In this document: in pieces, positions 1 to 64,000 of the stretch
Numbering within the stretch: position 1 is the first letter of the stretch
Layout of the letters: each line of letters begins with the position of its first letter
Source: Naegleria gruberi
Taxonomy: Eukaryota
Assembly (NCBI GenBank): GCA_000004985.1
Contig: GG738932.1
Reading direction: 5' to 3' (one strand)
DNA: 64,000 bases
Program-made: the position numbers and the translations under genes
Notes under the pieces: model-generated
Told to the model about the DNA's origin: nothing
Seen by the model: only the letters and a program-made list of their open reading frames with translations
Databases searched by the model: none

Positions 1-336
1 GACCCAAACCCAAACCCAAACCCAAACCCGAACCCAAACCCAAACCCAAACCCAAACCCAAACCCAAACCCAAACCCAAACCCAAACCCAAACCCAAACC
101 CAAACCCAAACCCAAACCCAAACCCAAACCCAAACCCAAACCCAAACCCAAACCCAAACCCAAACCCAAACCCAAACCCAAACCCAAACCCAAACCCAAA
201 CCCAAACCCAAACCCAAACCCAAACCCAAACCCAAACCCAAACCCAAACCCAAACCCAAACCCAAACCCAAACCCAAACCCAAACCCAAACCCAAACCCA
301 AACCCAAACCCAAACCCAAACCCAAACCCAAACCCA
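1..336. repeat. Telomeric repeat array. About 56 copies of CCCAAA read on the + strand (G-strand TTTGGG), with one variant unit (cccgaa at 27-32).
   Basis: Perfect hexamer periodicity from position 1 to 336. The C-rich strand reads 5'->3' on + at the left edge, so the G-rich strand runs toward the terminus, the orientation expected for a true left chromosome end. Confidence 0.95.
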
Positions 337-699
337 GAACTAAAAATAGAATTCTTCTAAACCCAACCTTCAAACCCTAGCCCAAAATTATAAACTTATT
401 CAAATATCATTAAATTTTATATCATTCGATTGGAAATGATGAGTAGAACAACGTGGTATATTTAGTTTTTCAATTTATAAAATATTAACTTTGTAAATAA
501 TGTCAGATTAAAATTTCATAAATGAAACCATATGAAGAATGATAATTTAAAAATCCTTTAATGAGATTATATAGTATATATCATCGTTAACAACATTCAT
601 AATCACTTTCATATAAAATTTCAAAAGTTCATCTCTGTAGGTATAAAAGTATAGAGGGAAAAGGGAAGTTGTGAGGTAAAATAGGTCAGCTATAACTTT

Positions 700-1750
700 T
701 GAGTTTCTCATCAAAACATATTGAAACCTGATATGAAAATGTTCCATTTGATGAGTAAACATCGAATATCAAATTTATTTTAACTTTCATATTTAAAGAT
801 TTCTTCCCTCAACCATCATGGTCAACTAGGGATGAAAAGGATGAAATCTTGAAAAAGGACCACCTATTAAAACTTTACCAAAATGATGTACATGATCTAT
901 AATGATATAGAATTCAATTTCATGTCCTAAAAATCAGAAATGGTATCATGAGAAGGTAAATGTTGATATTTTATGGTTGACTTAAAGGAAAGACAAGTCA
1001 GACCAACTCTATCAAATACATCACTTCAACCAACAATATATACATGAAAATGCTTCATTCTACGAGTAGAGATAGAAAATCAAGTTTATTTTCACTTTCA
1101 TGTTCATGATTTCAACTCTATCATACCAATTAGTCAACTGTGGACATGGATGAAAATCTGGAAAATGACCACTCTATGCAACTTTACCACCATGTTCAAC
1201 ATCTCAAATAATGTATATGGTTCAATTTTCAGACATTTTGGAGAATATTCTATCTTTCAGTAAGGTAAAGGGTGAAATTTCAAGGTTGTCTTTAAAGATC
1301 AAGGAGGAAATCTTGAATATAGAGAACCACATCCTCAATCTACAAAATACATATCAATCGATTGGAAATCAATAGTACATCTCGAAAATATAATTTATTT
1401 TATGTTTTGAAATATCTCCTTGACCTTTTTTAGTCAATTAAGACAATTAAGGATGACACTATATGAAAAGTTACCAATCTCAAAATAAATGATAATATCG
1501 TGTTCTACATCTCAAATAAAGTGGACTATCTTCAAATTATATATTTTCATTTCAAGAAATGCATTCAGTAGATAGTACATGGTGATACTTCAAGAGAATG
1601 GATGAAATCTGAAAGGTACAGAAACAACTCCATTTTCACTGAAATTGATATCATGATATGTAGACACTCTAATTAGCATATTATATCAATTTCATAAATA
1701 TTGGTTCAGTAGATGTCGAGTTGTCACCTCTATCATTTTACTATAGAACT
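700..1750. repeat. Degenerate subtelomeric tandem satellite. About 3 units of ~330 bp at roughly 70-80% identity.
   Basis: Units beginning near 722, 1048 and 1370 share recurring blocks: atgaaaatg.tcat..., tttattttnactttcat, tagtcaac/tagtcaatt, ggatgaaaatctgaaaa, tttaccaaaatgatg / tttaccaccatgttc, catctcaaataa. No long ORFs. Confidence 0.6.
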
Positions 1751-2087
1751 TTGACATAAAATCAAAGCTTATGCTCCAACTCGCTCATTATACATACAAT
1801 CAATCTAGAATTGATGCCACATAGAGTGTACATCCATTAAATACAAAATATATAGTTTGGAAACAATTTGTATTACTTTCAAATAGTGAGTCAGTTAATG
1901 TTCAATGTCAATAGTGCTTTTATCCAAGTTTACACTCCATATCAGTGAAAGTACGTCCAATCATCATGTAACTTTGCCAGATACAATTAATCACATTATT
2001 ATACATGTGGTATCAGTTTTAGTCTGTTAGAATTGAATTCAATATGATAATAATAACATCTGTCAAATTGTCACATTTCAACATATA

Positions 2088-3902
2088 NNNNNNNNNNNNN
2101 NNNNNNNNNNNNNNNNNNNNNNNNNNNNNNNNNNNNNNNNNNNNNNNNNNNNNNNNNNNNNNNNNNNNNNNNNNNNNNNNNNNNNNNNNNNNNNNNNNNN
2201 NNNNNNNNNNNNNNNNNNNNNNNNNNNNNNNNNNNNNNNNNNNNNNNNNNNNNNNNNNNNNNNNNNNNNNNNNNNNNNNNNNNNNNNNNNNNNNNNNNNN
2301 NNNNNNNNNNNNNNNNNNNNNNNNNNNNNNNNNNNNNNNNNNNNNNNNNNNNNNNNNNNNNNNNNNNNNNNNNNNNNNNNNNNNNNNNNNNNNNNNNNNN
2401 NNNNNNNNNNNNNNNNNNNNNNNNNNNNNNNNNNNNNNNNNNNNNNNNNNNNNNNNNNNNNNNNNNNNNNNNNNNNNNNNNNNNNNNNNNNNNNNNNNNN
2501 NNNNNNNNNNNNNNNNNNNNNNNNNNNNNNNNNNNNNNNNNNNNNNNNNNNNNNNNNNNNNNNNNNNNNNNNNNNNNNNNNNNNNNNNNNNNNNNNNNNN
2601 NNNNNNNNNNNNNNNNNNNNNNNNNNNNNNNNNNNNNNNNNNNNNNNNNNNNNNNNNNNNNNNNNNNNNNNNNNNNNNNNNNNNNNNNNNNNNNNNNNNN
2701 NNNNNNNNNNNNNNNNNNNNNNNNNNNNNNNNNNNNNNNNNNNNNNNNNNNNNNNNNNNNNNNNNNNNNNNNNNNNNNNNNNNNNNNNNNNNNNNNNNNN
2801 NNNNNNNNNNNNNNNNNNNNNNNNNNNNNNNNNNNNNNNNNNNNNNNNNNNNNNNNNNNNNNNNNNNNNNNNNNNNNNNNNNNNNNNNNNNNNNNNNNNN
2901 NNNNNNNNNNNNNNNNNNNNNNNNNNNNNNNNNNNNNNNNNNNNNNNNNNNNNNNNNNNNNNNNNNNNNNNNNNNNNNNNNNNNNNNNNNNNNNNNNNNN
3001 NNNNNNNNNNNNNNNNNNNNNNNNNNNNNNNNNNNNNNNNNNNNNNNNNNNNNNNNNNNNNNNNNNNNNNNNNNNNNNNNNNNNNNNNNNNNNNNNNNNN
3101 NNNNNNNNNNNNNNNNNNNNNNNNNNNNNNNNNNNNNNNNNNNNNNNNNNNNNNNNNNNNNNNNNNNNNNNNNNNNNNNNNNNNNNNNNNNNNNNNNNNN
3201 NNNNNNNNNNNNNNNNNNNNNNNNNNNNNNNNNNNNNNNNNNNNNNNNNNNNNNNNNNNNNNNNNNNNNNNNNNNNNNNNNNNNNNNNNNNNNNNNNNNN
3301 NNNNNNNNNNNNNNNNNNNNNNNNNNNNNNNNNNNNNNNNNNNNNNNNNNNNNNNNNNNNNNNNNNNNNNNNNNNNNNNNNNNNNNNNNNNNNNNNNNNN
3401 NNNNNNNNNNNNNNNNNNNNNNNNNNNNNNNNNNNNNNNNNNNNNNNNNNNNNNNNNNNNNNNNNNNNNNNNNNNNNNNNNNNNNNNNNNNNNNNNNNNN
3501 NNNNNNNNNNNNNNNNNNNNNNNNNNNNNNNNNNNNNNNNNNNNNNNNNNNNNNNNNNNNNNNNNNNNNNNNNNNNNNNNNNNNNNNNNNNNNNNNNNNN
3601 NNNNNNNNNNNNNNNNNNNNNNNNNNNNNNNNNNNNNNNNNNNNNNNNNNNNNNNNNNNNNNNNNNNNNNNNNNNNNNNNNNNNNNNNNNNNNNNNNNNN
3701 NNNNNNNNNNNNNNNNNNNNNNNNNNNNNNNNNNNNNNNNNNNNNNNNNNNNNNNNNNNNNNNNNNNNNNNNNNNNNNNNNNNNNNNNNNNNNNNNNNNN
3801 NNNNNNNNNNNNNNNNNNNNNNNNNNNNNNNNNNNNNNNNNNNNNNNNNNNNNNNNNNNNNNNNNNNNNNNNNNNNNNNNNNNNNNNNNNNNNNNNNNNN
3901 NN
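2088..3902. other. Assembly gap, a run of 1815 N
   Basis: Continuous n characters. The two 649-aa ORFs of X residues in the track are artefacts of this gap. Confidence 1.
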
Positions 3903-4532
3903 CATCGGGTTGGATGACACCACTGTTTTAAAGATTACAGTTGTGAAAAATGGACTGATCTCAATCATTATTGAGAATTTAAGTACACTTTAAAGGACTG
4001 CCACCATTTCCATCGAGTTTGGAACATTTTCCATCTACTTGAAAAAATTCCTTAATAATTGTGAAGTAAGAAAAGTTCAGTAAGAAAAAATAAATTTCAG
4101 TTTGTTGTATAGTTAATACATTCTCATTCAAAAGGTTGGATAAGTCTCTTTTTTGAAAAGAAGCAACGGGTTTGAGCCACTCCACGTTCATTTGAAACAA
4201 TTTCAAAAAGTTTTTACATCGGGTTGGATGACAACCATTGTTTAAAAGATAACAGTTGTGAAAAAATCACAAATCTCAATCATTTCTTAGAATTTAACTA
4301 TGCTGTAACGGAATGTTACCATCTACAGCAATTTTAGAACACTTTCCATCTACTTGAAACAATTCCTTAATAATTATGATGCAAGCAAAGTTCACTAAGA
4401 AAAGAATATTTCAAAAACTTATTGTTGGTGGAATGATTCTGCACAACTATAGAGCATCTCCTTGTTCCGATATTGTACATGTGGATATTAGTAAAAAAAC
4501 CACCACTATAACAAAAATTTTTGTTTTGGTCC
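3903..4532. repeat. Tandem repeat with a ~314-bp period, 2 units, immediately right of the gap
   Basis: catcgggttggatgaca...ttccatctacttgaaa(a/c)aattccttaataatt...aagttca(g/c)taagaaaa occurs at 3903 and again at 4217 with ~80% identity over ~185 bp. Confidence 0.7.
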
Positions 4533-5817
4533 AACAGATGATGAGAAATGGCACTTGTAAATGTTGAAAATAATGTTATACCAATTCTGCACCATACACA
4601 ACTTGGCTACTTATCCATCAGTTACAAAATGATGATACAATTGAAATAAATATCACATCTCATATTAAATATAGAGATGGTCAATTAAGGTTCCTCAATA
4701 GGAAAGTACCCTAAGGACAATGAGATTCAATACCAAATTGATACAATATGTTATTAACATCATATAATGAGGTTTCTATCATTTTCACATCATTTGGACA
4801 TCATTCAGTATTCATGTCATTCAACCATGTCACCAACTACTCATGATTATATGACAAGTCAATATCAAGATGTTCAACAAGATAGAATATCATACAACTA
4901 CTCTTATAATTGATATTCATAACGTATTTGAGTGATAGATATCAATAACTATATAATTGGAATATCTGTCAAGCTACTGTCCCAATTGACAAAAAGGTAC
5001 CATTCTTACATGTCATGAATGGTAAGAATCAATACTAATTCAATATTATCATGTTATAATCATCAAATACTCTCATCGAATCAATTTTGGAATGATTTAA
5101 ATATCATCTTAGATAGTTATCATATGACAAAGTTACTACCTTAGTGAACAACCCACGTCATTAATAAATGTTAAAATTGAAATATTTCAATCATATATTC
5201 ATATATATATCAGTTATAGTGTATAATACCATTTTTATAGTATAAAATCAATTATTGGTATGATGGCAATATTTCAATTAAACATTGACATTGCAACATT
5301 TCCCAAATTGGAAATATAGATTATAACATCATGATATTCAATATTTATTGATAGAGTACAGCGATGACATATATTATCCAATAAAATATTCAGATCCCTT
5401 TAAAAGTGTTAACCACATGGAAAGCTCCCCTATTGCCATCCAAGTTGACTTCCAAAAGTCTCAAAATGGATCCACTACTGTATTTATCAGTATTATTGAA
5501 TTTTATTGTGTTTCCATATTATAGGTCAACATCTTGGTCAATTAATCATTTACTAGTAGAAAAGCTACAAGGAAATGTTTCTCTCTAGTCACCACCCAAT
5601 AACCTCCTCTTCATGAAGAAGAGTTCTAAATCTTGAGATGAGAACCTTGTTCACTTTCAATATGTTGAATTAATGCAGCCACTTTCCCATTCTTCTATCA
5701 AGTGTTGTCACAATAAGAAGCTTCTGATTCGTATCAACACTCTTTATAAAAATTCAATAATAAACAATTTCAAAATCTTAAATCAATAAGAGATTGGAGT
5801 AAGAGGTATCCGAGGTT

Positions 5818-5833
5818 CCCAAACCCAAACCCA
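5818..5833. repeat. Interstitial telomere-like fragment (cccaaacccaaaccca)
   Basis: About 2.7 units of the terminal hexamer in the same orientation, 5.8 kb inside the end. Confidence 0.5.
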
Positions 5834-6310
5834 GTTGGAAGGTAAGATTATTACCATTCTTCCATACGTACAAGTCGACTTTGCATTTTTCGACTTGTAA
5901 AATTTTAATAAAGTAAATTTTTGAAAACTTGATACCTAATTTATTGAAAAAACAGGTCCTGATAATCGAAAAATCGAGGACCTGATTTGTTCAAAACCGA
6001 TGCTCAAAACTCAACACCTTGATTTTTTACAAACACAGACCTCAGCCAATCATTAGGGAATTACTTCTAAATTTTTAAAAAAAATATTTGTCAATCCTTC
6101 TCACCTCCCACGGTCTATAATTTTAATAACAAATATCCCACAAATGTTGGAATTTTGGTTTATTTGTTTCTTTTTCAAAAAAGCAATCGCAATTTTCATC
6201 TGGAGATCTCCAATTTCATTAAGCGAATGAAACTATTCGTAAAATTCAAGTGGCAATTTTCGCCAATAGTCGATCGCCAAAATGTGTATACTCATTGTAG
6301 ACCAGAGACG

Positions 6311-7891
6311 TTAATAAATATTACAATTTAGAGTTTTCTGATTCGAGAATCTCTTTGAAGCAAATCGAATTGCTTTTCCATCATTCGTTACAGCTGCCAA
6401 GACAATCTCTTCACAATCTTTGAGTTTTGGAGAGGCATACATAAGGGCAGATCCATTTTTTGTTACGGCTGTCAAAACAAGTTCCTTATCTGCCTTGAAT
6501 TCTTCACTTGCAAATCTGAGACAAAATCCACAGTGTGAAAGAGCCTCTTTAAGAAGCTCTCTGTCGTCTTTGAAAATGGTCTTCTCCAAAAGGTCCGGAT
6601 TAAATTGCAGAATTGATTTGAAATCCTCTCTGTCACTCTCTATTATTTTGTAAAGAGATTGAACTTTGGATGTAAAATAAGGCGTTCTTGCAGCTAGGAA
6701 AAAGCATTCTCTATCCTTTTGGATTGCCTCTGGCATTTCGTTAATATACTTTCCGTTACTTTTCAATATTGTGAGAACTAGTTCTCTATTATTAAGCAGA
6801 AAATCACTATTGATATAATGTAGAATCGTGAAGTTTGATTTAAATAGTGCCTTTTTCACAATATCTTCATCTTCCTTGAATTTTCCAATATATTGAAAAG
6901 AACTTGCTGCATCTATGTCAATAATCATGTCAATAATTTCTCTATCAGTCCGTATTTCCTCAGAACAGTTTCTTATTAAACATACATCACTCTTCAATGC
7001 CTCAATCATAAAAACCCTATCACTCCACCATTTTCCTATTGGAGAAGCATAAAACAGAATTGATTGTGATGATTTGTAAACATCCATAACAAAATCTGTA
7101 TCTTCCAAAAGTTCTTTTGGAATTAATGTGCCCAAGGATGGATTTCTAATGAATACCTTCTTGGCAATATGTCTCATCATCTTGATATAATCAGGAACAT
7201 ATGCATAACATTTTGGATCCAATTCAATAGCATGCATGGTCAACTTGTCCACAAATTTGTACTTGTCTGGCAACGTACTATAATATTCCTTGGTCATTGA
7301 GAAGGGGAAGTACACTCTTTCTTTAAACTTTTCAAAATTGTAAAATTCTGGATTAAATGGACGATTTACCATCGTTACAAACTCAAAAAAGTCAACCGTG
7401 TCTCCATTCACTCTAATCCTCCCATCTCTGCTCAATGTTAATATGTTAGATAATTGGGTATCAACTCCCAAGATTGCATAACCATTCTGTGTGTCCAAAC
7501 CATTATGTGTGTCCAAAAACCAAGATTCGACAGGTCCCAACAAATTACTAACATGCACAACAGTATTAGACCATGGCTGTCTACCATTCGTCAAGACAGT
7601 TACAAACAATTTCAAATGGAAAGGTATGGCAATTTGTAATTCTTCTTGTTTCTTCTCCAATTCTTCTTCACTCACCACTTCTTCCATGAGAGGGTGATAT
7701 TGTAGACAATTATTCTCATCATGCCACATCCGAGTCATTTCACGTTTCTCCAACAAATATCTAGAATGGTGAAAAGTCTTGTTGACCAATGCAATTCTCT
7801 TCCTGTCTGTTCCTCTCGGAAGAAATTCAAACACATACCCGAGAATATCAATATTTAATTGATCCATCATGATTGTGGAATTATTTTGCAA
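6311..7891 (-). CDS. F-box-like N-terminus plus DUF4116-repeat protein (526 aa), single exon
   Basis: The N-terminal LNIDILGYVFEFLP...RIALVNKTF looks F-box-like. The C-terminal half carries repeated ELVLTAVTKNGSALMYASPKLKDCEEIVLAAVTNDGKAIRFAS units, which match the DUF4116 repeat signature (VLxAVxxNGxALxYAS). TAA stop at 6311-6313. Confidence 0.75.
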   Translation of the reverse strand: MQNNSTIMMDQLNIDILGYVFEFLPRGTDRKRIALVNKTFHHSRYLLEKREMTRMWHDENNCLQYHPLMEEVVSEEELEKKQEELQIAIPFHLKLFVTVLTNGRQPWSNTVVHVSNLLGPVESWFLDTHNGLDTQNGYAILGVDTQLSNILTLSRDGRIRVNGDTVDFFEFVTMVNRPFNPEFYNFEKFKERVYFPFSMTKEYYSTLPDKYKFVDKLTMHAIELDPKCYAYVPDYIKMMRHIAKKVFIRNPSLGTLIPKELLEDTDFVMDVYKSSQSILFYASPIGKWWSDRVFMIEALKSDVCLIRNCSEEIRTDREIIDMIIDIDAASSFQYIGKFKEDEDIVKKALFKSNFTILHYINSDFLLNNRELVLTILKSNGKYINEMPEAIQKDRECFFLAARTPYFTSKVQSLYKIIESDREDFKSILQFNPDLLEKTIFKDDRELLKEALSHCGFCLRFASEEFKADKELVLTAVTKNGSALMYASPKLKDCEEIVLAAVTNDGKAIRFASKRFSNQKTLNCNIY

Positions 7892-8051
7892 TGATGATGA
7901 AGGAGAATTAAAGGTATTTTGTTTGAGTTTTGATTAATTATTACCACAAAGGAAGAAATTTGGAACTCAGAAGGTCCAAATTTATCGCCAACCATCATCA
8001 TATATAAAAGTAATAAATATTGTATTTTCACTGCCAGGTTCATATGATAAT

Positions 8052-8349
8052 TTGGAAAACTTTCAATCTAGTATTGTTCAGCATGGTCGATTCTATTGGT
8101 TATCATGATGATAGGTACATGTATATTTTCAACATACATGGACCATATCTCAACATGTACTTCGCCAACTTGGAAAATGTCTTTCATCACTACTATATTC
8201 AAATACATAATAAACAATATATTTATTACCAGTTTTTCATCATTTTGTTGTTTTACCAACTTCGGATGAACTACCTTCATTTCAGTTTTACAAAGCTTCT
8301 CCTTACTAACTCTAATTTTGTCAATTCCAACAGTACTTAATTACAAATC
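8052..8349 (+). repeat. Dispersed ~300-bp repeat, copy 1
   Basis: About 75-80% identical to 12967-13260. Both run from ttggaaaac to taattacaaatc and share the core acatggaccata.ctcaacatgtacttc.ccaacttg. Confidence 0.7.
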
Positions 8350-8350
8350 T

Positions 8351-10014
8351 TTATTCTAAAGTACTCGTTGAGGAAGAGTTTGATTCTTTTTCTGATATTG
8401 TTAAGAAACTTTGTAACATTTCATTTGATTTTGTTTGTTGTTTTGTTTTTGACTTTCCACATCTTTTGATATTGAATAAAAAATCAAATTCTTCCTTTTC
8501 AAATTCCATATACGAAATACTAAAACACAATGAAAATACTAAGAGATAATTTGCACACAAGTAAGCACCCCATCCAGTACCTGAATACCATACTGCTGAC
8601 AAGACAATTATGAATCCAATAATAAATAATAAATATTTCACAAACTATTAAAAATATTTCAAAATTATTAAACTAAACTTACAGACGATTTGATAATATT
8701 CACATCCGTACTCCTTCTCATCACTATATATACAATCAAACTGAACACCAAGAATGAAACAATCAACACTACAGCCAATGATAAATAAACTGGAAGTTGA
8801 GCCTGGTAATAACGTTCTAACAATGGAAGAAACACAGCAATCAATATGAAACAACAGCAGTATGTAGCAATATAGATCCATTTGATATAGGATGGATATT
8901 GTCTATTCTTGATATATAGCACCATTCTCAAATTTTTCAATAACCAAAGAAATAATGCCAAGGCGCACAAGATGAGAATAGCTGATTCTACCATTGAGTT
9001 TGCAGGGTTGTAGCCAGTCAGGTAAATGGAAAGTAAATTTGAAAATCCAATGGTCATGGCTATGATATTAATAATTATCGAATTTAAAGTGATCAGTTTC
9101 CTTGTTTTGATTGATGATACTAATTTTGGAAGGAAGACAATAAAAAAGGAAATGATAATTCCAATTCCTCCTATGGAGAGTGTTGAATATACAAATCCTA
9201 TTACACTTCTATAAAAACTCAAGTTTCCATTACATTTTCCAGAAAAATAATCATTTACAACACAGTGACAAATAAATCCTCTGCTCATTAAAATTGGAAT
9301 TCCAAATTCAATTGATCCACAATATAATAAACTTTTTTGTTGCAAATATCCACTCGTATCATTGTTCAATAATTGTAAATTCTTATTTGCTGATTTACAT
9401 AATCTCCAATAATTAATCCAATCATGTAATGTTGTTTCCTTATTTGTAAAATTACTAATATTATTAATTTGGAAGGTAATATTCTTCTGATTTAACCAAT
9501 CATTATACGAAATGCTACTATTTTCCAATATAAATTGTTGAACAACACTATAATATTCCATCAACTCTGACATGGCATGATTACTTGTGAAATTCAACTT
9601 GACTTCCCAATTATGAACTTTTTCACACAATTCATACCGTTCACTCGTTTCGAATACACTTTGAGAAACAGAAGTAATCCACCAATTATTAAAGAATCGA
9701 GGAATCTCATATTGTCTATAGAGATGAACCTTTTGACATGAAAATTGTGGAGTAAATGATTCCATCGCACCAAACATCACTCCACCATTGCTAAAGAGAA
9801 TTTCTTCCTTGGAAATACCACTGCAGTTTTGAAAATGTTCGGAAAGGTTAAATTGTTCGAATGTAATTTTGTTGTTGGACGAAACTACTAATTGGTCAGT
9901 GTTAAATTGTAAATTGGAAATGTTAAAAAGAATTGAATGTGAATTTGTGATAATAAATAGATTGAACAGAGTGGTGATGAAGAGAGAGAGCAAAGCGGGT
10001 GAATGTTTCGTCAT
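8351..10014 (-). CDS. 7TM receptor-like membrane protein with a large N-glycosylated, Cys-containing ectodomain. Two exons: 10014..8683 and 8644..8351.
   Basis: Signal-peptide-like N-terminus, an ectodomain of about 280 aa with many NxS/T sequons, then 5 predicted TM helices in exon 1. A 38-nt intron (8645-8682, GTAAGT...AATAG, phase 0) joins the downstream ORF, which supplies two more TM helices (LLFIIGFIIVLSAVWY / AYLCANYLLVFSLCF) and an S-rich tail. Confidence 0.65.
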
Positions 10015-10781
10015 TTTTTTTGATCCGAAACTTTACTAGATTTTTCAATTTGTGATTCTTTGATATCCTTTTATTGATAAAAGAGACTATAATAAAATTA
10101 CAATTTATTTTTGATATCCTTTTATAAATATGTGAAAACTCAGAAGTTGACTCAAATTATAGATGATCGTTCTATATCAATTTCATTTATTAAATCATTT
10201 AATATGAAATTGTATTTGCATCCTTCATTGAATCATTAGATTGATTGCTCCCTCTTGTCTAATAGATTAAAAGAAAAGTTCATTCAATTGTTTCATTTCT
10301 CCATTCTGAAACCTCTCATTGGTGGAAGTAATAAAAGTATGAATTATTGCCGTGCACCTGGTTACTTATGTCACATAGTGCACTAGCTAATTTGTGCAAT
10401 AATATCTCTATTTATTATGATACATTTTGTAAATTCGCTGTAAATGTTCTCATTTTAGATAAATTAATGCTGCTTGCACATGACTACAGTTCCCTTTATA
10501 TTAAAAAACATTACAAACTGAGTGTACTTGTGCATCCAAGTTGGGTCGTGACGTTCAAATAAAGAGCTACTGTAAATTTTGGTAAGGCAGAATATATGAA
10601 CCAATCGTTGTTTGTGAAGACGATCACAAATATCTCTGAACCGTTGTGTGATGATATTTTTCACATCATTGTTCATTGCTTCAGTGGCCTCAATGCCTCA
10701 AACAATTGAAACAAACACACTGCATCACAATACGATTGAAGATGCAACTTCAAAAAAAAAACAAAAATAACAAGTAAGGTC

Positions 10782-12137
10782 ATGATGAACTCACAATTAT
10801 CTCCTGAACGAAGCTTAAAGAAAGATGAGCCGAAGCTCTCTTGGCTGCACACTCACGTTGCACCATTGTTTTTAATGCTCGTCACTCCACCTTGTGCTTT
10901 TTTATATTGGTACACTTGCGAACACCTTGGTGGCTCTGTCATTGCTCTTTTTAATATGTTCGGAAAGGAAGGTATCATTAACTCTATCGTCTCCATTGTT
11001 CAGCCTTATATTTTAGGATCTAAGGTTGCTTGGGCAATTATTGTGGTGTTCTCTATTTTGCAATTAACATTGATGAAAGTTTTGCCAGGAAAAAAGTTTA
11101 ATGGCCCGATGACTCCTAAAGGAAATCTACCAGTCTACACAGACAATGGATTATTAGCTTATTTAATTACCATTATGCTATTCTTCCTTTGCTCAAGCAC
11201 TGGTCTTAATTTATTCCCTTCCTCAATTCTTTATAACCATTTTCCATACTTGATTGGAGCCTTGAACATTTTCAGTTTGGTTTTTTGTCTCTTCCTTCAA
11301 ATCAAAGGCATGTATTTCCCAAGCAGCACAGATTGTGGCTCAAATGAAGGAAATTTCATTATGGATTACTATTGGGGAACTGAATTGCATCCAGTTGTTT
11401 TTGGTTTTGATGTTAAGGTCTTTACGAATTGTAGATTCGGAATGATGAGCTGGCCTTTACTTATTTTATCATTTGCTGCCAAACAATACGAAGTCACTGG
11501 TCAACTTAGCGACTCTATGATCATTAATTTGGTTATTCAATTCATCTACCTTACCAAGTTTTACATGTGGGAAAGTGGCTACTTGTGCTCAATTGATATT
11601 ATGCATGATAGAGCTGGTTATTACATTTGTTGGGGATGTTTAGTGTGGGTACCATCTGTTTACACTTCCACATCCTTGTACATTTCCAAGTATCCAAACA
11701 ATTTGGGCCCTTATTGGACTGCATTCATCTTGATTGGAGGTGCTTCAGCAGTCATCCTTAACTATTTGGCAGATATCCAACGTCAAAATGTACGTAAGGC
11801 AAACGGAAAATGCCTTGTTTGGGGAAAGAAACCAGCACTCATTGAGGGTGAAATCATTGCTGAAAATGGAGATAAGAAAAAGTTCATCTTGTTAATATGT
11901 GGTTTTTGGGGTATCACCAGACATTTTCATTATGTTATGGAATTGCTGGGAACATTTTTCTGGACTGTTCCAGCACTGTTCAATAACTTCTTGCCATACT
12001 TTTATTTATTTTTCTTAACAATATTGTTGTTCCATAGAGCAGAAAGAGACCAGAAGAGATGTAGCAAGAAGTATGGTAAATATTGGGAAGAATATTGCAG
12101 ACGAGTTCCATACAAGGTAATTCCTTATGTATTTTAG
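10782..12137 (+). CDS. Sterol reductase of the DHCR7/ERG4/ERG24 family (451 aa), single exon
   Basis: Sterol-reductase signatures GNFIMDYYWGTELHPV and GFWGITRHFHYVMELLG. The C-terminus LLFHRAERDQKRCSKKYGKYWEEYCRRVPYKVIPYVF is typical of 7-dehydrocholesterol reductase and C-24(28) reductase. Multi-pass membrane protein. Confidence 0.85.
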   Translation: MMNSQLSPERSLKKDEPKLSWLHTHVAPLFLMLVTPPCAFLYWYTCEHLGGSVIALFNMFGKEGIINSIVSIVQPYILGSKVAWAIIVVFSILQLTLMKVLPGKKFNGPMTPKGNLPVYTDNGLLAYLITIMLFFLCSSTGLNLFPSSILYNHFPYLIGALNIFSLVFCLFLQIKGMYFPSSTDCGSNEGNFIMDYYWGTELHPVVFGFDVKVFTNCRFGMMSWPLLILSFAAKQYEVTGQLSDSMIINLVIQFIYLTKFYMWESGYLCSIDIMHDRAGYYICWGCLVWVPSVYTSTSLYISKYPNNLGPYWTAFILIGGASAVILNYLADIQRQNVRKANGKCLVWGKKPALIEGEIIAENGDKKKFILLICGFWGITRHFHYVMELLGTFFWTVPALFNNFLPYFYLFFLTILLFHRAERDQKRCSKKYGKYWEEYCRRVPYKVIPYVF

Positions 12138-12966
12138 TTTTTGGATTAAAATACATATTCTATTTAATGTAAACTGACAGTAACAGTTCCATAAAGTATT
12201 TCAAACAAGTAAAATTCCATTAAATACTCAAACATCACAACTAAAATGAATCTTTCCTAATTATTATCATCAAATGGATCCTATCAGCAGTGATGATGAA
12301 TTAACTTTTCAAAATTAAAATAGTATCACTGCAACTTTGTTGATTACTGGTGAGAGGCTAGTTTTGCTTCAGGTTTTCAATCCGAAATTTCTGACAAAAT
12401 TAGTGTATTATGGAAAACAATATGACCAATATGATGAAAAGATGGTGAGTGCTCAGATGATTCATGTCCACCACCCACTTGAAAAATAAATTCTATTTGA
12501 TGATAATAAAAATTACTATTTAGAAGATGATGTAAAAGTTTGGTGCTTTCATGAGGTAAAACCACTCCGAGCATCATGGCCAAATTAGAGAAACCATTTT
12601 TTACTAATTTTAAATTTTCGAAAAAATATTCAACAAAATGTCTCGGTGATTGCCATGCTGATTTTCGGAGTGGTTTTCCATGATTAAACCCCAAGAATTT
12701 CACAGCATCATCTCATCATCATCTAAATAGTAGTAATAATAGTAATTTGTATTGGTGAATTTTCATCATGAAATTGGAAATTATTTTTCATCATGGAAAA
12801 TCACAAGTTGGTGGTTCCATCATCGAATCATTCACAATCATCATCATTATTGTTTTCCATCAAAATAATAATATTATTTGTGGAAATCAATTTTTAGTAA
12901 TGTAACTTTGGTGAAATGTCAAAATTTTCACTAAATTCATCATCACTGCTGAATCTACTGGACAAG

Positions 12967-13260
12967 TTGGAAAACTGTCAATGTAGTATTGTTCGGAATG
13001 GTCAATAGTAGGTAGGAGAACTTTCTCTAATCAATTTTGGTCAAGTTATGATAGGGTTAGCTACATGTTAATTTTGAAAAAGTACATGGACCATAACTCA
13101 ACATGTACTTCACCAACTTGAATCATGTCTTTTAGTACTACATTTAAATAGATAATAAACATCATATTTATTATCAGATTCAGGTTATCATCATGTTGTC
13201 AATTTACCAAGTTCCGATATTTGATACTACCAGAGTTGATTCATGGCCTAATTACAAATC
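12967..13260 (+). repeat. Dispersed ~300-bp repeat, copy 2, preceded by a GATGAT-rich flank from about 12240 to 12960
   Basis: See copy 1. The GATGAT-rich flank resembles 37450-37830 and 38040-38340. Confidence 0.7.
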
Positions 13261-13585
13261 AAACAATAATAAAACAACAATTCATATTGTTTATTATATA
13301 TTAAATGTATAATTTGTGGAAATCATGGATATCCGATATTTTAGAAAATTATCTCTAGCTGTAATTCAACATGAAAGATTTAGAAATAATAAATTGAATA
13401 GAGTGAGAATATATCACTGACAAGCTAACTTCTTCTAACGAATGTTTCTAATCTCTTATTGAATTTAATAGTAAAGTATTACAAATATTAAAAGTAGAAT
13501 TTATTATTTCTAAATCTTTTCAATTAATTGAGATAGAATGTATTTCACAATCAGCTCATTAATTATGTATCTGTAAAATAAATGT

Positions 13586-16500
13586 TTATTGCGAATATTC
13601 ACAATCAGAACCATTGCTAGACAAATTGTCACAATGTCTTTCATCCATCAAATCGACACGAAGAGGAATGACCTGTGATGTCTTACGTTTTGCATGATAG
13701 ACAGACTGAATTGGCAAATTCCTTGATTTTTCTTTTGGAGAAGGCACAGGATCATGAAGTAGACCCACAGGTGTGTGGCCATAGAATGATTCCATCTCCA
13801 CTTCTTGAACTCTTAATGAGAAACTTGAATGAGTATCTGCAACTATTGTCATTTCCTTTTTACGATTCTTTCTAAGCTTAATACATGCAAATATAAGACC
13901 AATAATTATCAATAGGATTATTCCAGAAGCTACAATGGAAATTACAATAGCTTCTACATAGAGATACGAGTGATAAGTTACTACAGTTGTCTCCATAGCA
14001 AAGACATTGGTCAATCTAACGCAGGTACACATTATATGAGTGGCATTTCTATTTTGTATAGTACAATCAGTTCTAATAGTGTTTGGTGATCCATTTCTGA
14101 AATCTCCACAACTAATGATCTTTTCCTTCTCTGCAAATTCCAAATTGGTTAAGGCAATTCCATCAGTAGTATCTTCAGTGATGTTATACGGAATTATATA
14201 GGAAATCTTACTGCCATCTGCTTGGACTGGTAATTCACTAAAGTCAACAGATACAATTGGTGAAATGAGTTTTGCAAAAGTAGCTCTGTTTCCAATTTTC
14301 TTACCATTTTGTAATCTTGAATTGAGAGAAAAGATATCATGCGAGACTGTCAATACTGATATGAAGGGTTTTCTCACAAGAGATGCTGAATTTGGAGTGG
14401 TAAAGAATTTTGATTCAAAAATAACTTTTGTTTTGGAAATTGGATCAAAAATTGATTTTGGAAAATCGTAAAGAGTATTTCTGTTCAATACAGCAGAAAA
14501 GAAAGGACCCTTCTTACTTTTTCCTGCACTTCCAATGGAGGAGCTTCTTGCTTGAAGGGAGGATGATTTCTTGAGTGCAGTGTGCAAATTGTCAGAGTTT
14601 GAGGTTTGGTCAATGACATATTGACGATTGGTAATGTACTTGTAAGCAAATTCTAAACAATTATAAATTAAAACATCAACTCCTCCTGAAATTCTCACCT
14701 CCTGATCAGAAAGTGCATAATTCAAGAATAAATTCAAAGTTGATAATGATTCTGAAATAGTGTTTGTATCTAAATAAGGATAATTAACAAGTAATGAATC
14801 AATAGCAAACGATAACAAGGATAAGTATTCATCACTCATTCCAGCAGTGTTATTTACCACAAACATCATATCTTTCAGAATATTTAACTTGGTTCCTTGA
14901 ATGTTTGAAAAATCTGAAATTGACAATTCACAATGCTTTCCAATCCAACCATCTCTACATTTACATTCACCTGCAACATCCACTCCATTCTGACAAGTAA
15001 TGGAATCACGTCTAGTATTTGCATACGAACTAAATGCTTCTTTCAAGAATACTGAGTCAGTTCTTGAAGTGGAAGCAGATTGATAAACACTCTTACTGAA
15101 ATCACCATCTATGGTGTATTGAATGGATTGAGATTCCCATTGTTGAACAATATTTTGAATTTCAGCAATGTTTTGAACTAATGGCTTGTAAATGGTAACA
15201 TTTGAGAAGGTTGTTGAGAATGCACCAGTGGTCTTGTCAACAATATCAAAGAAACATGTGACAGATGTTCCAGTAAATGGTGCTGGCAGTTTGGTGGAGT
15301 ATACCTCTCCTAAATTATACATTACAATCTTGGATTGAGATCTATCGTCTATAAAACCATATCTATAATCAATATTATTGTCACTTGTCTTGCAATTTTC
15401 ACAATAAAATAAAAAATCAGTTGAAAGAGCTATTCCTTCTTTTGGAGTAACATCACAAGAACAAATTCTAGGAGTAGATGCTACTTGGAATGTATAACTT
15501 GTTTGAGTAGATAAACCAGTGCTGGTATCATAGGTAAAGATACTGAGCGAGTTGACTGAACCTTGTTCAAGATCTGAGCTCTCAATTGAGATGGTATTAG
15601 TTTCAGATTCTACAGTTGAGTGCTGAATAATGGATGACGAGTCGATAATCTTACCATTCAATACCCATGTTGAATTTGAACTATTTGAAACTGTCAATGT
15701 TTGAATTGTGATGAGTTGACCAGGAACAATGACAGGTGAAGAAGGTTCAATACTAACAATATTTACCAATGGAGGAATATGATTAAAGTGAATAGTTGTT
15801 GATTTTTGAATAGATCTTCCATCACTCTTTGTAATTTCCAGATTTAAGACCAAAGAATCAATCCTACTTTCTAACAAATCAGACGAAATTGAAAATTGAA
15901 CTGATTTTGAACTTGATAAACTTTGTAACGTTGACAACAGACCTGGACTTTGATTATTAGATGTCCATTTCCACACCTCAGTCGATTCTTCATTGAAAAT
16001 TGCCTCTGGATCAACAAAATCTATTTGTAAACTGGTCAACTCACTAACAGCTGCAACTTGTAAAATATTCAGTTGTAAATCTGGAGATTTGGTTCTCAAA
16101 GTAACATCTAGAGAAACTTTCTGATTTGCTGTGTAAAATACAGATACTCTAAATATGTAAGTGTTATTTCCAAAAACTGTCAATTTTGGAATGAATAAAT
16201 TGTTAAAAGTGTCAATTGTATATTCAATGACAGGTCCACTCACTTTCGACCATGCAATTTGTACACTGTCTGTTGAAGATTTACATGATGAATCAATAAC
16301 AATCTTCTTTAAAGTTATTGGAAACTCATTCGAATACTTTTCAATAATTGTTTCTCCCTTATACATTGTTAACATTGGAAGTGGTGCAGCAACCTTATTG
16401 AAAATGGATGAAACTGAAAGTGAGCTATTGGTATTAAGGAAATTACTCTTCACTTTAAGTCCAATTCTATATGAATTTGGTGGAACGGATGAATCAAGGG

Positions 16501-19500
16501 TAATTTTTGGTTGATTCGGGAAAGATTCGAATAGTATGTTCATATTTAAATCTAATAGGAACCAATAGAAAGTTAAAGATCTACCATCAAATGAATAACT
16601 GGAAGAACCATCAGCTGTAATGGCATCACATGAACTATATTGATTCACATTTGGCATTGTAATTACTGCATGTGAAAAGTCAACTGTAATCTCTGGAACC
16701 GTAATGACAAGTGAAATGTATTTAGGAGTGGAACGAACCATTATATTTTCAAAAGCCTGAGTATTGATTTGAATTGTGGTTGTTCCAGGTGTGAAATTAA
16801 AATCCAAAGAACCAAATGAAATCATGAAAATGTCATTCTTTTTGTCAGAGTACTGACATTTAACATTCGATTGCTTACTTCCAAAAATAGATAAATCAAG
16901 TGGATTGATAATCTTTTCACAAGGAATTGAATCATTCATCTGTGGAGAATGTAATATAAATGTAACTCCTGTAAAATCTGGTGAAATCAAAGCTGGACCA
17001 ACAATTTTAGTATTACACAATTTACCATAAAAGTTAATTGCACAAAATTCACACTTAGTTCCAGACCAGAAACCTTCTTCATAATTTGAAGAACAGAGGC
17101 ATTGTCCTTCTGAATTACAATCGCCATGATTTGAGCAATTGATATGTCTGTCACAACTATTTAAACTGGAATTCTGATTATTGAATGTTTCATTATTCAG
17201 GTTAGATGTTGTTGAATTTACAGTGCTTTGATTATTTAGAATTGTATTATTGACTGATAATGTCGAATTATTTGTGACATTACTTGAATTACTATAATTG
17301 GAATTTGTATTGTTAGAAATAATTGTTGAATTAATAATTAAAGTGTTGTTTGTGCTGTTAGTGATATTTGATGTTTGATTGACCTGGTTTTGAACTTCAA
17401 TTACTGAACTATTTCCAAAAGTAGTTTGATTGTTAATTAGAGTTTGAATAAGTGTTGAATTTTGATGTTGTGAAATATTTTCTACTGTTGACTGATTGAT
17501 AAATGTGTTATTTGAATCACTTATTGTGTTATTAGAAATTAGTTCTGTAGTATTAGAAGTATTGGAAGTTTCGTTAACAATGGATGAATTATTGGAAACA
17601 ATAGTTTGGGAAGAATTGTTTTGAATTTTTCCATTATTATTGGATTCTGTTGATGTTTCGTTAACAATTTGTGAATTATCCAGAGTTTGATTAGTTTCAA
17701 CAATGCTATTATTCGAAACATTTGTTTCATTCATAAGAATAGTCGTTTCGTTATCAACAACTCCAATTGATGAATTTGTGGTTGTATTCACTTGTTGTGA
17801 AATATTTGAACTATTTCCCATAAAAGTAGAATTAGTAGTGCTGTTCACTGAATTATTTGTTGAATTCACAAATGATTCATTTCCATAATTAGTAGAATTG
17901 GTAATACTGGAATAATTGCTTGTACTATTGCTGTTCATTGAAATATTCAGTAATTGTGTAGAATTACCTAGTGTATTATTATTAGAAACTGATTGCGTTG
18001 TATTCGACAGTGAGTCATTTCCATGAATATTTGTAGTATTGGCAACAGTGGAATTGGAAATTGTTTGTGAAGAATTACTTTCCATTGAGGAATTATTCAG
18101 TACAATCGTAGTATTTGATAAATTTGAAGAATTACCAACTGTAATATTATTAGAAACTTGAGTAGTATTAACTATTGATGAATAATTATTCAATGTGGAA
18201 TTATTTAATACTGTGCTATTGTAAACAGTATTGTTCTTAATCATTGACGAGTTGGAATTAATAATAGTTTGATTGACTGAAACTGAACTGTTTGTAACAA
18301 CAGTTGAATTGGAAGAAACATTAGACGAAACTACTGATTGAGAAGAAATACATTTCGAATCAACAAACGGTGAATAAGGATCCCAATTAGTAAAATTCAT
18401 GAACTGAGTAGTTTCGAATATAGTTACCATCGTTGCCGAATCTGGTATAATCAGAGTTCCATAAATTTTTGAATTCGTAGCTGTCACTTCAGTGGCCAAA
18501 ATATTTCCATGAATTTCAGAATCTTCCTCAATTTGCAATAAACTAACAGACCAATAAACATTATTATAACTTGAACAATTACGAAATTCGAAAGTGACAC
18601 CACGTAAGATTAAATAACCACCAGAAATGTACACATCTTCATATCCATCAATAATAACTTTGGAAGTTAGAACACAATTACTATCCGTGAAATGATAATT
18701 CCTTCCTCCTTTAAGAGTCAAAGAATGAGAAGAACAATCAATTTGAATAGTTGATCCTCTATTCGAAAGTGAACTAAATATCGAATCAAACAAGGACACC
18801 ATCATTCTTCCATAGACATCATGTTCATCTTGCACTGTGGAAGCAGTCACTCTACCTGAAAAATAAGTCTGATAATAAGCCAACTTTCCAGGAAGTGAAA
18901 TTCTGTCCATAATAGAAACGCTACTTGCAGCAACAATCATATTGTAACCTTGGAAAGGATTATAGAACTTTCTTGTTTGATTACAATAGGAAGATGTCCA
19001 TCCAATTGAACAGGTACAAGTGTTAAAGGACCCACAAACACCATGTCCATTACAAACTAAACTGGTATCTGTATTGGAAATTCCAAAACATTGAGTATGT
19101 TCACATGATGAACCATCATAATTGGAATTACAAACACATTGATCAGAATCTGTGCATTGGCCATGTCCAGAACATACTTTTGGATCCAAACGATCCAATC
19201 CAAAACAATTGTAATATTCAGAATATTGACAATAGGCAGAATTCTGATAGGGAGAATCACACACACAAGTATCCCAATTTACACATCGTCCATGTCCATA
19301 ACAAACACTTGGATCATTCGCAGGAATGGAATTACAAGTTGGAGGAACATTTGAGCTACAGTCTTCAAAATAATATCCCAATTCACAAACACAATTATCA
19401 CTCGATACACAAGTTCCATGATCTGAACATACTCCAGATTGTCCTACTAGCTTACCAAAACAATTTGGAGGAATAATTTCACAATAATTACCACTATATC

Positions 19501-21526
19501 CAGAATTACATTGACAATGATCATCTGATAAGCATTTACCATTTCCACTACAAACTGCAGAACTTGTATTTACAATTCCATAACATGAACTTAAAGTTTT
19601 GTGACAGGATGGAGAAAGATAAGGTTGATAAGGATCAAAGCTTGAAAAGTTGTTAAAGACAACTGCATTCGAGAAGCCAGTCAATACGTTTCGAACAATG
19701 ATAGTTCCATAAATATTGGCATTATCTAAGGCTAAAGAGGAAGCAGCAATGAAGAGAATTCCATAAAAATCTCCTGTAATTCTTGTTTGTGTTGTTTGCC
19801 AATAAATATTATTGTAACTTGCACAATTTTTGAAAACAAAGTTGACATTGGAAATGGAAATATCAGAAGTTGCTGAAATTGAAATCAAATCAGGACCATC
19901 AAATGTCATTGTAATTGAATCAAAGGTGCAACTTGACTGTGTTTGATAGTTTAGTCCTCCCTTAAACTCTATATCTTGACCACACACAAAATCAATCTTA
20001 TCAGTTAAAAGGAATTGATTGTAAAAACTATTGGCAGTTGCTATTAATTGAATACTTTTTTCCTTAGATAAACTATTACTATTTAAGGAAGGTACTACAA
20101 ACATTGAATAAATATCTGGATAATAAGAAAAGTAAGCTGGAAATGAAATTGAAGAATAAACATAAAGTCCTGAATCAAAGGATATAAAATTGTAACCCTG
20201 AAATGGATTGTAAACATGTTTGTAATTTTGACACTTATCTCCATACCATCCAATTTCACATGAACAATTATTGTTAGATAGACAAGCACCATGTCCAGAA
20301 CAAACTTGACTATCATCTTTTCCATATCCATAACAAGTTAAACGACAAAAATATTGCTGAACTACATTATCACATAGACACGTGTCTTGTGAAATACAAT
20401 GTCCACCACCTCCGCAAGCATCTGGATGGTCAGGATTAACTCCATTGCAGTCGAAATGTTTAGTCTTACATTCAATACCAGAGTATCCATTGTTGCATTG
20501 ACATTGATCTTGTCCAATGCATTTGCCATGTCCATTGCAAACTGTTTTGGCTGTGGCCAATTTTCCATAACAAATGTTGACTGTAGGTTTTGGACATGAA
20601 GGAGAAAGATGCGATTGATAAGGATCCCAAATAGAAAAGTTACTAAAAGTTACCATTGAACTATCAAGTTGTGAAGTACGACCATACCAAAGAATAACAG
20701 TTCCATGAATGATTGCTTGATTTGGCTCAAAGTCTCTGACCTGAATGATTCCATAAAAATCTCCACTCACCCTCATTGTTGAAAGATACCAATAAATTGT
20801 ATTGTAACTGGCACAATTGAGAAATTTAAAAGTGACATCCTTTACATTCAAATAACTGATCGAAATAAAAACTGGTTCAGATCCATTAAATGTTAATGTT
20901 ACACCATCAAAAACACAATCATCAGGGGTATAGTACCTTTCACCTCCTTGGAAATAGAAATCTTGACCACAAATTAGTGGTTTAAAAAAGGGTGGAGTTC
21001 CAGTGGCAAAGTAATCAAAGACATTGATTGATGTAACTTGCATGACATATGAATGTGTAGAGTAGCTGTCAAATGACTGTTTTAGAGATGTCATAAGAGG
21101 TGGCTGTGGATTATCCGAATAGAAACTTGAAAAATATCCAGGCAGTACAACATCTGAAACTGGAAGTGAGGATTCGAGTGAAATCATACTATATCCTTGA
21201 AATGGATTGTAAACATGTCTGTAATTTTCACACTTATCTCCATACCATCCAATTTCACATGAACAATTATTGAATGACATGCAAGCACCATGTCCAGAAC
21301 ATACAAATGGGGACCATTGTGCATCATATTCACCACCTTCTCCAAAACATGAAGTATATTGACACACGTATCCATGATAATTTTCATGGCATTGACACCT
21401 ATTATCGCTCACACACGTACCATGTCCACTACAAACATTTGGATCTGTGGCTTCTAAATTTCTACAGGTGTGAGCAAATACTAATGTACAAATGACTTGA
21501 ATAAGGAACATCATTGTCATCATCAT
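13586..21526 (-). CDS. Giant type-I transmembrane protein of about 2646 aa. Signal peptide, three tandem [EGF-EGF plus YNPFQGY] modules, further tenascin-type EGF repeats (CxGHGxC), a mucin-like Asn/Ser/Thr-rich N-glycosylated stalk, a cysteine-poor beta-rich region, a GPS-like motif, one TM helix and a cytoplasmic tail.
   Basis: Uninterrupted ORF 13586-21835; the probable start is the Met run MMMTMMFLIQVICTLVFAHT (signal peptide) at 21526. There are at least 15 CSGHG(T/A)C...C.C..G(Y/W).G..C EGF units. A ~550-aa stretch contains hundreds of NxS/T sequons. The C-terminal block is C-x16-C-x11-C-x-C, i.e. CGDFRNGSPNTIRTDCTIQNRNATHIMCTCVRLTNVFAM, and lies about 10 aa before the TM helix AIVISIVASGIILLIIIGLIFACI. 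It matches the GPS consensus C.C.HLT.FA[VM]. Confidence 0.85.
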   Translation of the reverse strand: MMMTMMFLIQVICTLVFAHTCRNLEATDPNVCSGHGTCVSDNRCQCHENYHGYVCQYTSCFGEGGEYDAQWSPFVCSGHGACMSFNNCSCEIGWYGDKCENYRHVYNPFQGYSMISLESSLPVSDVVLPGYFSSFYSDNPQPPLMTSLKQSFDSYSTHSYVMQVTSINVFDYFATGTPPFFKPLICGQDFYFQGGERYYTPDDCVFDGVTLTFNGSEPVFISISYLNVKDVTFKFLNCASYNTIYWYLSTMRVSGDFYGIIQVRDFEPNQAIIHGTVILWYGRTSQLDSSMVTFSNFSIWDPYQSHLSPSCPKPTVNICYGKLATAKTVCNGHGKCIGQDQCQCNNGYSGIECKTKHFDCNGVNPDHPDACGGGGHCISQDTCLCDNVVQQYFCRLTCYGYGKDDSQVCSGHGACLSNNNCSCEIGWYGDKCQNYKHVYNPFQGYNFISFDSGLYVYSSISFPAYFSYYPDIYSMFVVPSLNSNSLSKEKSIQLIATANSFYNQFLLTDKIDFVCGQDIEFKGGLNYQTQSSCTFDSITMTFDGPDLISISATSDISISNVNFVFKNCASYNNIYWQTTQTRITGDFYGILFIAASSLALDNANIYGTIIVRNVLTGFSNAVVFNNFSSFDPYQPYLSPSCHKTLSSCYGIVNTSSAVCSGNGKCLSDDHCQCNSGYSGNYCEIIPPNCFGKLVGQSGVCSDHGTCVSSDNCVCELGYYFEDCSSNVPPTCNSIPANDPSVCYGHGRCVNWDTCVCDSPYQNSAYCQYSEYYNCFGLDRLDPKVCSGHGQCTDSDQCVCNSNYDGSSCEHTQCFGISNTDTSLVCNGHGVCGSFNTCTCSIGWTSSYCNQTRKFYNPFQGYNMIVAASSVSIMDRISLPGKLAYYQTYFSGRVTASTVQDEHDVYGRMMVSLFDSIFSSLSNRGSTIQIDCSSHSLTLKGGRNYHFTDSNCVLTSKVIIDGYEDVYISGGYLILRGVTFEFRNCSSYNNVYWSVSLLQIEEDSEIHGNILATEVTATNSKIYGTLIIPDSATMVTIFETTQFMNFTNWDPYSPFVDSKCISSQSVVSSNVSSNSTVVTNSSVSVNQTIINSNSSMIKNNTVYNSTVLNNSTLNNYSSIVNTTQVSNNITVGNSSNLSNTTIVLNNSSMESNSSQTISNSTVANTTNIHGNDSLSNTTQSVSNNNTLGNSTQLLNISMNSNSTSNYSSITNSTNYGNESFVNSTNNSVNSTTNSTFMGNSSNISQQVNTTTNSSIGVVDNETTILMNETNVSNNSIVETNQTLDNSQIVNETSTESNNNGKIQNNSSQTIVSNNSSIVNETSNTSNTTELISNNTISDSNNTFINQSTVENISQHQNSTLIQTLINNQTTFGNSSVIEVQNQVNQTSNITNSTNNTLIINSTIISNNTNSNYSNSSNVTNNSTLSVNNTILNNQSTVNSTTSNLNNETFNNQNSSLNSCDRHINCSNHGDCNSEGQCLCSSNYEEGFWSGTKCEFCAINFYGKLCNTKIVGPALISPDFTGVTFILHSPQMNDSIPCEKIINPLDLSIFGSKQSNVKCQYSDKKNDIFMISFGSLDFNFTPGTTTIQINTQAFENIMVRSTPKYISLVITVPEITVDFSHAVITMPNVNQYSSCDAITADGSSSYSFDGRSLTFYWFLLDLNMNILFESFPNQPKITLDSSVPPNSYRIGLKVKSNFLNTNSSLSVSSIFNKVAAPLPMLTMYKGETIIEKYSNEFPITLKKIVIDSSCKSSTDSVQIAWSKVSGPVIEYTIDTFNNLFIPKLTVFGNNTYIFRVSVFYTANQKVSLDVTLRTKSPDLQLNILQVAAVSELTSLQIDFVDPEAIFNEESTEVWKWTSNNQSPGLLSTLQSLSSSKSVQFSISSDLLESRIDSLVLNLEITKSDGRSIQKSTTIHFNHIPPLVNIVSIEPSSPVIVPGQLITIQTLTVSNSSNSTWVLNGKIIDSSSIIQHSTVESETNTISIESSDLEQGSVNSLSIFTYDTSTGLSTQTSYTFQVASTPRICSCDVTPKEGIALSTDFLFYCENCKTSDNNIDYRYGFIDDRSQSKIVMYNLGEVYSTKLPAPFTGTSVTCFFDIVDKTTGAFSTTFSNVTIYKPLVQNIAEIQNIVQQWESQSIQYTIDGDFSKSVYQSASTSRTDSVFLKEAFSSYANTRRDSITCQNGVDVAGECKCRDGWIGKHCELSISDFSNIQGTKLNILKDMMFVVNNTAGMSDEYLSLLSFAIDSLLVNYPYLDTNTISESLSTLNLFLNYALSDQEVRISGGVDVLIYNCLEFAYKYITNRQYVIDQTSNSDNLHTALKKSSSLQARSSSIGSAGKSKKGPFFSAVLNRNTLYDFPKSIFDPISKTKVIFESKFFTTPNSASLVRKPFISVLTVSHDIFSLNSRLQNGKKIGNRATFAKLISPIVSVDFSELPVQADGSKISYIIPYNITEDTTDGIALTNLEFAEKEKIISCGDFRNGSPNTIRTDCTIQNRNATHIMCTCVRLTNVFAMETTVVTYHSYLYVEAIVISIVASGIILLIIIGLIFACIKLRKNRKKEMTIVADTHSSFSLRVQEVEMESFYGHTPVGLLHDPVPSPKEKSRNLPIQSVYHAKRKTSQVIPLRVDLMDERHCDNLSSNGSDCEYSQ

Positions 21527-22443
21527 GATGAAAATATTCAAGCCATGTCTTGTTGGTTTTTTCCCATTTTGCAATGATGATTTTGATCGGATAGAAATAT
21601 AATTATTATTATTAGTATTATTATTATTACATTGAGTGTAAAATCCTCTTATTGTTGTTGAAGAATTTAATTTACAATGAGGCGGATGTGTTGAAAATAT
21701 CATTTTCAAACAAATCTCTCTATAATACCTAGTAAAAGATAAAGCCAGTAATTGAATGCTTTTTTTAATGTTATTTAAACTTATATTAACTAAGGAAGAG
21801 ATAGGTGCATTCTTGTAGAGTTGTGTGGCCAACACAGCCCTTAATGAATTGTTCGAATTATTTACTGTTGGATATAAAGAGTTCCGTTCTGCGCATTACA
21901 TTTTGAAGAACTACAATACCGCTTATGAGCAGTAGTAAGGAGGAGATATGCTTGTGAAGTAAATTGTTCTTTTTACACAATCAGAAAAACCATGCTGATG
22001 AAAGGCATGAGACAGATATTGCTTTAGTGTTCATAGGACTGCAGAGTTGATGGTTCTCTGGATCAAATATCATTATGCAACAAGACACGACCTGCCAAAG
22101 AATAATCCTTGTTGAACCCTTAATTGAAGATCCTTGTATATTAAGGAAATTAAAATGACGATTTTGGAGTGAATCATATCTCTGTATTCCCAACCCGTAC
22201 TGCATTTGTACTGTCCTCCTTATTTTGAACATCTGTAAATCACTGTACAGCTTGGGCCACAACAACATTGCATTAAAAAAACAAGCTTATCACTCATCAA
22301 TAATGTGAAGAGAATTTACCAAGCTATTAATTGGTACTTTTTGTAATTTTGTAATATAAATCGATACAATTGAACGATTCCGATCCGTGTTGAAATTTGT
22401 TCTTTACATGAATGTAACAATTAAATTGGCAGACAGCTGTAAG

Positions 22444-24228
22444 TTATTTAATAAATGCTTCCTTGTGAGTATTTAGATATGAATTAATGACACACTTCTT
22501 GTCATTACTCTTTTCATTCATTCCAATTTGAACCAATCCATAATTACGTTCCTTATTCCAACTTCCGTGTTTGAACGACCATCCATCAACTAGCTCATCA
22601 CTTGCACCTATTAGAAATTTGAGAAGAGTGGATTCGAATAATGGAATGATGGAATTGCAAATTGCAGAGGAAGTCAATTGTTCACATAAGACTTCTCCAT
22701 TTTTGTAGATGGAGGTACTTCCTCCAATGTGAACATCACCTCCAAGGAATAGTCCATTTCGTTTCGAATCAGCTTCCTTCCACTTTTTCATCAATTCTAA
22801 TAATTTCAATTGCTCTGGAAAGTGATCTCCAAAAACAAAGTGATCTTTGAAATCATCTAGTTCACTATTCAGCGTTGGAAGTTTGTCTGTTATTTTCTTA
22901 TTGAGGAATATGAGTGGCACCGAGCAAACAATGACTAAAGATTTCACTTTTGGAGATGAAAGTGGACCTCCCTCTTCCAGAATCCAATTATTGATATCCT
23001 TCCATTGATCTTCTGTCATGAATTTGAGGTTATTTCCAGATTGGTGTTCAAGGAAGCTTCGAGAAGCTCTCAAATCTAAAACTACAATTCCAGTATCTCC
23101 AATTATATTGTAATAAGCTTCATGCTTTTTGAAAATTTCCTCCTTATTAGAAACGTCACCTCTCAAACTTCTTTGATATTCCCAATAGACCTCTCTTGCC
23201 AAAGAACCAACATAATATGGGATACTTCCTTGAGTTTGGTCAGATGGATTAGATCCCCAATCATCTCTAATCTCGTGATCATCAAGAATCATTAAATTGC
23301 TCACTTGAGATAATACCTTCCTTGTTGCGATATGATTCCAATTGAATCTATAATACTTTCTAAATTCCTCTTTGATTAATTCCTCCTCCTCATTGCTGAC
23401 CTTGTTTCTAGAATTGCAAATCTTGACAGCTTCATCAAAAGCATTATGTCCATAATCTTAATAATTGGTCAATTCATTAAATTGTTAATAATAATTGAAA
23501 TAGAGATACGTACCAGCATAAATTTGATCTCCCATATGAAGAAGTACATCAGTATTGTCAATTTGTTCCAGCATTCGTTCCCAAGTATCCTTTCCAGGTT
23601 CTCTTCTTTCAATAAAGTTGCAACTCACACAATTGATGGTCAACTTGTGAGATGAATCTGGAATTTGAGATAATTTATCTTCATCAATCATTGTCTTGAT
23701 GATTCCTACTCGAGTTTCACCATTACAAATGTTTCCAAATTCAACTCGATAAACAGTGTCAGGTTTCAATCCATCCAATTGAAATACGAAAGGAGTATTC
23801 GATTTTTCAATGGAAACTGTTTTTGAAAAACAAATACCTTGTTTCTTCATCGTCATGAGTGAATTATTCAACACTTTCGAATGAGAACCAGAGCGTTTCT
23901 TTTTGAAAAATGATTCCTCAACATTGAAATGACTTCTCTCACAAACTCCAAAAACTTGTACATTCAAATTGATAGCTTTCGAGCACTCAACCAAAACTCT
24001 TGCACTATTACTGGTTACTGTACCAATTACAGGACCAACTGTCATGAAAGTATTGTCATATAATTCAGAAATTGGTAAATTCTGATTCGTGACAGCCAAA
24101 TCATTGGATCCAACACTTGGAACTGCTTCAAAAAACAATTCAATACTTCCAGATTTGGCATCAATCAATGGGTAGGTTCTTCTCAATGGTTTTCCCACCT
24201 TTAAATTCAATCCAAAAAATTGTATCAT
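22444..24228 (-). CDS. PhoD-like metallophosphatase. Exons 24228..23514 and 23456..22444, with a 57-nt phase-1 intron at 23457-23513.
   Basis: Exon 1 ends in ...LHMGDQIYA and exon 2 continues D YGHNAFDEAV...MILDDHEIRDDWG. After splicing this gives GDQIYADY and DDHEI, the hallmark PhoD/metallophosphatase motifs. Donor GTACGT, acceptor TTAAG. Confidence 0.8.
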
Positions 24229-24290
24229 TACAAATCCAATAACTTGAGAAACAAGTCAATCAATACTTTCCAATATAAATTTAAACGAAC

Positions 24291-24606
24291 CTTCATCCTT
24301 CAATATGGCATTCTTATCCACCACTCTCACTACCAAATATTTATCCATTGGATCCTTCTTCTCCATACCAGAATTGACTTGAGGAAATTTGAATTGAAAT
24401 TGTTCATTAAATTCTGGATTTAAACTAGTAATCACTCTTGTCTGTTTAATTCCCTCCTCATTATCAGTCTGTGCTTGTTTAAATTTGTTTGGATCTGAGT
24501 GAGCAACCCACACCTGCACATACGCATCACATGATCCCAACAAGTCAACTTTAGGCAGGTCAGTACATTTTATTATGGAAACTTTCAAAGAATGTTGTTG
24601 TTGCAT
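24291..24606 (-). CDS. C2-domain exon, a candidate N-terminal exon of the PhoD-like gene
   Basis: The ORF encodes a C2 domain (VSIIKCTDLPKVDLLGSCDAYVQVWV...TRVITSLNPEFNEQFQF...LVVRVVDKN). It is in the same frame as the PhoD ORF and separated from it only by a TGA. A candidate 48-nt in-frame intron (24243-24290, GTTCGT...CTCAAG) would remove that TGA. Confidence 0.4.
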
Positions 24607-25588
24607 ATTTTTTGAATTGTTGAAGTGGTGCTAGTTTGTTGTTGTGCATTTATCCATTATCACAAAAGGTTCGAAAGTTTGTCTTGATGGAGAACGTTGA
24701 AAATTCCATGTTTAGTCTTTGTTTCCAATAAAGATTCGTGCACAATAGCACTATAAGGTTTGAAAAAGGTTCATTGGAGGATGGTGTTGACAAGTTGAAA
24801 GTGTTTTCAGTAATTTCAAGTTTCTTATCATCACTGAAGTAATAGTTGAACAGAGAATTGGAATTGAACAATTGATGAAGATGAAATTAAAACACACGTA
24901 TCAGTGATGATGAGCAACGGAAAAGAAGAAGAACTCCTTCCGAGAACATGACCTATCTAATTTGAATTAACAAATATTGTTGATTTCACTTTTTGAAATT
25001 ATATCAAATGTTCATATATCATCATCTCAACATGATATCATTGTGTGTTAATTTTCATCCTGGTTGCTAATTGGTTGGATCGTTATTATGAAATTATCTT
25101 TTCCAAAGTTAATTTTCAAATCACCAACCACATAAATAATCATTATTAAATTATTGGAATCGAATATCATGTCTTTGGATCGCCAATTTATAAATTTATA
25201 ATCAAGTTATTTGGAATATATTTTCCACAATCACTCCACAACAATTCAAAGAATTTATTTCTAATTTTGATTCTGAGATGCTAGCAATTCCAAAAAGAAA
25301 CTGTGGGAATCTTTCTTCACCCTATTGGCATTGACCACCAACAGTATTGAAAGAAACAGTTGATGAAAATAAGCAAATGTGGTAAAATTTCACAAGTTAA
25401 GCACCTTAATAACATTAAAACTCAAAAATCATCTTGGAATCGTTTTAGAATGAACCAATTGAGTTGTTGGATTGTGGCATGTTCAATTGTGGACAATTGG
25501 AGTAAGATGAATAGGATAATTTTCTAAAAGATGCAATAATTGTGGGTAATTGGAAAAGGAAATTGAGGAAATTAAAGTTGGCGAAAGT

Positions 25589-26104
25589 TTAGTTTAATAA
25601 TTCATGAATGGAAGGAATACAAGTTCGAATAATCTTGTGATGATTGGTTTCTGAAGATAAATTACAGGTAGAGTTTGGAGATGAAGAAAGAGTTGTTGAG
25701 TTGGGCGAAACTAGGTGGTCCTCTTTCTTTGGTATAATTACAGGAATTGATGAATTACAATTATTCGAAAGTGAAACACCTGTGTTTCTTCTTTCCATTT
25801 TGTGTTTCTTTAGAGAAGATAACCCAGATGTATTCTTTGTATTGTAAGGTTTCCAATTATTATTGTTATGGAGATTAGTCCCAAAGTTTATCACACTTTC
25901 GTATGCATGTAACGTTCCAGGTTTTCTATTCTTGATTGTAAACATGCAACCCATTTTGGTGAAGGAAACAATTTCAAACACTCTGTGCTGATTGGATCCA
26001 TTCGAAACTTGTTGTTTCCTTGATTGGTTGGCACCTGGCAGCTGTCTCTCCACATGCACATACTCATTTGACATTTGGCGTCTTTCTTTCTTTACCAACA
26101 CCAT
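25589..26104 (-). CDS. SISIRELLN-family paralog a (171 aa)
   Basis: Internal motif FEIVSFTKMGCMFTIKNRKPGTLHAYESVINF. The C-terminus IIRTCIPSIHELLN-stop is a diverged form of the family ending. S/N-rich low-complexity middle. Confidence 0.6.
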   Translation of the reverse strand: MVLVKKERRQMSNEYVHVERQLPGANQSRKQQVSNGSNQHRVFEIVSFTKMGCMFTIKNRKPGTLHAYESVINFGTNLHNNNNWKPYNTKNTSGLSSLKKHKMERRNTGVSLSNNCNSSIPVIIPKKEDHLVSPNSTTLSSSPNSTCNLSSETNHHKIIRTCIPSIHELLN

Positions 26105-26395
26105 TCTCTCTGTTTTTTTACAAATCGAAAAATTAATTATCTTGCCAATAAAATCAACGAGAAGAAATCAGTCAAACTGTAATTGTTCAGTGCGCAAGTC
26201 AATTAAGTTTCCAAATAAAGACGCATGGTTTACAAATTTAAATTTCCAACACCTCAAATCATATTCAAAGGCAAAGCCAACCGGTTGATTTCTCTTCCTT
26301 TCAAGTTTCGAATATAGAAAGCGATAACAGATTTGTATGTGGATCTTTCCAATATATTCCTTGTTTCGAAAATTGAATCAAATACTGTTGTTGGT

Positions 26396-26908
26396 TTAAT
26401 TGAGCAATTCCTTTATTGACAGAACTGCTGAACGTTTTACATGTGGTTGCGTGGTATTATTCAGCAGTATTAGTGGAGTGGTATTCGAAAGGTTTAGTGT
26501 ATCAAGAATACATGAAGAATTGCAGTTGTTGGTTGGTGCTGATTCTGTTGCTGAAGTTGTGGATACGCAACATGGAGTTGATAATGTACATTTAGATTCA
26601 GTTTTCTTCTTTTGTTTTACTGATCTAGAAGTTTTTCTATTCGAATCTTTGGTTGGTTGATAAGTGTAGAATTTTACTGAACCAATCTTTGAGATTTCTC
26701 TTCTTTTAAGAGATTTCTGAACAGAGTAACTCTCCTTTCCAATCTTTGTTTCTTCACACGTTGGTAAAGTTCTCCAGTGTGAAAAATAAACCTGTGAGCT
26801 TTCGTCTGGTTTAATCTTCTTTGAAAACATGCTGACATTTGCTTGCTCCACCATCACAACCCTGTCATGTTGAAGAACAGGAAGAGATTGCACAATATTA
26901 TATTTCAT
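26396..26908 (-). CDS. SISIRELLN-family paralog b (170 aa)
   Basis: N-proximal VVMVEQANVSMFSKKIKP...QVYFS. C-terminus KRSAVLSIKELLN-stop. Confidence 0.55.
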   Translation of the reverse strand: MKYNIVQSLPVLQHDRVVMVEQANVSMFSKKIKPDESSQVYFSHWRTLPTCEETKIGKESYSVQKSLKRREISKIGSVKFYTYQPTKDSNRKTSRSVKQKKKTESKCTLSTPCCVSTTSATESAPTNNCNSSCILDTLNLSNTTPLILLNNTTQPHVKRSAVLSIKELLN

Positions 26909-27333
26909 TTGTTTTTTCTAGTAGTTAATTAAGAGTTGTCCAACAAACCTTTCGTCTTTGCTATTCGAAAACTGCTTGGTCAACATCCCAAAAAGATCTT
27001 GAGGTGGTTGAATATGTTAACAAACAGAACACAAGGATTCTCAAGTGTTTACAGTTTTTCAGATTCTTTTTTGGAAACACTGTTAATAGACAACAGTAGT
27101 TCAATATTTACAGTTATTCGAAATGGTTGATTATCATCCAATCAATTTACAAAATGAAACTGTAATGCATGACCAAACATAAACTCCAATTAGCAATTAA
27201 ATTGCCAATAATCATTAAGAAAAATTGAACGAATTCAAACGAAAGTTACGGATAATGTCACTTGTCTTTTGATTTACTTTAGTACAGTACGCCAACATGC
27301 AAAAAACCATTGAACAAAATAAACTCAAAATTG

Positions 27334-28011
27334 TTAATTTAATAATTCCCGAATTGATATCGAAGACCTCACAATTCTAGGTGAAGAAACTTTAGGCGTT
27401 GTTTGGACGAAACTTGTTGGTGAAACAAATTCTTGTTGACAGGTGGTAGGAATGCAAGTCATGGTTGTATTCACAGTCATTGGTGTGGATACCTGTTGAG
27501 TTGGAGGAATAAATTGGGTTGGATTAGAATAACTTTGAATGAATTCTTGTCTTGGTGAATTGTTGGCATTTGACATTTTGTTTTGCTTTTTTAATTTAGG
27601 TGATGCTGATCTAGATTGAATGGAACCACTTGATGAGGAGCTACAGGAAGTATTATCATTGACTGAGAAAACTTTCTCATGAGAATGTAAAGATTGCTTT
27701 CGTCTACGTTTGGAAACATTAAATAATGAATTGGTCATTGGAGAAAGTTCATAAACAATCTGATTGTTATTCGAAGGATGCTGTAAAAGATTAGTCTGAC
27801 AGCAATTGGTTGTGGTTGGAGACATTTTACGTGACTTTTTAATCTTATTCGAAATTTGTGGAGTTGTAGCATTTTGATTCCAATAGAAATAATTTGGTTG
27901 TGCTGTCGATTGACCATAACACTTGTAGGATTGAGCTTCTGTTTGCAAAGTCATAACTAGTTTCCTATCTTGCTGACTGCTGCTTTGAAAATTAACAATG
28001 GAAAGCTTCAT
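27334..28011 (-). CDS. SISIRELLN-family paralog c (225 aa)
   Basis: ATG at 28011. Motif NSLFNVSKRRRKQSLHSHEKVFSV. C-terminus SPRIVRSSISIRELLN-stop. Confidence 0.65.
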   Translation of the reverse strand: MKLSIVNFQSSSQQDRKLVMTLQTEAQSYKCYGQSTAQPNYFYWNQNATTPQISNKIKKSRKMSPTTTNCCQTNLLQHPSNNNQIVYELSPMTNSLFNVSKRRRKQSLHSHEKVFSVNDNTSCSSSSSGSIQSRSASPKLKKQNKMSNANNSPRQEFIQSYSNPTQFIPPTQQVSTPMTVNTTMTCIPTTCQQEFVSPTSFVQTTPKVSSPRIVRSSISIRELLN

Positions 28012-28943
28012 TATGTTTCGAATATTGTTTAGTGTTGTTTTTTTGTCTGTTGATGTAACACTGTGCTGTCTATATCCAACAGTTCAAAAATTCTTCAGCT
28101 TTTCACTTATTGTGTAACTTTATTCGAATGAGGAAGACACTCAAATTGTTATTGGATTCCAAATTGTTTCTTCATTGACCAAATTTAATGTGTACTTTCC
28201 ATTAATGCCAAGTTGAAAATTGACACCTTGCTTCTTTTTAAAAAACTCCCAAAACATCAATTTCCTTCCAACATGTAAGGTGCTAAACGAGTCAAGACAA
28301 GACTTTTTGTAGTATGGTTGTGAAAAGGAAATGGATTGAGTCACGTTGATTTATGGCACATTTACTTTACCATTTTCAAAATCTAATAGGTCAAACTGTA
28401 GTAAAACATGTTGAGGTGATGTTGTAAAAGGGGTATTTATTGAAATGATGTGGTGTTTATTAACGAGCTCTTCAATCAAGTCGACCTCATAATTGAATTC
28501 CATTCGAAAATAAAAAATTCTGCACGTTTTTAATCTATTTGGCTCTTCAAAATACCAAAAAGTGGTCTTACCAAATTCATTCTGATTTACCGCTCAAACT
28601 CGTTATGAATAAATTTAAAAAAAAAATAATCCAATCACTTACTCTCTGCTTCAATGACTCTACCACTTCTAGAATTTACTTCATAAAGATGAAGAATTTT
28701 CTGCACAGTTCATCCAACAAGTTACCATTAACACCTTCCAAGAAAGTAGATTTTCCTTATGAAAAGGCCTGCTAATCCTATTTCTAACCTTACTAGTTGT
28801 TAATAGTTGAAAAACATAGCTCGGGCGCACAATTTGATGATGAAAGATATGTTGTTGATGAAAGAGAACCTTTCAATAGATGGTTATCGTGGTTTATTGT
28901 CGTGCCATTATCTCTTCTGTTTCGCGATATTAAAACAAACCAA

Positions 28944-31004
28944 ATGGAAAAAAGAATGTCGACAACAGGTTCTTCCTCATCATCGTCATCTACATCTTCA
29001 AACTCTCCACAAGCAACAACACCATCATCAAATAATAATAATAATAACTCCAATACAAATAATAATAATAATAATAATACTGATGGTAATAAAGAACAAG
29101 AACACGATGAAAATATTCAAAACGGATTCTATTCAATATCTTGTTTAAATTGTAGAAAATCCCATCGATCCTGCAATAAACAATTTCCAACATGTTCTGA
29201 TTGTTTTGAAAGGAATCAGGAATGTATCTATGAATGTCCAAAGAAGAAGGGACGTAAGAAGGGAAGTAGAAATCAGAAAACTCTCGCAACAACAACAACA
29301 ACTGATAATCAACAAGCTAATAGAACAACAACAAAATCTAGGAAACAAAAAACTAATGCTGCAACTTCTCCTCCAGAAGCAACTAATTCATCCTCTGCCT
29401 CCTCATCCTCTTCAAATAATGTAGTGGGTGTTCAACAACAAGATGATTATACAGATTTGTTGAATTTAATTAATAATTATTCTCCATCTTCCAATCAATC
29501 AACTCATCAACTTATTAGAAGAATTTATCAACCCTATGTTAGAATGCAACAACACTTTTTGAATGATAGTATTAGAAAGAGAACTGTTGATATATTCTTT
29601 GAAGTGGTAGGAATGGGATATGATATCATTAGTAGACCAAAATTGGAACAATTAGCATTTGATTATATGAATGATAATATTGAGGAGGATGGAATATTTG
29701 CAAAGAATGTTGGATTTCAAGTTTCTGCAACGAGACACTCTGCAAAAGCAATGCTCTTTGCTATGCAAGCAATGGGAGAACAACGAATGGGAAATTTGGA
29801 TCTTGCTCACAAGGCCTACATGGAATCGAGACATCAATTGACACAATCATTTGATAATATTGATAATACCTATGTGAAAATTGCTTATGGATTATTGTCT
29901 TGCTATTTGGCAGGTGAGGGAGATGATGTGACTGCTCACTATTATCTCAATAATCTCCAACATGCTCTCGAACGTCCAGCCACCAACAATGCCTATCTCC
30001 TCCTAGAGACTGGAGATATCAGCGAGCCAGAAAGACAAGCAAAGCATTTCAATACCTTTATGCTGAAACAAAAAGTTTGCCTCGATCACAACAATCCACA
30101 AGATTTGAATATTTGGGAAGGTTTCATTTCAATGTACACTGCCAAGACACATGAAAATCCTCCTCAAGTGATTACAGATATTATTAGACGACAACCTTCT
30201 CCTCAATTGTTGGCAGTTGTTGATTTGATTATTTCAGTAATGAATACTGCATCAAAATTACATCTTTTCACAGAGAGTCAACGAAAAACATCAGCTGTCT
30301 ATGTTTCCATGATGAATTATTCAGCAAAGATTGCTGTCTTGCTCACTCTGGGAATTCAAGGTGGCGCCTTGTTGGATAATCTGGCAGATAGTGTTACTGC
30401 TTTGACTGATAGTGATATTTTCATGCTGTTGCCTTGTAGTGCCATTCACTACTTTGCCATTGCAATGAATTATAGAGTGAAACAATTCCAATTTGTGCAA
30501 GCAATTATTCAACAAAAATTGGATACTGGAAGAAGTTTAATGTCAATATTTGAAGACCAATATGAAAAACACTACTTTGAAATGGTTATGAAGGACATGA
30601 AGGCCCTCACTAGAATGAATACCAGATTTAAACGTGTGGAAAAGTACTATAGCACTTTAATTAGCAATTTGAAAGCAATTTTACAATGGAAATCGGATAG
30701 AATGGTGGAAATTATTCAAAAAATTGGATTTATTTCAGAGCATATTGGAGTTGAACAATTCAATCCTTACCAGAATACATTGCACAATGAACAAGTAATT
30801 GGCTCGGCTCTAAGCAAACAAGCTTTACCATCATCTTCATTTATTTCATCATTTTCATCATTTGAAAAGAACACATCAGCACCAACAATTTCTCAAAGTG
30901 ATCAACAACTCCTTTTGGATTCATTGGATAATCTTCTCGGCTCTTCAGCAAATAATGACGAGTTCCTAAACTTTGACATTCCAGATTTCACATCACAACA
31001 TTAA
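28944..31004 (+). CDS. Zn(II)2Cys6 binuclear-cluster transcription factor (about 686 aa from ATG 28944; the ORF extends upstream to 28797)
   Basis: CLNCRKSHRSCNKQFPTCSDCFERNQEC has the C-x2-C-x6-C-x6-C-x2-C-x6-C spacing of a Zn2Cys6 domain, followed by the basic stretch KKKGRKKGSR. S/N/T-rich N-terminal and linker regions, then a long helical middle-homology-like domain. TAA stop at 31002-31004. Confidence 0.8.
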   Translation: MEKRMSTTGSSSSSSSTSSNSPQATTPSSNNNNNNSNTNNNNNNNTDGNKEQEHDENIQNGFYSISCLNCRKSHRSCNKQFPTCSDCFERNQECIYECPKKKGRKKGSRNQKTLATTTTTDNQQANRTTTKSRKQKTNAATSPPEATNSSSASSSSSNNVVGVQQQDDYTDLLNLINNYSPSSNQSTHQLIRRIYQPYVRMQQHFLNDSIRKRTVDIFFEVVGMGYDIISRPKLEQLAFDYMNDNIEEDGIFAKNVGFQVSATRHSAKAMLFAMQAMGEQRMGNLDLAHKAYMESRHQLTQSFDNIDNTYVKIAYGLLSCYLAGEGDDVTAHYYLNNLQHALERPATNNAYLLLETGDISEPERQAKHFNTFMLKQKVCLDHNNPQDLNIWEGFISMYTAKTHENPPQVITDIIRRQPSPQLLAVVDLIISVMNTASKLHLFTESQRKTSAVYVSMMNYSAKIAVLLTLGIQGGALLDNLADSVTALTDSDIFMLLPCSAIHYFAIAMNYRVKQFQFVQAIIQQKLDTGRSLMSIFEDQYEKHYFEMVMKDMKALTRMNTRFKRVEKYYSTLISNLKAILQWKSDRMVEIIQKIGFISEHIGVEQFNPYQNTLHNEQVIGSALSKQALPSSSFISSFSSFEKNTSAPTISQSDQQLLLDSLDNLLGSSANNDEFLNFDIPDFTSQH

Positions 31005-32422
31005 ATCTTTTGTAATTCAATTTGACTATTAGTGGCTGGCTGTGTAGATGTTGTCTTTTTTTGTTGAGCTAACACTTGATCACTTGGAAGTCTAAACAAT
31101 CTCTGAACTTCCTTCAATGGATGATAAATTACCAACAAGAGCACAATAAATAGCACCATTCCAACATTGAAAAAGATATGGTACAAGAGCAAGATGTAAT
31201 TCCAGAAAAAGCCAAACGAAATGAACAAGACACCAATTGCTTCCAAGAATAAACTTGCCGATAATCCAATCTGCAACATTAAGGCACGTCTAAGAGCTCT
31301 CTTCTTCAGAGCATAGGTTTTAGCTTGTTCCTTGGTGAATTCAATGGTTGGAATTTGTTGAGTAGAGAGAGTTTCGGTTAAACTTGTAGTATTCGTAGAA
31401 AGAACATCCATCAAATCAGAATCCAATTGAGTTTGAGAATTTCCAACATCTTTGGTTGGTGAGGTTGCTCTGGCCACCGAAGCAACTGAGCTTCTTTCAG
31501 TTGCTGTTGTACTCATGGCCAATCGTTGTCTTTTGAATATTTCCTTGAGTTTCTTCTTACTCTTATTCAAAGCTGCTGATAATCTAGCTCCATAAACCTA
31601 ATAAATTTAATTTTCATTATTCAAAATAATGATATAAGAATTATTCGAAATTTGTGTCAATTATTCGAAATTGTAAAATAAACTTACATTCAACATGACT
31701 GTAATAATGAAACATGCAATAAAGAAAACAATGCATGGCACAATAAATATCGATTTTTGAAAATCATTGACCTTATCCGCAGTATCCAAAACATTAGTTG
31801 TCGTTCCTCTCAATCCATGATAAATCCAAATTGCAACATTATTCAATAAAAGTAGGGTGAATATTAAAACGATATTCGAAATGAGAACAACTCGTGAAAT
31901 TTTGTAGGTTGTTGGAGAGACAAATCCAGTTGCTTTGGTTGTGTCAATACTGTGAAATTTGACAATTGACATTATTCGAAACTGAAATTCTGAAACTTAC
32001 AAAACATTACAAATCAAACTCAATATTAAAATTTGCAAAAATATCAAAACTGAAACTGTAAATCTGTCAAATGCCTTAATTCCATTATTTGCATAAAATC
32101 TCACACTACCATTTGGTTCCAATAATGAAAATTCTCCCGCCAATCTTGAACTATTCGAAATCATGGCACTTGCTGAAAGTAAAATCAACAAAATGAATAA
32201 AGTTAATTGGTTTCGTTTCACTTGTTTTCTCTGGAGAATTAAACTAACGATGGAAACTATTAGAAACACTCCAAAAACTATAATGAAAGGTCCAGAGAAT
32301 GAACAAGCAAGAATACTATACAATCCATAGTATCCAATCGTATTTAAATTGGTAGAATTCGATAATGATGAAGAATTGTCAAGAATACTTTCGTATTCAA
32401 GAATATAATGTGACGATTCCAT
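31001..32422 (-). CDS. 7TM receptor-like protein of about 426 aa, three exons: 32422..32001, 31949..31688 and 31597..31001
   Basis: The three consecutive minus-strand ORFs carry 3+2+2 predicted TM helices. Intron 1 (31950-32000, 51 nt, GTAAGT...CACAG) removes an in-frame TAA. Intron 2 (31598-31687, 90 nt, GTAAGT...TTATTAG) is phase 0. The spliced CDS is 1281 nt. Short N-glycosylated N-terminus, a long third intracellular loop and an S/T-rich C-tail. Confidence 0.7.
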
Positions 32423-34281
32423 TCGAAACCTTTCGTTTGTTTTTTTTTAAGTGTGCTGACAATGTGGCGCATCCTCTACCTCAATCCAATGATGCAAACA
32501 TTCAGTGTGTTGCATAATATCTCCTTCCTTCCTTCTAGGATGTTCTATCTCTTCACTATCAAAGTTTCGTTTACTTTCGTTATCTGGATTTCTTCGTAGT
32601 ATTGTCGTACCTATAACATCGCATCTAGAAGTGTTTTTAATTTAGTAGGTTGAGCTCAAATAGTGCAGTTGAGCAAGCGGAATATTTCTACTTTACAATG
32701 AATTATTCATTTTAGTGGGTTTCTTGAATTGTTGCGGATTTCTAAATTGATTGTATTGGTAAATAGGTGAGCGCGCTTTGTACATTAATTTGTGCTATAT
32801 TATTTCACATGTTTTGTAAATATGATATTTACTTTTCAATACATTACAGTAAATACTTATTAAATATTAAAATATTTGAAAAATAAAAATTTATCAAAAA
32901 AAATAGCCTCAAATACATGTATGGTACCGTGAGTTTTCATGTTGTTGTTGTTATGCGAACTTTATGGCTGAGGAATGTTGATGATGAAGATTAGGCTCGG
33001 AAGCGATTTTATGTTTTCTTAGCGTAGAAGTGATTGGAAAATAGTAGTGTTGTGAGTTTTTAAATATTATTCAAGGAGTATTTAATGGATGGGTGGATGG
33101 ATTGTATTCAGATGATGACCATAATGTAGCAATGTAGTAATGATTTGGTATTTTGCAAGGTGTAGAAAGATTACGTTTGCTTGATGGTATTTAGCAAGAA
33201 TTGTTAGTGGAGTAAGTAATAATTCTATTTAAATCAATTTAATATTAAGTTGCACAATAGAGGATGAATCCAACATGAATTTGATGAATGGCCTGTTACA
33301 GTTGTCAAGATGATCATTGGAGAGGAGAAGCATGAAATATCTTCCCAAATTATTTACACATTGGGAAACAAGACACTCTCTTTAAGAAATGATCAAGTTG
33401 ACTGGATGTAATTATTGGATAGGCATGTGGAGGTGGAGATTGAACCTTTGTTTCAACATTTTCAAAATGAGCAAACTCTAGACCTAGATAAGAGCTATTT
33501 TTGTGGTGGCGCAATCATATTTGTGTTATTGCTTCAAGTCTATAATTTCAGAACAAAATGTACGTGTAAAAGTTTGCCAATTCTATCTTTCTAAAACAAA
33601 TGGTACAACAGAATTACAATGCTATATCAGATGGCTCTTAATGAACCAATTTAAAGTAACATCTAGCTCAGTTGAAGAAATCTTTTCTTGTTCAGGGAAG
33701 ATATGAACTGTTGGAGAGATTGAATAGTGATTTCAAATATGTTTAGAAACAGTCAAACAAAATGTTCATGCACTTCAATATGCATCTGATGAATTGAAAG
33801 ATCAGATAGATTTCATATTAGATAGAAATTGTGTTACAAGCAACCAAACATTATCTGTCTAGAAAATCCCTCCGTTTTTTCCTAGAAATTCCAATTTTAT
33901 ACTTAGGTATGACCTTAGTGAAACAACAAGATAATGAAAAAACAGGTAGTAATGGATGTTTTCCATCTACCATGTTGGTTTTATCATTTTAAATGATATA
34001 TTGAAGAAGCCTAGGGATGCAAACACACTTTTTTTAAAAAACGAACTTCTATCTATGGTATTATGTCTGAAAAAATCTGATGCTTTCGAGATATAGTCGT
34101 TAACTGAAGCAGTACTATATACTGTAAACTAGATACCTTCTTTTCCACTTTCAAATAATTTCTTTTTATGAAAAGTTCTGTAATCTTCACTTGTATAATT
34201 TCCATTTTCATCATTCACAAAAAACTATTACAACAACCATATAATCAATCCAAATTATTAGAAACCAATCAAAACAAAACA

Positions 34282-34584
34282 ATGAGAAAACTAATCCTTC
34301 TCCTAATTGCTCTCTTCCTGATTGCTAGCTATCAAACCGTCACTGCTCAATGGTATGGTGCCTACAATGCTGCCTTCAACGCTGCAACCACTCCATGGAT
34401 GGCCACAACTGGAGCTTACAATCCTGCTCTCTACAGCAATGCCTACATGGGTGCCAACTCTTTCACTCCTTATTTGGCCACCTCTGCTGCAACAAGCACA
34501 ATTCCAATTCTTGCAAATATGCAAGCAAGTAGTGCTGCCTTCAATACTTGGTCAACTATGCCATATGGAGGTATGTATTGGTAA
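34282..34584 (+). CDS. Small secreted A/T/Y-rich protein of about 100 aa
   Basis: Signal peptide MRKLILLLIALFLIASYQTVTA, followed by a low-complexity A/T/Y/N region. ATG at 34282. Confidence 0.45.
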   Translation: MRKLILLLIALFLIASYQTVTAQWYGAYNAAFNAATTPWMATTGAYNPALYSNAYMGANSFTPYLATSAATSTIPILANMQASSAAFNTWSTMPYGGMYW

Positions 34585-34692
34585 ATTGAAGAATTGCCAA
34601 CATACGGTTGGAATGTGAGAAGTCATTGTGATTTGATCAAAGAATTGTGAAATAAAGATTCGTGTTATTAATAATATTTACAATGAAATGTT

Positions 34693-34780
34693 GCAAATGG
34701 AAAAGAAAATGAATTTTTCAAATTTCATGTTGTTGTTTCCAAAATGAAAGTAATTGTTTGAGAGAATTTCATCTGATTTT
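34693..34780. repeat. Conserved ~100-bp element, 3' of the 34282 gene. Copy 1 of 2.
   Basis: atggaaa.gaaaatgaatttttcaaattt..atg.t.gtttccaaaatgaaa.t.att.t.tgtttgagag...tttcgtctgg/tttcatctgattttg is shared with 36084-36189. Confidence 0.6.
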
Positions 34781-35081
34781 GAACAATGAAACTAATCCAG
34801 GAATTACAAATTCATAATAAAAAGTAAACAAGTGTCCCATGTTGAATACCTTCTCAGAGTTCCAAATGTAAAAGGGAAATATGGAAGAATAAACCTATTT
34901 TAATTGAGAATGGCCCAAGAACAATTGAGCAAAGAAGTGCTAAACACTTTACAATTTGGAAGATTTTGAAAATTCTGAATTTTTATTCGCCCCTATATGT
35001 ATAAATAGTTATTACAATATTTCAATCTACCAATGAAAATAAAGCATGGTAGAGAAAGAATCACCAAGTATTTTAGCCACA

Positions 35082-35258
35082 TTATTGCCAACAGCAAACA
35101 TAATTACCAATATAGAGAGGGAGACACCAACAGTTACAACCATCGATACGAAAATTAAGCTCACACGTTCCACAACACCAACCAGCTTCACTGAAACTAA
35201 CGAGAGTTGTTCCAATAAGTACTAGAACCAACAATAGGTGCAACAAGTTCATATTCAT
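35082..35258 (-). CDS. Small secreted cysteine-rich peptide of about 58 aa. Speculative.
   Basis: MNMNLLHLLLVLVLIGTTLVSFSEA is a signal peptide, followed by GWCCGTCELNFRIDGCNCWCLPLYIGNYVCCWQ, which has 10 Cys in 33 residues. Confidence 0.3.
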   Translation of the reverse strand: MNMNLLHLLLVLVLIGTTLVSFSEAGWCCGTCELNFRIDGCNCWCLPLYIGNYVCCWQ

Positions 35259-35579
35259 TCTTTTATTTGGACTAGCAATCAAATCACCGCTGTATTTAAA
35301 GATACTGGGAGATTGATATGGTTGGAAAATTGCTTAAAATTCTCAAGTATATATTAGGAAAATGTACAGATTGCATTAAAAACACAAAATATGGAAGTGC
35401 TCTATCTTGTCAAATTTCCTATTTTATGGAAAAATTTATGAAATTCTCTCTCAATAATTGTAAACTAGTTCAAATTTTTTTATCAAATTTGGAAATAATC
35501 TTTGTTTGTTTTTGGAAACACACTATAAATATTCTCATTTGGGACCTATCATAATTTCCACTCAAAAACAAAACCACAC

Positions 35580-35975
35580 ATGTCAGAAGTTCACATTTAC
35601 ACAATTGAGTGCATTCTCGACCACGTAGGAGCCGATCCAGGAGACACCACTGAATCTGACTCTGAAATTACAACCTCAATTACCATTGGTGGAAAGACAA
35701 AATCCTCAGGTCCATTCACTCTTCCAGTAAATCAAAATTTGAATCCACCCCTCCAATTACTATTATATAAAGATGCCATTCTCGATGCTGGAAATCTTTC
35801 TGTGAGTATGTTTGAAGTGGATTCTACCACACCAAATGATACGATTATTGGATGGACATGGCTAGCTCCAAGATTGCCTGTTGTTGGAATTGCAAGTCAA
35901 CCTTTCGTCTATCCATTTGGACAGGGAAGAGAAAATCCAACACAGGAGATGGTTATGAAGGAAGGGTTATTGTAA
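35580..35975 (+). CDS. Hypothetical protein (131 aa)
   Basis: ORF with coding-like composition. It is followed by the same ~100-bp 3' element as the 34282 gene. I do not recognise a domain. Confidence 0.35.
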   Translation: MSEVHIYTIECILDHVGADPGDTTESDSEITTSITIGGKTKSSGPFTLPVNQNLNPPLQLLLYKDAILDAGNLSVSMFEVDSTTPNDTIIGWTWLAPRLPVVGIASQPFVYPFGQGRENPTQEMVMKEGLL

Positions 35976-36083
35976 ATGTTCAGAGAGTGTTGTAGCAAGT
36001 AAAAATAAATGTTTGTTGTCTGAGACACAAAATTGAGAGGAACAATATTTCGTCTGGTTTAGTTTGACATGATTTTCAGTGAT

Positions 36084-36189
36084 GCAACAATGGAAATATG
36101 AATTTTTCAAATTTAGAATGGTAGTTTCCAAAATGAAAATGTTATTGTATTGTTTGAGAGGAATAAGATAATTATTTCGTCTGGTTTTG
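36084..36189. repeat. Conserved ~100-bp element, 3' of the 35580 gene. Copy 2 of 2.
   Basis: See 34693-34780. Confidence 0.6.
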
Positions 36190-36588
36190 TATGAACCTAA
36201 TAAAGTCCAAATTTGTATTATTTTATGGTTGTTGATTCGAAAGTAAACGAAACAGTTTCAAGCAGTATATTTGATGGAGGACGTGATTCGAATAATTTGG
36301 ACAATTCCAATACATTGATGGCAATTCAACTTGCCAATGATAATCATCAATATCAAAATATCAGAAAATGATTTCTCTTCGGCAGGAGTTTCGTTTTTTG
36401 GAAATTATGTTTCGAATTGTGGCAAGTCTTCTAATTTTTCCAAACTAAAATTTGGTGATGATTCGCTCAAATTGTAATTTGTATTCTCTCTCTATGGAGA
36501 GGGTGTCTAAATATGGCGATTGTTATAACATGTTTAGAATTAGTTTCGTCAAGAATCTGATAATTTTCAAACACAAAAAAACAACAAC

Positions 36589-37038
36589 ATGCCATCTGCC
36601 ACCAATCATACAACATTCACTTTCCAATCTACTTCCCCAAATCACATGTTTGGCATTCTCAAAAGCCAGAAAACAATACAGCTGTCAAAACATGAATCAG
36701 TTTTTTGTTTGACATCTGGCATTGACTTACAATTCACGCCAACCAAAAAGCAAACCAAGAAAAGAACCAACAAGAAAACTTCCAACAAGAATAATCTTTT
36801 AGAAAATTTATCTGATTGCACAACAAGTGAAATTTCACAAGATTCGACAATGTCACTAATCATTTCACAACATGTCAAACCACAAACTCAATTTATAGCT
36901 TCTCCACAACAAACTCCATCAATTTCGAATACAACAAGTTCAAATTTGCCAAAATCATCACTTTCGTCCAATGCAAATACGAATGTCAGTAAGAAAGTTA
37001 TTCGAACTTCAATTTCCATTCGAGAATTATTAAATTAA
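36589..37038 (+). CDS. SISIRELLN-family paralog d (149 aa)
   Basis: Motif FTFQSTSPNHMFGILKSQK...HESVFCL. C-terminus KKVIRTSISIRELLN-stop. Confidence 0.65.
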   Translation: MPSATNHTTFTFQSTSPNHMFGILKSQKTIQLSKHESVFCLTSGIDLQFTPTKKQTKKRTNKKTSNKNNLLENLSDCTTSEISQDSTMSLIISQHVKPQTQFIASPQQTPSISNTTSSNLPKSSLSSNANTNVSKKVIRTSISIRELLN

Positions 37039-37859
37039 AATTTAATTTTCATTGAAAAAACAAGGTTCGCACAACAAACATTAAAAAATGGTATTAATTC
37101 AAGATTTAATTTCCAAAATGATCAAACTCTTTCCATTTTTGTAAAATTTAAATATTATTTAAAAATAAATTTAATTTCTCAAAAAATCAAATTGTTCTTT
37201 TCAATTCCTGATGAAATTTATCATTGCAAGGAGATCTTGTGCTCTGATGAAGAGAACTACCTCCAAAAAGACAATAATCTAAACCTGTTCGATCACATCA
37301 ACTTTTTATGACCCAGTGAATTTGTCAATTGGGCACAAATTCGTGGAGCTGTCCAAACAGAAACTAAAGAAACAGCAAAGCCTATTCCAGTTGTGTGATC
37401 TTTCCACATGATCTCAGTTCATAATAGACACAAGAAAACACAATGCTAATAATAAAAATATAATTTTATTTAATTATTGAAATATGTGGAAAGATTTCCA
37501 ACCTTGAAATTTACCTAGTTGGAAAATTTACCATTAGTGAATTTTATTGATGGTGTGATGATGATGACCATTAAGATATTTACCTTAATGATCGGACTTG
37601 CTGATGATATTGATGATAAAAGATATGATGAAGTGAAAATTCCACAACTCGATGAATACTAAGTGGAAAATTCAAACTCTCTTGATGGTGATATTAGACA
37701 TCCCTACTAATGATACTACGTTGTTGAAATTCAATCATCATGATGAAAATATATGGTGAATGATGAATACACCACCAACAAGGTGAAAACTCCAAATATC
37801 CAAAAACTATTATTCGGAGTGTTGTTGATGATGTATTTGAATGGTACTATTCGAAGAAA

Positions 37860-38030
37860 GTTTGGTTGATGATGAAGTACATGTTGAAATATGGTCCATG
37901 TAATATTTTGAATATATGCATGTACCTATCTTGATGAAAACAAAATTCCAATCTATGAAATTCGAATATGTATTGCTTTATACTATTACAAATAATCCCA
38001 CATATGAATTTCTGATGATGATTCACCAAC
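37860..38030 (-). repeat. Dispersed ~300-bp repeat, copy 3 (inverted and partial), embedded in GATGAT-rich sequence at about 37450-38340
   Basis: The reverse complement contains gataggtacatgcatatattcaaaatattacatggaccatatttcaacatgtacttcatcatcaaccaaac, matching the cores of copies 1 and 2. Confidence 0.6.
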
Positions 38031-38833
38031 TTTAATTTTTCCAATAACAAAATTACTATCTAATTCCATAACAATAAACTTCCACATAAAATTACTATTA
38101 TTACTATTATATTGATGATGTATAGATGATGAGGTTCAATTCTTGGAGTGGGAAGATGAAGAACCACTCTGAAAATAAACTACTCATAAAATTGATATTT
38201 TTTATGAATGCTAGATACGTCTTTATTGAGTTTGCTGTATGATGAAAGTATAATAAAAATTACTACTGTAACTACTATTTAAATGATGTTGAGATGATGA
38301 TGTGAAAGTTTGGTAGCTTACAGATATGAAACCACTCAAAGAATCATCAAGTCATTGACTTTATTTTTAGGTCTTCATTAAGTTGATCAGGTGAAACGGT
38401 TTCAAGATGCTTTCTTCTCTCACCCAAAGAAGTGATGGTGTTGAAAATTAGCATCAAGGTTCTTTTCAGAACCAGCTTTGTTGTTATCTAAGGTCAACCA
38501 TAGAGAAGAGTGATACTGAGCTACTATTGTCAGTTACTAGGATGTAACTTGACTTGTTGGTAGAAGTTGAAGATTTGTTTGCTGAAACTCTTTGACGAAT
38601 GTTAGAGATATTCGTTTTGCTTGGTGTTTGAATTATTTCAATACACTTTCTTTTGTTGAGCATAAAAATTATTTATCAACTCAATTTTATTGTTTACAAT
38701 TTGTGTTTAAATACTAATGTTACATCGTTCCTCACAACTCTACACTACTTTATCTCAGTAAACTTTAATAAAAACACCTTTCTTAATTGAGTTTGACGAA
38801 TTGATCAGTTCAATAATAATAATTTTACTGAGA

Positions 38834-39724
38834 TTAGTGTAATCTAGTTTTTCCACTACCTGGACATCTTTCTGGACAAGTATTTAAATCAGCATCGTGG
38901 AATAAAAAGTGCATTGTTGTGAACATGGTAAGACTACTTTCATGCTTCATACAATCATCAGAACAAAAGTTCTTACAGAATAACCATGGAATGAATGGAC
39001 CTTCCCATTGACCAATTGGATAACATTCTTGAACACTGTGTGAATAGAATAAGACAGCAGAAACTTGACCTTCATGATACATTGGAATAACTGGAACCAA
39101 AGTTTTACTCCAACCACTCAAGTGTGGAGCAGTGTAAACGTCATACCCAAAGTGGGTTCCCATCCCTTGGATACATGCCCCTTTAATGAATTGACGAGCA
39201 GTAGCTAACTTGTCAGTAAGTGGAATTTCAAAATTAAGCTTTCCTGGTTGGACAATTAAACGATCACCAATTGGTCCTCCATAAATGTCAGTATCTAAAG
39301 AGCATGCAAACTTTGGATCACGAGTAGCAATATCAATTTGATATCTATCTTTGGAGAGCTTGGTCCAAAATCCTGGAACAGTTGATCCATTCTTTAATTC
39401 CTCATGTAATTGAACTCCAAATCCACTCAATTGTCCCTTATTGGTATAATAAACAATAACTCTATTATTAATATATGGAATGCCCAAATATTCATGACAT
39501 ACACGAGCACCATCCAACAATTTCCATTCATTAGAGGCAACAGCAGCACTTTCGTTCAATGGAATTGGAGTTTTGCTGAAGAATGTATGTGTCAAACGAT
39601 CACCCAATCCTTGGAATTTAGTAACCGATCTAGTATTTTGAATCATCTTGTCCAATTCAATACCTTGAAGTTCAGAGACAATCATCATCATGATAACAAC
39701 AACAGCAAAAGCCACCTTCATCAT
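38834..39724 (-). CDS. Secreted protein of about 296 aa, family unknown
   Basis: The likely start is MMKVAFAVVVIMMMIVSELQG (signal peptide) at 39724; the ORF extends upstream to 39814. Cys-containing globular protein (LDGARVCHEYLGIPYINN...). No domain recognised. Confidence 0.65.
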   Translation of the reverse strand: MMKVAFAVVVIMMMIVSELQGIELDKMIQNTRSVTKFQGLGDRLTHTFFSKTPIPLNESAAVASNEWKLLDGARVCHEYLGIPYINNRVIVYYTNKGQLSGFGVQLHEELKNGSTVPGFWTKLSKDRYQIDIATRDPKFACSLDTDIYGGPIGDRLIVQPGKLNFEIPLTDKLATARQFIKGACIQGMGTHFGYDVYTAPHLSGWSKTLVPVIPMYHEGQVSAVLFYSHSVQECYPIGQWEGPFIPWLFCKNFCSDDCMKHESSLTMFTTMHFLFHDADLNTCPERCPGSGKTRLH

Positions 39725-41083
39725 CACAGAATTATTATTAATTCTCATCATCGGAACGGGTGCGCGATTTTTTATGTTTTTTTTTAATGGAGATGAAACT
39801 CTGAAAACTTGCACAATCTATGAAGTATCCTCCTTCGACCAGTCCGTCCTTAGAGTGGAACAGTGTGTTGGGCAACTCCTTTATGTTTGTGTGAGGTCCT
39901 TCCTTGAGGCCAATGTTAGTAATAGATTGCAATTATTATTTTAAGTGGGATGTTGGTTGATGAATGTTCCATGGCTCAAATTTATTTCTAATTGATGATA
40001 TGAAGATATTGTGAGAGGAGAATCAACGCTAATCGAAGATGTTGTTGAAGTGCGGAAGATGAAGGTCCATCTCCTCAACAGTTCCTAATAATTAAAACAA
40101 TTAAATATAAAAATTATGAATCCTCACCCGATCCATATCCAGTCTCACTACCCTGTGGATATATTTCATATGAAAAGTTTAAGGAATTATTCCAGATTGT
40201 CTCAAGGATTCCATCAGAAAAAATAGAGATGATATCAATCGTCTCTTCTCATCTGAAAAAAAGCAAGTTGCAAATTACCTTAATCAATAGTTTAGAAAAC
40301 TTGAAAGAGGTGGAATTTCATTCGTGTTGAGAGTTGGTCCTGTAAATCTCAAACACCATGTCTTTGGAAGAGAATTTCCTCAGAGATGAAGATAAGGAAA
40401 AACAACTTGTCAAGAAAAAGAACAGAAACAAAAGAGAATGGAAAAGAAGGAGGAATTTCTTTTAAATGGAGAAGTGGCAAACCAGATACATGTGAATAAA
40501 AATACCAAATTTACAAAATGGGATTCACCTTCCAGAGACGGAAAGTAAATCACACTGATATGCATTTGGAAGAGTGATGGATTTTGGAAAGTATTCTTGC
40601 TTTTATCTAATTGCAAGTTTCGAATAAAAATGTTAATCCTTCTCATTCTAATTTAAAAATTGGTTAATAATATTTTGCTGTAGATACTTTTGGCGCCAAA
40701 CAGTAACTAAACATGAGTGTATGCATTGTATTCGCTTCGTTACTAACCAATGATTCGTTCACATTAAGGTGGAACACCTGTCGAATTAGATGTCAAGAAA
40801 AGTGTGATATTCTCAAGTTGTGGAACAGATTCTTAATGCATAAATAACCAACAAATCAACATTTTCATGATTCTACTTCGATATTTCATTTTCTCTTTCG
40901 TATAAAACTAGATCAGAATTAAAATACGAAACATTGTTTATTTGTGGTTATTCTCGTCAAGAACTTGCCTTTTGAGGGTTTATCACGTTTTGTGAGGGAT
41001 GTCAAGCTTTCACCTCAAGAATTGTCTTGTTTCAAACCACACAAAAAAAAATCAACAAGAAACTTAACGAAACTAATATCAAA

Positions 41084-41940
41084 ATGAAAGGTTCCTACTT
41101 GCACGAATTGGTACAGAAACGCTCACAAGATGTGGAAACTAGACTAAAGCTTATTATTAAACACAGTATGACTCAAGTTTCGAATAATTGTGAGGAATAT
41201 AAAAAACTTACGGAAGACGAAACTCTACAACGAATGCCATCATCACGAGAGTAAGTAAGCCAACCATCACCACAACACGTTTCTAATAACATTTATCATC
41301 ACAACATGTTTAAATTTCTTGACCTTTTTTCAGTCACAAATCTTTCCAATACAAAGACTTTCTTCCATTCGAATGTCATGAAATTAGAAAGATGTGTGGC
41401 ATGACAGAGAGAGAATTCTTCATGTCCATTCAAGAATCCACCTTTTCTTTCGAATTCCACAAAGATTTAGAAAATAAGAAATGTTTCGTCCAAAGCATGA
41501 CGAAAGATTCCAAATTCTTCATCAAATCAGTTACCAAAATGGAAGCAAAAGAAATCAGATCCACCATCATTCCATCTCTCATTAAGGAAATGAAAAAATC
41601 ACGAAATATTACCATTGCGCCAATTATGGGTTTATTCAAAATTATTGTAAACAAGAAAACTATTCGATTTGTGGTAACTTTGAACTTTTTCAAGCCAGCT
41701 GAGGATTTTATTGAAGCACTTTCGTTTGATGAGAGCAAGTCAATTTCCTATTCGAATGATTCATTGAATTCGTATAAACAACATCAACAGTATTCGTTGA
41801 GTGTAAATAGAAATGAAGATTTGGCGGGAAATGATTCGAATAACTTGTCGAGGAAGAGTCAATGGTTGAAATCCCATAGATTTTCAATCCAAGTGAATGA
41901 TTTAAACAAATTGAAGGAATCTTGGAGTGAGTTGTATTAA
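41084..41940 (+). CDS. PIPK-like protein (phosphatidylinositol-phosphate kinase N-terminal region only, about 255 aa). Exons 41084..41250 and 41334..41940.
   Basis: An 83-nt intron (41251-41333, GTAAGT...TTTTTTCAG, phase 2). The product KDFLPFECHEIRKMCGMTEREFFMSIQES...SKFFIKSVTKMEAKEI...IRFVVTLNFF aligns to the PIPK core (FKDYCPxVFRxLRExFGI...RFIIKTIxxEDV...VVMxNxF). The catalytic DLKGS and MDYSLL half is absent from the ORF and from obvious downstream frames. Confidence 0.6.
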
Positions 41941-42700
41941 AAATTATTCGAAACTTATCGAATGAGAACTTGAACATGAAAATGATTCGGCTGCAGATAA
42001 ACATGAAGAATTAATGACAGTAGAAAACAATATACTAACAAAATAAAATACGAAACTCTCAAATTTGCTAAATTGAGAAGAAAAAGAAATTGTAAATGAA
42101 AAGGACATGGTTTCTAATAGATCGGATTAGTTTGAAATAGTCCAAGATGATGAACAGTTGCAACCTTTATTCTTATCTCCTTGGTCATGATATCCATAGT
42201 GAAAAATGGGAATGACTATAATTTTTACGAAACGGATTGAAACCTACCTATTTTGCAGCTTGCCTTCTTTTAATTCAATGATGGCAGGACTTTTGACATC
42301 TACCTTCCCCTTACGATAATGAAGGCATCATGAAATTATACTCTCGATATCACTTTCTATTCTCTCAAAAGGAATTTTGCTGTTTCAGATAAATGAAGAC
42401 AAAGCTTCTATGGAAAACTATTAAAAGTTTCGTGGATATCGAAGGAAATTAGGAGTGAATGACAGTTTCCAATAACTGATCTTGGTTCCCTTATAGATTT
42501 TGGCGCCACTATCTTTGCGAGAAGAGGTTATTCGAATGAAGACGAAATGAATTTTTTCATCCCCGTGAAAGTATGCTCAACACCTATTTAGCAAATACAA
42601 ATGGCAATGTTAACACAAAACGGATTCTTTGCGATAAGGGAGCCGAATCTAATTTAAACAAAAAGAAACTTAAATATTCTAGCAATAATTCAAAAAAAAC

Positions 42701-43204
42701 ATGTCTACAACACATCTATTCAATACTCTCAACAATAGTGCTAACAGATATCGTCACACTAGTCCTCATTCCATCATGATGATGTCAACTAACAATATTC
42801 TGCATTCGTCTCCTTCCACACTTTCGAATAATACCTTTCCAATAACCAAAGTGATTAAAAACAATGCAGTACCACATACACAGCAATCCAAGATAACAAA
42901 GCCATCCAAAACTAAAAAGGCAACCTATTTGGAAGGTTTCGACACTGTTTCTTTCACTGCCAATCAATCAATGTTTGGCGTTACTAGAAAACGAAAGAGT
43001 AAACCAATCGAATATGAACAAGTTTTGAATTTTGGTTGTATTGCTCCTCCTTCCAGTGAGAATAGTGTCATTCCACGAAAGATGAGACAATCTCTTGATA
43101 ATTATTCAAGCGTTTCGTCCACTTCTTCCACAACGACGTCAAATGAAAGAACGAGTCCAAGAATTGTGAGAACTTCCATTAGTATTCGAGAATTGTTGAA
43201 TTGA
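42701..43204 (+). CDS. SISIRELLN-family paralog e (167 aa)
   Basis: Motif GFDTVSFTANQSMFGVTRKRKSKPIEYEQVLNF. C-terminus SPRIVRTSISIRELLN-stop. Confidence 0.7.
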   Translation: MSTTHLFNTLNNSANRYRHTSPHSIMMMSTNNILHSSPSTLSNNTFPITKVIKNNAVPHTQQSKITKPSKTKKATYLEGFDTVSFTANQSMFGVTRKRKSKPIEYEQVLNFGCIAPPSSENSVIPRKMRQSLDNYSSVSSTSSTTTSNERTSPRIVRTSISIRELLN

Positions 43205-43466
43205 GTTGTTCAATTCTCAATTATATTGTAAATATTTCCCTTTGTAAATATGATGTAAATACTATTAGAGAGAGATTGTAGTAGCTTTCACATTAAGTTG
43301 TGAATTTTTTGCTATTCGAATAAAAACTAAATTATTTTCCTAGAATCCTATTTGCTTGTTAATTGTATTGAATTGAAGGATTAATTGATGACAATCAAAT
43401 AAAATATCACGTCAATTATCACAAAATATTCGAATATTAAAGAGAAATAGTTTGTATAAAATTCAT

Positions 43467-44862
43467 TTAACATTCCCAATCAAATGTTAAATCCGAATAT
43501 TCACATCTTGCTCTTGTCATTGCTTTCAAATTAGCTAACATCCATTCAATTCTCTTTCCAGTCAATCGAATGCCATGATAATAAGTATTTGAAGAGAATG
43601 AACAAACTCCAATTTTCCATCTCAAATATTCTTCATTCTCTGGTGTTGAAAAACTTGTAAGGTTATAAATGTTTTTTCCTTTTAAGTCATCTTCAACACC
43701 AAGCATTTCATTAGAACCATTGGATCCAGAACAATAGAATGAGCCAGTTGATGATTCAAATAAGGTGTGATGCCATCCACACCAAATATCAACAATTGGT
43801 TGAGGTGTTTCAATTAATACAGGAAATCCAAAATCACTTGTCACTTCTCCTTGTGAAAGTTGTCCATATGAATTGAATCCAAAGCCATAAACCTTTCTAC
43901 TTTCTGATTTTCATTATTTTGTATTTTCAAAAGAAGCGAAATAACTTACTAGTCAAAACAATGGTGTGAAGAGCTCCAAGAGCAAGCTTAATCACATGTT
44001 CTCCTAAATCATTCATTGGTTGGTGTCGAACGAATCGAGGATTATCTCCACTACTATTTCCCAATCCTTGTTGAGAATAAACTCCCCATCCTTGATTTCA
44101 AATACATGAATATTCATGTCAATTATTCAATAAAATTTGCAATTACAAACCTGTTGTGAGTAGTTTTCCATTAGCAGTAACTACCAAAGTTCTATAATAA
44201 GCAGGATACACATCAAGAATATGATCATCCTCATCCAGAACATACTCAAATTTAATTTTTCCTCCACCACACCCACCCAAACATCCATACGCATCAGATC
44301 CTGTTCCATAAACCTCATGATTATTAGTAATTGCCATCATGTGAGATAATCCAGTTCCAACATACTCAAAATGCAATGCTTCTTCCTGTCCAAACTTTTC
44401 CTCCTTCCACACATCATTAATTGAAAACAATCTTCCACTCTCCATCACAGCATATAACACTGAATTGGTAGCACACAATTGTTTGAAAGGACTTTTATCC
44501 ATCTCTCTCAATTTCTCAGTATTCAATTCATGTAATTTGTCTGGATCCTCACCATCATCATAATTTGGATTTCCAATTACAAAAGATCCTCTTCCGAGCA
44601 GCAATACCTTACCACTCTTCATCAGGAAGATTACGATCGAATCACTATTAGTAACACTCAATACAATATCATCATGATCGGGAAAAAGTATGGTAGGGAC
44701 AGCATGGGAGCCTGATCTATAGACGATCGATTCGTTGATGGAGTTACAGTTGGGAGTGTAGAGTTCGGGTCTGTAGAGACGATAAAAGTTTAATTCATAC
44801 GATGCCATTTTTTTTTTACTGTCGTGGAGTTCATTGCTTTCAATATCAAAAAAGAACATCAT
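43467..44862 (-). CDS. RCC1-repeat (beta-propeller) protein of about 429 aa. Exons 44862..44151, 44090..43950 and 43903..43467.
   Basis: Intron 1 is 44091-44150 (60 nt, GTTTGT...AAG) and intron 2 is 43904-43949 (46 nt, GTAAGT...CAG), both phase 1. The spliced product has repeated RCC1 motifs (VYGTGSDAYGCLG, GWGVYSQQGLGNSSGDNP, VYGFGFNSYGQLSQGE, CSGSNGSNEMLGV). The start may instead be MASYE at 44808. Confidence 0.7.
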
Positions 44863-44965
44863 CAGTTACAACAAGTTCATAATACGAGTACAAAGCTTTT
44901 TGAAGTTGACCAAGATATCATGTAAGAGTAGAATATTTTTGGACTATTAAATATATGAACATGAA

Positions 44966-45038
44966 GCTGGCGTAGCTCAGTCGGTAGAGCGTTGGTCTAA
45001 TAAGCCATTGGTCGCCGGTTCGATCCCGTCCGTCAGCA
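44966..45038 (+). tRNA. tRNA-Ile (anticodon AAU)
   Basis: A 73-nt cloverleaf. Acceptor GCTGGCG/CGTCAGC, D-arm GCTC-AGTCGGTA-GAGC, anticodon loop CTAATAA, T-loop GGTTCGATCC. One C-T mismatch in the T-stem and a G-T pair in the acceptor stem. Confidence 0.8.
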
Positions 45039-45154
45039 GATAATTTTGATTTTTATCACAAGTTAAATTTATTTAAGCAAAATTGCAAAACTTCACAAAC
45101 TTCTTGATTTCAAATCATTCTCTCAAAATTTTCAAAAATTCTTTTCTTTTCCAT

Positions 45155-46084
45155 TTAAAAATAAGAATCAACCTTCTTACATTCGTATTTGGCACAGACC
45201 TTCTTATTTTCATATTCACAACAAACCTTCTTTCCACCAACTAACTTGTGCTTCTTACAGACCTTCTTTCCCTTTGACTTTTTAATGCATTTCTTGTAAT
45301 TCTTCTTGTGGATACATTTGGAAGGAACAGTTTCATGTTTACAACAAACCTTCTTGGTGTTGTACTTGACACATTTGGAATGAGTCTTGTGTTTCTTACA
45401 GAATTGGACGTTCTTGTATTGGGCACAGAAATGTTTTGTCTTGTGTTCACAACATTTCTTGAAATTCTTCTTTTCCTTACAATATTTGACATTCTTGAAT
45501 TTGCAACATTTCTTGGCATATGACACAACACGACATTTCTTGACACTGCTGCATTTTGGAGGAGCATATGAATCAGTAGTGTACTTGTCACAAACCTTGT
45601 GAGTTTCACACTTCTTGATTGGAACCTTTTCGTATTTTTCACAAACTTTCTTTGTGGCATGTTTTACACATTTAGTTTCGTTTGTGTATTTGGAACAATA
45701 CTTCTTACTTCCCTTCTTGGCACAGACCTTCTTATTTCCATAGGAATCACAAGTTTTCCATGTCTTATGCTTGGCACAGGTTGTCTTTTTAGTTTCGTAT
45801 TTGACACATCTCTTGGTTGGCTTACTATACTTGTCGCATTTAGAATAATTCTTGTATTTGAGACATTTTCCAGCACCAACAACAGCATACTTATCGCAAA
45901 CCTTCTTTTGACCTTCGAGTTTGTGTTTCAAACATTTACCTTTAACTGTCTTGTAAGAAACACATTTCTTCTCACAAGGAGGTTTGTAAGTATCAGGTTT
46001 TGGTTGATAGGAATCAGTTGCTTGAACTGCCAAAATGGAAAGTAAGAGCACAAGGCCGATTACAATGATTTGCTTGGTTTGCAT
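45155..46084 (-). CDS. Secreted Lys/Cys-rich repetitive protein (309 aa)
   Basis: Signal peptide MQTKQIIVIGLVLLLSILAVQA. The rest is about 30 iterations of C-x-K-[YH]-x(5-8) (KKVCDKY, KKCVSYK, KCVKH...), with roughly 55 Cys and 80 Lys. Overlapping ORFs on the + strand are shadows of this gene. Confidence 0.7.
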   Translation of the reverse strand: MQTKQIIVIGLVLLLSILAVQATDSYQPKPDTYKPPCEKKCVSYKTVKGKCLKHKLEGQKKVCDKYAVVGAGKCLKYKNYSKCDKYSKPTKRCVKYETKKTTCAKHKTWKTCDSYGNKKVCAKKGSKKYCSKYTNETKCVKHATKKVCEKYEKVPIKKCETHKVCDKYTTDSYAPPKCSSVKKCRVVSYAKKCCKFKNVKYCKEKKNFKKCCEHKTKHFCAQYKNVQFCKKHKTHSKCVKYNTKKVCCKHETVPSKCIHKKNYKKCIKKSKGKKVCKKHKLVGGKKVCCEYENKKVCAKYECKKVDSYF

Positions 46085-46527
46085 TTTTTTCTTGTTGAAT
46101 AAAGATTGAGATAATGTTTCGAATATTTATGTGAAATGCAAAGACTACATTTAAAGGAAAATTGAAATTTATGGTAAATGAAAGAACTCGAGAAATTGTA
46201 TAAATAGGGAGGATTGCTTTGGTGTGATTCCATTTCAATATATTTCTTGAAATATTGATTTTCTAAATTTAGTTAGATTGGTGATCAAAGTTTGAGCTTT
46301 GGATTTCTTGCTCTTTATCTAGAAATTGATCATCATTGATTATTTACTGTACTTTATCCAATTCTTGATTGGATTATTAAGAAACTTGAGTATTTTTGTC
46401 AATTTATCCCATAAGAATCTATGTTGTCCATTCTATTCAACATTCGAATCAATTTAGAACAGAATGGATTCAACTTGTCTTTTCTTCAATAAACTCAAAC
46501 AATGTGAAGAAACTAAAATTTATTCAA

Positions 46528-48120
46528 TTATCGAGATAGACCTCTCTTTCTAGTCGTTTGGCTGATATTTACAGAATTTCCACAATTACTGGAAGAACCT
46601 CCCGACTTGGCAGAGAAGATATTCGAATTCTCAAAAAACTTGGTTCCATTTAACAGATCCAAAACTGTTCTCTTTTTAGAATTCTCAATGTCTAAACTCA
46701 CAATTGGAAATAAAATTTCAATACATTTCACATAGGTATCTGTACAAATCGTTTGATTTCTACTCGAATGTTGAACTCGACTTGGAAGAATCGTTGGTTC
46801 AGAATTTGCCTTATTTACAATAAAAAGTGTAGAATTGTTAAATCCCTGATCATCTATCAAGCTGCTATTCGAATCTGATGAATGGAATGATGTTACAGCT
46901 GCTCTATCATTGGAAGGATCCAAAATTGCCAACTTGATTGTTGCGCAATGGAGAGGAGTATTTCCCTCCTTATCTTGGTATTCCAAAACCTTGAGACACT
47001 TGTTAGTATTCTCTTCATTGAGCATTAAGAGGAAGGTTTTCAACACTTCATCGGCTCCATATCTACAGGCTGTGTGAATGGGTGTTTGACCGCTCTTGTC
47101 TGATTGACAAAGCATTTTCAAGTAAATTTCTCTGTTAAGGAATAGAGCAAGGATTCGAACAACATCCGCTGAATTATTGATACACGAAAGATGGAATAAA
47201 TTTCTCGATTCATGGTCCATGTGCTTATTTACATTACTCAATTCGCTGAAATCATACAGGGAAATGAACATGGAGAGGAATCTCATCTTGACATTCTTAT
47301 TTACATTTGAATAATCATTCGTCCTAGCAAAATCCTTAATTAATTGCATTAACGGTGTGAGACCGTTTTCATCCTTTGCACACAGCTGTAGCTTATCAGA
47401 AGCGCCGAAATGATTCTTTGTAATCAAAATTAAACCTTCCAAATCGTATTGCTCAACCACGAGATGCAAACAAGTTTTTGAATTACTTCTTCTACAATTG
47501 ACTAAATTTGGGTTAAAATCTAAAATAGCAGTAACTACTCTGTGGTGTCGATTCTTAATTGCTAAATGAATTGGCGTGTTTCCAAACGCATCTTTTGAAT
47601 CAATGCCAATGTCTTCTTCAGATTTTCTATTGAACACCTTTCTTCCAGCTAAAAGTAATAAAACACATTCTAAGGAGCCATTCGAAGCTGCGTAATGAAG
47701 TGGTGTTGCTTGACCTCTGTCTTTAACATTCAAAATGACGTCCTTTCTCTTCAGAAGCAGCGAGACAATGTCAGAGTGATTGAGTGAGCATGCCTTGTGG
47801 AGGATTGTTGATCCGTGTGAAGTTTCGTCTGGAATCATTGGATTGAATAAATTGTTACTAGAATATTGTTGAACAGCCAAATGGTTTAAATTCTCACCAT
47901 CTGCCCATTCTAACAAAGAACTGACAGCTTGGAAATCATTTTGTGTGACTGCTTGGAATAAAAGAGTTGACCATTCACGTGGACTAAAGTGAATGAAATG
48001 ATTAGAAAGTAGTATGTGTGAAAATATTGACGAAAAGTCGTCTATGGGCTGTGATGAGTCGGAAGTGGTGTGAGAAGATGTTTCGAATTTGGGAAGACTA
48101 GAAGGAGGAAGAGTCATCAT
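46528..48120 (-). CDS. Ankyrin-repeat protein (530 aa)
   Basis: Several ANK units (GSTILHKACSLNHSDIVSLLL, ATPLHYAASNGSLECVLLLL, GNTPIHLAIKNRHHRVVTAIL, GQTPIHTACRYGADEVLKTFL, GNTPLHCATIK). Confidence 0.8.
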   Translation of the reverse strand: MMTLPPSSLPKFETSSHTTSDSSQPIDDFSSIFSHILLSNHFIHFSPREWSTLLFQAVTQNDFQAVSSLLEWADGENLNHLAVQQYSSNNLFNPMIPDETSHGSTILHKACSLNHSDIVSLLLKRKDVILNVKDRGQATPLHYAASNGSLECVLLLLAGRKVFNRKSEEDIGIDSKDAFGNTPIHLAIKNRHHRVVTAILDFNPNLVNCRRSNSKTCLHLVVEQYDLEGLILITKNHFGASDKLQLCAKDENGLTPLMQLIKDFARTNDYSNVNKNVKMRFLSMFISLYDFSELSNVNKHMDHESRNLFHLSCINNSADVVRILALFLNREIYLKMLCQSDKSGQTPIHTACRYGADEVLKTFLLMLNEENTNKCLKVLEYQDKEGNTPLHCATIKLAILDPSNDRAAVTSFHSSDSNSSLIDDQGFNNSTLFIVNKANSEPTILPSRVQHSSRNQTICTDTYVKCIEILFPIVSLDIENSKKRTVLDLLNGTKFFENSNIFSAKSGGSSSNCGNSVNISQTTRKRGLSR

Positions 48121-49783
48121 TGTGTGTTGAGTTTCCTTTCGAATATGTCTTTGTGAGAATAGCCTTGTCGTGTGAAAAGCTTTTGGGACAACAGTGTGTT
48201 TCGGTGTTTTTCTTTTAAAATTTCTGCCAATTAATAAATAGCAGGGAAATGTTGGTGGCCGAAACTAAAAGAATCAAGGTTCAAATTAGGCAATTTAAAA
48301 AGCAAATTTTTCAATAACGGCAGTTTTTATGAATCTGTGCCGAGGTTTTAATCACCACAACCAAATCAAATTATCAATCTATTTGCTTAACTGCCAAGTG
48401 CCAGCTGTCTTGTTTTTTTGTATGATTATTAATACTTGTCATCGCTAGAGAGAGGAAATGAGGAAATTAAATAGCAGCAACAACATACCCTAACACCTTT
48501 TCTATCCATCGGTACATAATATCGGATTTAAAAAGGTTATTTTTCATTTGACATTCTCCTGGTTGAGCGCCAGGCATCCAAAATATTCACATTATTGGCG
48601 ACTTGCCGCTTTTTTCCTTGCTTTTTATGGACCACATAAGTTTCGATAGACCAAAAATTGGTGTCTTATGTCTTGTTTGTTCTTTGAATGGTTGGCTAGC
48701 TGTCAAATGTAATGACATTAAAAAATCCCAAATACTTGAAAATTTAACCTAGCCAACGAAGACTTGATAAGGTCATCATGCGATGTGGTGATTCTTTGGT
48801 GATTCTTTCACTGGAGTGAAAATGCTTAATAGAGCTGTTTAGGTAGATTTGGTGTTGAGGGTTGACATCTTTAAATCAAAGAATAATTGAGCTCGTTCAC
48901 TAGCAAAAACAATCAATGTTGGGTTACGTTCACAACTCAGTTTGCCAGAAAAGATCAGTGAAAATTCTTTTTAGGAGAAACGGAAATCGTGCTAGGTGCA
49001 CTAATGGATAGCGTCAGAGGATCCTCTTCAGTTTCTTTTATGTTCTGTAGTGAAATAATTCAGGCTAGAAGAAGAGGAATGTAGAGGAACTGTAAATCAC
49101 TGGTATAGACCTATGAATGATGCATCTACAGTTCTATCTTGTAATTGTTGCCTTTAGGGGTGATGTAAACTTAATGTTCTCAATCCCTTAATAGTAGATT
49201 TGTGAAATAAATATTCATTTAATAACATTATAGTTATATTCTGTTCGATTAATGTCATCCATGCATCAATTTCATTATTAATAGTCCAATAACATTCAAA
49301 TTTTTAAACCTTAAATAATTATAATTATAAATCAATATCAATTTAACAATATATCCCGTTCTAATTGGCTTAAATAATAATATTATAATTGAAATGTACA
49401 CTTGATAATTACTATTATTCCTATTACAATGGTCATCCTTTTAGCCTTTCATCCCGATTTTCGCAATATTCTACCAAATTAACTTGATGGCCATTCTTCA
49501 ATTTCCACAACTCTTCATCACTCATCTCTGCTGTGATAACACAATCCAAATATCAAACTCTATTTGTCTGCAAGGATTAACATTAGTAAATATTTTTTCA
49601 TTTTTTAATTTTTAATTTTATTGTTTAAAAAATTTCCTTGTCAGCAAAGCTTTTGAGATGAACCTTGATAAGAGATGAAGTAAGAACTTTTGTTTGCCCC
49701 AACAACAAACGGAACTCTGAAGAGATTTTATGAATAACTGAACATGAAGAAGCGATAAAAAAGTAACAAAAAATTAACAAAGA

Positions 49784-50749
49784 ATGTTTTCCACCACATC
49801 AAACAACAATAACAATTTAAATAGTAATACGTATATTCAAAAGACTAATTTAATTAGTAGAGAAGAATTGGATTATATTCAATCTCATCAAATACACTTT
49901 CCTTCCATTAATAACAACAATTCAACAACTACAACCGATGAACAAGAACAACATGAAGAATGGCTGAATGAAATTGTTCAAACTCTCACTTTCCACTACA
50001 CTGAATTGATCAGCAAACAAATGATGAGCCTCTTCTACCCTAGATATCAACACTTTTTGCAATGTCTCTTCATACCAGGAATTGGCACACGATTTGAGCA
50101 ATTCTACAACTTTTTGGAGTGTTGTTCTTTTGAAGAGAAGGAAGCTTGGACTCATCAAGAAGCCTTTGAGGCCTTTGCTAATCATTTGGGAAGAGTGAGA
50201 ACCTACAGAGCTTTGGCGTTGAAGGAGAGTGAATATCAAAAGATAATCTCTGATGATTCTATTCATCCAACAGGAAGATTGAAGATATCAAAGGAGATTG
50301 TTGAAGGAATGGTTGATTTGCATGGTGTTTGGAAGATTTGTCATGCCAGATTGTATATTGGACAAAGAATGGTCAAGTATGATCCTTCTCTTTCTCTACA
50401 CGATCATCCAGAGACAACTACCTGCATTGCTTCACATTATATGGATTTACCAGAGAGGAAGATTTATTTGATGGAATTGGATTTACCACTCATTGAAGTG
50501 TTGGGTTATAAAGTGAGAGATGTTGCCTATGATAGGAATAGAAGATGGTTTTATTATGGAAAGATTTGGTTTGACAGCTTTGATGAAACTACTGAACGAT
50601 ATACCTTGTTCGAAATTCCACTCCTTTCAAAGAGGATGACTTCATTGAGGATTTTTGATAATCAGCAAGATATTGAAAACTTTTTGCGACCATTCAGAGA
50701 AAGTCAACAACTCTTAAAGAATCAATGTGATGATCAATCGGAAGAATAA
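49784..50749 (+). CDS. Hypothetical protein (321 aa) with an N-rich N-terminus
   Basis: Long ORF with coding-like composition and no recognised domain. It may be one gene with 50880-51875. Confidence 0.5.
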   Translation: MFSTTSNNNNNLNSNTYIQKTNLISREELDYIQSHQIHFPSINNNNSTTTTDEQEQHEEWLNEIVQTLTFHYTELISKQMMSLFYPRYQHFLQCLFIPGIGTRFEQFYNFLECCSFEEKEAWTHQEAFEAFANHLGRVRTYRALALKESEYQKIISDDSIHPTGRLKISKEIVEGMVDLHGVWKICHARLYIGQRMVKYDPSLSLHDHPETTTCIASHYMDLPERKIYLMELDLPLIEVLGYKVRDVAYDRNRRWFYYGKIWFDSFDETTERYTLFEIPLLSKRMTSLRIFDNQQDIENFLRPFRESQQLLKNQCDDQSEE

Positions 50750-50879
50750 TTATTCAACTTTAATCGTAGTAGGGTTTTTAACCTTACACATTTTAAATTA
50801 AATAATTTTGATAATTAATATTTAAAAAAAATTCATCAACATCTAACAATAAGAAACGTTTTCATCTTTCAAAAATTAG

Positions 50880-51875
50880 ATGATCACATTTCAACTTGTT
50901 GATTGGATCGGAAAGGAGGAAGAAAAAACAAACATCTGGTTGCAATATCAGCTAAGAGGAAAACATTCCTTCTCCTATCATCACTTTCATCACTTGGCCA
51001 CAATTGGTCACGAACAAAAATACATTCCAACCAATGAGAATGGTATTAATTTGTATTGGCCAACTTGTGCCATCATTCACAATTCAATGTTAATTATTGC
51101 AGATAATGGATACTCGAGGATTAATATGTTCAATGTAGAAACCAGAGATCATTTGGGATTTTTCAACATTCCAAAACAAGCTCCTGAGCGATTACTCTCA
51201 TGTGGAAATTCTCTGATTATTTCCTCCACCTTTAGAGTCTTTTCTTTAGATTTGACAAAGCTCAGCAATTCCAACACAACAATCAAGCTAAACGATTTGC
51301 AATGGAATGTGTTATTTGAACGTTGTATTATTAGTATTTGTCTGAGGAAGAAATTTACAAATCAAAACAATAACAAACAACATGCCCTAATCTATGTGGT
51401 TTTGGAGTCTGGAAGAGTATTCGAATTGGATAGCAATAATGGACAGATTGTAAGAGATTTTCAAATATTGGATCCATTCTCGAAAAATCCATTAATCCCA
51501 AGTGAACTTATCTATGTTTCCAAACTTAAATCATTCATCATGTTGGATAGCTACAAAAATAGTGTGGTTACTTTTTCAGATTGTACCCTTGAAATAACCC
51601 ATCAATTCAACCTTATTGGAAAACATCTGTTCCGTTCTATTTACTATGACGACTACAAGAACCTTATTTATATTTGTACAAGCAAAAATGTACAAATTTA
51701 CACCAGGGCTGGTATGTTAATCAATGTAATTCTGGATGAAAATGCAAAAGGAAGCAGACTGAGAGAACCTAGTCCATTTCAACTGTGTATGCCTTTTCAA
51801 AGTTTCATTCATGGAAATCGTTTCTATCTGGTTGACTATGATCACCATAGGATGTTGATATTCCTTTCGAATTAG
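50880..51875 (+). CDS. Hypothetical protein (331 aa), possibly a beta-propeller-like fold
   Basis: Long ORF 130 nt downstream of the previous one. Repeated hydrophobic beta-strand-like segments. No confident domain call. Confidence 0.5.
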   Translation: MITFQLVDWIGKEEEKTNIWLQYQLRGKHSFSYHHFHHLATIGHEQKYIPTNENGINLYWPTCAIIHNSMLIIADNGYSRINMFNVETRDHLGFFNIPKQAPERLLSCGNSLIISSTFRVFSLDLTKLSNSNTTIKLNDLQWNVLFERCIISICLRKKFTNQNNNKQHALIYVVLESGRVFELDSNNGQIVRDFQILDPFSKNPLIPSELIYVSKLKSFIMLDSYKNSVVTFSDCTLEITHQFNLIGKHLFRSIYYDDYKNLIYICTSKNVQIYTRAGMLINVILDENAKGSRLREPSPFQLCMPFQSFIHGNRFYLVDYDHHRMLIFLSN

Positions 51876-52162
51876 TTCATCAACAAATTGGTCACTCAAC
51901 AAATTTTTCCTGAATAAGCTCAAAATGATTTTTGGCTTGTGGCGACCTAAACTTACGTTTACGTTTAAGGACAGAGGAAAGGACTAAAATAGCACACATT
52001 TTGCTATTTGTGTAATCTCCAATTGATTATGGAAATTATAAAGTGTTGCGAGATTTAGCGAGATTAGAGGTTCTCGTTGGACAAGCTTTACGTTTTTAAT
52101 TGTGGCGTTATTAATGACACATAGAAAGACATCAAAATATCAATTACAAGAAAAAAAACAAG

Positions 52163-52699
52163 ATGGTACAAAAGCAAGTGAGAGATTCAAACAAGAAGAA
52201 TTTAATTGGGTCAATTAGTTCACCACAAAAGATTGGCAAACAAAACAATAACATGCTGAAAGCTCCAAGTTTTGATTTTGATGTTGTGAGTTTCACCAAT
52301 AATCACAGCATGTTTGCCACATCAAGACAGAGAAAAGCACCTGTGCAAGCTTATGAACAAGTACTTATTCTGCAACCTCAAACTCTCATTAGTTCTCATG
52401 AGCTTGAAATGCCTAGAAAAAAGCAGAAGAAACATCGAGTGACTGGGTCCAAGATTTTTGAAACTACTCTACCTGAAGATTTACATCCACCTCAAACAAG
52501 AGTCACAACTACATGCATAGCATCTTCATGCAACTGCTCTACATCCTCATCATTGAATGTATCAATGCAAACACCTTCTTCACCTGACCAGTTTATGATC
52601 GGTTACAATAATCAGCAGCTTAATACCAGCACTAAATCTTCATCCAGTTCTTCACGTATTCATCGCTCATCAATTTCAATCAGAGAATTGTTAAATTGA
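52163..52699 (+). CDS. SISIRELLN-family paralog f (178 aa)
   Basis: Motif FDFDVVSFTNNHSMFATSRQRKAPVQAYEQVL. C-terminus RIHRSSISIRELLN-stop. Confidence 0.7.
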   Translation: MVQKQVRDSNKKNLIGSISSPQKIGKQNNNMLKAPSFDFDVVSFTNNHSMFATSRQRKAPVQAYEQVLILQPQTLISSHELEMPRKKQKKHRVTGSKIFETTLPEDLHPPQTRVTTTCIASSCNCSTSSSLNVSMQTPSSPDQFMIGYNNQQLNTSTKSSSSSSRIHRSSISIRELLN

Positions 52700-52893
52700 C
52701 CGTTTCATTAAGCTAGGTCTAAAAATGGTCAACTAACATATTTGTAACGACACGTGTCTAACCACAAAGTAACAGATATTCCAGATCAGTAATTGACCAC
52801 AACAGCGTAAAATTGTCAAACATTATTCTTTTGGGATTGGTTTTTCTAATGTGAAGGTCATGGTTTTATGGTGCTGTTAAAAAGTTAAAAAAT

Positions 52894-53280
52894 ATGCCAC
52901 AACAGCATACCGATAGCAGATCAGCACATAACAGCCAACAACAATGCAACAAGACAAAGAGTTCAGTACCAGTATTTGTTTTGAATGATGTCTTGAACAC
53001 TAGAGTTGAATACACTGTCCACAAGTCCATGTTTGGTGTCATTAAAAAGAGAAAGACGACTGTTCAGAGCTATGAAACTGTTCTTTATTTTAATCGTAAG
53101 GAAGAAACCAAAGCTTCTGGAATTCAAAAACAGCAGAAGAAACCAATTCAATTAAATATCCAACAAGCACAACACAAATCATCTTATTTACCTGTACAAT
53201 CTAGGCCAATAAGAACAAAAATATCCATTAAAGAGTTGCTCAATCCACAACCTGAGATTTTCATTACCCCCAATCAATAA
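52894..53280 (+). CDS. SISIRELLN-family paralog g (128 aa), in tandem with f
   Basis: Motif VHKSMFGVIKKRKTTVQSYETVLYF. C-terminus RPIRTKISIKELLN followed by a 10-aa extension. Confidence 0.6.
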   Translation: MPQQHTDSRSAHNSQQQCNKTKSSVPVFVLNDVLNTRVEYTVHKSMFGVIKKRKTTVQSYETVLYFNRKEETKASGIQKQQKKPIQLNIQQAQHKSSYLPVQSRPIRTKISIKELLNPQPEIFITPNQ

Positions 53281-53324
53281 ATGTTTCCAAATGTTTAAAT
53301 ATATTTGCTTGTGATGATTGAAAA

Positions 53325-55366
53325 TTACTTTTTGTTTGCTTCCTCATCTGCCTTTGCTTCTTCCTTTGGTTTGTTGATTGCCTTGTTCAAAATCAATGAG
53401 AGGAAAAACATGACTGCACTAATTACAGTAATAACATAAAATACCATACGATGGTCGATTGGAAATTTGGACACTGCAACAGAGCCAGCGAATATGGATC
53501 CCCCAATTATTGGACTCACCATTCTCGAAAGTGCAACAAATGATTGAGCAGTACCATTCAATTTACCATAATTCTTCCTTGAAACACTGTTATTTGTAAT
53601 GAGGAAAGTACCCAAGAAGCTATAACCATTAGAAACTTGTCTTACTAGGAGAATAAGACCAAGAACACTCCAAAACAACACATGTTTCCACATTGGATCA
53701 TCTTCAGTAGCCACTAACCAAATAATTTCTGGGAAGATGACATTGAAAATAGTATCTACCAAAATACTCCAACGATAACAGGTTAATGGACTGAATTTGG
53801 CAATAACAACAGGTGTAATGAATAATTGATTCACAAAAATGATAAATCCTAAAAATCCTCCCATTACTTTGTGTTTCAAATTCCAAATTTACAAATATTT
53901 GTAGAGAATAACAAGTGAATATTTAACAATATTATAAAAAGAAAACTTACAACCAAGATGATAAGAGGACATTCCCAATCCTCCCTTATCTTTAGGAAGG
54001 ACAGCAAAGAGAGGTAAACATTCATCAAACATGATTTGTTTCGATCCCAATAATAAATAGAGTAAGCATGTTGTTAATGGAACAGGAGAGGCCACCATTT
54101 CATGCTTTCTAAAACTATCGAACTTATTCTTGAGTTTTTGCAATAGGGTTTCCTTAATAACAATTGGTTCTTGATCCTGTTCTTCGAGGTCGTCGGTTGG
54201 AGTTGACAATAAATTTGTTTTGGAAATGGTACTTCCCTTACTCTTGTGTTTATCAGCAATCTCTTCTGATTCCTTGGCAATAAATTTTCTATAATACCAA
54301 CTGTTCTTATTGGCCTCTTCCAGTTTCAAATAGCCCAATACGAAACCAACTAAGGAAAAGCTAGAAATGAAAAAACTTGGTAAAATGTAAGGGAATTGAA
54401 TAACAAAGTTTTGTATCCACTCTGGGAAGAGCATGACAAAACTTGGATATTGTTGATAAGGTCTCGAAAATACACCACCAAGCAATGGTCCTAACACAGA
54501 TGATAGACCAAATGTAATACTAGTCAATGAGAATGCTCTTGCCTGATTGGTACTATCAGTAATTTCTCCTAAATAACTTTTAACAACTCCCAAATTACTG
54601 TATTGTTTCCAATAAATTCCATTGTTTCCATTAAAGATTGTTCATTCAATGTTGTTCAATGTTTCCATTGGTTTTAAAGAAGTTCATTCAATATTAGAAT
54701 GTAAATAACTCAAACATACCCATTCAATAAACCAAACATGAATCTACAAATACATGCCCACCATAACCATCTCGAAAATCCAAACATTAATCCACAAAGG
54801 CCACCAAAAAACGTTCCAAACAGTAAAACAGGCCTTCTTCCAATACTATCCGAAATAGTTCCCCAAAAGAAGGAACTAATAAATTGAGAAAGAAAGTATG
54901 CAGCAGCAACCAATCCAACATAATAACCATACTCTGTTGGATTATCAGTCAAGTTAAAATCAGCAATCATGAATGTAATATAGGGCATTAGGGATGTGAA
55001 AGTCAAACTATCACACAAATACAGGAAAAAGACGACAAATAATTTACCCCAGGGCAATGGAGTAACTTTTTGTGGTTGTTGTTTTTTCTTTTCTGTTTCT
55101 TCTTCTTTTTCTTCTTCTTCTTCGGAAGCTTTTTGTTTTACTTCATCTTCATCCAATTCTTCCAAGGCTCTACTGCTCATCAGATGATGACTAATTGCTA
55201 TAGAATTTTCCTCTCCATCTGATCCTTCATCTTGTACAAGCCTTTTTAAATTCTTTTTCAATTCATATGTTTTTGTTTCCTCTGCTTCTTCTTCTCGCTC
55301 ATCATCACGATCAGAATTAATTGATGAATTAATTGATACCGATTCACTATTCTTCCTCTTTACCAT
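53325..55366 (-). CDS. Major facilitator superfamily transporter of about 611 aa. Exons 55366..54720, 54597..53951 and 53866..53325.
   Basis: Exon 1 has the MFS signature GTISDSIGRRPVLLFG. Intron 1 is 54598-54719 (122 nt, GTATGT...ACAG) and intron 2 is 53867-53950 (84 nt, GTAAGT...ACAAAG). An acidic N-terminal tail, about 12 TM helices in total and a long central loop. Confidence 0.75.
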
Positions 55367-56716
55367 CTTCTTCTATGCAATTATAATTTTCTTTTTTTGT
55401 TGTTGAAACTCTTTCATTCTTGTTGTGTTTGTTGTTCAACAAAAGTTGGTGATGCTTCGGATTCTCCAATCAAGTTTAACCTCCTGACTTGGTACTGATT
55501 CAATTTATATAAATTGTCTTCAAAATTGAAGAAGCCGTATTTCGCTGTAGATATTCTTTTAAAACTCCAAAACTACCTCCTCGTGAGCACTAACTCTTTC
55601 AAAGTCAAGATGAACAATCATAAATGATGAATTGTTGTTATCAAGAATTAAGATTGGAATTCATTCTTCTTGTTTTTATTAAGCATACATCTCCCTCTTA
55701 ACATTAATTCCCTCTCATTTGTTTTTTTATTGTGTGTGAAAAGATTGAAGAGTTCACTACTGAGAAAATCATTGCAAATGTGTTGAATTCATGCTCGTGT
55801 TAAATAAACATGTGAGTGTGGATTGATGAAGAATGGACTGGGAGCCATACACGTTGACTCATTTATCACCTCCTCCAGCTCTTTCCATTTCAGTTAGCTG
55901 TATTGTGAAATGTGGTAATAATTTTCATTGTAATCGTTGTTTCTGCTTGGAAAGGTATCTACCTGGGAGAGAGTTTGAGAACAAAGAATAAACAACTCTC
56001 TTGGTCCCTAAGGCATGCCAATTAAGCAATATTTAAATATTACCTGATATTGGAATTATTTCAAAAAGGATGGTATTCTCCAATTATGACCATCGAGACC
56101 ATGGTTCATTGGTTCATTGTTTTATACACTCATCCAAATTTGAATATGATGATTAGCAGCATCTTAACGTTGTTAAGGTCTATACTTCACATGTGAAATA
56201 GGCAATCCTACTCATGAAATGAACTTACAGAGACGGAGAATAAAAATGCCACAAAGATTGTTTCACAACAAGTGGTCGTGTGTGGCATTGTCCCCAGTTC
56301 ATTTGAGATGGTTGACTTTGAATGGAGAGGTTAAAATTCCTTAATCGAATCTTCCTTATTTCCATTGATTGCCTTAATATAATTCCTCTTCACCATATTC
56401 ACTAATCACATCCGGTATACTGAAGTCAAATGGTCCTTTACCTGTGGTAGTCAGCTGTATATTAGATAACCAATAAAGTTTTGTCGTTTTGTAAATAATC
56501 ATCGTCACCCTTGGACGCATTATTCTCCATTGAGGATTGTGGGATTGTGTGGTATTGGGAAGGTCATCATACTCTTAGAAGAATCAATTAAGTGTAAATT
56601 GAGAAAAAAAACCACCCGACTGGCTTAGACTAATATTTTTCACACAAACTACCAGCAATTATCCCTAATACCACCAAAGAACTTAGACATTTTATTAATC
56701 CGCCTCTGTTTTTAAC

Positions 56717-57394
56717 ATGAACACCACTATCACTTCTTCCACTGGTTCTTCCTCCAAATCCAAAACCAGAGGACGCATTCAAAAGAAGGCACCAAGAAGA
56801 CAGAAAACCTTCTCTCTCTTCTCCAATCACAATATCCAATCCACAAGTTTCAAAGTACTGCAGAGCACAGAGAATTCCATGATGGGAGTATTCAAAAAGA
56901 CGAGAAGTATGTGCAGTTTGGCTTCATACGAATCTGTTTGGAATATGAACAATACCATGATACAGAACTCTATGCCACAACAGCCATGTGTACATTCAAA
57001 TTGTCCTCCAATAATAGTCACTCTTACTTCCTCTCCATCCAATAATCATACGCAACAACAATCACCTACTAATACCACTCCTTGTACTGCCAGTAGAAAG
57101 AAGAGAGTCATGTCTTCATCTTCCTTGTCGAGTATGTGTGATTCCTCATCTTCAGAAAACACAATAATTGCAGCTCCAATTAATATCATACCCTCAATGC
57201 AAGGATGCCATCCAATATTGCCTCATTCACAATCCTCTCCACAACAAGTCAACATTAGCTCCTTGAATATAACTCCAATCATGCAACCATCCATTGTTGA
57301 AATGACAACAGAATCTCTCTCGCCTTCATCACCAGGGCAATATTTCAAAAAAGGAAGAATCCAAATGCCAACATTAAGGGAGCTCTTGAATTGA
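56717..57394 (+). CDS. SISIRELLN-family paralog h (225 aa), diverged
   Basis: Motif FKVLQSTENSMMGVFKKTRSMCSLASYESVWNM. C-terminus KKGRIQMPTLRELLN-stop. Confidence 0.6.
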   Translation: MNTTITSSTGSSSKSKTRGRIQKKAPRRQKTFSLFSNHNIQSTSFKVLQSTENSMMGVFKKTRSMCSLASYESVWNMNNTMIQNSMPQQPCVHSNCPPIIVTLTSSPSNNHTQQQSPTNTTPCTASRKKRVMSSSSLSSMCDSSSSENTIIAAPINIIPSMQGCHPILPHSQSSPQQVNISSLNITPIMQPSIVEMTTESLSPSSPGQYFKKGRIQMPTLRELLN

Positions 57395-57684
57395 ACAAAT
57401 TCACTAAACTTGAATAATTATGCGAGATGTAATGTTGCGAAATTGGACTGCCAGATTAAAACCTTAGATTCGAAAATCGACGACGATTCTATTTAAATAA
57501 ATAATTTGGTATTGTATTTCTATAATTTGTATAATTTGAAGCACGTGGAATTTTGTACAGTTTTTTTAGCGTGGACTAATTGAAGTTAAGAGCATTGAAT
57601 CAAAAAGCAACTGACTCTTTTGATCAAAAATTAGAATCCCATTGAATCAATAAATCCTGATCAGCATGCAATCTTGATGCGTAA

Positions 57685-64000: not shown

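Follow-up and report, generated by a model that had tools for sequence, protein, structure and literature searches.

The region analysed here is very probably the true left end of a nuclear chromosome scaffold of the amoeboflagellate Naegleria gruberi (Heterolobosea), composed of a conventional telomere and subtelomere. The window, by which we mean the whole stretch of 64,000 nucleotides that was analysed, opens with a homogeneous array of TTTGGG-type telomere repeats, which is followed by a gene-poor, repeat-bearing subtelomere. The reading of this region as a left terminus holds, and its architecture is ordinary; nothing in it challenges the current understanding of telomeres. The practical value of the analysis is small: the coordinates of a single N. 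gruberi chromosome end are revised, and its first gene is placed in a near-identical multi-copy family. The features of the region, with strand and basis, are as follows.

2-336, plus strand: (CCCAAA)n telomere array at the terminus, with TTTGGG on the opposite strand (TRF and sequence).
337-411, plus strand: telomere-subtelomere junction with telomere-like motifs (sequence and GC skew).
412-732, plus strand: marginal candidate for a fourth ~310-bp unit, which would be the most decayed of the four (weak alignment).
733-1661, plus strand: decayed ~310-bp tandem repeat of three head-to-tail units, non-coding (repeat spacing, blastn, autocorrelation and alignment).
1662-2087, no strand assigned: unique AT-rich non-coding DNA, the distal flank of the gap (no matches to itself or the window).
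2088-3902, no strand assigned: assembly gap of 1815 N (sequence).
3903-4413, plus strand: two copies of a 198-bp core (3903-4099 and 4217-4413) with a 117-bp spacer at 4100-4216 (blastn against shuffles).
4414-5817, no strand assigned: unique AT-rich non-coding subtelomeric DNA (ORF, protein, Rfam and window-gene searches).
5818-5833, plus strand: interstitial telomere fragment CCCAAACCCAAACCCA (TRF and motif counts).
6311-7891, minus strand: first gene, encoding a DUF4116-repeat protein, NAEGRDRAFT_75957, XP_002669083.1 (100% identity; Pfam).

The terminal array was found by TRF to contain 55.8 copies of a period of 6 with 99% matches (score 663), and it holds 54 overlapping 14-mer matches where 0.02 were expected from shuffles. 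A single CCCGAA variant (TTCGGG on the G-strand) occurs at about 27-32, near the distal end, while neither reading of the sequence nor TRF revealed any CCCCAA (TTGGGG) unit within 2-336. The array begins at base 2 of the scaffold with the C-strand on top, in the orientation expected of a left end. An earlier note on this DNA had described a TTTGGG-type telomere ending at 336 in left-terminus orientation, and this description was borne out by the near-perfect array. The array also has the properties of a TnGm-class telomere, namely a short G/T-rich unit, a long homogeneous array and a G-strand running 5' to 3' towards the end. Telomerase would synthesise such an array on an RNA template that pairs with TTTGGG.

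Between 337 and 411, the motifs ctaaaccc, aaccttc, aaaccc and tagcccaaaa are present. The GC skew of this stretch is -0.71, compared with about 0 to -0.15 in the adjoining DNA, and the stretch is thus C-skewed like the telomere C-strand. The motifs are probably decayed telomere repeats.

The array lies at the end of a scaffold, which is probably also the physical end of a chromosome. On the other hand, the scaffold could have stopped at a TTTGGG microsatellite that is internal to the chromosome, or at an assembly chimera. Scaffolds commonly end in repeats, and among the arrays on 120 metagenome contigs that carry (CCCAAA)7, 91 were internal and 9 were at contig ends in the wrong orientation. 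We nevertheless consider an internal array improbable, since the array in the window is correctly oriented and very homogeneous over 335 bp, and since behind it come the C-skewed stretch with telomere-like motifs and a gene-free repeat zone that is unlike the rest of the window. The terminal pattern of TTTGGG arrays in the N. gruberi genome was, in addition, found convincing in a published survey, whose authors stated that experiments were still required (Fulneckova et al. 2013, PMC3622300). None of the 120 metagenome loci resembled this subtelomere or Naegleria genes; two weak matches to ABC transporters were generic. On these metagenome contigs, a comparison of the standard and ciliate codes gave no discrimination, as AT-rich DNA yields long ORFs whenever a code has just one stop codon.

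A candidate TTTGGG telomere of N. gruberi is already published. In the same survey (PMC3622300), TTTGGG was put forward for this species on the grounds of where its arrays lie in genome assemblies and how they are oriented. The survey thus covers the same species and the same motif, and gave the motif only. It was the only relevant report returned by our literature searches on the Naegleria telomere, subtelomere, TERT and long-read assemblies, and we found in the literature no description of an N. gruberi subtelomere with the features seen here (the apparently fossil 310-bp array, the 198-bp core, the interstitial fragment and the multi-copy DUF4116 gene).

The identity of the organism is settled by proteins encoded in the window with 100% identity to N. 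gruberi XP_002669064.1 and XP_002669083.1, both from one 195,009-bp contig. These include the product of the ORF at 10782-12137, and the UniProt accessions climb with position along the window (D2W3I9, J1, J6, K0 and K3). It had been suspected, from the combination of a TTTGGG telomere with the standard genetic code and spliceosomal introns, that the DNA might not come from a ciliate. This doubt was right, as N. gruberi is a heterolobosean, and its premises were correct as well: the window uses the standard code with ORFs of up to 2749 codons and contains GT-AG introns, one of which restores a conserved ABC-transporter motif.

The hexamer itself would suggest a ciliate, or some other lineage whose telomeres are of the Paramecium type, since TTTGGG is one of the two hexamers of Paramecium telomeres, where TTGGGG and TTTGGG are mixed and added by telomerase at 3' ends (PMC13085455, PMC5855555). 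Such an origin is refuted by the protein identity, and the absence of TTGGGG units from the array, the long standard-code ORFs and the intron that restores the ABC-transporter motif also speak against it. The likeness to Paramecium lies in the shared TTTGGG hexamer. In Paramecium, a TTGGGG-type template yields TTTGGG through misincorporation or stuttering, and the two hexamers are interspersed, whereas the array in this non-ciliate with the standard code is pure TTTGGG apart from the one TTCGGG. The motif that looked unusual is the one already proposed for N. gruberi.

Behind the junction, the three clear units of the ~310-bp repeat have boundaries at 733-1043, 1044-1352 and 1353-1661 and share 52-58% pairwise identity. 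The spacings of 311 and 309 bp and an autocorrelation peak at lag 309 give a period of 309-311 bp. In blastn, 733-1356 aligned with 1044-1653 at 61% identity over 641 bp with 143 bits, while the maximum in 100 dinucleotide shuffles was 38. The degenerate tandem array that had been described as ~330-bp units at 700-1750 is real, but its period is about 310 bp and clear units are confined to 733-1661. A fourth unit is marginal: 412-643 aligned with 1344-1574 at an offset of 932 (3 x 311) with 60% identity and 41 bits, compared with the shuffle maximum of 38, and an nhmmer profile built from the three clear units did not detect 412-643. A structure in which each ~310-bp unit consists of two ~155-bp monomers was rejected, as the sole half-unit alignment (offset 464) scored 31 bits while shuffles reached 38.

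The second repeat lies at the assembly gap, whose reported size of 1.8 kb is confirmed by the run of 1815 N. The two copies of the 198-bp core on its proximal side are 82% identical at a spacing of 314-315 bp, with an alignment of 176 bits compared with a shuffle maximum of 40. The claim of two ~314-bp tandem units at 3903-4532 stands as far as a duplication at 314-315 bp is concerned, but only the 198-bp core is repeated. The remaining ~116 bp of each supposed unit is not part of the repeat, as 4414-4532 does not align with 4100-4216. An nhmmer profile of the ~310-bp repeat misses the 198-bp repeat and vice versa, and the idea that the two are diverged versions of one element was therefore rejected.

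The 314-bp repeat borders the gap on its proximal edge only, while the distal flank at 1654-2087 is unrelated; comparison of 1662-2087 with itself and with the window gave no matches and no relation to either repeat. Since the core homology starts exactly at the edge of the gap, the repeat may continue into the gap. The proposal that the gap sits in a collapsed tandem array is supported on the proximal side, where the repeat touches the gap, and gains nothing from the distal flank. The gap has room for a gene of up to about 600 codons.

The subtelomere is further distinguished by its lack of coding sequence. The interval without ORFs of at least 100 amino acids extends from 378 to 6313, while no other such interval in the window is longer than 1.8 kb, a 3.3-fold difference, and long ORFs cover 65-68% of the rest of the window. 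The longest stop-to-stop ORF is at most 95 amino acids in the subtelomere and at most 79 amino acids within 4414-5817. When the 56 stop-to-stop ORFs of at least 30 amino acids from 337-6310 were concatenated and compared with 5.8 billion proteins, including the N. gruberi proteome, no match was found. A Pfam search with the longest subtelomeric ORF, Rfam (E <= 1) and tRNA searches of the subtelomere gave no matches either, and tblastn of 98 window ORFs against 337-6310, a search for relics of window genes, returned self matches only. The earlier note had described a 6-kb gene desert with the first gene at 6.3 kb. It is true that no long ORF precedes 6311, but 1.8 kb of the desert is N, and this gap leaves about 4.2 kb of sequenced subtelomere, which is AT-rich and non-coding. 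The genes would be buffered from the telomere by the non-coding zone.

The first gene matches Pfam PF13475 (DUF4116) in 5 stretches (E 3.7e-48; 161.3 bits against a gathering cut-off of 24.9). Its protein is one of five N. gruberi proteins that cluster at 88-100% identity and are encoded on five scaffolds of 195, 259, 236, 8.7 and 2.8 kb, the other four being NAEGRDRAFT_73877, _53443, _54786 and _82374; no Logan or ENA copies were found within the cluster. The multi-copy state of the first gene hints at duplication among chromosome ends. However, the assembly contains redundant scaffolds, as one identical protein is present on two contigs, and some of the DUF4116 copies may not be paralogues at other ends but duplicates that stem from the assembly or from haplotypes, above all on the 2.8- and 8.7-kb scaffolds.

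Whether the two tandem repeats belong to families common to chromosome ends was also considered. Both would have arisen by unequal exchange or replication slippage. Plasmodium TAREs and rep20, as well as plant subtelomeric satellites, are telomere-associated tandem repeats, and the N. gruberi end resembles them in that non-coding tandem repeats follow immediately on the telomere, where genes are absent, a position shared with X/Y'- or TARE-like families. It differs from the TAREs and plant satellites in that, instead of a long homogenised satellite, it has a decayed relic of 3-4 units with 52-58% identity. Neither the ~310-bp units nor the two visible copies of the 198-bp core, at 82% identity, show the homogenisation of a shared repeat family, and the ~310-bp array would now be a fossil that is no longer homogenised.

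We see an even chance that the two repeats are confined to this locus, as duplications within non-coding DNA that is decaying, and are not element families shared among chromosome ends. The low identity of the ~310-bp units, which indicates that nothing homogenises them, is unlike active subtelomeric satellites. The two repeats are unrelated to each other, and neither has further copies in the remaining 58 kb of the window. In the metagenome contigs, no copy of either repeat was found, a search with a conserved 33-nt stretch of the 198-bp core gave no matches, and no TTTGGG-ended contig resembled this subtelomere. On the other hand, the adjoining gene is multi-copy at 88-100% identity, which argues that at least part of this end has been copied elsewhere.

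The interstitial fragment bears on the same subject. The earlier note had reported a 16-nt telomere-like fragment at 5818-5833, and it is present exactly there, in the same orientation as the terminal array; the first gene's stop codon is 478 bp away. No other internal occurrence of CCCAAACCC exists in the 64 kb, where shuffles give a chance expectation of 0.02 such 14-mers and 0.25 such 9-mers. The fragment may well be the remnant of an earlier telomere onto which the distal DNA was later copied from another end, and this copying would have proceeded via break-induced replication or ectopic recombination. The DUF4116 gene would have reached other ends in the same way.

It is quite conceivable, if somewhat less than probable, that the fragment is not the relic of a former end but a short insertion that telomerase templated while a double-strand break was repaired, a site of regulation or protein binding, or the product of slippage at a chance CCCAAA seed. 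The fragment has just 2.7 units and no degenerate repeats nearby, and the gene on its proximal side is the multi-copy DUF4116 gene, so that there is no simple divide between unique and duplicated DNA. These origins fit less well with the fact that even the 9-mer has no other internal copy in 64 kb and that the fragment lies within 5.5 kb of the terminus. Its orientation is the one that a healed left end would leave, although half of such insertions would be expected to have it by chance.

If the fragment is read as the remnant of an earlier telomere, a broader but doubtful proposal follows, in which N. gruberi ends exchange sequence: the fragment is an old-telomere scar, about 5.5 kb was copied from another end, and the DUF4116 genes on the five scaffolds form a subtelomeric duplicon family. 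If this is true, neither subtelomere structure nor end-to-end recombination would have been described in a heterolobosean before. In the N. gruberi genome paper, sex or recombination was reportedly inferred from gene content and heterozygosity; to our knowledge, neither has ever been observed in this species.

Interstitial telomere tracts between duplicated blocks are found at the X/Y' junctions of yeast and in human subtelomeric duplicons. The N. gruberi end is like these in having a tract in terminal orientation a few kb inside the end, beside a near-identical multi-copy gene family. It differs from them in that the tract is only 16 nt long and the multi-copy gene is proximal, not distal. 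Given the proximal position of this gene, the fragment does not simply mark the inner boundary of the duplicated DNA as a whole.

The left end of the window is a real, correctly recognised chromosome end, although several coordinates and periods in the earlier note had to be corrected. Behind a conventional telomere array come a non-coding buffer in which tandem duplications have decayed, a single interstitial telomere fragment and, as the first gene, one present in several copies; this architecture is ordinary for a eukaryotic subtelomere. The features are as follows (distal, towards the telomere; proximal, towards the interior).

2-336, +: terminal (CCCAAA)n array (TRF: period 6, 55.8 copies, 99% matches, score 663)
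337-411: junction stretch with telomere-like motifs and a strong C-over-G skew (-0.71), adjoining the array on its inner side
733-1043: ~310-bp repeat, clear unit 1
1044-1352: ~310-bp repeat, clear unit 2
1353-1661: ~310-bp repeat, clear unit 3
2088-3902: assembly gap (1815 N)
3903-4099 and 4217-4413: two copies of a 198-bp core (82% identity), on the proximal side of the gap
5818-5833: 16-nt interstitial telomere fragment CCCAAACCCAAACCCA, oriented like the terminal array

The terminal array started at base 2 with the C-rich strand on top, as at a left chromosome end, and held 54 matches of the motif 14-mer against 0.02 expected from shuffles; its end at 336 and its left-terminus orientation were as first described. 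We found no CCCCAA unit and a single variant, CCCGAA, at about 27-32. Variant telomere repeats usually accumulate at the array base. This one lay near the distal tip, and may be no more than a miscalled base where a read ended.

The ciliate-like telomere had left the lineage to be confirmed. Naegleria belongs to the heteroloboseans and not to the ciliates. The gene at 6311-7891(-) was 100% identical to XP_002669083.1 and ORF 10782-12137 was 100% identical to an N. gruberi protein on the same 195,009-bp contig, while three further ORFs matched N. gruberi proteins exactly, with UniProt accessions rising along the window. The standard code and spliceosomal introns reported earlier were also found: standard-code ORFs reached 2749 codons, which fits the Naegleria lineage, and a 48-nt in-frame GT...AG intron at ~61800-61850(-) was read through by the mechanical ORF 61297-62394, its removal restoring the conserved ABC-transporter motif GIVTQ|EPVLFATS, which fits the lineage as well. 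Because of these exact protein identities, standard-code ORFs and intron, the window is N. gruberi DNA and makes up the first 64 kb of its scaffold.

The TTTGGG motif is already published for N. gruberi. Fulneckova et al. 2013 searched assemblies for correctly oriented terminal arrays, reported TTTGGG as an unexpected N. gruberi candidate and stated that experimental confirmation was still required (PMC3622300); beyond that paper we found no other relevant literature linking Naegleria with TTTGGG. In Paramecium, TTGGGG and TTTGGG are mixed by telomerase misincorporation or stuttering (PMC13085455, PMC5855555), whereas the array in the window is pure TTTGGG, so that the likeness to Paramecium holds only at the hexamer level.

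A scan of public metagenomes for (CCCAAA)7 or longer returned 120 contigs. Of the arrays on them, 32 sat at a contig end in telomere orientation, 9 sat at an end but were wrongly oriented, and 91 were internal. None of the 120 contigs resembled the window or its subtelomere. Unidentified environmental eukaryotes therefore also seem to use TTTGGG telomeres. One project, JAESGV01, accounted for many AT-rich contigs whose terminal arrays were oriented correctly (for example L003, L018, L027, L051, L052, L055, L066, L076).

The earlier note had placed a ~330-bp satellite at 700-1750. The tandem repeat was present, but its period was 309-311 bp and its clear units were the three at 733-1661, which were 52-58% identical pairwise. 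The repeat search gave spacings of 311 and 309 bp, the base autocorrelation peaked at lag 309, and blastn matched 733-1356 to 1044-1653 over 641 bp (61% identity, 143 bits), where 100 dinucleotide-preserving shuffles of 337-2087 reached at most 38 bits. A candidate fourth unit (412-643 against 1344-1574, offset 932 = 3 x 311) was marginal, since it scored only 41 bits and was missed by a profile of units 2-4. No support emerged for a unit built from two ~155-bp monomers.

Two ~314-bp units had also been proposed at 3903-4532. The duplication stood (176 bits, with shuffles reaching at most 40), but only the 198-bp core aligned, the remaining ~116 bp of each presumed unit showing no alignment between units. 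Both units had been taken to border the gap within a collapsed tandem array. At the proximal edge, core homology began exactly at the gap, and the repeat may therefore well run on into it; the distal flank (1654-2087) had no similarity to the core, so the collapsed-array idea was backed from one side only. The ~310-bp repeat and the core were unrelated to each other, neither recurred elsewhere in the 64-kb window, and a conserved 33-nt stretch of the core had no match in public metagenome contigs.

The 6-kb gene desert, with the first gene at 6.3 kb, was confirmed as an interval without ORFs of at least 100 aa (378-6313), 1.8 kb of which is unsequenced. The next largest such interval in the window was 1.8 kb, and long ORFs covered 65-68% of the rest. 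The longest stop-to-stop ORF in 337-2087 or 3903-6310 was at most 95 codons. Searched together, the zone's 56 ORFs of 30 aa or longer matched none of 5.8 billion proteins, a set that included the N. gruberi proteome; tblastn with 98 ORFs of the window turned up no relics of pseudogenes there, and Rfam and ARAGORN gave no matches in the zone.

The interstitial fragment, present where it had been noted, lay 478 bp past the first gene's stop codon, and even the 9-mer CCCAAACCC had no other occurrence on either strand of the window. The product of the first gene has five DUF4116 repeats, and its 90%-identity cluster comprised five proteins of N. gruberi, from scaffolds of 195,009, 259,034, 236,320, 8,734 and 2,755 bp, that were 88-100% identical to the window copy; two of the five were 205-residue C-terminal fragments. 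The neighbouring sterol reductase gene was single-copy at the 90%-identity threshold. These copies suggest duplication within the genome of this chromosome end, or at least of its innermost part. The protein of 36589-37038(+) was recorded identically under two GenBank accessions, EFC35560.1 and EFC36324.1, each on its own contig; redundant or haplotype scaffolds are therefore present in the N. gruberi assembly, and the 2,755- and 8,734-bp scaffolds may be assembly or haplotype duplicates. Such redundancy bears on every copy-number argument. The nearest relatives of the DUF4116 gene outside N. gruberi were 27-49% identical and included proteins named from Legionella and Fusobacteriaceae, alongside many unnamed metagenome proteins.

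From general knowledge of telomere biology, we infer that a telomerase with a template complementary to TTTGGG would maintain the array. The ~310-bp array would be a relic left by unequal exchange or by slippage, one that, given the divergence of its units, nothing appears to homogenise now, and the 198-bp core a younger duplication, possibly extending into the gap. The 16-nt fragment could be the scar of a former telomere to which sequence copied from another end was later added. Its orientation agrees with this; we give this step about an even chance, because the multi-copy gene lies proximal to the fragment. The sole thread worth following is whether duplicated blocks including the DUF4116 gene are common to N. 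gruberi ends.

Further inside lie seven small Ser/Thr/Asn-rich ORFs.

25589-26104, -: small ORF
26396-26908, -: small ORF
27334-28011, -: small ORF
36589-37038, +: small ORF
42701-43204, +: small ORF
52163-52699, +: small ORF
56717-57394, +: small ORF

These ORFs (149-225 aa, over 30 kb) share the C-terminal motif ...R(S/T)SISIRELLN, with variants SIHELLN, SIKELLN and TLRELLN, and look like a locally expanded, lineage-specific family. Three of the seven are exact N. gruberi 'predicted proteins', and neither of the two tested had a Pfam domain.

The gene at 10782-12137(+) encodes a 7-dehydrocholesterol reductase (ERG4/ERG24). Its named non-self relatives were 54-60% identical. Nearly all came from metagenome-assembled bacteria under the labels Parachlamydiaceae, Chlamydiota, Tatlockia or Gammaproteobacteria, which are groups linked to amoebae; the pattern is compatible with genes having passed between amoebae and their bacteria. 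The ORFs 61297-62394 and 62437-63528 look like exons of one ABC-transporter gene, and 53325-53879, 53889-54593 and 54710-55366 like exons of one membrane-transporter gene. The 735-aa ORF at 28797-31004(+) scored above cut-off for the fungal-type Zn(2)-Cys(6) binuclear cluster domain (PF00172, E 4e-6), which is usually regarded as fungal.

What the first reader, a model, noticed from the sequence alone, without database searches (positions are those of the whole stretch)
13586..21526. Giant ~2650-aa single-pass membrane protein combining tenascin-type EGF repeats, a mucin-like stalk and a GPS-like autoproteolysis motif beside the TM helix
Near the C-terminus lies the block CGDF..x16..C..x11..CTCVRLTNVFAM, about 10 residues before the only TM helix. 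It reproduces the cysteine spacing and the L-T-x-F-A-[VM] core of the GPS motif of adhesion GPCRs, polycystin-1 and REJ proteins, which cleave at HL|T. Here, however, it is followed by one TM helix and a short cytoplasmic tail rather than a 7TM or 11TM domain. Upstream are at least 15 CxGHGxC EGF units, three ~370-aa tandem modules (EGF-EGF plus a YNPFQGY beta-rich domain) and a ~550-aa sequon-dense stalk. The whole looks like an adhesion or REJ-like receptor in a protist-grade genome.
Basis: partly seen in the sequence, partly recalled or inferred. Interest (0 to 1): 0.65.

Follow-up and report, generated by a model that had tools for sequence, protein, structure and literature searches.

The report
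Naegleria single-pass REJ–GAIN surface receptor
This is a real, very large surface glycoprotein gene of the amoeba Naegleria gruberi; next to the membrane it carries the REJ and GAIN domains known from polycystin-1 and adhesion GPCRs, but it has one membrane helix and lacks the histidine normally needed for self-cleavage.

Summary
The ORF is real. It lies on the minus strand at 13586-21526 and encodes 2646 aa. It is the unannotated Naegleria gruberi "predicted protein" NAEGRDRAFT_75960 (XP_002669085.1).

- A Pfam REJ domain (E 2e-17) lies just upstream. The membrane-proximal part is therefore PKD1/REJ-like, and the architecture is closest to sea-urchin SpREJ1.

Differences from the usual pattern:
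- The cleavage triplet is R-L-T, not H-L-T.
- In the seven N. gruberi paralogs the -2 residue is R/S/K/Q/K/R/T, never His. One paralog has Gly at +1. Canonical autoproteolysis is therefore unlikely to be a conserved function.
- There is no PLAT domain, no 7TM and no 11TM.

The "YNPFQGY beta-rich" modules are DUF3494 (ice-binding-protein-fold) beta-helices.

Several counts were overstated. There are about 12 EGF units, not 15 or more, and the stalk is 398 aa, not about 550.

The GAIN region has no sequence relatives outside N. gruberi among 1.84 billion representatives.

Verdict: a new variant of a known kind, of moderate interest.

The parts
13586..21526 (-). Complete single-exon CDS including the stop codon. 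It encodes 2646 aa and corresponds to N. gruberi NAEGRDRAFT_75960 / XP_002669085.1.
21470..21526 (-). Signal-peptide-like hydrophobic N-terminus (residues 1-19).
   Evidence: Hydropathy scan
21230..21466 (-). Tenascin/teneurin-type EGF units 1-2 (residues 21-99).
   Evidence: Pfam EGF_Teneurin, EGF_2 and EGF_TEN above cutoff; Cys pattern
20594..21214 (-). DUF3494 / ice-binding-protein-fold beta-helix module 1 (residues 105-311).
   Evidence: Aligned with modules 2 and 3 in A3; family evidence
20231..20572 (-). EGF units 3-5 (residues 319-432).
19604..20215 (-). DUF3494-fold module 2 (residues 438-641).
   Evidence: Pfam Ice_binding E 0.046; A3 profile
18983..19585 (-). EGF units 6-10 (residues 648-848).
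18350..18967 (-). DUF3494-fold module 3 (residues 854-1059).
   Evidence: Pfam Ice_binding E 0.0013; AF2 pLDDT 86; the 19 best Foldseek PDB hits are all DUF3494 ice-binding proteins
17156..18349 (-). N/S/T-rich stalk dense in N-glycosylation sequons (residues 1060-1457; 73 sequons).
17015..17155 (-). Laminin/tenascin-like EGF (residues 1458-1504).
   Evidence: Sub-threshold Pfam EGF hits; Cys pattern
16286..17014 (-). Unassigned region conserved among paralogs. It ends in a weak PKD (K319L-like) Ig-type match (residues 1505-1747).
   Evidence: PF22352, sub-threshold
15092..16285 (-). REJ domain (residues 1748-2145). It has six Cys conserved in the paralogs.
   Evidence: Pfam PF02010 E 2.3e-17, 63 bits against a cutoff of 25; paralogs E 1.7e-15 to 5.5e-23; Cys positions
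14930..14995 (-). Small EGF-like unit directly before the GAIN domain (residues 2178-2199). It sits where HormR sits in some adhesion GPCRs.
14549..14920 (-). GAIN subdomain A, five helices (residues 2203-2326).
13967..14521 (-). GAIN subdomain B, beta sandwich (residues 2336-2520).
13994..14110 (-). GPS-like motif with four invariant Cys (C2473, C2488, C2500, C2502) and the conserved last strand TNVFAMET (residues 2473-2511).
14009..14017 (-). R2504-L2505-T2506, the positional equivalent of the H-L-T cleavage triplet. It lies in the turn between the last two strands.
   Evidence: Profile alignment to ADGRL3 CSCNHLTNFAVLM; the turn at model residues 364-367; paralog variation
13883..13960 (-). 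The single transmembrane helix (residues 2523-2548).
13589..13882 (-). 98-aa cytoplasmic tail with no recognisable domain and no PLAT. A C-terminal QVxP...DL(M/L)D patch is shared with paralogs.

Best explanation
The gene encodes a type I plasma-membrane glycoprotein of Naegleria gruberi. It is one of seven paralogs that share an invariant membrane-proximal cassette: laminin-type EGF, a PKD-like region, REJ, EGF, GAIN, one TM helix and a short tail.

The cassette is homologous in fold and domain order to the REJ-GAIN part of the polycystin-1 / sea-urchin REJ family. Here it is anchored by a single helix, as in SpREJ1.

The distal part differs between paralogs. In this protein it consists of ten tenascin/teneurin-type EGFs interleaved with three DUF3494 (ice-binding-protein-fold) beta-helices. 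These sit on a 398-aa heavily N-glycosylated stalk.

Shown here: the ORF, the domain identities and the family.

Inferred:
1. The distal EGF and beta-helix array is the ligand- or substrate-binding surface, for adhesion to substratum, prey bacteria or other cells. The stalk holds it far from the membrane.
2. The GAIN domain is most probably a non-cleaving, structural GAIN. It keeps the four GPS cysteines and the buried last strand (TNVFxxET), but the -2 general-base His is replaced in every paralog. It would act as a compact juxtamembrane coupler rather than as a self-cleaving switch.
3. Any signal must pass through the single helix and tail, or through a partner membrane protein. No tethered-agonist/7TM mechanism is available.
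For: - ORF and topology.
- Identity with N. gruberi XP_002669085.1, and the fact that all relatives are N. gruberi paralogs.
- REJ: PF02010 E 2.3e-17, and E 1.7e-15 to 5.5e-23 in five paralogs.
- GAIN fold, AF2 model: pLDDT 76.9, pTM 0.75, five helices plus about 13 strands.
- GAIN fold, Foldseek: the only PDB hits with E<=1e-3 are five GAIN structures, TM 0.36-0.60.
- GPS register: the family profile aligns 'CrCskLTNvfvie' with ADGRL3 'CSCNHLTNFAVLM' (E 0.036). Pfam GPS is sub-threshold in 4 of 7 paralogs.
- No catalytic His: the -2 residue is R,S,K,Q,K,R,T and the +1 residue is T in six paralogs and G in one, while N-V-F and the four Cys are invariant.
- Literature on the -2 His: mutating it abolishes cleavage (PMC13197933). 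BAI3, with Arg at -2, was uncleaved in crystals and in HEK cells (PMC3321182).
- DUF3494 modules: Pfam PF11999 hits 4 of 9 modules, best E 1.2e-6. The profile hits 11 ice-binding-protein chains in the PDB at E 2e-4 to 2e-3. The AF2 model has pLDDT 86, and its 19 best Foldseek hits are all DUF3494 ice-binding proteins.
- Precedent for a REJ-GPS protein with one TM: SpREJ1 (PMC1934368).
Against: - The GAIN assignment rests on a model built from only seven paralogous sequences. The other four AF2 models scored lower (pLDDT 52-66).
- No sequence search reaches significance against a known GAIN or GPS: Pfam GPS 13 bits against 22.5, and PDB profile E 0.036.
- Non-cleavage is inferred only from the missing His. 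BAI proteins with Arg at -2 are reported as cleaved in brain, and this paralog keeps L-T.
- The adhesion/recognition function, surface localisation and expression are untested.
- No partner protein was identified, and the neighbouring genes in the window are unrelated.
Confidence: 0.62

Rival explanations
1. The GAIN domain is autoproteolytically active despite lacking His. The protein is cut between L2505 and T2506 in the ER and travels as a non-covalent NTF/CTF heterodimer. Mechanical pull on the EGF/beta-helix array sheds the giant NTF. This would work like polycystin-1, suREJ3 or adhesion GPCRs, or by analogy like the SEA-domain membrane mucins. It would leave a stub of one TM helix plus tail that signals or is endocytosed.
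For: - The fold is GAIN.
- L(-1) and T(+1) are present in this paralog, and T is kept in 6 of 7 paralogs.
- R-L-S in BAI3 is the nearest natural precedent, and BAI proteins were reported cleaved in brain.
- Sea-urchin REJ and PKD1-like proteins with GAIN domains do self-cleave (PMC13197933).
Against: - The -2 residue is never His and varies freely (R,S,K,Q,K,R,T), while neighbouring positions are invariant.
- One paralog has Gly at +1 and so has no nucleophile.
- The -1 residue is Phe in three paralogs.
- Mutation of the -2 His abolishes cleavage in tested receptors.
- The best structural matches are the uncleaved GAINs BAI2, BAI3 and CELSR1.
Confidence: 0.2
2. The juxtamembrane domain is a lineage-specific Naegleria domain that is not homologous to GAIN. 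On this view the AF2 model resembles GAIN through model bias or convergence.
For: - No significant sequence hit to any GAIN or GPS.
- An exhaustive HMMER search finds only N. gruberi paralogs.
- The alignment is shallow and AF2 model confidence is uneven.
Against: Several independent lines agree:
- Helix-then-sandwich secondary structure of the right size.
- Four invariant Cys plus CxC-x2-L-T-N directly before the TM helix.
- A weak but position-exact profile match to the ADGRL3 GPS.
- Pfam GPS as a recurring sub-threshold hit in 4 of 7 paralogs.
- A bona fide REJ domain immediately upstream, as in PKD1-family proteins.
Confidence: 0.07
3. The protein is a gamete or mating-type recognition receptor, functionally equivalent to sea-urchin SpREJ1 or the Ectocarpus male-gamete REJ protein, rather than a general adhesion or prey receptor.
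For: - It has the same core architecture as SpREJ1, REJ plus GPS/GAIN plus one TM.
- A REJ+GPS protein is male-gamete specific in a brown alga.
- The distal domains of the multi-paralog family vary strongly, as is typical of recognition proteins.
Against: - No expression or life-cycle data were available here.
- There is no lectin domain as in SpREJ1.
- Sex has not been observed directly in N. gruberi (own knowledge).
Confidence: 0.1

Closest known systems
[quoted passage not shown]
   Same: A large, heavily glycosylated ectodomain with EGF, a REJ domain and a GPS/GAIN region directly before the membrane. It has one TM helix and a short tail instead of the 11-TM polycystin body (PMC1934368).
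   Different: - SpREJ1 has C-type lectin domains and one EGF. The Naegleria protein has no lectin domain.
- The Naegleria protein adds ten tenascin-type EGFs, three DUF3494 beta-helices, a 398-aa sequon-rich stalk and an extra EGF between REJ and GAIN.
- There is no detectable sequence similarity in the GAIN part.
Polycystin-1 / PKD1 family (PKD1, PKD1L1-3, PKDREJ, SpREJ3-9)
   Same: The domain order is REJ, then GAIN/GPS, then the first TM helix. There is a possible PKD-type Ig domain upstream.
   Different: - No PLAT/LH2 domain after the TM helix.
- No further TM helices and no channel-like region.
- The cleavage triplet is R-L-T instead of H-L-T.
Adhesion GPCR GAIN domains, especially the uncleaved BAI2/BAI3 (ADGRB2/3) and CELSR1
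   Different: There is no 7TM domain, so no tethered-agonist (Stachel) mechanism is possible. Sequence identity is 10-14%. The two Trp of the canonical GPS are not present; an invariant Phe follows the first Cys.
Single-TM isoforms of the Drosophila adhesion GPCR CIRL
   Same: A GAIN domain followed by only one TM helix exists as a natural protein form (bioRxiv 10.1101/2023.01.11.521585, abstract seen).
   Different: Those are splice isoforms of a 7TM gene. Here the single-pass form is the only form, and it is shared by all seven paralogs.
Ectocarpus Esi0130_0068 and the GAIN proteins of Tetrahymena and Dictyostelium
   Same: These are non-holozoan proteins with REJ and/or GPS/GAIN. They show that the module predates animals.
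   Different: The Ectocarpus protein has 6-7 TM helices and a Pfam-significant GPS. The ancient GAINs described by Arac et al. keep a well-conserved cleavage site. The Naegleria family does not.
DUF3494 / ice-binding proteins (IBP-1 fold; for example FfIBP, LeIBP, EfcIBP)
   Same: The three YNPFQGY modules have the same fold, a right-handed beta-helix with one long flanking helix.
   Different: Here they are embedded as repeated modules between EGF arrays of a membrane receptor in a mesophilic amoeba. Ice binding is not expected and was not tested. Pfam scores for this protein's own modules are below the cutoff.

Membership tests
GAIN domain (fold family) | A fold of about 320 residues with a helical subdomain A followed by a beta-sandwich subdomain B. 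| tested here: met
GAIN domain (fold family) | A GPS motif at the C-terminal end with four conserved Cys, lying immediately before the first TM helix. | tested here: met
   C2473, C2488, C2500 and C2502 are invariant in seven paralogs. The motif ends 11 residues before the TM helix.
GAIN domain (fold family) | A significant sequence-profile match to Pfam GPS (PF01825). | tested here: not met
   13 bits, E 0.15, against a cutoff of 22.5. Sub-threshold in 4 of 7 paralogs.
GAIN domain (fold family) | The consensus cleavage triplet His(-2)-Leu/Ile(-1)-Ser/Thr(+1). | tested here: not met
   The triplet here is R-L-T. In the paralogs the -2 residue is R,S,K,Q,K,R,T, the -1 residue is L or F, and the +1 residue is T in six and G in one. 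The consensus is taken from PMC13197933.
GAIN domain (fold family) | Actual autoproteolysis into associated NTF and CTF fragments. | not testable with these tools
   This needs protein expression with western blotting or N-terminal sequencing.
Polycystin-1 / REJ (PKD1) family | A REJ domain. | tested here: met
   PF02010 at 63 bits, E 2.3e-17, against a cutoff of 25. Five paralogs score 57-82 bits.
Polycystin-1 / REJ (PKD1) family | A GPS/GAIN directly upstream of TM1. | tested here: met
   Met by fold.
Polycystin-1 / REJ (PKD1) family | A PLAT/LH2 domain after TM1. | tested here: not met
   The tail is 98 aa and has no Pfam hit at E<=10.
Polycystin-1 / REJ (PKD1) family | An 11-TM body with a channel-like C-terminal part. 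| tested here: not met
   Only one hydrophobic helix follows the signal peptide. All seven paralogs have 102-223 residues after the GPS motif and one hydrophobic segment. SpREJ1 and SpREJ2 are accepted exceptions, with 1 or 2 TM helices.
Polycystin-1 / REJ (PKD1) family | PKD (Ig-like) repeats. | tested here: inconclusive
   There is only a sub-threshold K319L-like PKD match just before REJ: E 0.2 here, and 1e-4 to 3e-3 in paralogs.
Adhesion GPCR | A secretin-like 7TM domain following GAIN. | tested here: not met
   A single TM helix and a 98-aa tail.
DUF3494 / ice-binding-like domain (N-terminal modules) | A Pfam PF11999 match above the gathering score. | tested here: inconclusive
   This protein's modules score 18.9 and 13.8 bits against 28.7. 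Paralog modules reach E 1.2e-6, and 4 of 9 modules match. The family profile hits 11 PDB ice-binding proteins at E 2e-4 to 2e-3.
DUF3494 / ice-binding-like domain (N-terminal modules) | The IBP-1 fold, a right-handed beta-helix with a flanking alpha-helix. | tested here: met
   AF2 pLDDT 86, pTM 0.86. The 19 best Foldseek PDB hits are all DUF3494 ice-binding proteins, with probability 1.00 and TM up to 0.72.
Tenascin/teneurin-type EGF repeats | Pfam EGF_Teneurin, EGF_TEN or EGF_2 above cutoff. | tested here: met
   PF23106 124 bits, PF25024 98 bits and PF07974 121 bits.

The most novel reading that the evidence does not exclude
The Naegleria family could be a surviving 'pre-GPCR, pre-channel' form of the REJ-GAIN module.

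- Under this reading, a single-pass mechanosensory adhesion receptor in Discoba inherited the module vertically from the last eukaryotic common ancestor.
- The GAIN domain would either self-cleave by a His-independent route or work purely as a force-bearing latch.
- The REJ-GAIN cassette would then be older than its fusion to 7TM bodies (stem holozoans) or 11TM bodies.
- It would also mean that autoproteolysis was not the original function of the fold.
Probability: 0.15. Interest if true: 0.7.

Novelty: new variant of a known kind. Interest (0 to 1): 0.45.

Why it matters
- **Distribution of GAIN.** GAIN is the hallmark domain of adhesion GPCRs and polycystin-1, and it is a hot spot for disease mutations. 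It was known outside animals only in a few lineages (Dictyostelium, Tetrahymena and brown algae). A seven-member REJ-GAIN family in a heterolobosean widens that distribution to Discoba.
- **A natural non-catalytic set.** The family shows the cassette on a single-pass anchor with a degenerate cleavage site. This gives a natural set of apparently non-catalytic GAIN domains for asking what the fold does apart from self-cleavage.
- **An unusual domain context.** DUF3494 'ice-binding' beta-helices are used here as repeated modules of a eukaryotic surface receptor, which is not their usual context.
- **Annotation.** All seven proteins are currently listed as 'predicted protein', so the result also gives them a concrete annotation.

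Tried and rejected
- **The search for homologous proteins.** The C-terminal 999 aa returned only P0001, and the seven-sequence GAIN alignment returned nothing. It missed even the protein itself, so it says nothing about distribution. I relied on the exhaustive HMMER search instead.
- **Single-sequence phmmer against PDB sequences.** It gave only EGF-type noise from integrin beta.
- **Foldseek against afdb50.** The library was not installed, so protist AlphaFold relatives could not be surveyed.
- **The look-up of encoding contigs for P0002.** The protein is not on record.
- **Literature searches.** Naegleria with GAIN, with REJ, with polycystin+GPS, and with adhesion GPCR found no paper describing this family. 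The Naegleria/PKD2 search gave no statement about a Naegleria polycystin-2.
- **A partner 7TM or channel gene in the window.** ORFs of 250 aa or more encode DUF4116, ERG4/ERG24, Zn2Cys6, ankyrin and ABC-transporter proteins. None is related.
- **'The Cys block is another EGF unit'.** Rejected. It forms strands of the GAIN beta sandwich.
- **P0008.** This was the only non-Naegleria hit in the exhaustive search. It is a prokaryote-type tandem-repeat protein matched through eight short stretches, and I rejected it as spurious.
- **REJ missing from the whole-protein Pfam scan.** It appears when the C-terminal 999 aa are scanned alone and in all five other paralogs scanned. I treat the omission as a filter effect of the long, compositionally biased protein.
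Full report
**1. What is in the sequence**

A single stop-free ORF runs on the minus strand from 21835 to 13586. From the Met at 21526 it encodes 2646 aa.

A hydropathy scan finds a signal-like N-terminus (residues 1-19) and only one further hydrophobic helix (about 2523-2548). A 98-aa basic-start tail follows. This is the topology of a type I membrane protein.

An exhaustive HMMER search shows the product is 100% identical to P0002. P0002 is Naegleria gruberi XP_002669085.1 / NAEGRDRAFT_75960 / D2W3J2, listed only as 'predicted protein'. That public model starts five residues later. The window is therefore N. gruberi nuclear DNA. This fits the 33% G+C content and the ordinary eukaryotic neighbours.

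**2. Check of the observation**

The Cys block is present as CGDF-x11-C-x11-CTCVRLTNVFAM at residues 2473-2511. It ends 11 residues before the TM helix. YNPFQGY occurs at residues 106, 439 and 855.

Several numbers were overstated:
- There are 8 strict and 11 relaxed CxGHGxC motifs, and about 12 EGF-like units in all, not 15 or more.
- The three 'modules' have 2, 3 and 5 EGFs and spacings of 333 and 416 aa.
- The stalk is 398 aa (residues 1060-1457, 63% N+S+T, 73 sequons), not about 550.
- The core is L-T-N-V-F-A-M. It aligns with the canonical L-T-x-F-A-V-L-M without a gap, so V sits at the F position.
- The residue at the catalytic His position is Arg.

**3. The membrane-proximal half**

Pfam on the whole protein reports only EGF families. 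The C-terminal 999 aa scanned alone give a full-length REJ domain (PF02010, E 2.3e-17, 63 bits against a cutoff of 25) at residues 1748-2145. Five paralogs give REJ at E 1.7e-15 to 5.5e-23. A weak PKD-type Ig match lies just upstream. The REJ region contains six Cys that are conserved in the paralogs.

After a small EGF-like unit (2178-2199) comes the region in question, about 2200-2520. Pfam GPS matches it only below threshold: 13 bits against 22.5, in 4 of 7 paralogs. A single-sequence search of PDB sequences finds nothing relevant.

I modelled residues 2140-2522 with AF2 on an alignment of the seven paralogs (A2).
- The best model has pLDDT 76.9 and pTM 0.75. The other four models score 52-66.
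- It consists of five helices followed by about 13 strands.
- Foldseek against the PDB gives exactly five hits at E<=1e-3, all GAIN domains: BAI2 8oek (2e-12), BAI3 4dlo (two chains, 3.5e-12 and 9e-11), CELSR1 8vy2 (2e-10) and CL1 4dlq (2e-9).
- A profile of the family aligns 'CrCskLTNvfvie' with ADGRL3 'CSCNHLTNFAVLM' (E 0.036). This places R2504-L2505-T2506 at the H-L-T position.
- In the model these residues lie in the turn between the last two strands (model residues 364-367), as the cleavage site does in known GAINs.

**4. Is it a self-cleaving GAIN?**

The GPS reaction typically occurs at His(-2)-Leu/Ile(-1)-Ser/Thr(+1), and mutating the -2 His abolishes cleavage (PMC13197933).

In the seven paralogs the motif is CxCxx[LF][TG]NVFxx[EQ]T.
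- The -2 residue is R, S, K, Q, K, R or T, and never His.
- The -1 residue is L or F.
- The +1 residue is T in six paralogs and G in one.
- The four Cys, N-V-F and the following T are invariant.

Free variation at -2 beside invariant neighbours argues against a catalytic constraint. The conserved strand is explained by its structural role as the buried last strand.

The nearest natural precedent is BAI3, which has Arg at -2. It crystallised uncleaved and was uncleaved in HEK cells, although BAI proteins appeared cleaved in brain (PMC3321182). I therefore rate canonical autoproteolysis as unlikely (about 0.2) but not excluded for this R-L-T paralog.

**5. The distal half**

Ten tenascin/teneurin-type EGFs score well above Pfam cutoffs. 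The three 'YNPFQGY beta-rich' modules turn out to be DUF3494 (ice-binding-protein-fold) domains:
- Pfam Ice_binding matches 4 of 9 family modules, best E 1.2e-6. This protein's own modules score E 0.0013 and 0.046.
- The module profile hits 11 ice-binding-protein chains in the PDB at E 2e-4 to 2e-3.
- The AF2 model of module 3 (pLDDT 86, pTM 0.86) is a beta-solenoid with one long helix.
- Its 19 best Foldseek hits are all DUF3494 ice-binding proteins.

**6. The family**

Residues 2200-2522 were searched against 1.84 billion representative proteins. The search returned only seven real hits, all from N. gruberi (P0001-P0007, 36-100% identity). An eighth hit is a spurious repeat protein.

All seven share the REJ-EGF-GAIN-single TM core. 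Six of them also carry an N/S/T-rich stalk and five a laminin-type EGF upstream. The numbers of EGF and DUF3494 modules differ widely, from zero to at least five DUF3494 modules. Tails are short (102-223 residues after the motif) and contain one hydrophobic segment. No PLAT domain, 7TM or 11TM is present.

Whether other heteroloboseans have the family could not be settled. Clustering at 50% identity and the unknown coverage of the library leave this open.

**7. Comparison with known systems**

- The order REJ, GAIN, TM1 is the signature of the PKD1/REJ family.
- The single-pass version is known from SpREJ1; SpREJ1 and SpREJ2 have one or two TM helices (PMC1934368).
- GAIN domains predate animals, occurring in Dictyostelium and Tetrahymena (PMC3321182).
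- A REJ+GPS protein exists in the brown alga Ectocarpus (PMC4700764).
- The GAIN-7TM fusion is placed in stem holozoans (PMC12716839).

No paper in the searched library links Naegleria with GAIN, REJ or GPS.

The protein fails the PKD1-family features PLAT and 11 TM, and the adhesion-GPCR feature 7TM. It is best described as a SpREJ1-like single-pass REJ-GAIN receptor with a new distal domain set and a degenerate cleavage site.

**8. Mechanism (inferred)**

- The EGF and beta-helix array on a long glycosylated stalk is the likely binding surface for substratum, prey or other cells.
- The REJ-EGF-GAIN block forms the juxtamembrane base.
- With no 7TM, a tethered-agonist mechanism is impossible. 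Signalling would need the tail, which has a shared C-terminal QVxP...DL(L/M/V)D patch, or a partner such as a polycystin-2-type channel. Neither was tested.

**9. Verdict**

The protein is already in databases but uncharacterised. It is a new variant of a known kind, of moderate interest (0.45).

Noticed in passing
window 18350-18967, 19604-20215, 20594-21214 (minus strand): The three beta-rich modules inside the gene are DUF3494 / ice-binding-protein-fold beta-helices. This domain is best known from psychrophilic bacteria, fungi and algae. Here it is repeated between EGF arrays of a receptor in a mesophilic amoeba. One paralog, P0003, has at least five such modules.
   Followed up: yes
window 2088-3902: A run of 1815 N marks an assembly gap. 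The two 649-aa 'ORFs' listed at 2019-3993 on both strands are artefacts of it, as is the 2.8% G+C bin.
   Followed up: yes
window 13589-13882 (minus strand); tails of P0001-P0007: The otherwise divergent cytoplasmic tails of the paralogs share a short patch near the C-terminus, QVxP...(D/E)L(L/M/V)(D/E). This could be a sorting or docking motif. No Pfam match.
   Followed up: partly
window 15092-16285 (minus strand): The whole-protein Pfam scan does not report the REJ domain, and the precomputed Pfam list for paralog P0001 also lacks it. REJ scores 57-82 bits when the region is scanned alone. Public annotation of these proteins probably misses it for the same reason.
   Followed up: partly
P0001, P0004 and P0007 (N. 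gruberi contig of 348,446 bp): Three of the seven paralogs are reported on a contig of the same length, which suggests local gene duplication. P0001 (1174 aa) looks like a truncated or mis-spliced model: its alignment to the window protein breaks down over about 115 residues inside the REJ region.
   Followed up: no
window 61297-63528 (minus strand): An ABC transporter is split over two adjacent ORFs, ABC_membrane at 62437-63528 and ABC_tran at 61297-62394. The two are presumably joined across a short intron.
   Followed up: no
window 6311-7891 (-), 10782-12137 (+), 28797-31004 (+), 46528-48120 (-): The neighbouring genes are a DUF4116-repeat protein, an ERG4/ERG24 sterol reductase, a protein with a fungal-type Zn2Cys6 cluster, and an ankyrin-repeat protein. 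None is related to the receptor.
   Followed up: partly

What the first reader, a model, noticed from the sequence alone, without database searches (positions are those of the whole stretch)
25589..57394. Eight-member family of small S/T/N-rich proteins sharing an SMFGV..KRK..YEQVLNF motif and an invariant C-terminal SISIRELLN-stop
The eight ORFs are at 25589-26104, 26396-26908, 27334-28011, 36589-37038, 42701-43204, 52163-52699, 52894-53280 and 56717-57394.

Each encodes a 128-225 aa protein with three shared features:
- a low-complexity Ser/Thr/Asn-rich body;
- an internal motif of about 30 residues, clearest in e (GFDTVSFTANQSMFGVTRKRKSKPIEYEQVLNF), f (DFDVVSFTNNHSMFATSRQRKAPVQAYEQVL) and g (VHKSMFGVIKKRKTTVQSYETVLYF), and degenerate in the others;
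- a nearly fixed end exactly at the stop codon (RIVRTSISIRELLN, RIVRSSISIRELLN, RIHRSSISIRELLN, VIRTSISIRELLN, LSIKELLN, SIHELLN, PTLRELLN).

Anchored termini with a hypervariable middle are the signature of a lineage-specific family binding a common partner, possibly a nuclear factor given the KRK-rich motif. I cannot match it to any described domain. Eight copies within 32 kb of a chromosome end suggest subtelomeric amplification.
Basis: seen in the sequence. Interest (0 to 1): 0.85.

Follow-up and report, generated by a model that had tools for sequence, protein, structure and literature searches.

The report
Naegleria small proteins with corepressor-like tail
Eight small genes near one chromosome end of the amoeba Naegleria gruberi are real, selected members of an uncharacterised family of disordered basic proteins whose conserved tail (ISI-R/K-ELLN) closely resembles the peptide that yeast MATα2 uses to recruit the Tup1 corepressor, which suggests, but does not prove, that they recruit the Tup or Groucho-like proteins of this organism.

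Summary
All eight ORFs exist at the stated coordinates in a Naegleria gruberi chromosome end (telomere (CCCAAA)n at 1-337). Seven end exactly at ...ELLN-stop; g runs 13 residues further.

They are genes, not decayed copies or a DNA repeat. Tail codons differ synonymously between paralogues, and similarity stops at the stop codon. Against a 97-99% identical environmental strain, pooled dN/dS is 0.29 (P=4e-5), about 0.10 in the motifs.

The family has at least 11 paralogues in N. gruberi. Three lie on other scaffolds, and two of those carry an AT-hook core (KRGRP). No relative was found outside Naegleria-like sequences among 1.84 billion proteins, and there is no Pfam or PDB match. AlphaFold predicts disorder with short helices only at YExVL and at the tail.

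The tail ISI[RK]ELLN has the IxIxxLL spacing of the Tup1-binding N-terminus of yeast MATα2 (MNKIPIKDLLNPQ; g reads TKISIKELLNPQ), a Phe-less eh1 motif. Copley (2016) found both Tup and Groucho-like proteins in N. gruberi but no eh1-bearing partners.

Best reading, about 35% confidence: small nuclear adaptors that recruit a WD40 corepressor. "Recent subtelomeric amplification" is not supported: the copies are ancient and interspersed with unrelated genes.

The parts
25589..26104 (-). Member a, 171 aa, tail IIRTCIPSIHELLN-stop. NCBI model NAEGRDRAFT_75962 is truncated to 121 aa.
   Evidence: orthologue P0005 in environmental strain
26396..26908 (-). Member b, 170 aa, tail VKRSAVLSIKELLN-stop, with a degenerate motif 1. 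In tandem with a and c.
   Evidence: (P0007, annotated in NCBI N. gruberi)
27334..28011 (-). Member c, 225 aa, tail RIVRSSISIRELLN-stop (NAEGRDRAFT_75964). Its N-terminal KLSIVNF resembles the N-terminus of the AT-hook paralogues.
36589..37038 (+). Member d, 149 aa, tail KVIRTSISIRELLN-stop (NAEGRDRAFT_76785). In the environmental strain a 10-nt deletion at 36936-36945 frameshifts the tail.
42701..43204 (+). Member e, 167 aa (NAEGRDRAFT_82239), the clearest member. Motif 1 FDTVSFTANQSMFGVTRKRKSKPIEYEQVLNF is at nt 42938-43033; the tail RIVRTSISIRELLN is at nt 43160-43201.
52163..52699 (+). Member f, 178 aa, tail RIHRSSISIRELLN-stop. In NCBI it is the last exon of a 711-aa, probably chimeric, model NAEGRDRAFT_54436.
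52894..53280 (+). Member g, 128 aa, with an internal tail motif RPIRTKISIKELLN followed by PQPEIFITPNQ-stop. TKISIKELLNPQ matches MATα2 NKIPIKDLLNPQ at 9 of 12 positions. In tandem with f (194-nt gap).
56717..57394 (+). Member h, 225 aa (NAEGRDRAFT_75978), tail KGRIQMPTLRELLN-stop, with an N-terminal KTRGRIQKK that looks like a degenerate AT-hook.
1..337 (.). Telomere tract (CCCAAA)n, which defines the chromosome end. This is context, not part of the family.

Best explanation
The eight ORFs are functional genes of a Naegleria-restricted family, with at least 11 paralogues in N. gruberi. They encode small (128-254 aa), strongly basic, intrinsically disordered proteins. Each carries a central motif (F-x-Φ-V-x-F-T ... 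SMFGV - K/R cluster - YExVLxF), an unalignable S/T/N-rich linker, and a tail R-x-x-(x)-Φ-S-I-(R/K/H)-E-L-L-N, usually at the very C-terminus. Proposed mechanism (inferred, not shown): they are nuclear adaptors or repressors. The K/R cluster, or a true AT-hook in two paralogues, takes them to the nucleus and to AT-rich DNA. Motif 1 contacts a second partner. The tail folds on binding into a short amphipathic helix that docks into the central pore of a WD40 corepressor, namely the Tup and/or Groucho-like protein that N. gruberi is reported to encode. That is how the IxIxxLL N-terminus of yeast MATα2 binds Tup1 and how eh1 motifs bind Groucho/TLE. Confidence is layered: about 0.9 that this is a real selected family of disordered motif-bearing proteins, about 0.6 that they are nuclear or chromatin-associated, and about 0.35 that the tail's partner is a Tup/Groucho-type WD40 protein. 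The confidence figure given for this explanation is that of the last and most specific step.
For: Real genes: dN/dS between N. gruberi and a 97-99% identical environmental strain is 0.29 pooled (P=3.8e-5). It is 0.10 in motif codons and 0.41 in variable codons, against 0.33 for neighbouring genes. Three of four indels inside the ORFs are multiples of 3, against 4 of 16 indels outside the family ORFs. Between paralogues pS is saturated (0.69-0.87) while tail pN is 0.17-0.30. Tail codons vary synonymously, and similarity ends at the stop. Family breadth: P0013, P0014 and P0021 lie on three other N. gruberi scaffolds, and P0012/P0016 come from another environmental assembly. Disorder plus helices: AlphaFold gives helices only at the tail (pLDDT 77-79) and at YEHV of motif 1. 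Nuclear or DNA-associated: pI 9.2-10.4; KKRGRPVK and RKRGRPAK in P0014 and P0021, with Pfam AT_hook at 14.4 bits. Corepressor link: MATα2 residues 1-13 are MNKIPIKDLLNPQ. Ile4, Leu9 and Leu10 are required for the interaction with the Tup1 WD40 domain, and the motif is read as an eh1 with Ile in place of Phe. Seven of 12 members match I[SP]I[KR][DE]LLN, expected 0.026 times per proteome. Nine of 12 match the Phe-less eh1 core once each, always at the tail. Ser at position 2, typical of eh1, is present in 11/12. N. gruberi has both a Tup protein and a Groucho-like WD40 protein. The Groucho-like one has Leu at the aromatic position of the residue pair that sits next to the motif's Phe, and no eh1/WRPW partners had been found for it.
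Against: The link to Tup/Groucho rests on an 8-11 residue resemblance found after the fact. Copley warns that without the initial Phe/Tyr the eh1 motif is poorly specified, and the loose Phe-less core is expected 0.33 times per 170-aa protein by chance. No member matches the metazoan eh1 core (0/12). Five of the 12 members have an extra residue in the tail; in a, h and P0013 Pro sits at the first hydrophobic position, and those three miss the Phe-less core. The same MATα2 peptide has also been listed as an atypical nuclear localisation signal. No binding, localisation or expression data exist. I did not examine the N. gruberi WD40 proteins myself. The AT-hook score is below Pfam's cut-off, and only 2 of 12 members have one. 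AlphaFold confidence for the helices is moderate and the alignments are shallow (8-13 sequences).
Confidence: 0.35

Rival explanations
1. The family is as described, but the tail binds some other, possibly Naegleria-specific, partner. The likeness to MATα2/eh1 would then be a coincidence of amphipathic-helix chemistry.
For: Short hydrophobic motifs recur by chance: the loose core is expected 0.33 times per protein, and Copley gives the same caveat. The invariant Arg 4-5 residues upstream and the invariant Glu and Asn are not features of eh1. The family was not detected in other Naegleria species or other eukaryotes, so a lineage-specific partner is plausible.
Against: The strict 8-mer shared with MATα2 is very rare (3.7e-9 per position). 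Ser at position 2 and all four hydrophobic positions fit eh1. The organism has the matching receptors, which lack known ligands.
Confidence: 0.35
2. The tail is a nuclear targeting signal of the MATα2 1-13 type and not a corepressor-recruitment motif.
For: MNKIPIKDLLNPQ is listed as an atypical NLS. The proteins look nuclear: they are basic, and two have an AT-hook.
Against: Most members already have a classical K/R cluster, so a second, much more strongly conserved NLS seems unnecessary. An import signal would not be expected to sit at the exact C-terminus in 10 of 12 members.
Confidence: 0.1
3. The tail is a C-terminal degron or stability element read by a ubiquitin ligase.
For: It sits at the exact C-terminus in 10 of 12 members.
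Against: The g/P0013 subgroup keeps the motif internally, with 13-20 residues after it, and g is conserved between strains. -LLN is, to my knowledge, not a described C-degron class.
Confidence: 0.07
4. One reading: a recently amplified subtelomeric contingency family, like the variable gene families at chromosome ends in parasites and yeasts.
For: Eight of the 11 known N. gruberi copies lie 25-57 kb from one telomere, partly in tandem: a-b-c and f-g.
Against: Synonymous sites are saturated. There is no DNA similarity between copies or their flanks. Unrelated genes are interspersed. The cluster is collinear and 97-99% identical in a second strain. Three paralogues lie on other scaffolds.
Confidence: 0.05
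5. These are non-functional ORFs, pseudogenes or a repeated DNA element that happens to be open.
For: The sequence is low-complexity. Member d is frameshifted in the environmental strain. No expression data were found.
Against: dN/dS is 0.29 with P=3.8e-5. Indels inside the ORFs are in frame. The tail shows synonymous codon variation. There are no DNA repeats.
Confidence: 0.02

Closest known systems
N-terminal Tup1-interaction motif of yeast MATα2 (MNKIPIKDLLNPQ; IxIxxLL)
   Same: It has the same hydrophobic spacing and nearly the same residues: I-[S/P]-I-[K/R]-[D/E]-L-L-N. Member g also shares the following Pro-Gln. Both lie at a protein terminus in a disordered region, and both organisms have a Tup protein.
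   Different: MATα2 is a homeodomain protein with the motif at the N-terminus, whereas these proteins have no folded DNA-binding domain and carry the motif at the C-terminus. Position 2 is Ser/Thr here and Pro in MATα2. The family also has an invariant upstream Arg. There is no homology outside the motif, so any relation is convergent. Binding is untested.
eh1 / octapeptide / TN motif of animal transcription factors (FS[VI]xx[IL][LM]), the ligand of the Groucho/TLE WD40 pore
   Same: Ser at position 2, Ile/Leu at position 3 and Leu-Leu at positions 6-7. A short helix is predicted. N. gruberi has a Groucho-like WD40 protein.
   Different: The defining initial Phe/Tyr is absent (0/12 match the core). 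The family has no transcription-factor domain. eh1 is usually N-terminal.
Ripply/Bowline adaptors and the C-terminal WRPW of Hairy/HES/Runx (comparison from my own knowledge)
   Same: This is an analogy in how it would work. Ripply proteins are small, mostly disordered proteins with two short motifs, one recruiting Groucho and one binding a DNA-bound factor. WRPW, like this tail, sits at the extreme C-terminus.
   Different: There is no sequence similarity. The second partner (for motif 1) is unknown here.
HMGA-type AT-hook chromatin proteins (comparison from my own knowledge)
   Same: They are also small, basic and disordered. P0014 and P0021 have a KRGRP core.
   Different: There is only one hook, in 2 of 12 members, and it scores below the Pfam cut-off. 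There is no acidic tail.

Membership tests
Metazoan eh1 motif (FS[VI]xx[IL][LM]) | First position Phe (less often Tyr/His) | tested here: not met
   0 of 12 members match [FYH].[IVM]xx[ILM][ILMV]. The first position is Ile in 7, Leu in 2 and Pro in 3. The consensus is from Copley as quoted; the regular expression itself is from my memory of the ELM entry.
Metazoan eh1 motif (FS[VI]xx[IL][LM]) | Ser at position 2 and aliphatic residues at positions 3, 6 and 7 | tested here: met
   Ser 11/12 (Thr 1), Ile/Leu 12/12, Leu 12/12, Leu 11/12
Metazoan eh1 motif (FS[VI]xx[IL][LM]) | Forms a short amphipathic helix | tested here: inconclusive
   AlphaFold predicts a 5-residue helix over (R/K)ELLN in two members at pLDDT 77-79, from shallow alignments
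Metazoan eh1 motif (FS[VI]xx[IL][LM]) | Binds the WD40 pore of Groucho/TLE | not testable with these tools
   No multimer prediction or binding assay is available. The presence of a Groucho-like WD40 protein in N. gruberi is taken from Copley 2016.
MATα2-type Tup1-interaction motif (IxIxxLL) | Ile-x-Ile-x-x-Leu-Leu spacing (positions 4, 6, 9, 10 of MATα2) | tested here: met
   7/12 match I[SP]I[KR][DE]LLN exactly, and 9/12 match if Leu is allowed for Ile. The MATα2 sequence was verified.
MATα2-type Tup1-interaction motif (IxIxxLL) | Mutation of the Ile/Leu residues abolishes Tup1 WD40 binding and repression | not testable with these tools
   This needs an experiment. Indirect support: these positions are the most conserved, and motif codons have dN/dS of about 0.10.
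AT-hook (Pfam PF02178) | R-G-R-P core flanked by basic residues, scoring above the Pfam gathering threshold | tested here: inconclusive
   P0021 scores 14.4 bits against a cut-off of 17.4, and P0014 is not reported. The core KRGRP is visible in both. None of the eight window members has it; h has TRGRI.
Subtelomeric contingency gene families | Recent duplication or gene conversion, seen as DNA-level similarity between copies and flanks | tested here: not met
   No repeats link the copies, pS is 0.69-0.87, and there is no similarity beyond the stop codon
Subtelomeric contingency gene families | Copies at many chromosome ends | not testable with these tools
   The N. gruberi genome is not in any searchable DNA collection here. 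Three paralogues lie on other scaffolds, at unknown positions.
CDK inhibitor (Cip/Kip, Pfam CDI), considered because of 'MFG' and 'YE.V' in motif 1 | Match to the CDI domain | tested here: not met
   No Pfam hit at E<=1 for any member. The spacing between the two elements is about 13 residues, against about 45 in p27 (the p27 figure is from my own knowledge).

The most novel reading that the evidence does not exclude
These proteins are the missing eh1-like ligands of the Naegleria Tup and Groucho-like WD40 corepressors. That would mean recruitment of Tup/Groucho-type propellers by a short Φ-S-Φ-x-x-L-L helix operates in a heterolobosean, far outside animals and fungi. [quoted passage not shown] It would be carried not by classical transcription factors but by a dedicated family of small disordered adaptor proteins.
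Probability: 0.3. Interest if true: 0.75.

Novelty: new variant of a known kind. Interest (0 to 1): 0.5.

Why it matters
Copley (2016) found that N. gruberi is one of only two non-holozoans with a Groucho-like protein and that it also has a Tup protein. He could not find any eh1 or WRPW motif among its transcription factors, so it was left open whether the peptide-in-pore recruitment mechanism predates opisthokonts. This family offers concrete candidates: twelve short tails that can be synthesised and tested against two WD40 domains. A positive result would date the mechanism, or show convergence, and would give Naegleria its first candidate corepressor adaptors. A negative result would still leave a well-defined orphan family of disordered proteins under selection, with two motifs whose partners could be found by pull-down. 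The finding also corrects several gene models: a is truncated, f is fused into a 711-aa chimera, and I saw no NCBI model for g.

Tried and rejected
1. Pfam scans of all members found nothing above threshold.
2. PDB profile searches with the whole family, the tail alone and motif 1 alone gave only noise: MAT1 at E=0.28 on the low-complexity linker, and Cdc45 at E=2.6 on 14 residues.
3. A shared promoter element was not found. Only the generic A-rich leader is shared. TTCGAA looked enriched upstream, but it is over-represented four-fold across the whole window and absent around f, g and h.
4. A DNA-repeat or mobile-element origin was rejected.
5. Viral origin: no relatives in IMG/VR. There were none in the JGI metagenomes either. 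The full family alignment was too divergent for the locus finder.
6. My early statement that only 3 of the 8 are annotated was wrong. Clustering at 90% identity hid the NCBI models behind environmental representatives.
7. The apparent loss of h's stop codon in P0004 is an artefact of a metagenome gene-caller reading TGA as Trp.
8. My first dN/dS run for b was out of frame and was redone.
9. By inspection only, I considered and dropped PP1 RVxF/SILK, calcineurin PxIxIT, APC/C D-box, PIP-box, 14-3-3 and basophilic-kinase sites, the cyclin RxL motif and nuclear export signals. None fits the conserved positions across all members.
10. Expression evidence could not be obtained. No paper cites the locus tags, and the one N. 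gruberi RNA-seq paper I tried has no supplementary tables held.
11. P0011, a 540-aa repeat protein, is a spurious hit.
Full report
**Origin of the window.** The window starts with about 56 copies of CCCAAA (1-337), followed by unique sequence and an assembly gap at 2089-3902. GC content is about 33%. Proteins c and h are identical to NCBI "predicted proteins" of Naegleria gruberi. The window is therefore one end of an N. gruberi chromosome.

**The observation.** An alignment shows invariant R...ELLN in all eight. It also shows a central block, consensus VSFTxxxSMFGVxKxRKxxLxxYESV, that is clear in a, e, f, g and h and weak in b, c and d. Seven ORFs end at ELLN-stop. Member g continues for 13 residues, PQPEIFITPNQ. 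No further ELLN-stop ORF exists in any of the six frames. The layout is a-b-c in tandem on the minus strand (gaps 291 and 425 nt), then d, e, the f-g tandem (194 nt) and h on the plus strand, 25.3-57.1 kb from the telomere tract. About fifteen unrelated ORFs lie between them. These include a Zn2Cys6 protein, ankyrin, RCC1-like and PIP5K-like ORFs and a transporter of the MFS family.

**Protein or DNA conservation?** In the last 14 codons the amino acids are conserved but the codons are not: Ser is TCA/TCC/AGT, Arg is CGA/CGG/AGA/AGG, Leu is TTA/TTG/CTC, Ile is ATT/ATA/ATC, and the stop is TAA or TGA. The sequences become unrelated immediately after the stop. No direct or inverted DNA repeat connects any two members. 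Between paralogues, synonymous sites in the alignable blocks are saturated (pS 0.69-0.87), whereas non-synonymous divergence in the tail is 0.17-0.30. These are old duplicates whose tail is kept by selection on the protein.

**Are they genes?** A soil or water metagenome (ENA ERZ929261, run ERR1078381) contains a Naegleria strain 97.1-99.4% identical to the window and collinear with it. Across seven members I counted 21.5 synonymous and 22.5 non-synonymous differences. That gives pS 0.028, pN 0.0082 and dN/dS 0.29, with a binomial P of 3.8e-5 against neutrality. Neighbouring genes give 0.33. Within the two motifs pN/pS is 0.004/0.040, and in the variable body it is 0.0098/0.024. The difference between motif and body is not itself significant (P=0.11). 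Indels inside the ORFs are +3, -3, -3 and one -10, while only 4 of the 16 indels outside the family ORFs are multiples of three. The -10 removes d's tail in the environmental strain (P0008). This is either a real loss or an assembly error in an S-rich run. An apparent read-through of h (P0004) is a gene-calling artefact, because the TGA is present.

**Size and spread of the family.**
- An exhaustive HMMER scan of 1.84 billion representative proteins, using a profile running from motif 1 to the tail, found only 11 proteins at E<=1e-3.
- These were the window's own products or their strain variants, one spurious repeat protein, and two new members.
- P0012 ends SLHELLN-stop. It and its longer form P0016 come from another ENA assembly, on short contigs (599 nt for P0012).
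- P0013 is N. gruberi NAEGRDRAFT_65314, on a 573-kb scaffold. It resembles g, with PSIKELF followed by an extension.
- Word-indexed searches added P0014 (NAEGRDRAFT_61743, 1.0-Mb scaffold) and P0021 (NAEGRDRAFT_82132, 175-kb scaffold).
- P0014 and P0021 both end RIIRTSISIKELLN-stop, and both contain KFS[IV][IV]EF at the N-terminus, then (K/R)KRGRP, then a ...YE... element. hhalign gives 93.6% probability for P0014 against the family tail.
- Most window members are in fact annotated in NCBI: a is truncated, b, c, d, e and h are intact, and f is the last part of a 711-aa model that strings three separate ORFs together.
- No protein from N. fowleri, N. lovaniensis or any other genus was detected. 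There were also no hits in IMG/VR or the JGI metagenomes.
- So there are at least 11 paralogues in N. gruberi, eight of them in this cluster.

**Physical nature.** All members are basic (pI 9.2-10.4) and 36-48% Ser/Thr/Asn/Gln. AlphaFold2 predicts no fold: mean pLDDT is 61 for e(77-167) and 53 for P0014, with pTM 0.13-0.14. The only secondary structure is a 5-residue helix over (R/K)ELLN (block pLDDT 77-79) and, in P0014, one over the YEHV of motif 1. There are no Pfam hits except a sub-threshold AT_hook in P0021, and no PDB relatives. These are disordered proteins carrying short linear motifs.

**What the tail resembles.**
- Tail consensus: [RK]-Φ-x-R-[TS]-x-(x)-[I/L/P]-S-[I/L]-[R/K/H]-E-L-L-N.
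- This is the IxIxxLL pattern of the yeast MATα2 N-terminus, MNKIPIKDLLNPQ. I verified that sequence in PMC10163088 Table 2 and in PMC2817886.
- Mutations of Ile4, Leu9 and Leu10 in MATα2 abolish interaction with the Tup1 WD40 domain and relieve repression (Komachi 1994, as cited in PMC4943189 and PMC4901127).
- Bürglin and Affolter, and Copley, read the MATα2 motif as an eh1 motif (FS[VI]xx[IL][LM]) with Ile in place of Phe. eh1 binds as a short amphipathic helix in the central pore of the TLE1 propeller.
- Member g reads TKISIKELLNPQ against MATα2's NKIPIKDLLNPQ.
- Seven of the 12 members match I[SP]I[KR][DE]LLN, a pattern expected 0.026 times in a 7-million-residue proteome.
- Nine of 12 match the Phe-less eh1 core, exactly once each and always at the tail.
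- The Ser at position 2 is an eh1 hallmark that MATα2 itself lacks.

**Why the resemblance matters in this organism.** Copley 2016 reports several things. N. gruberi has a Tup_N-containing Tup protein. It also has a Groucho-like WD40 protein that branches at the base of the Groucho clade. That protein has Leu at the aromatic position of the conserved residue pair (F,E in Groucho, Y,L in Tup) whose side chain sits next to the motif's Phe. Tup-type pockets might accept eh1-like motifs lacking the initial Phe. He could find no eh1 or WRPW motif in Naegleria transcription-factor proteins. His screen used the Phe-initiated model and kept only hits in proteins with known transcription-factor domains, so it would have missed this family.

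**Mechanism proposed.** Shown here:
- The family is a selected set of coding genes.
- The proteins are predicted to be disordered and are basic.
- There are two conserved motifs, each with predicted helical propensity.
- Two paralogues have an AT-hook core.
- The tail matches the MATα2/eh1 register.

Inferred:
- The proteins are nuclear.
- The tail docks into the Tup and/or Groucho-like WD40 pore.
- Motif 1, or the AT-hook, tethers the protein to DNA or to a DNA-bound factor. The family would then act as corepressor adaptors, much as Ripply proteins or C-terminal WRPW tails do in animals (that comparison is from my own knowledge).

I put the corepressor step at about 0.35. The evidence is a short motif found after the fact. 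The loose form of the motif is common (0.33 expected per protein). Three members (a, h, P0013) have Pro at the first hydrophobic position. The same MATα2 peptide has also been described as an atypical NLS.

**Subtelomeric amplification.** The cluster is near a telomere, and parts of it are tandem. But the copies are anciently diverged, share no flanking DNA, are interspersed with ordinary genes, are stable between two strains, and have relatives on three other scaffolds. This is an old local expansion that happens to lie within 60 kb of a chromosome end. Whether other chromosome ends carry copies could not be tested, because the genome is not in any searchable DNA collection here.

**Verdict.** The family is new in the sense that it is unnamed, has no domain assignment and is not mentioned in the searchable literature. 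Its general kind, a lineage-specific disordered family with short motifs, is common. What lifts it above ordinary is the specific, testable link to Tup/Groucho recruitment in an organism where that question is explicitly open.

Noticed in passing
window 1-337 and 2089-3902: There is a telomere tract of about 56 CCCAAA units (TTTGGG on the other strand) with one CCCGAA variant, then 1.7 kb of unique AT-rich sequence and an 1814-N assembly gap. ORFs listed across the gap (2019-3993) are artefacts of the Ns.
   Followed up: partly
whole window; densest at 25.6-28.5 kb: The palindrome TTCGAA occurs 68 times against 17.4 ± 4 expected from dinucleotide-preserving shuffles, in both genes and spacers. 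There are 14 sites in 2.9 kb around members a-c and none around f-h. It is probably a genome-wide property of N. gruberi whose meaning I do not know.
   Followed up: partly
window 13586-21835 (-): A 2749-aa ORF contains roughly 1-kb internal repeats at 19.0-21.4 kb (repeat families D1, D2, D4, D7; ORF). It is a very large repetitive protein between the telomere and the family cluster.
   Followed up: no
window 8096-8196 and 12522-13148 versus 37837-38176: Inverted similarity of 71-83% (I1-I5) indicates another paralogous gene family with copies on both sides of the cluster. The environmental contig L005 also matches 12657-12937 at 73%.
   Followed up: no
window 49784-52699 (+): NCBI model NAEGRDRAFT_54436 (711 aa, P0017) joins three separate ORFs (49784-50749, 50880-51875 and member f) through predicted introns. 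This is probably a chimeric gene model.
   Followed up: partly
window 28797-31004 (+): A 735-aa ORF with a fungal-type Zn2Cys6 binuclear cluster domain (Pfam Zn_clus, 27.2 bits) lies directly next to the a-b-c tandem. It also contains DYTDLLNL, which loosely resembles the tail motif.
   Followed up: no
L002 475-1251 (orthologue of h) and L005 191-625 (orthologue of d): The metagenome gene-caller read TGA as Trp, producing a false 33-residue extension of h (P0004). The d orthologue has a 10-nt deletion (window 36936-36945) that frameshifts away the conserved tail (P0008). That could be a strain-specific loss or an assembly error.
   Followed up: partly
window 25955-26104, the first ~50 codons of member a (minus strand): Between strains, the N-terminal 50 codons of a carry 5 non-synonymous changes, no synonymous changes and a 3-nt insertion. 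The NCBI model starts at Met51. However, that start would remove the conserved FEIVSFT element, so the true start codon of a is uncertain.
   Followed up: no

What the first reader, a model, noticed from the sequence alone, without database searches (positions are those of the whole stretch)
45155..46084. Lys/Cys-rich secreted protein built from about 30 short C-x-K-[YH]-x5-8 repeats
After a signal peptide the 309-aa product is almost entirely the periodic pattern K-K-x-C-x-K-Y-x-x-K. About 18% of residues are Cys and about 26% are Lys, and the protein begins and ends with DSY. I do not recognise the family. The periodic cysteines suggest a disulfide cross-linked extracellular, coat or matrix component. 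The basic charge could alternatively suit binding to polyanions such as nucleic acid or cell wall.
Basis: seen in the sequence. Interest (0 to 1): 0.5.

Follow-up and report, generated by a model that had tools for sequence, protein, structure and literature searches.

The report
Giant cystine-ladder hairpin protein of Naegleria
An unannotated Naegleria gruberi gene encodes a secreted, very lysine-rich protein whose ~30 short cysteine repeats appear to zip its two halves into a single ~40 nm beta-hairpin held by 15 evenly spaced disulfide rungs; I found no described counterpart, and its role, probably in the cyst wall or another matrix, is untested.

Summary
The ORF is real: 45155-46084, minus strand, 309 aa. 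It has a signal peptide, 28% Lys and a 9-residue Cys period that no shuffle reached.

The window is Naegleria gruberi, because a neighbouring gene is 100% identical to a gruberi protein. This ORF is absent from the protein collections searched, so it is probably unannotated.

It belongs to a small family found only in Naegleria, Willaertia and environmental contigs. The family has no Pfam match, no PDB sequence match and no fold match. It has 24 invariant Cys columns.

The repeats are not independent modules. AlphaFold2 with 23 homologues (mean pLDDT 82) pairs residues 37-165 antiparallel with 178-302. Four sequence observations agree:
- Cys spacings are mirror-symmetric (0 of 20,000 permutations).
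- Predicted partner Cys are lost only together (170 both present, 5 both absent, 0 single).
- Indels coincide at mirrored positions (p about 0.001).
- Longer paralogues insert at the hairpin tip.

This gives a 15-rung disulfide-laddered, polycationic rod (net +67). D-x-Y motifs sit at both ends, and there are four surplus Cys.

Function is inferred only. An extracellular or cyst-wall structural cross-linker is most likely. A cationic antibacterial effector is the main rival.

The parts
45155..46084 (-). Complete single-exon CDS: 309 codons plus a TAA stop at 45155-45157.
   Evidence: ORF list and sequence. In-frame stops lie upstream of the ATG. Homologues align from end to end.
46019..46084 (-). 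Signal peptide, aa 1-22 (MQTKQIIVIGLVLLLSILAVQA). The predicted cleavage is after VQA.
   Evidence: Read from the sequence. AF2 predicts a helix at 4-17. All full-length paralogues have an equivalent hydrophobic N-terminus.
45977..46018 (-). N-terminal tail at the base of the hairpin, aa 23-36 (TDSYQPKPDTYKPP). It carries two D-x-Y-x-P motifs.
   Evidence: pLDDT is below 50 for residues 21-36. D-x-Y is enriched in non-ladder segments.
45590..45976 (-). N-strand of the ladder, aa 37-165. It has 15 framework Cys: 37, 41, 51, 63, 74, 83, 93, 103, 112, 121, 130, 139, 148, 159, 165.
   Evidence: AF2 strands E39-57, E60-69, E74-86 and E90-165. Mirror test. Rung contingency.
45554..45589 (-). Hairpin tip loop, aa 166-177 (DKYTTDSYAPPK). 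Longer paralogues insert about 40-100 residues, including extra rungs, at this site.
   Evidence: AF2 predicts no strand at 166-177. Alignments show the insertions at this point.
45179..45553 (-). C-strand of the ladder, aa 178-302. Its framework Cys are 178, 184, 193, 202, 211, 220, 229, 238, 247, 257, 266, 276, 288, 297, 302. They pair in reverse order with the N-strand Cys, with i+j between 338 and 343.
   Evidence: AF2 strands E178-253, E257-269, E273-282 and E285-302..
45158..45178 (-). C-terminal tail at the base of the hairpin, aa 303-309 (KKVDSYF), with a D-S-Y motif.
   Evidence: pLDDT is below 50 for residues 306-309. Homologues carry 1-4 D-x-Y(-K-P) copies here.
45503..45505 (-). 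Surplus Cys194, the second Cys of a CC doublet. It is not part of the conserved ladder.
   Evidence: Most paralogues have only C193 at this position. The CC doublet is kept in the 58%-identical homologue L003.
45449..45451 (-). Surplus Cys212, the second Cys of a CC doublet.
45341..45343 (-). Surplus Cys248, the second Cys of a CC doublet. Among the sequences compared it is specific to the window protein.
45218..45220 (-). Surplus Cys289, the second Cys of a CC doublet. Among the sequences compared it is specific to the window protein.
45905..45922 (-). Gly-containing bulge KLEGQK (aa 55-60). It faces KLVGGK (aa 280-285, nt 45230-45247) across the ribbon. Three residues are deleted from each side in paralogue P0008.
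   Evidence: AF2 strand breaks at 58-59 and 283-284. Co-deletion is visible in the alignments and quantified.
45866..45883 (-). Gly-containing bulge VVGAGK (aa 68-73). It faces KSKGK (aa 269-273, nt 45266-45280). P0008 has a 2-residue deletion on one side and a 1-residue deletion on the other.
   Evidence: AF2 strand breaks at 70-73 and 270-272..

Best explanation
This is a genuine, intron-less Naegleria gruberi gene that is not in the protein collections searched. Its product enters the ER and loses a 22-residue signal peptide.

Inferred fold, with several independent lines of support: the N-terminal half (37-165) runs antiparallel to the C-terminal half (178-302). Together they form one very long two-stranded beta-hairpin. 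Fifteen cross-strand disulfides staple it, one every 9 residues: C165-C178, C159-C184, C148-C193, C139-C202, C130-C211, C121-C220, C112-C229, C103-C238, C93-C247, C83-C257, C74-C266, C63-C276, C51-C288, C41-C297 and C37-C302.

The repeat K-K-x-C-x-K-[Y/H] is pseudo-palindromic. As a result the aromatic residue at C+3 on one strand faces the Lys at C-3 on the other.

The result would be a hydrophilic, polycationic rod about 125 residues long, roughly 40 nm, with net charge +67. Both ends (base tails and tip loop) are flexible and carry D-S/T-Y(-x-P) motifs. Four surplus Cys follow rung Cys on the C-strand.

Inferred function, not shown: the rod is secreted as a structural or cross-linking element of an extracellular matrix. 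The cyst wall is the most plausible site, since it is the only wall this naked amoeba builds. The rod would bind anionic or polysaccharide wall material along its length. It would be tied into a network through the surplus Cys and the Tyr-bearing ends.
For: Gene and family:
- The ORF and its periodicity are confirmed.
- A neighbouring ERG4/ERG24 ORF is 100% identical to N. gruberi protein P0033.
- No identical protein exists in the collection. The best hits in the two library searches are 57-65% identical to it.
- The profile search of 1.84 billion representatives gave 24 hits at E <= 1e-3. All named members are from N. gruberi, N. fowleri, N. lovaniensis or Willaertia magna.
- 24 Cys columns are invariant at 31-43% identity.

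Hairpin:
- AF2 with 23 homologues gives mean pLDDT 82, and above 90 over most of the ladder. All strand boundaries satisfy i+j of about 342-343. A 4-sequence run already paired 127-165 with 178-212.
- Mirror symmetry of inter-Cys gaps: the mean difference is 0.57 against 1.67 when permuted, and 0 of 20,000 permutations reach it. Direct-repeat pairing gives 1.36. The same holds in 9 other homologues and in an independently retrieved homologue, L003, at 1 of 20,000.
- At rung columns, 170 cells have both Cys, 5 have neither and 0 have only one. The two double losses are C159 with C184, and C37 with C302.
- Indels coincide in mirrored segments in 7 of 14 cells, against 1.4 expected (p = 28/20,000).
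- Paralogue length differences map to the tip, and the inserts are themselves mirror-symmetric.

Ends and chemistry:
- D-x-Y is 5-fold enriched in non-ladder segments.
- The mature chain is 33.4 kDa, has GRAVY -1.14, is 16% hydrophobic, and has K86, R2 and D+E 21.
Against: - No expression, proteomic or localisation data were found for any family member. The cyst-wall assignment rests on elimination and analogy only.
- No carbohydrate-binding or other known domain is present.
- I could not inspect the AF2 coordinates. pTM is only 0.27, which is expected for a rod but is also uninformative.
- AF2 can over-predict long hairpins for repetitive sequences.
- From general knowledge: cross-strand disulfides strongly prefer non-hydrogen-bonded pairs. 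An odd, 9-residue spacing on both strands would alternate the registry in a perfectly regular ribbon. Regular bulges or unusual geometry would therefore be needed.
- The register places many Lys opposite Lys, 11 K-K pairs, which is electrostatically unfavourable without counter-ions.
- The covariation events are few: 2 double Cys losses and about 5 co-located indel events. The sequences are also related to each other.
Confidence: 0.5

Rival explanations
1. A cationic antibacterial or bacteria-binding effector. The disulfide-laddered polycation would be released into phagosomes or the medium of this bacterivorous amoeba. There it would bind anionic envelopes (LPS, teichoic acids) and agglutinate or permeabilise prey, acting as a giant analogue of beta-hairpin antimicrobial peptides.
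For: - It has a signal peptide, net charge +67 and a predicted hairpin closed by cross-strand disulfides.
- The beta-hairpin AMP class is likewise cationic with 2 or more Cys pairs (PMC13001179 abstract).
- It is a multi-paralogue, lineage-specific, fast-diverging family, as is common for defence genes.
Against: - It is 287 aa, not 11-25 aa. Lys greatly exceeds Arg (86 vs 2), whereas the class is Arg-enriched.
- Only 16% of residues are hydrophobic and GRAVY is -1.14, so no amphipathic face is evident.
- The conserved rod length, the conserved end motifs and the long form with an extra Cys-rich domain look more structural.
- No activity data exist.
Confidence: 0.2
2. One reading: about 30 autonomous short repeats with no long-range hairpin. 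Their cysteines would form local (neighbour-to-neighbour) or mainly intermolecular disulfides, giving a randomly cross-linked basic matrix or coat.
For: - The regular 9-residue Cys period is by itself compatible with local pairing.
- A periodic lattice is trivially mirror-symmetric.
- AF2 models of repeats can be artefactual, and the first AF2 run was poor, with pLDDT 44.
Against: - The irregular gaps, not just the 9s, are mirrored: 6/6, 11/10, 12/12 and 17/18. This is significant against permutation of the same gaps.
- The first and last framework Cys are lost together in P0008, and C159 and C184 are lost together in four sequences. Under neighbour pairing, these losses would leave unpaired Cys far apart or shift every pairing.
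- Indels co-occur at mirrored positions, not at parallel positions.
Confidence: 0.12
3. A polyanion-condensing or adhesive protein of the secretory pathway. It would package polyphosphate, acidic glycans or nucleic acid inside vesicles. Alternatively it would act as a Lys/Tyr-rich surface adhesive for substrate attachment, by analogy with mussel foot proteins.
For: - Extreme positive charge and regularly spaced Lys and Tyr.
- Cross-strand K-K pairs that would favour bridging anions.
- Tyr-containing D-x-Y-K-P tail repeats in homologues.
Against: There is no direct evidence, no DOPA or hydroxylase linkage, and no homology to any adhesive or nucleic-acid-binding family. This role overlaps the matrix hypothesis and cannot be cleanly separated from it by sequence alone.
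Confidence: 0.12
4. A non-functional or unexpressed ORF. It would be a decaying paralogue that the genome annotators were right to omit.
For: - It is absent from the N. gruberi protein sets in the collection.
- No transcript evidence was available to me.
Against: - The 309-codon frame is intact, with signal peptide, all 30 framework Cys, both tails and the conserved blocks retained.
- GC3 (0.41) is joint highest of the 28 long ORFs in the window.
- A 58%-identical full-length homologue sits on a gene-sized 1,078-bp environmental contig.
- Another paralogue (NAEGRDRAFT_76199) is visibly mis-modelled, which shows the annotation handles this family badly.
Confidence: 0.04

Closest known systems
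Beta-hairpin antimicrobial peptides: protegrins, tachyplesins, gomesin, arenicins and theta-defensins ('cystine ladder')
   Same: A single antiparallel hairpin closed by a ladder of cross-strand disulfides. Strongly cationic. Made through the secretory pathway.
   Different: These peptides are 11-25 residues with 2-3 rungs, are Arg-rich and are amphipathic (PMC13001179). This protein is 287 residues with 15 rungs at a fixed 9-residue pitch, has Lys 86 against Arg 2, and is only 16% hydrophobic. There is no sequence relationship.
Apicomplexan oocyst wall proteins (Cryptosporidium COWP family); comparison from my own knowledge, not tested here
   Same: Secreted wall proteins of a resistant stage, with cysteines at a regular spacing of about 10-12 residues. 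They are thought to form a disulfide-bonded matrix.
   Different: COWPs are much larger, are built of 6-Cys type I and His-rich type II domains, and are not Lys-rich. No hit linked the two. A long-range hairpin has not been proposed for them, as far as I know.
Protist cyst-wall proteins: Entamoeba Jacob lectins, Acanthamoeba Leo/Luke/Jonah lectins, Giardia CWPs and HCNCp
   Same: Signal-peptide proteins with Cys-rich modules. They occur in multi-copy, lineage-specific families and are deposited in a cyst wall (PMC2907411, PMC6541295, PMC2924369 and PMC1762436, listed).
   Different: Those proteins contain recognisable chitin-, cellulose- or GalNAc-binding domains, LRRs or CXXC motifs. None of these is present here. 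Their wall location is experimentally shown, whereas here it is only a hypothesis.
   Same: High Cys content in short repeats.
   Different: There is no Pfam match. This protein has a signal peptide. There are no C-x-C or C-x-x-C clusters: the Cys autocorrelation is 0 at lags 2 and 3. Tyr is 7% and His 4%. Those families are cytosolic, and metallothioneins lack aromatic residues (own knowledge).
Lys/Tyr-rich adhesive and tanned structural proteins, such as mussel foot proteins and trematode eggshell precursors; comparison from my own knowledge
   Same: Basic, Lys- and Tyr-rich, secreted, and made of short repeats. Tail motifs such as IDSYKP recall the Tyr-Lys-Pro decapeptides.
   Different: There is no homology. 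Those proteins are largely disordered and depend on DOPA chemistry. This protein has a conserved disulfide framework and a predicted ordered ribbon.

Membership tests
Unnamed Naegleria/Willaertia Lys/Cys ladder family (NAEGRDRAFT_64508, 48501, 67458, 66117, 76199, 57793; FDP41_004030; C9374_009239; ABK040_005866) | Significant end-to-end sequence similarity, including conserved blocks such as GKCLKYKxxSKCDKYSK and RCIKKxxxKKCxKKSxGxKVC...GGK. | tested here: met
   E-values run from 1e-18 to 1e-67 with the single sequence and up to 1e-148 with the profile.
Unnamed Naegleria/Willaertia Lys/Cys ladder family | An N-terminal signal peptide plus a conserved framework of about 30 Cys with mirror-symmetric spacing. 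| tested here: met
   24 Cys columns are invariant. The mirror test gives 0 of 20,000 for the window protein and is significant in 10 of 12 sequences tested. The contingency at rung columns is 170/5/0.
[quoted passage not shown] | A single beta-hairpin closed by 2 or more intramolecular Cys pairs. | tested here: met
   Met by prediction and covariation only: the AF2 hairpin and 15 inferred rungs. It is not shown chemically.
[quoted passage not shown] | Length of 11-25 residues. | tested here: not met
   The mature chain is 287 aa. The class definition comes from the PMC13001179 abstract.
[quoted passage not shown] | Cationic, with Arg enriched over Lys. | tested here: not met
   The protein is cationic (+67), but it has K 86 and R 2.
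[quoted passage not shown] | Antimicrobial activity. | not testable with these tools
   This requires recombinant protein and killing or binding assays.
Keratin-associated proteins | A match to the Pfam keratin high-sulfur models, C-C-x-P-type pentapeptide repeats, and a cytoplasmic location with no signal peptide. | tested here: not met
   There are no Pfam hits at E <= 1. A signal peptide is present. The Cys period is 9, and only 4 CC doublets occur.
Metallothioneins | Small size, clustered C-x-C or C-x-x-C motifs, and no aromatic residues. | tested here: not met
   The Cys autocorrelation is 0 at lags 2 and 3. Tyr is 7.1% and His 3.6%, and the protein is 309 aa. There is no Pfam hit.
Protist cyst-wall lectins and CWPs (Jacob, Jessie, Leo, Luke, Jonah, Giardia CWP, HCNCp) | A recognisable carbohydrate-binding, LRR or CXXC domain. 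| tested here: not met
   Pfam was empty for the window protein and for 8 homologues. The PDB sequence search was empty.
Protist cyst-wall lectins and CWPs | Encystation-induced expression and physical presence in the wall. | not testable with these tools
   The gene identifiers appear in no paper or searched supplement.
Any solved or catalogued fold | Structural similarity of the model to a PDB or viral predicted structure. | tested here: not met

The most novel reading that the evidence does not exclude
The family defines a previously undescribed protein architecture. It is a single beta-hairpin about 125 residues per strand (roughly 40 nm), stapled by 14-18 disulfide rungs at a fixed 9-residue pitch. 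It evolves in length by inserting new rungs at its tip. Vahlkampfiid amoebae (Naegleria, Willaertia) would use it as a polycationic structural rod of the cyst wall or another secreted matrix. If so, it would be much the longest cystine ladder I know of, and it would provide first molecular candidates for Naegleria cyst-wall proteins.
Probability: 0.45. Interest if true: 0.78.

Novelty: categorically new. Interest (0 to 1): 0.62.

Why it matters
Structure. A 15-rung cystine-ladder hairpin would be a new way to build a stiff, protease- and heat-resistant nanorod from a 9-residue repeat. It comes with a simple evolutionary rule: paired Cys are lost together, indels occur at mirrored positions, and growth happens at the tip. 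The predicted disulfide map is explicit and can be falsified.

Biology. I found no published work naming the proteins of the Naegleria cyst wall. The cyst is the environmentally resistant stage of the genus, which includes the brain-eating N. fowleri, and N. fowleri has a clear homologue (FDP41_004030). A genus-specific, abundant, disulfide-locked wall or secreted protein would be a candidate diagnostic antigen. It would also offer a handle on cyst resistance.

Annotation. The gene is missing from the N. gruberi protein sets searched, and a paralogue is fused to an unrelated SAM/PB1 gene. This shows that low-complexity filters and gene callers mishandle this family.

Tried and rejected
Family assignment:
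- Pfam scans of the protein, 8 homologues and 4 weak hits gave no family.
- The PDB sequence search with the family profile gave nothing.
- A phmmer search of the N-terminal Cys-rich domain of the long form (NAEGRDRAFT_57793) against the PDB gave nothing.
- The weak profile hits P0022-P0026 (E between 1e-9 and 1e-3) are unrelated periodic-Cys low-complexity proteins or spurious translations. I rejected them as homologues.

Literature and expression:
- Ten full-text searches and three supplement searches for gene identifiers or for Naegleria cyst-wall or encystment proteins found nothing on this family.
- The 1967 Werth and Kahn cyst-wall chemistry paper is not held.

Genomic context:
- Exact-sequence look-ups failed for the N. 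gruberi paralogues. Context for P0004, P0010 and P0031 was uninformative.
- The neighbouring genes (ankyrin, RCC1-like, PIP5K, MFS, ABC, EGF-repeat giant) give no functional clue.

Other ideas considered:
- A recent DNA-level tandem expansion is rejected, because TRF finds only one weak 27-nt array.
- A simple direct duplication of the two halves would explain the Cys pattern less well than mirroring: the mean gap difference is 1.36 against 0.57.
- Codon bias as a proxy for expression gives only a weak hint.
- The first AF2 run, with 4 sequences, was too poor to use alone.
- The first metagenome locus scan failed for lack of conserved columns. The second found one locus.
Full report
**1. The observation**

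The minus strand of 45155-46084 carries an uninterrupted ATG-to-TAA ORF of 309 codons. In-frame stops lie upstream of the ATG. The product starts with a typical signal peptide, MQTKQ-IIVIGLVLLLSILAV-QA|TDSY.

It contains 87 Lys (28%), 34 Cys (11%; 11.8% of the mature chain), 22 Tyr and 11 His. The Cys figure of 18% is too high.

The strict C-x-K-[YH] motif occurs 15 times, not about 30. There are, however, 30 Cys-centred units. Spacing between successive Cys is mostly 9. The Cys autocorrelation at lag 9 is 16, and 12 at lag 18. The maximum at any lag in 5,000 shuffles was 12.

At DNA level there is essentially no tandem repeat. The periodicity is therefore an old feature maintained at protein level.

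**2. Organism and annotation status**

The window is about 33% GC. It carries intron-split eukaryotic genes: ankyrin, RCC1-like, PIP5K, MFS, ABC and a 2,749-aa EGF-repeat ORF.

The ERG4/ERG24 ORF at 10782-12137 is 100% identical over its full length to a Naegleria gruberi protein. The window is therefore N. gruberi.

The 309-aa product has no identical entry in a collection of about 15 billion proteins that includes the NCBI, UniProt and EukProt N. gruberi proteomes. Its best matches are paralogue-level, at 57-65% over parts. The gene therefore appears to be unannotated.

A paralogue, NAEGRDRAFT_76199, is visibly mis-modelled: a SAM/PB1 protein is fused to the C-half of a ladder protein.

**3. 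The family**

A profile search of 1.84 billion cluster representatives returned 24 proteins at E <= 1e-3. Every named member comes from one of four species:
- N. gruberi (NAEGRDRAFT_64508, 48501, 67458, 66117, 76199, 57793)
- N. fowleri (FDP41_004030)
- N. lovaniensis (C9374_009239)
- Willaertia magna (ABK040_005866)

The remaining hits are environmental contigs or unrelated periodic-Cys sequences, and I rejected the latter.

A further full-length 326-aa homologue, 58% identical, was retrieved from a 1,078-bp metagenome contig, L003.

None of the members has a Pfam domain. The family profile hits nothing in the PDB.

All full-length members have a signal peptide. In a 9-sequence alignment at 31-43% identity, 24 Cys columns are invariant. 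This is a folded framework, not mere low complexity.

**4. What the repeats build**

AlphaFold2 with 4 sequences was poor, with pLDDT 44, but it already paired 127-165 with 178-212. With 23 homologues the mean pLDDT rose to 82, and it exceeded 90 over most of the repeat region.

The DSSP strands are:
- N-half: E39-57, E60-69, E74-86, E90-165
- C-half: E178-253, E257-269, E273-282, E285-302

Their boundaries all satisfy i+j of about 342-343. The model is therefore a single giant antiparallel two-stranded hairpin, with its turn at DKYTTDSYAPPK (166-177).

AF2 can over-predict hairpins for repeats, so I looked for independent sequence evidence.

(a) Cys spacing. Read outward from the turn, the inter-Cys gaps on the two strands mirror each other, including the irregular ones:
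- N-strand: 6, 11, 9, 9, 9, 9, 9, 10, 10, 9, 11, 12, 10, 4
- C-strand: 6, 9.5, 8.5, 9.5, 8.5, 9, 9, 9.5, 9.5, 9, 10, 12.5, 8.5, 5

The mean difference is 0.57. It is 1.67 for permuted gaps (0 of 20,000 reach the observed value) and 1.36 for direct-repeat pairing. The same is significant in 9 other homologues and in the independently found L003 (1 of 20,000).

(b) Paired Cys loss. In a 12-sequence alignment, the 15 predicted rung pairs show 170 cells with both Cys, 5 with neither and 0 with only one.
- C159 and C184 are lost together in the 64508, 48501, FDP41_004030 and P0004 clade.
- The first and last framework Cys (C37 and C302) are lost together in NAEGRDRAFT_67458.

Neighbour-to-neighbour pairing cannot explain either event.

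(c) Mirrored indels. Indels coincide in mirrored segments in 7 of 14 cells, against 1.4 expected (p = 28/20,000). For example, the facing Gly bulges KLEGQK (55-60) and KLVGGK (280-285) each lose three residues in 67458. Both strands gain D-x-Y loops at the same rung in the 66117 and lovaniensis paralogues.

(d) Length variation. Length differences between paralogues map to the hairpin tip, and the inserted sequence is itself mirror-symmetric.

I conclude, at roughly 70-75% confidence, that the N-half and C-half are joined by a nested ladder of 15 disulfides: C165-C178, C159-C184, C148-C193 and so on to C37-C302.

**5. Properties of the rod**

Each strand is about 125 residues, which gives about 40 nm if extended. 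This length is an inference from standard beta-strand geometry.

The mature chain is 33.4 kDa with net charge +67. It has GRAVY -1.14, 16% hydrophobic residues and two N-glycosylation sequons.

The unit K-K-x-C-x-K-[Y/H] is pseudo-palindromic. In the inferred register, Tyr or His at C+3 faces Lys at C-3 of the partner strand: there are 9 K-Y and 6 K-H pairs. There are also 11 K-K pairs.

Four Cys (194, 212, 248, 289) are surplus. Each is the second residue of a CC doublet on the C-strand, and two of the doublets recur in L003. They cannot pair within a rigid ribbon, so they are candidates for intermolecular bonds.

The non-ladder parts are the N tail, the tip, the C tail and inserted loops. 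They carry D-x-Y, often as [VIP]-D-[STP]-Y-x-P, at five times the density found in the ladder. The N. fowleri homologue ends in one IDTYKP and three IDSYKP copies. Both ends of the rod therefore display the same Tyr motif.

**6. Function**

This section is inference. Naegleria trophozoites and flagellates are naked, and the only wall the organism builds is the cyst wall (general knowledge). The protein is a conserved, secreted, protease-proof-looking rod. It has sticky or cross-linkable ends, spare thiols and a polycationic surface. That fits a matrix or wall cross-linker that binds anionic or polysaccharide material.

No expression or localisation data exist to confirm this.

The main rival is a cationic bacteria-binding effector. 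It is architecturally reminiscent of beta-hairpin AMPs, but the protein fails that class's length, Arg-richness and amphipathicity features.

A polyanion-packaging or adhesive role cannot be excluded.

A dead ORF is unlikely, because the framework is intact.

**7. Caveats**

- I could not inspect the coordinates.
- pTM is 0.27.
- The odd, 9-residue pitch would alternate H-bonded and non-H-bonded registry in an ideal ribbon, whereas cross-strand disulfides prefer non-H-bonded sites (own knowledge). Regular bulges or unusual geometry must therefore exist.
- The number of independent evolutionary events is small.

**8. Novelty**

No curated family, solved structure or paper describes these proteins. 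Database entries say only 'predicted protein'. The closest concept is the 2-3-rung cystine ladder of 18-residue antimicrobial hairpins, and this protein would extend that ladder five-fold or more in a different functional context. I rate it categorically new in kind, with moderate confidence. Interest is 0.62.

Noticed in passing
window 10782-12137 (+): This is an ERG4/ERG24 sterol reductase annotated as 7-dehydrocholesterol reductase, 100% identical to the N. gruberi protein. Of the hits that carry an organism name, all apart from N. gruberi are Chlamydiota (Parachlamydiaceae), Legionellales (Tatlockia) or Gammaproteobacteria MAG proteins, at 53-60% identity. Most listed hits are unnamed metagenome proteins. 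This suggests gene transfer between amoebae and their intracellular bacteria.
   Followed up: no
window 46528-48120 (-) and L001:1132-2811 (-): The ankyrin-repeat gene just upstream of the target resembles, over about 490 aa (22-28% identity, including non-ankyrin parts), the ankyrin gene that lies next to family member P0004 on a metagenome contig. This may be a remnant of a duplicated two-gene block, although the gene orientation differs.
   Followed up: partly
window 44143-44862 (-); P0017 (Willaertia magna ABK040_005866): An RCC1-like ORF lies just downstream of the target. The Willaertia gene model fuses an RCC1-like fragment to the C-terminal part of a ladder protein. The two RCC1 pieces do not align, so conserved linkage is unproven. 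The Willaertia model is probably a mis-merge.
   Followed up: partly
window 44966-45038 (+) and 59399-59470 (-): tRNA-Ile(AAU) lies 116 bp beyond the target's stop codon, on the opposite strand. A tRNA-Met(CAU) lies further on.
   Followed up: no
window 2088-3902: A run of 1,815 N, which is an assembly gap. It produces two spurious 649-aa 'ORFs' in the ORF list and the 2.8% GC bin.
   Followed up: yes
window 13586-21835 (-): An uninterrupted 2,749-aa ORF rich in teneurin-type EGF repeats. It is another very large Cys-rich, presumably extracellular, protein in the same window.
   Followed up: no
NAEGRDRAFT_57793 (P0032), P0011, P0030, P0031 (not in the window): A 'long form' of the family carries an extra N-terminal region of about 340 aa. 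It is built of repeated 4-Cys modules (Cys gaps 18-5-5-12 and 18-5-5-8, many starting with CP). The ladder part is far less Lys-rich, and the hairpin tip is a C-P-C turn. The extra region has no Pfam or PDB match.
   Followed up: partly
window 46085-46234 (upstream of the ATG, minus strand): A TATA-like element, CTATTTATACAA, lies about 112-123 nt upstream of the start codon. The leader is A-rich (…CAAGAAAAAA-ATG). This was read from the sequence only, and its function is unverified.
   Followed up: no
L003 (Ga0115593_1350650, 1,078 bp); contigs of P0010 (1,073 bp) and P0007 (1,318 bp): Three environmental contigs that carry family members are each about the size of a single gene. L003 holds a complete 326-aa ORF with only 17 nt of 5' flank and 80 nt of 3' flank. 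This would fit transcript-derived assemblies, and hence expression in nature, but no poly(A) is present and I could not check the sample type.
   Followed up: partly
window 28797-31004 (+) and 6311-7891 (-): An ORF with a fungal-type Zn(2)-Cys(6) binuclear cluster domain and an ORF of DUF4116 repeats. Both are unrelated to the finding.
   Followed up: no
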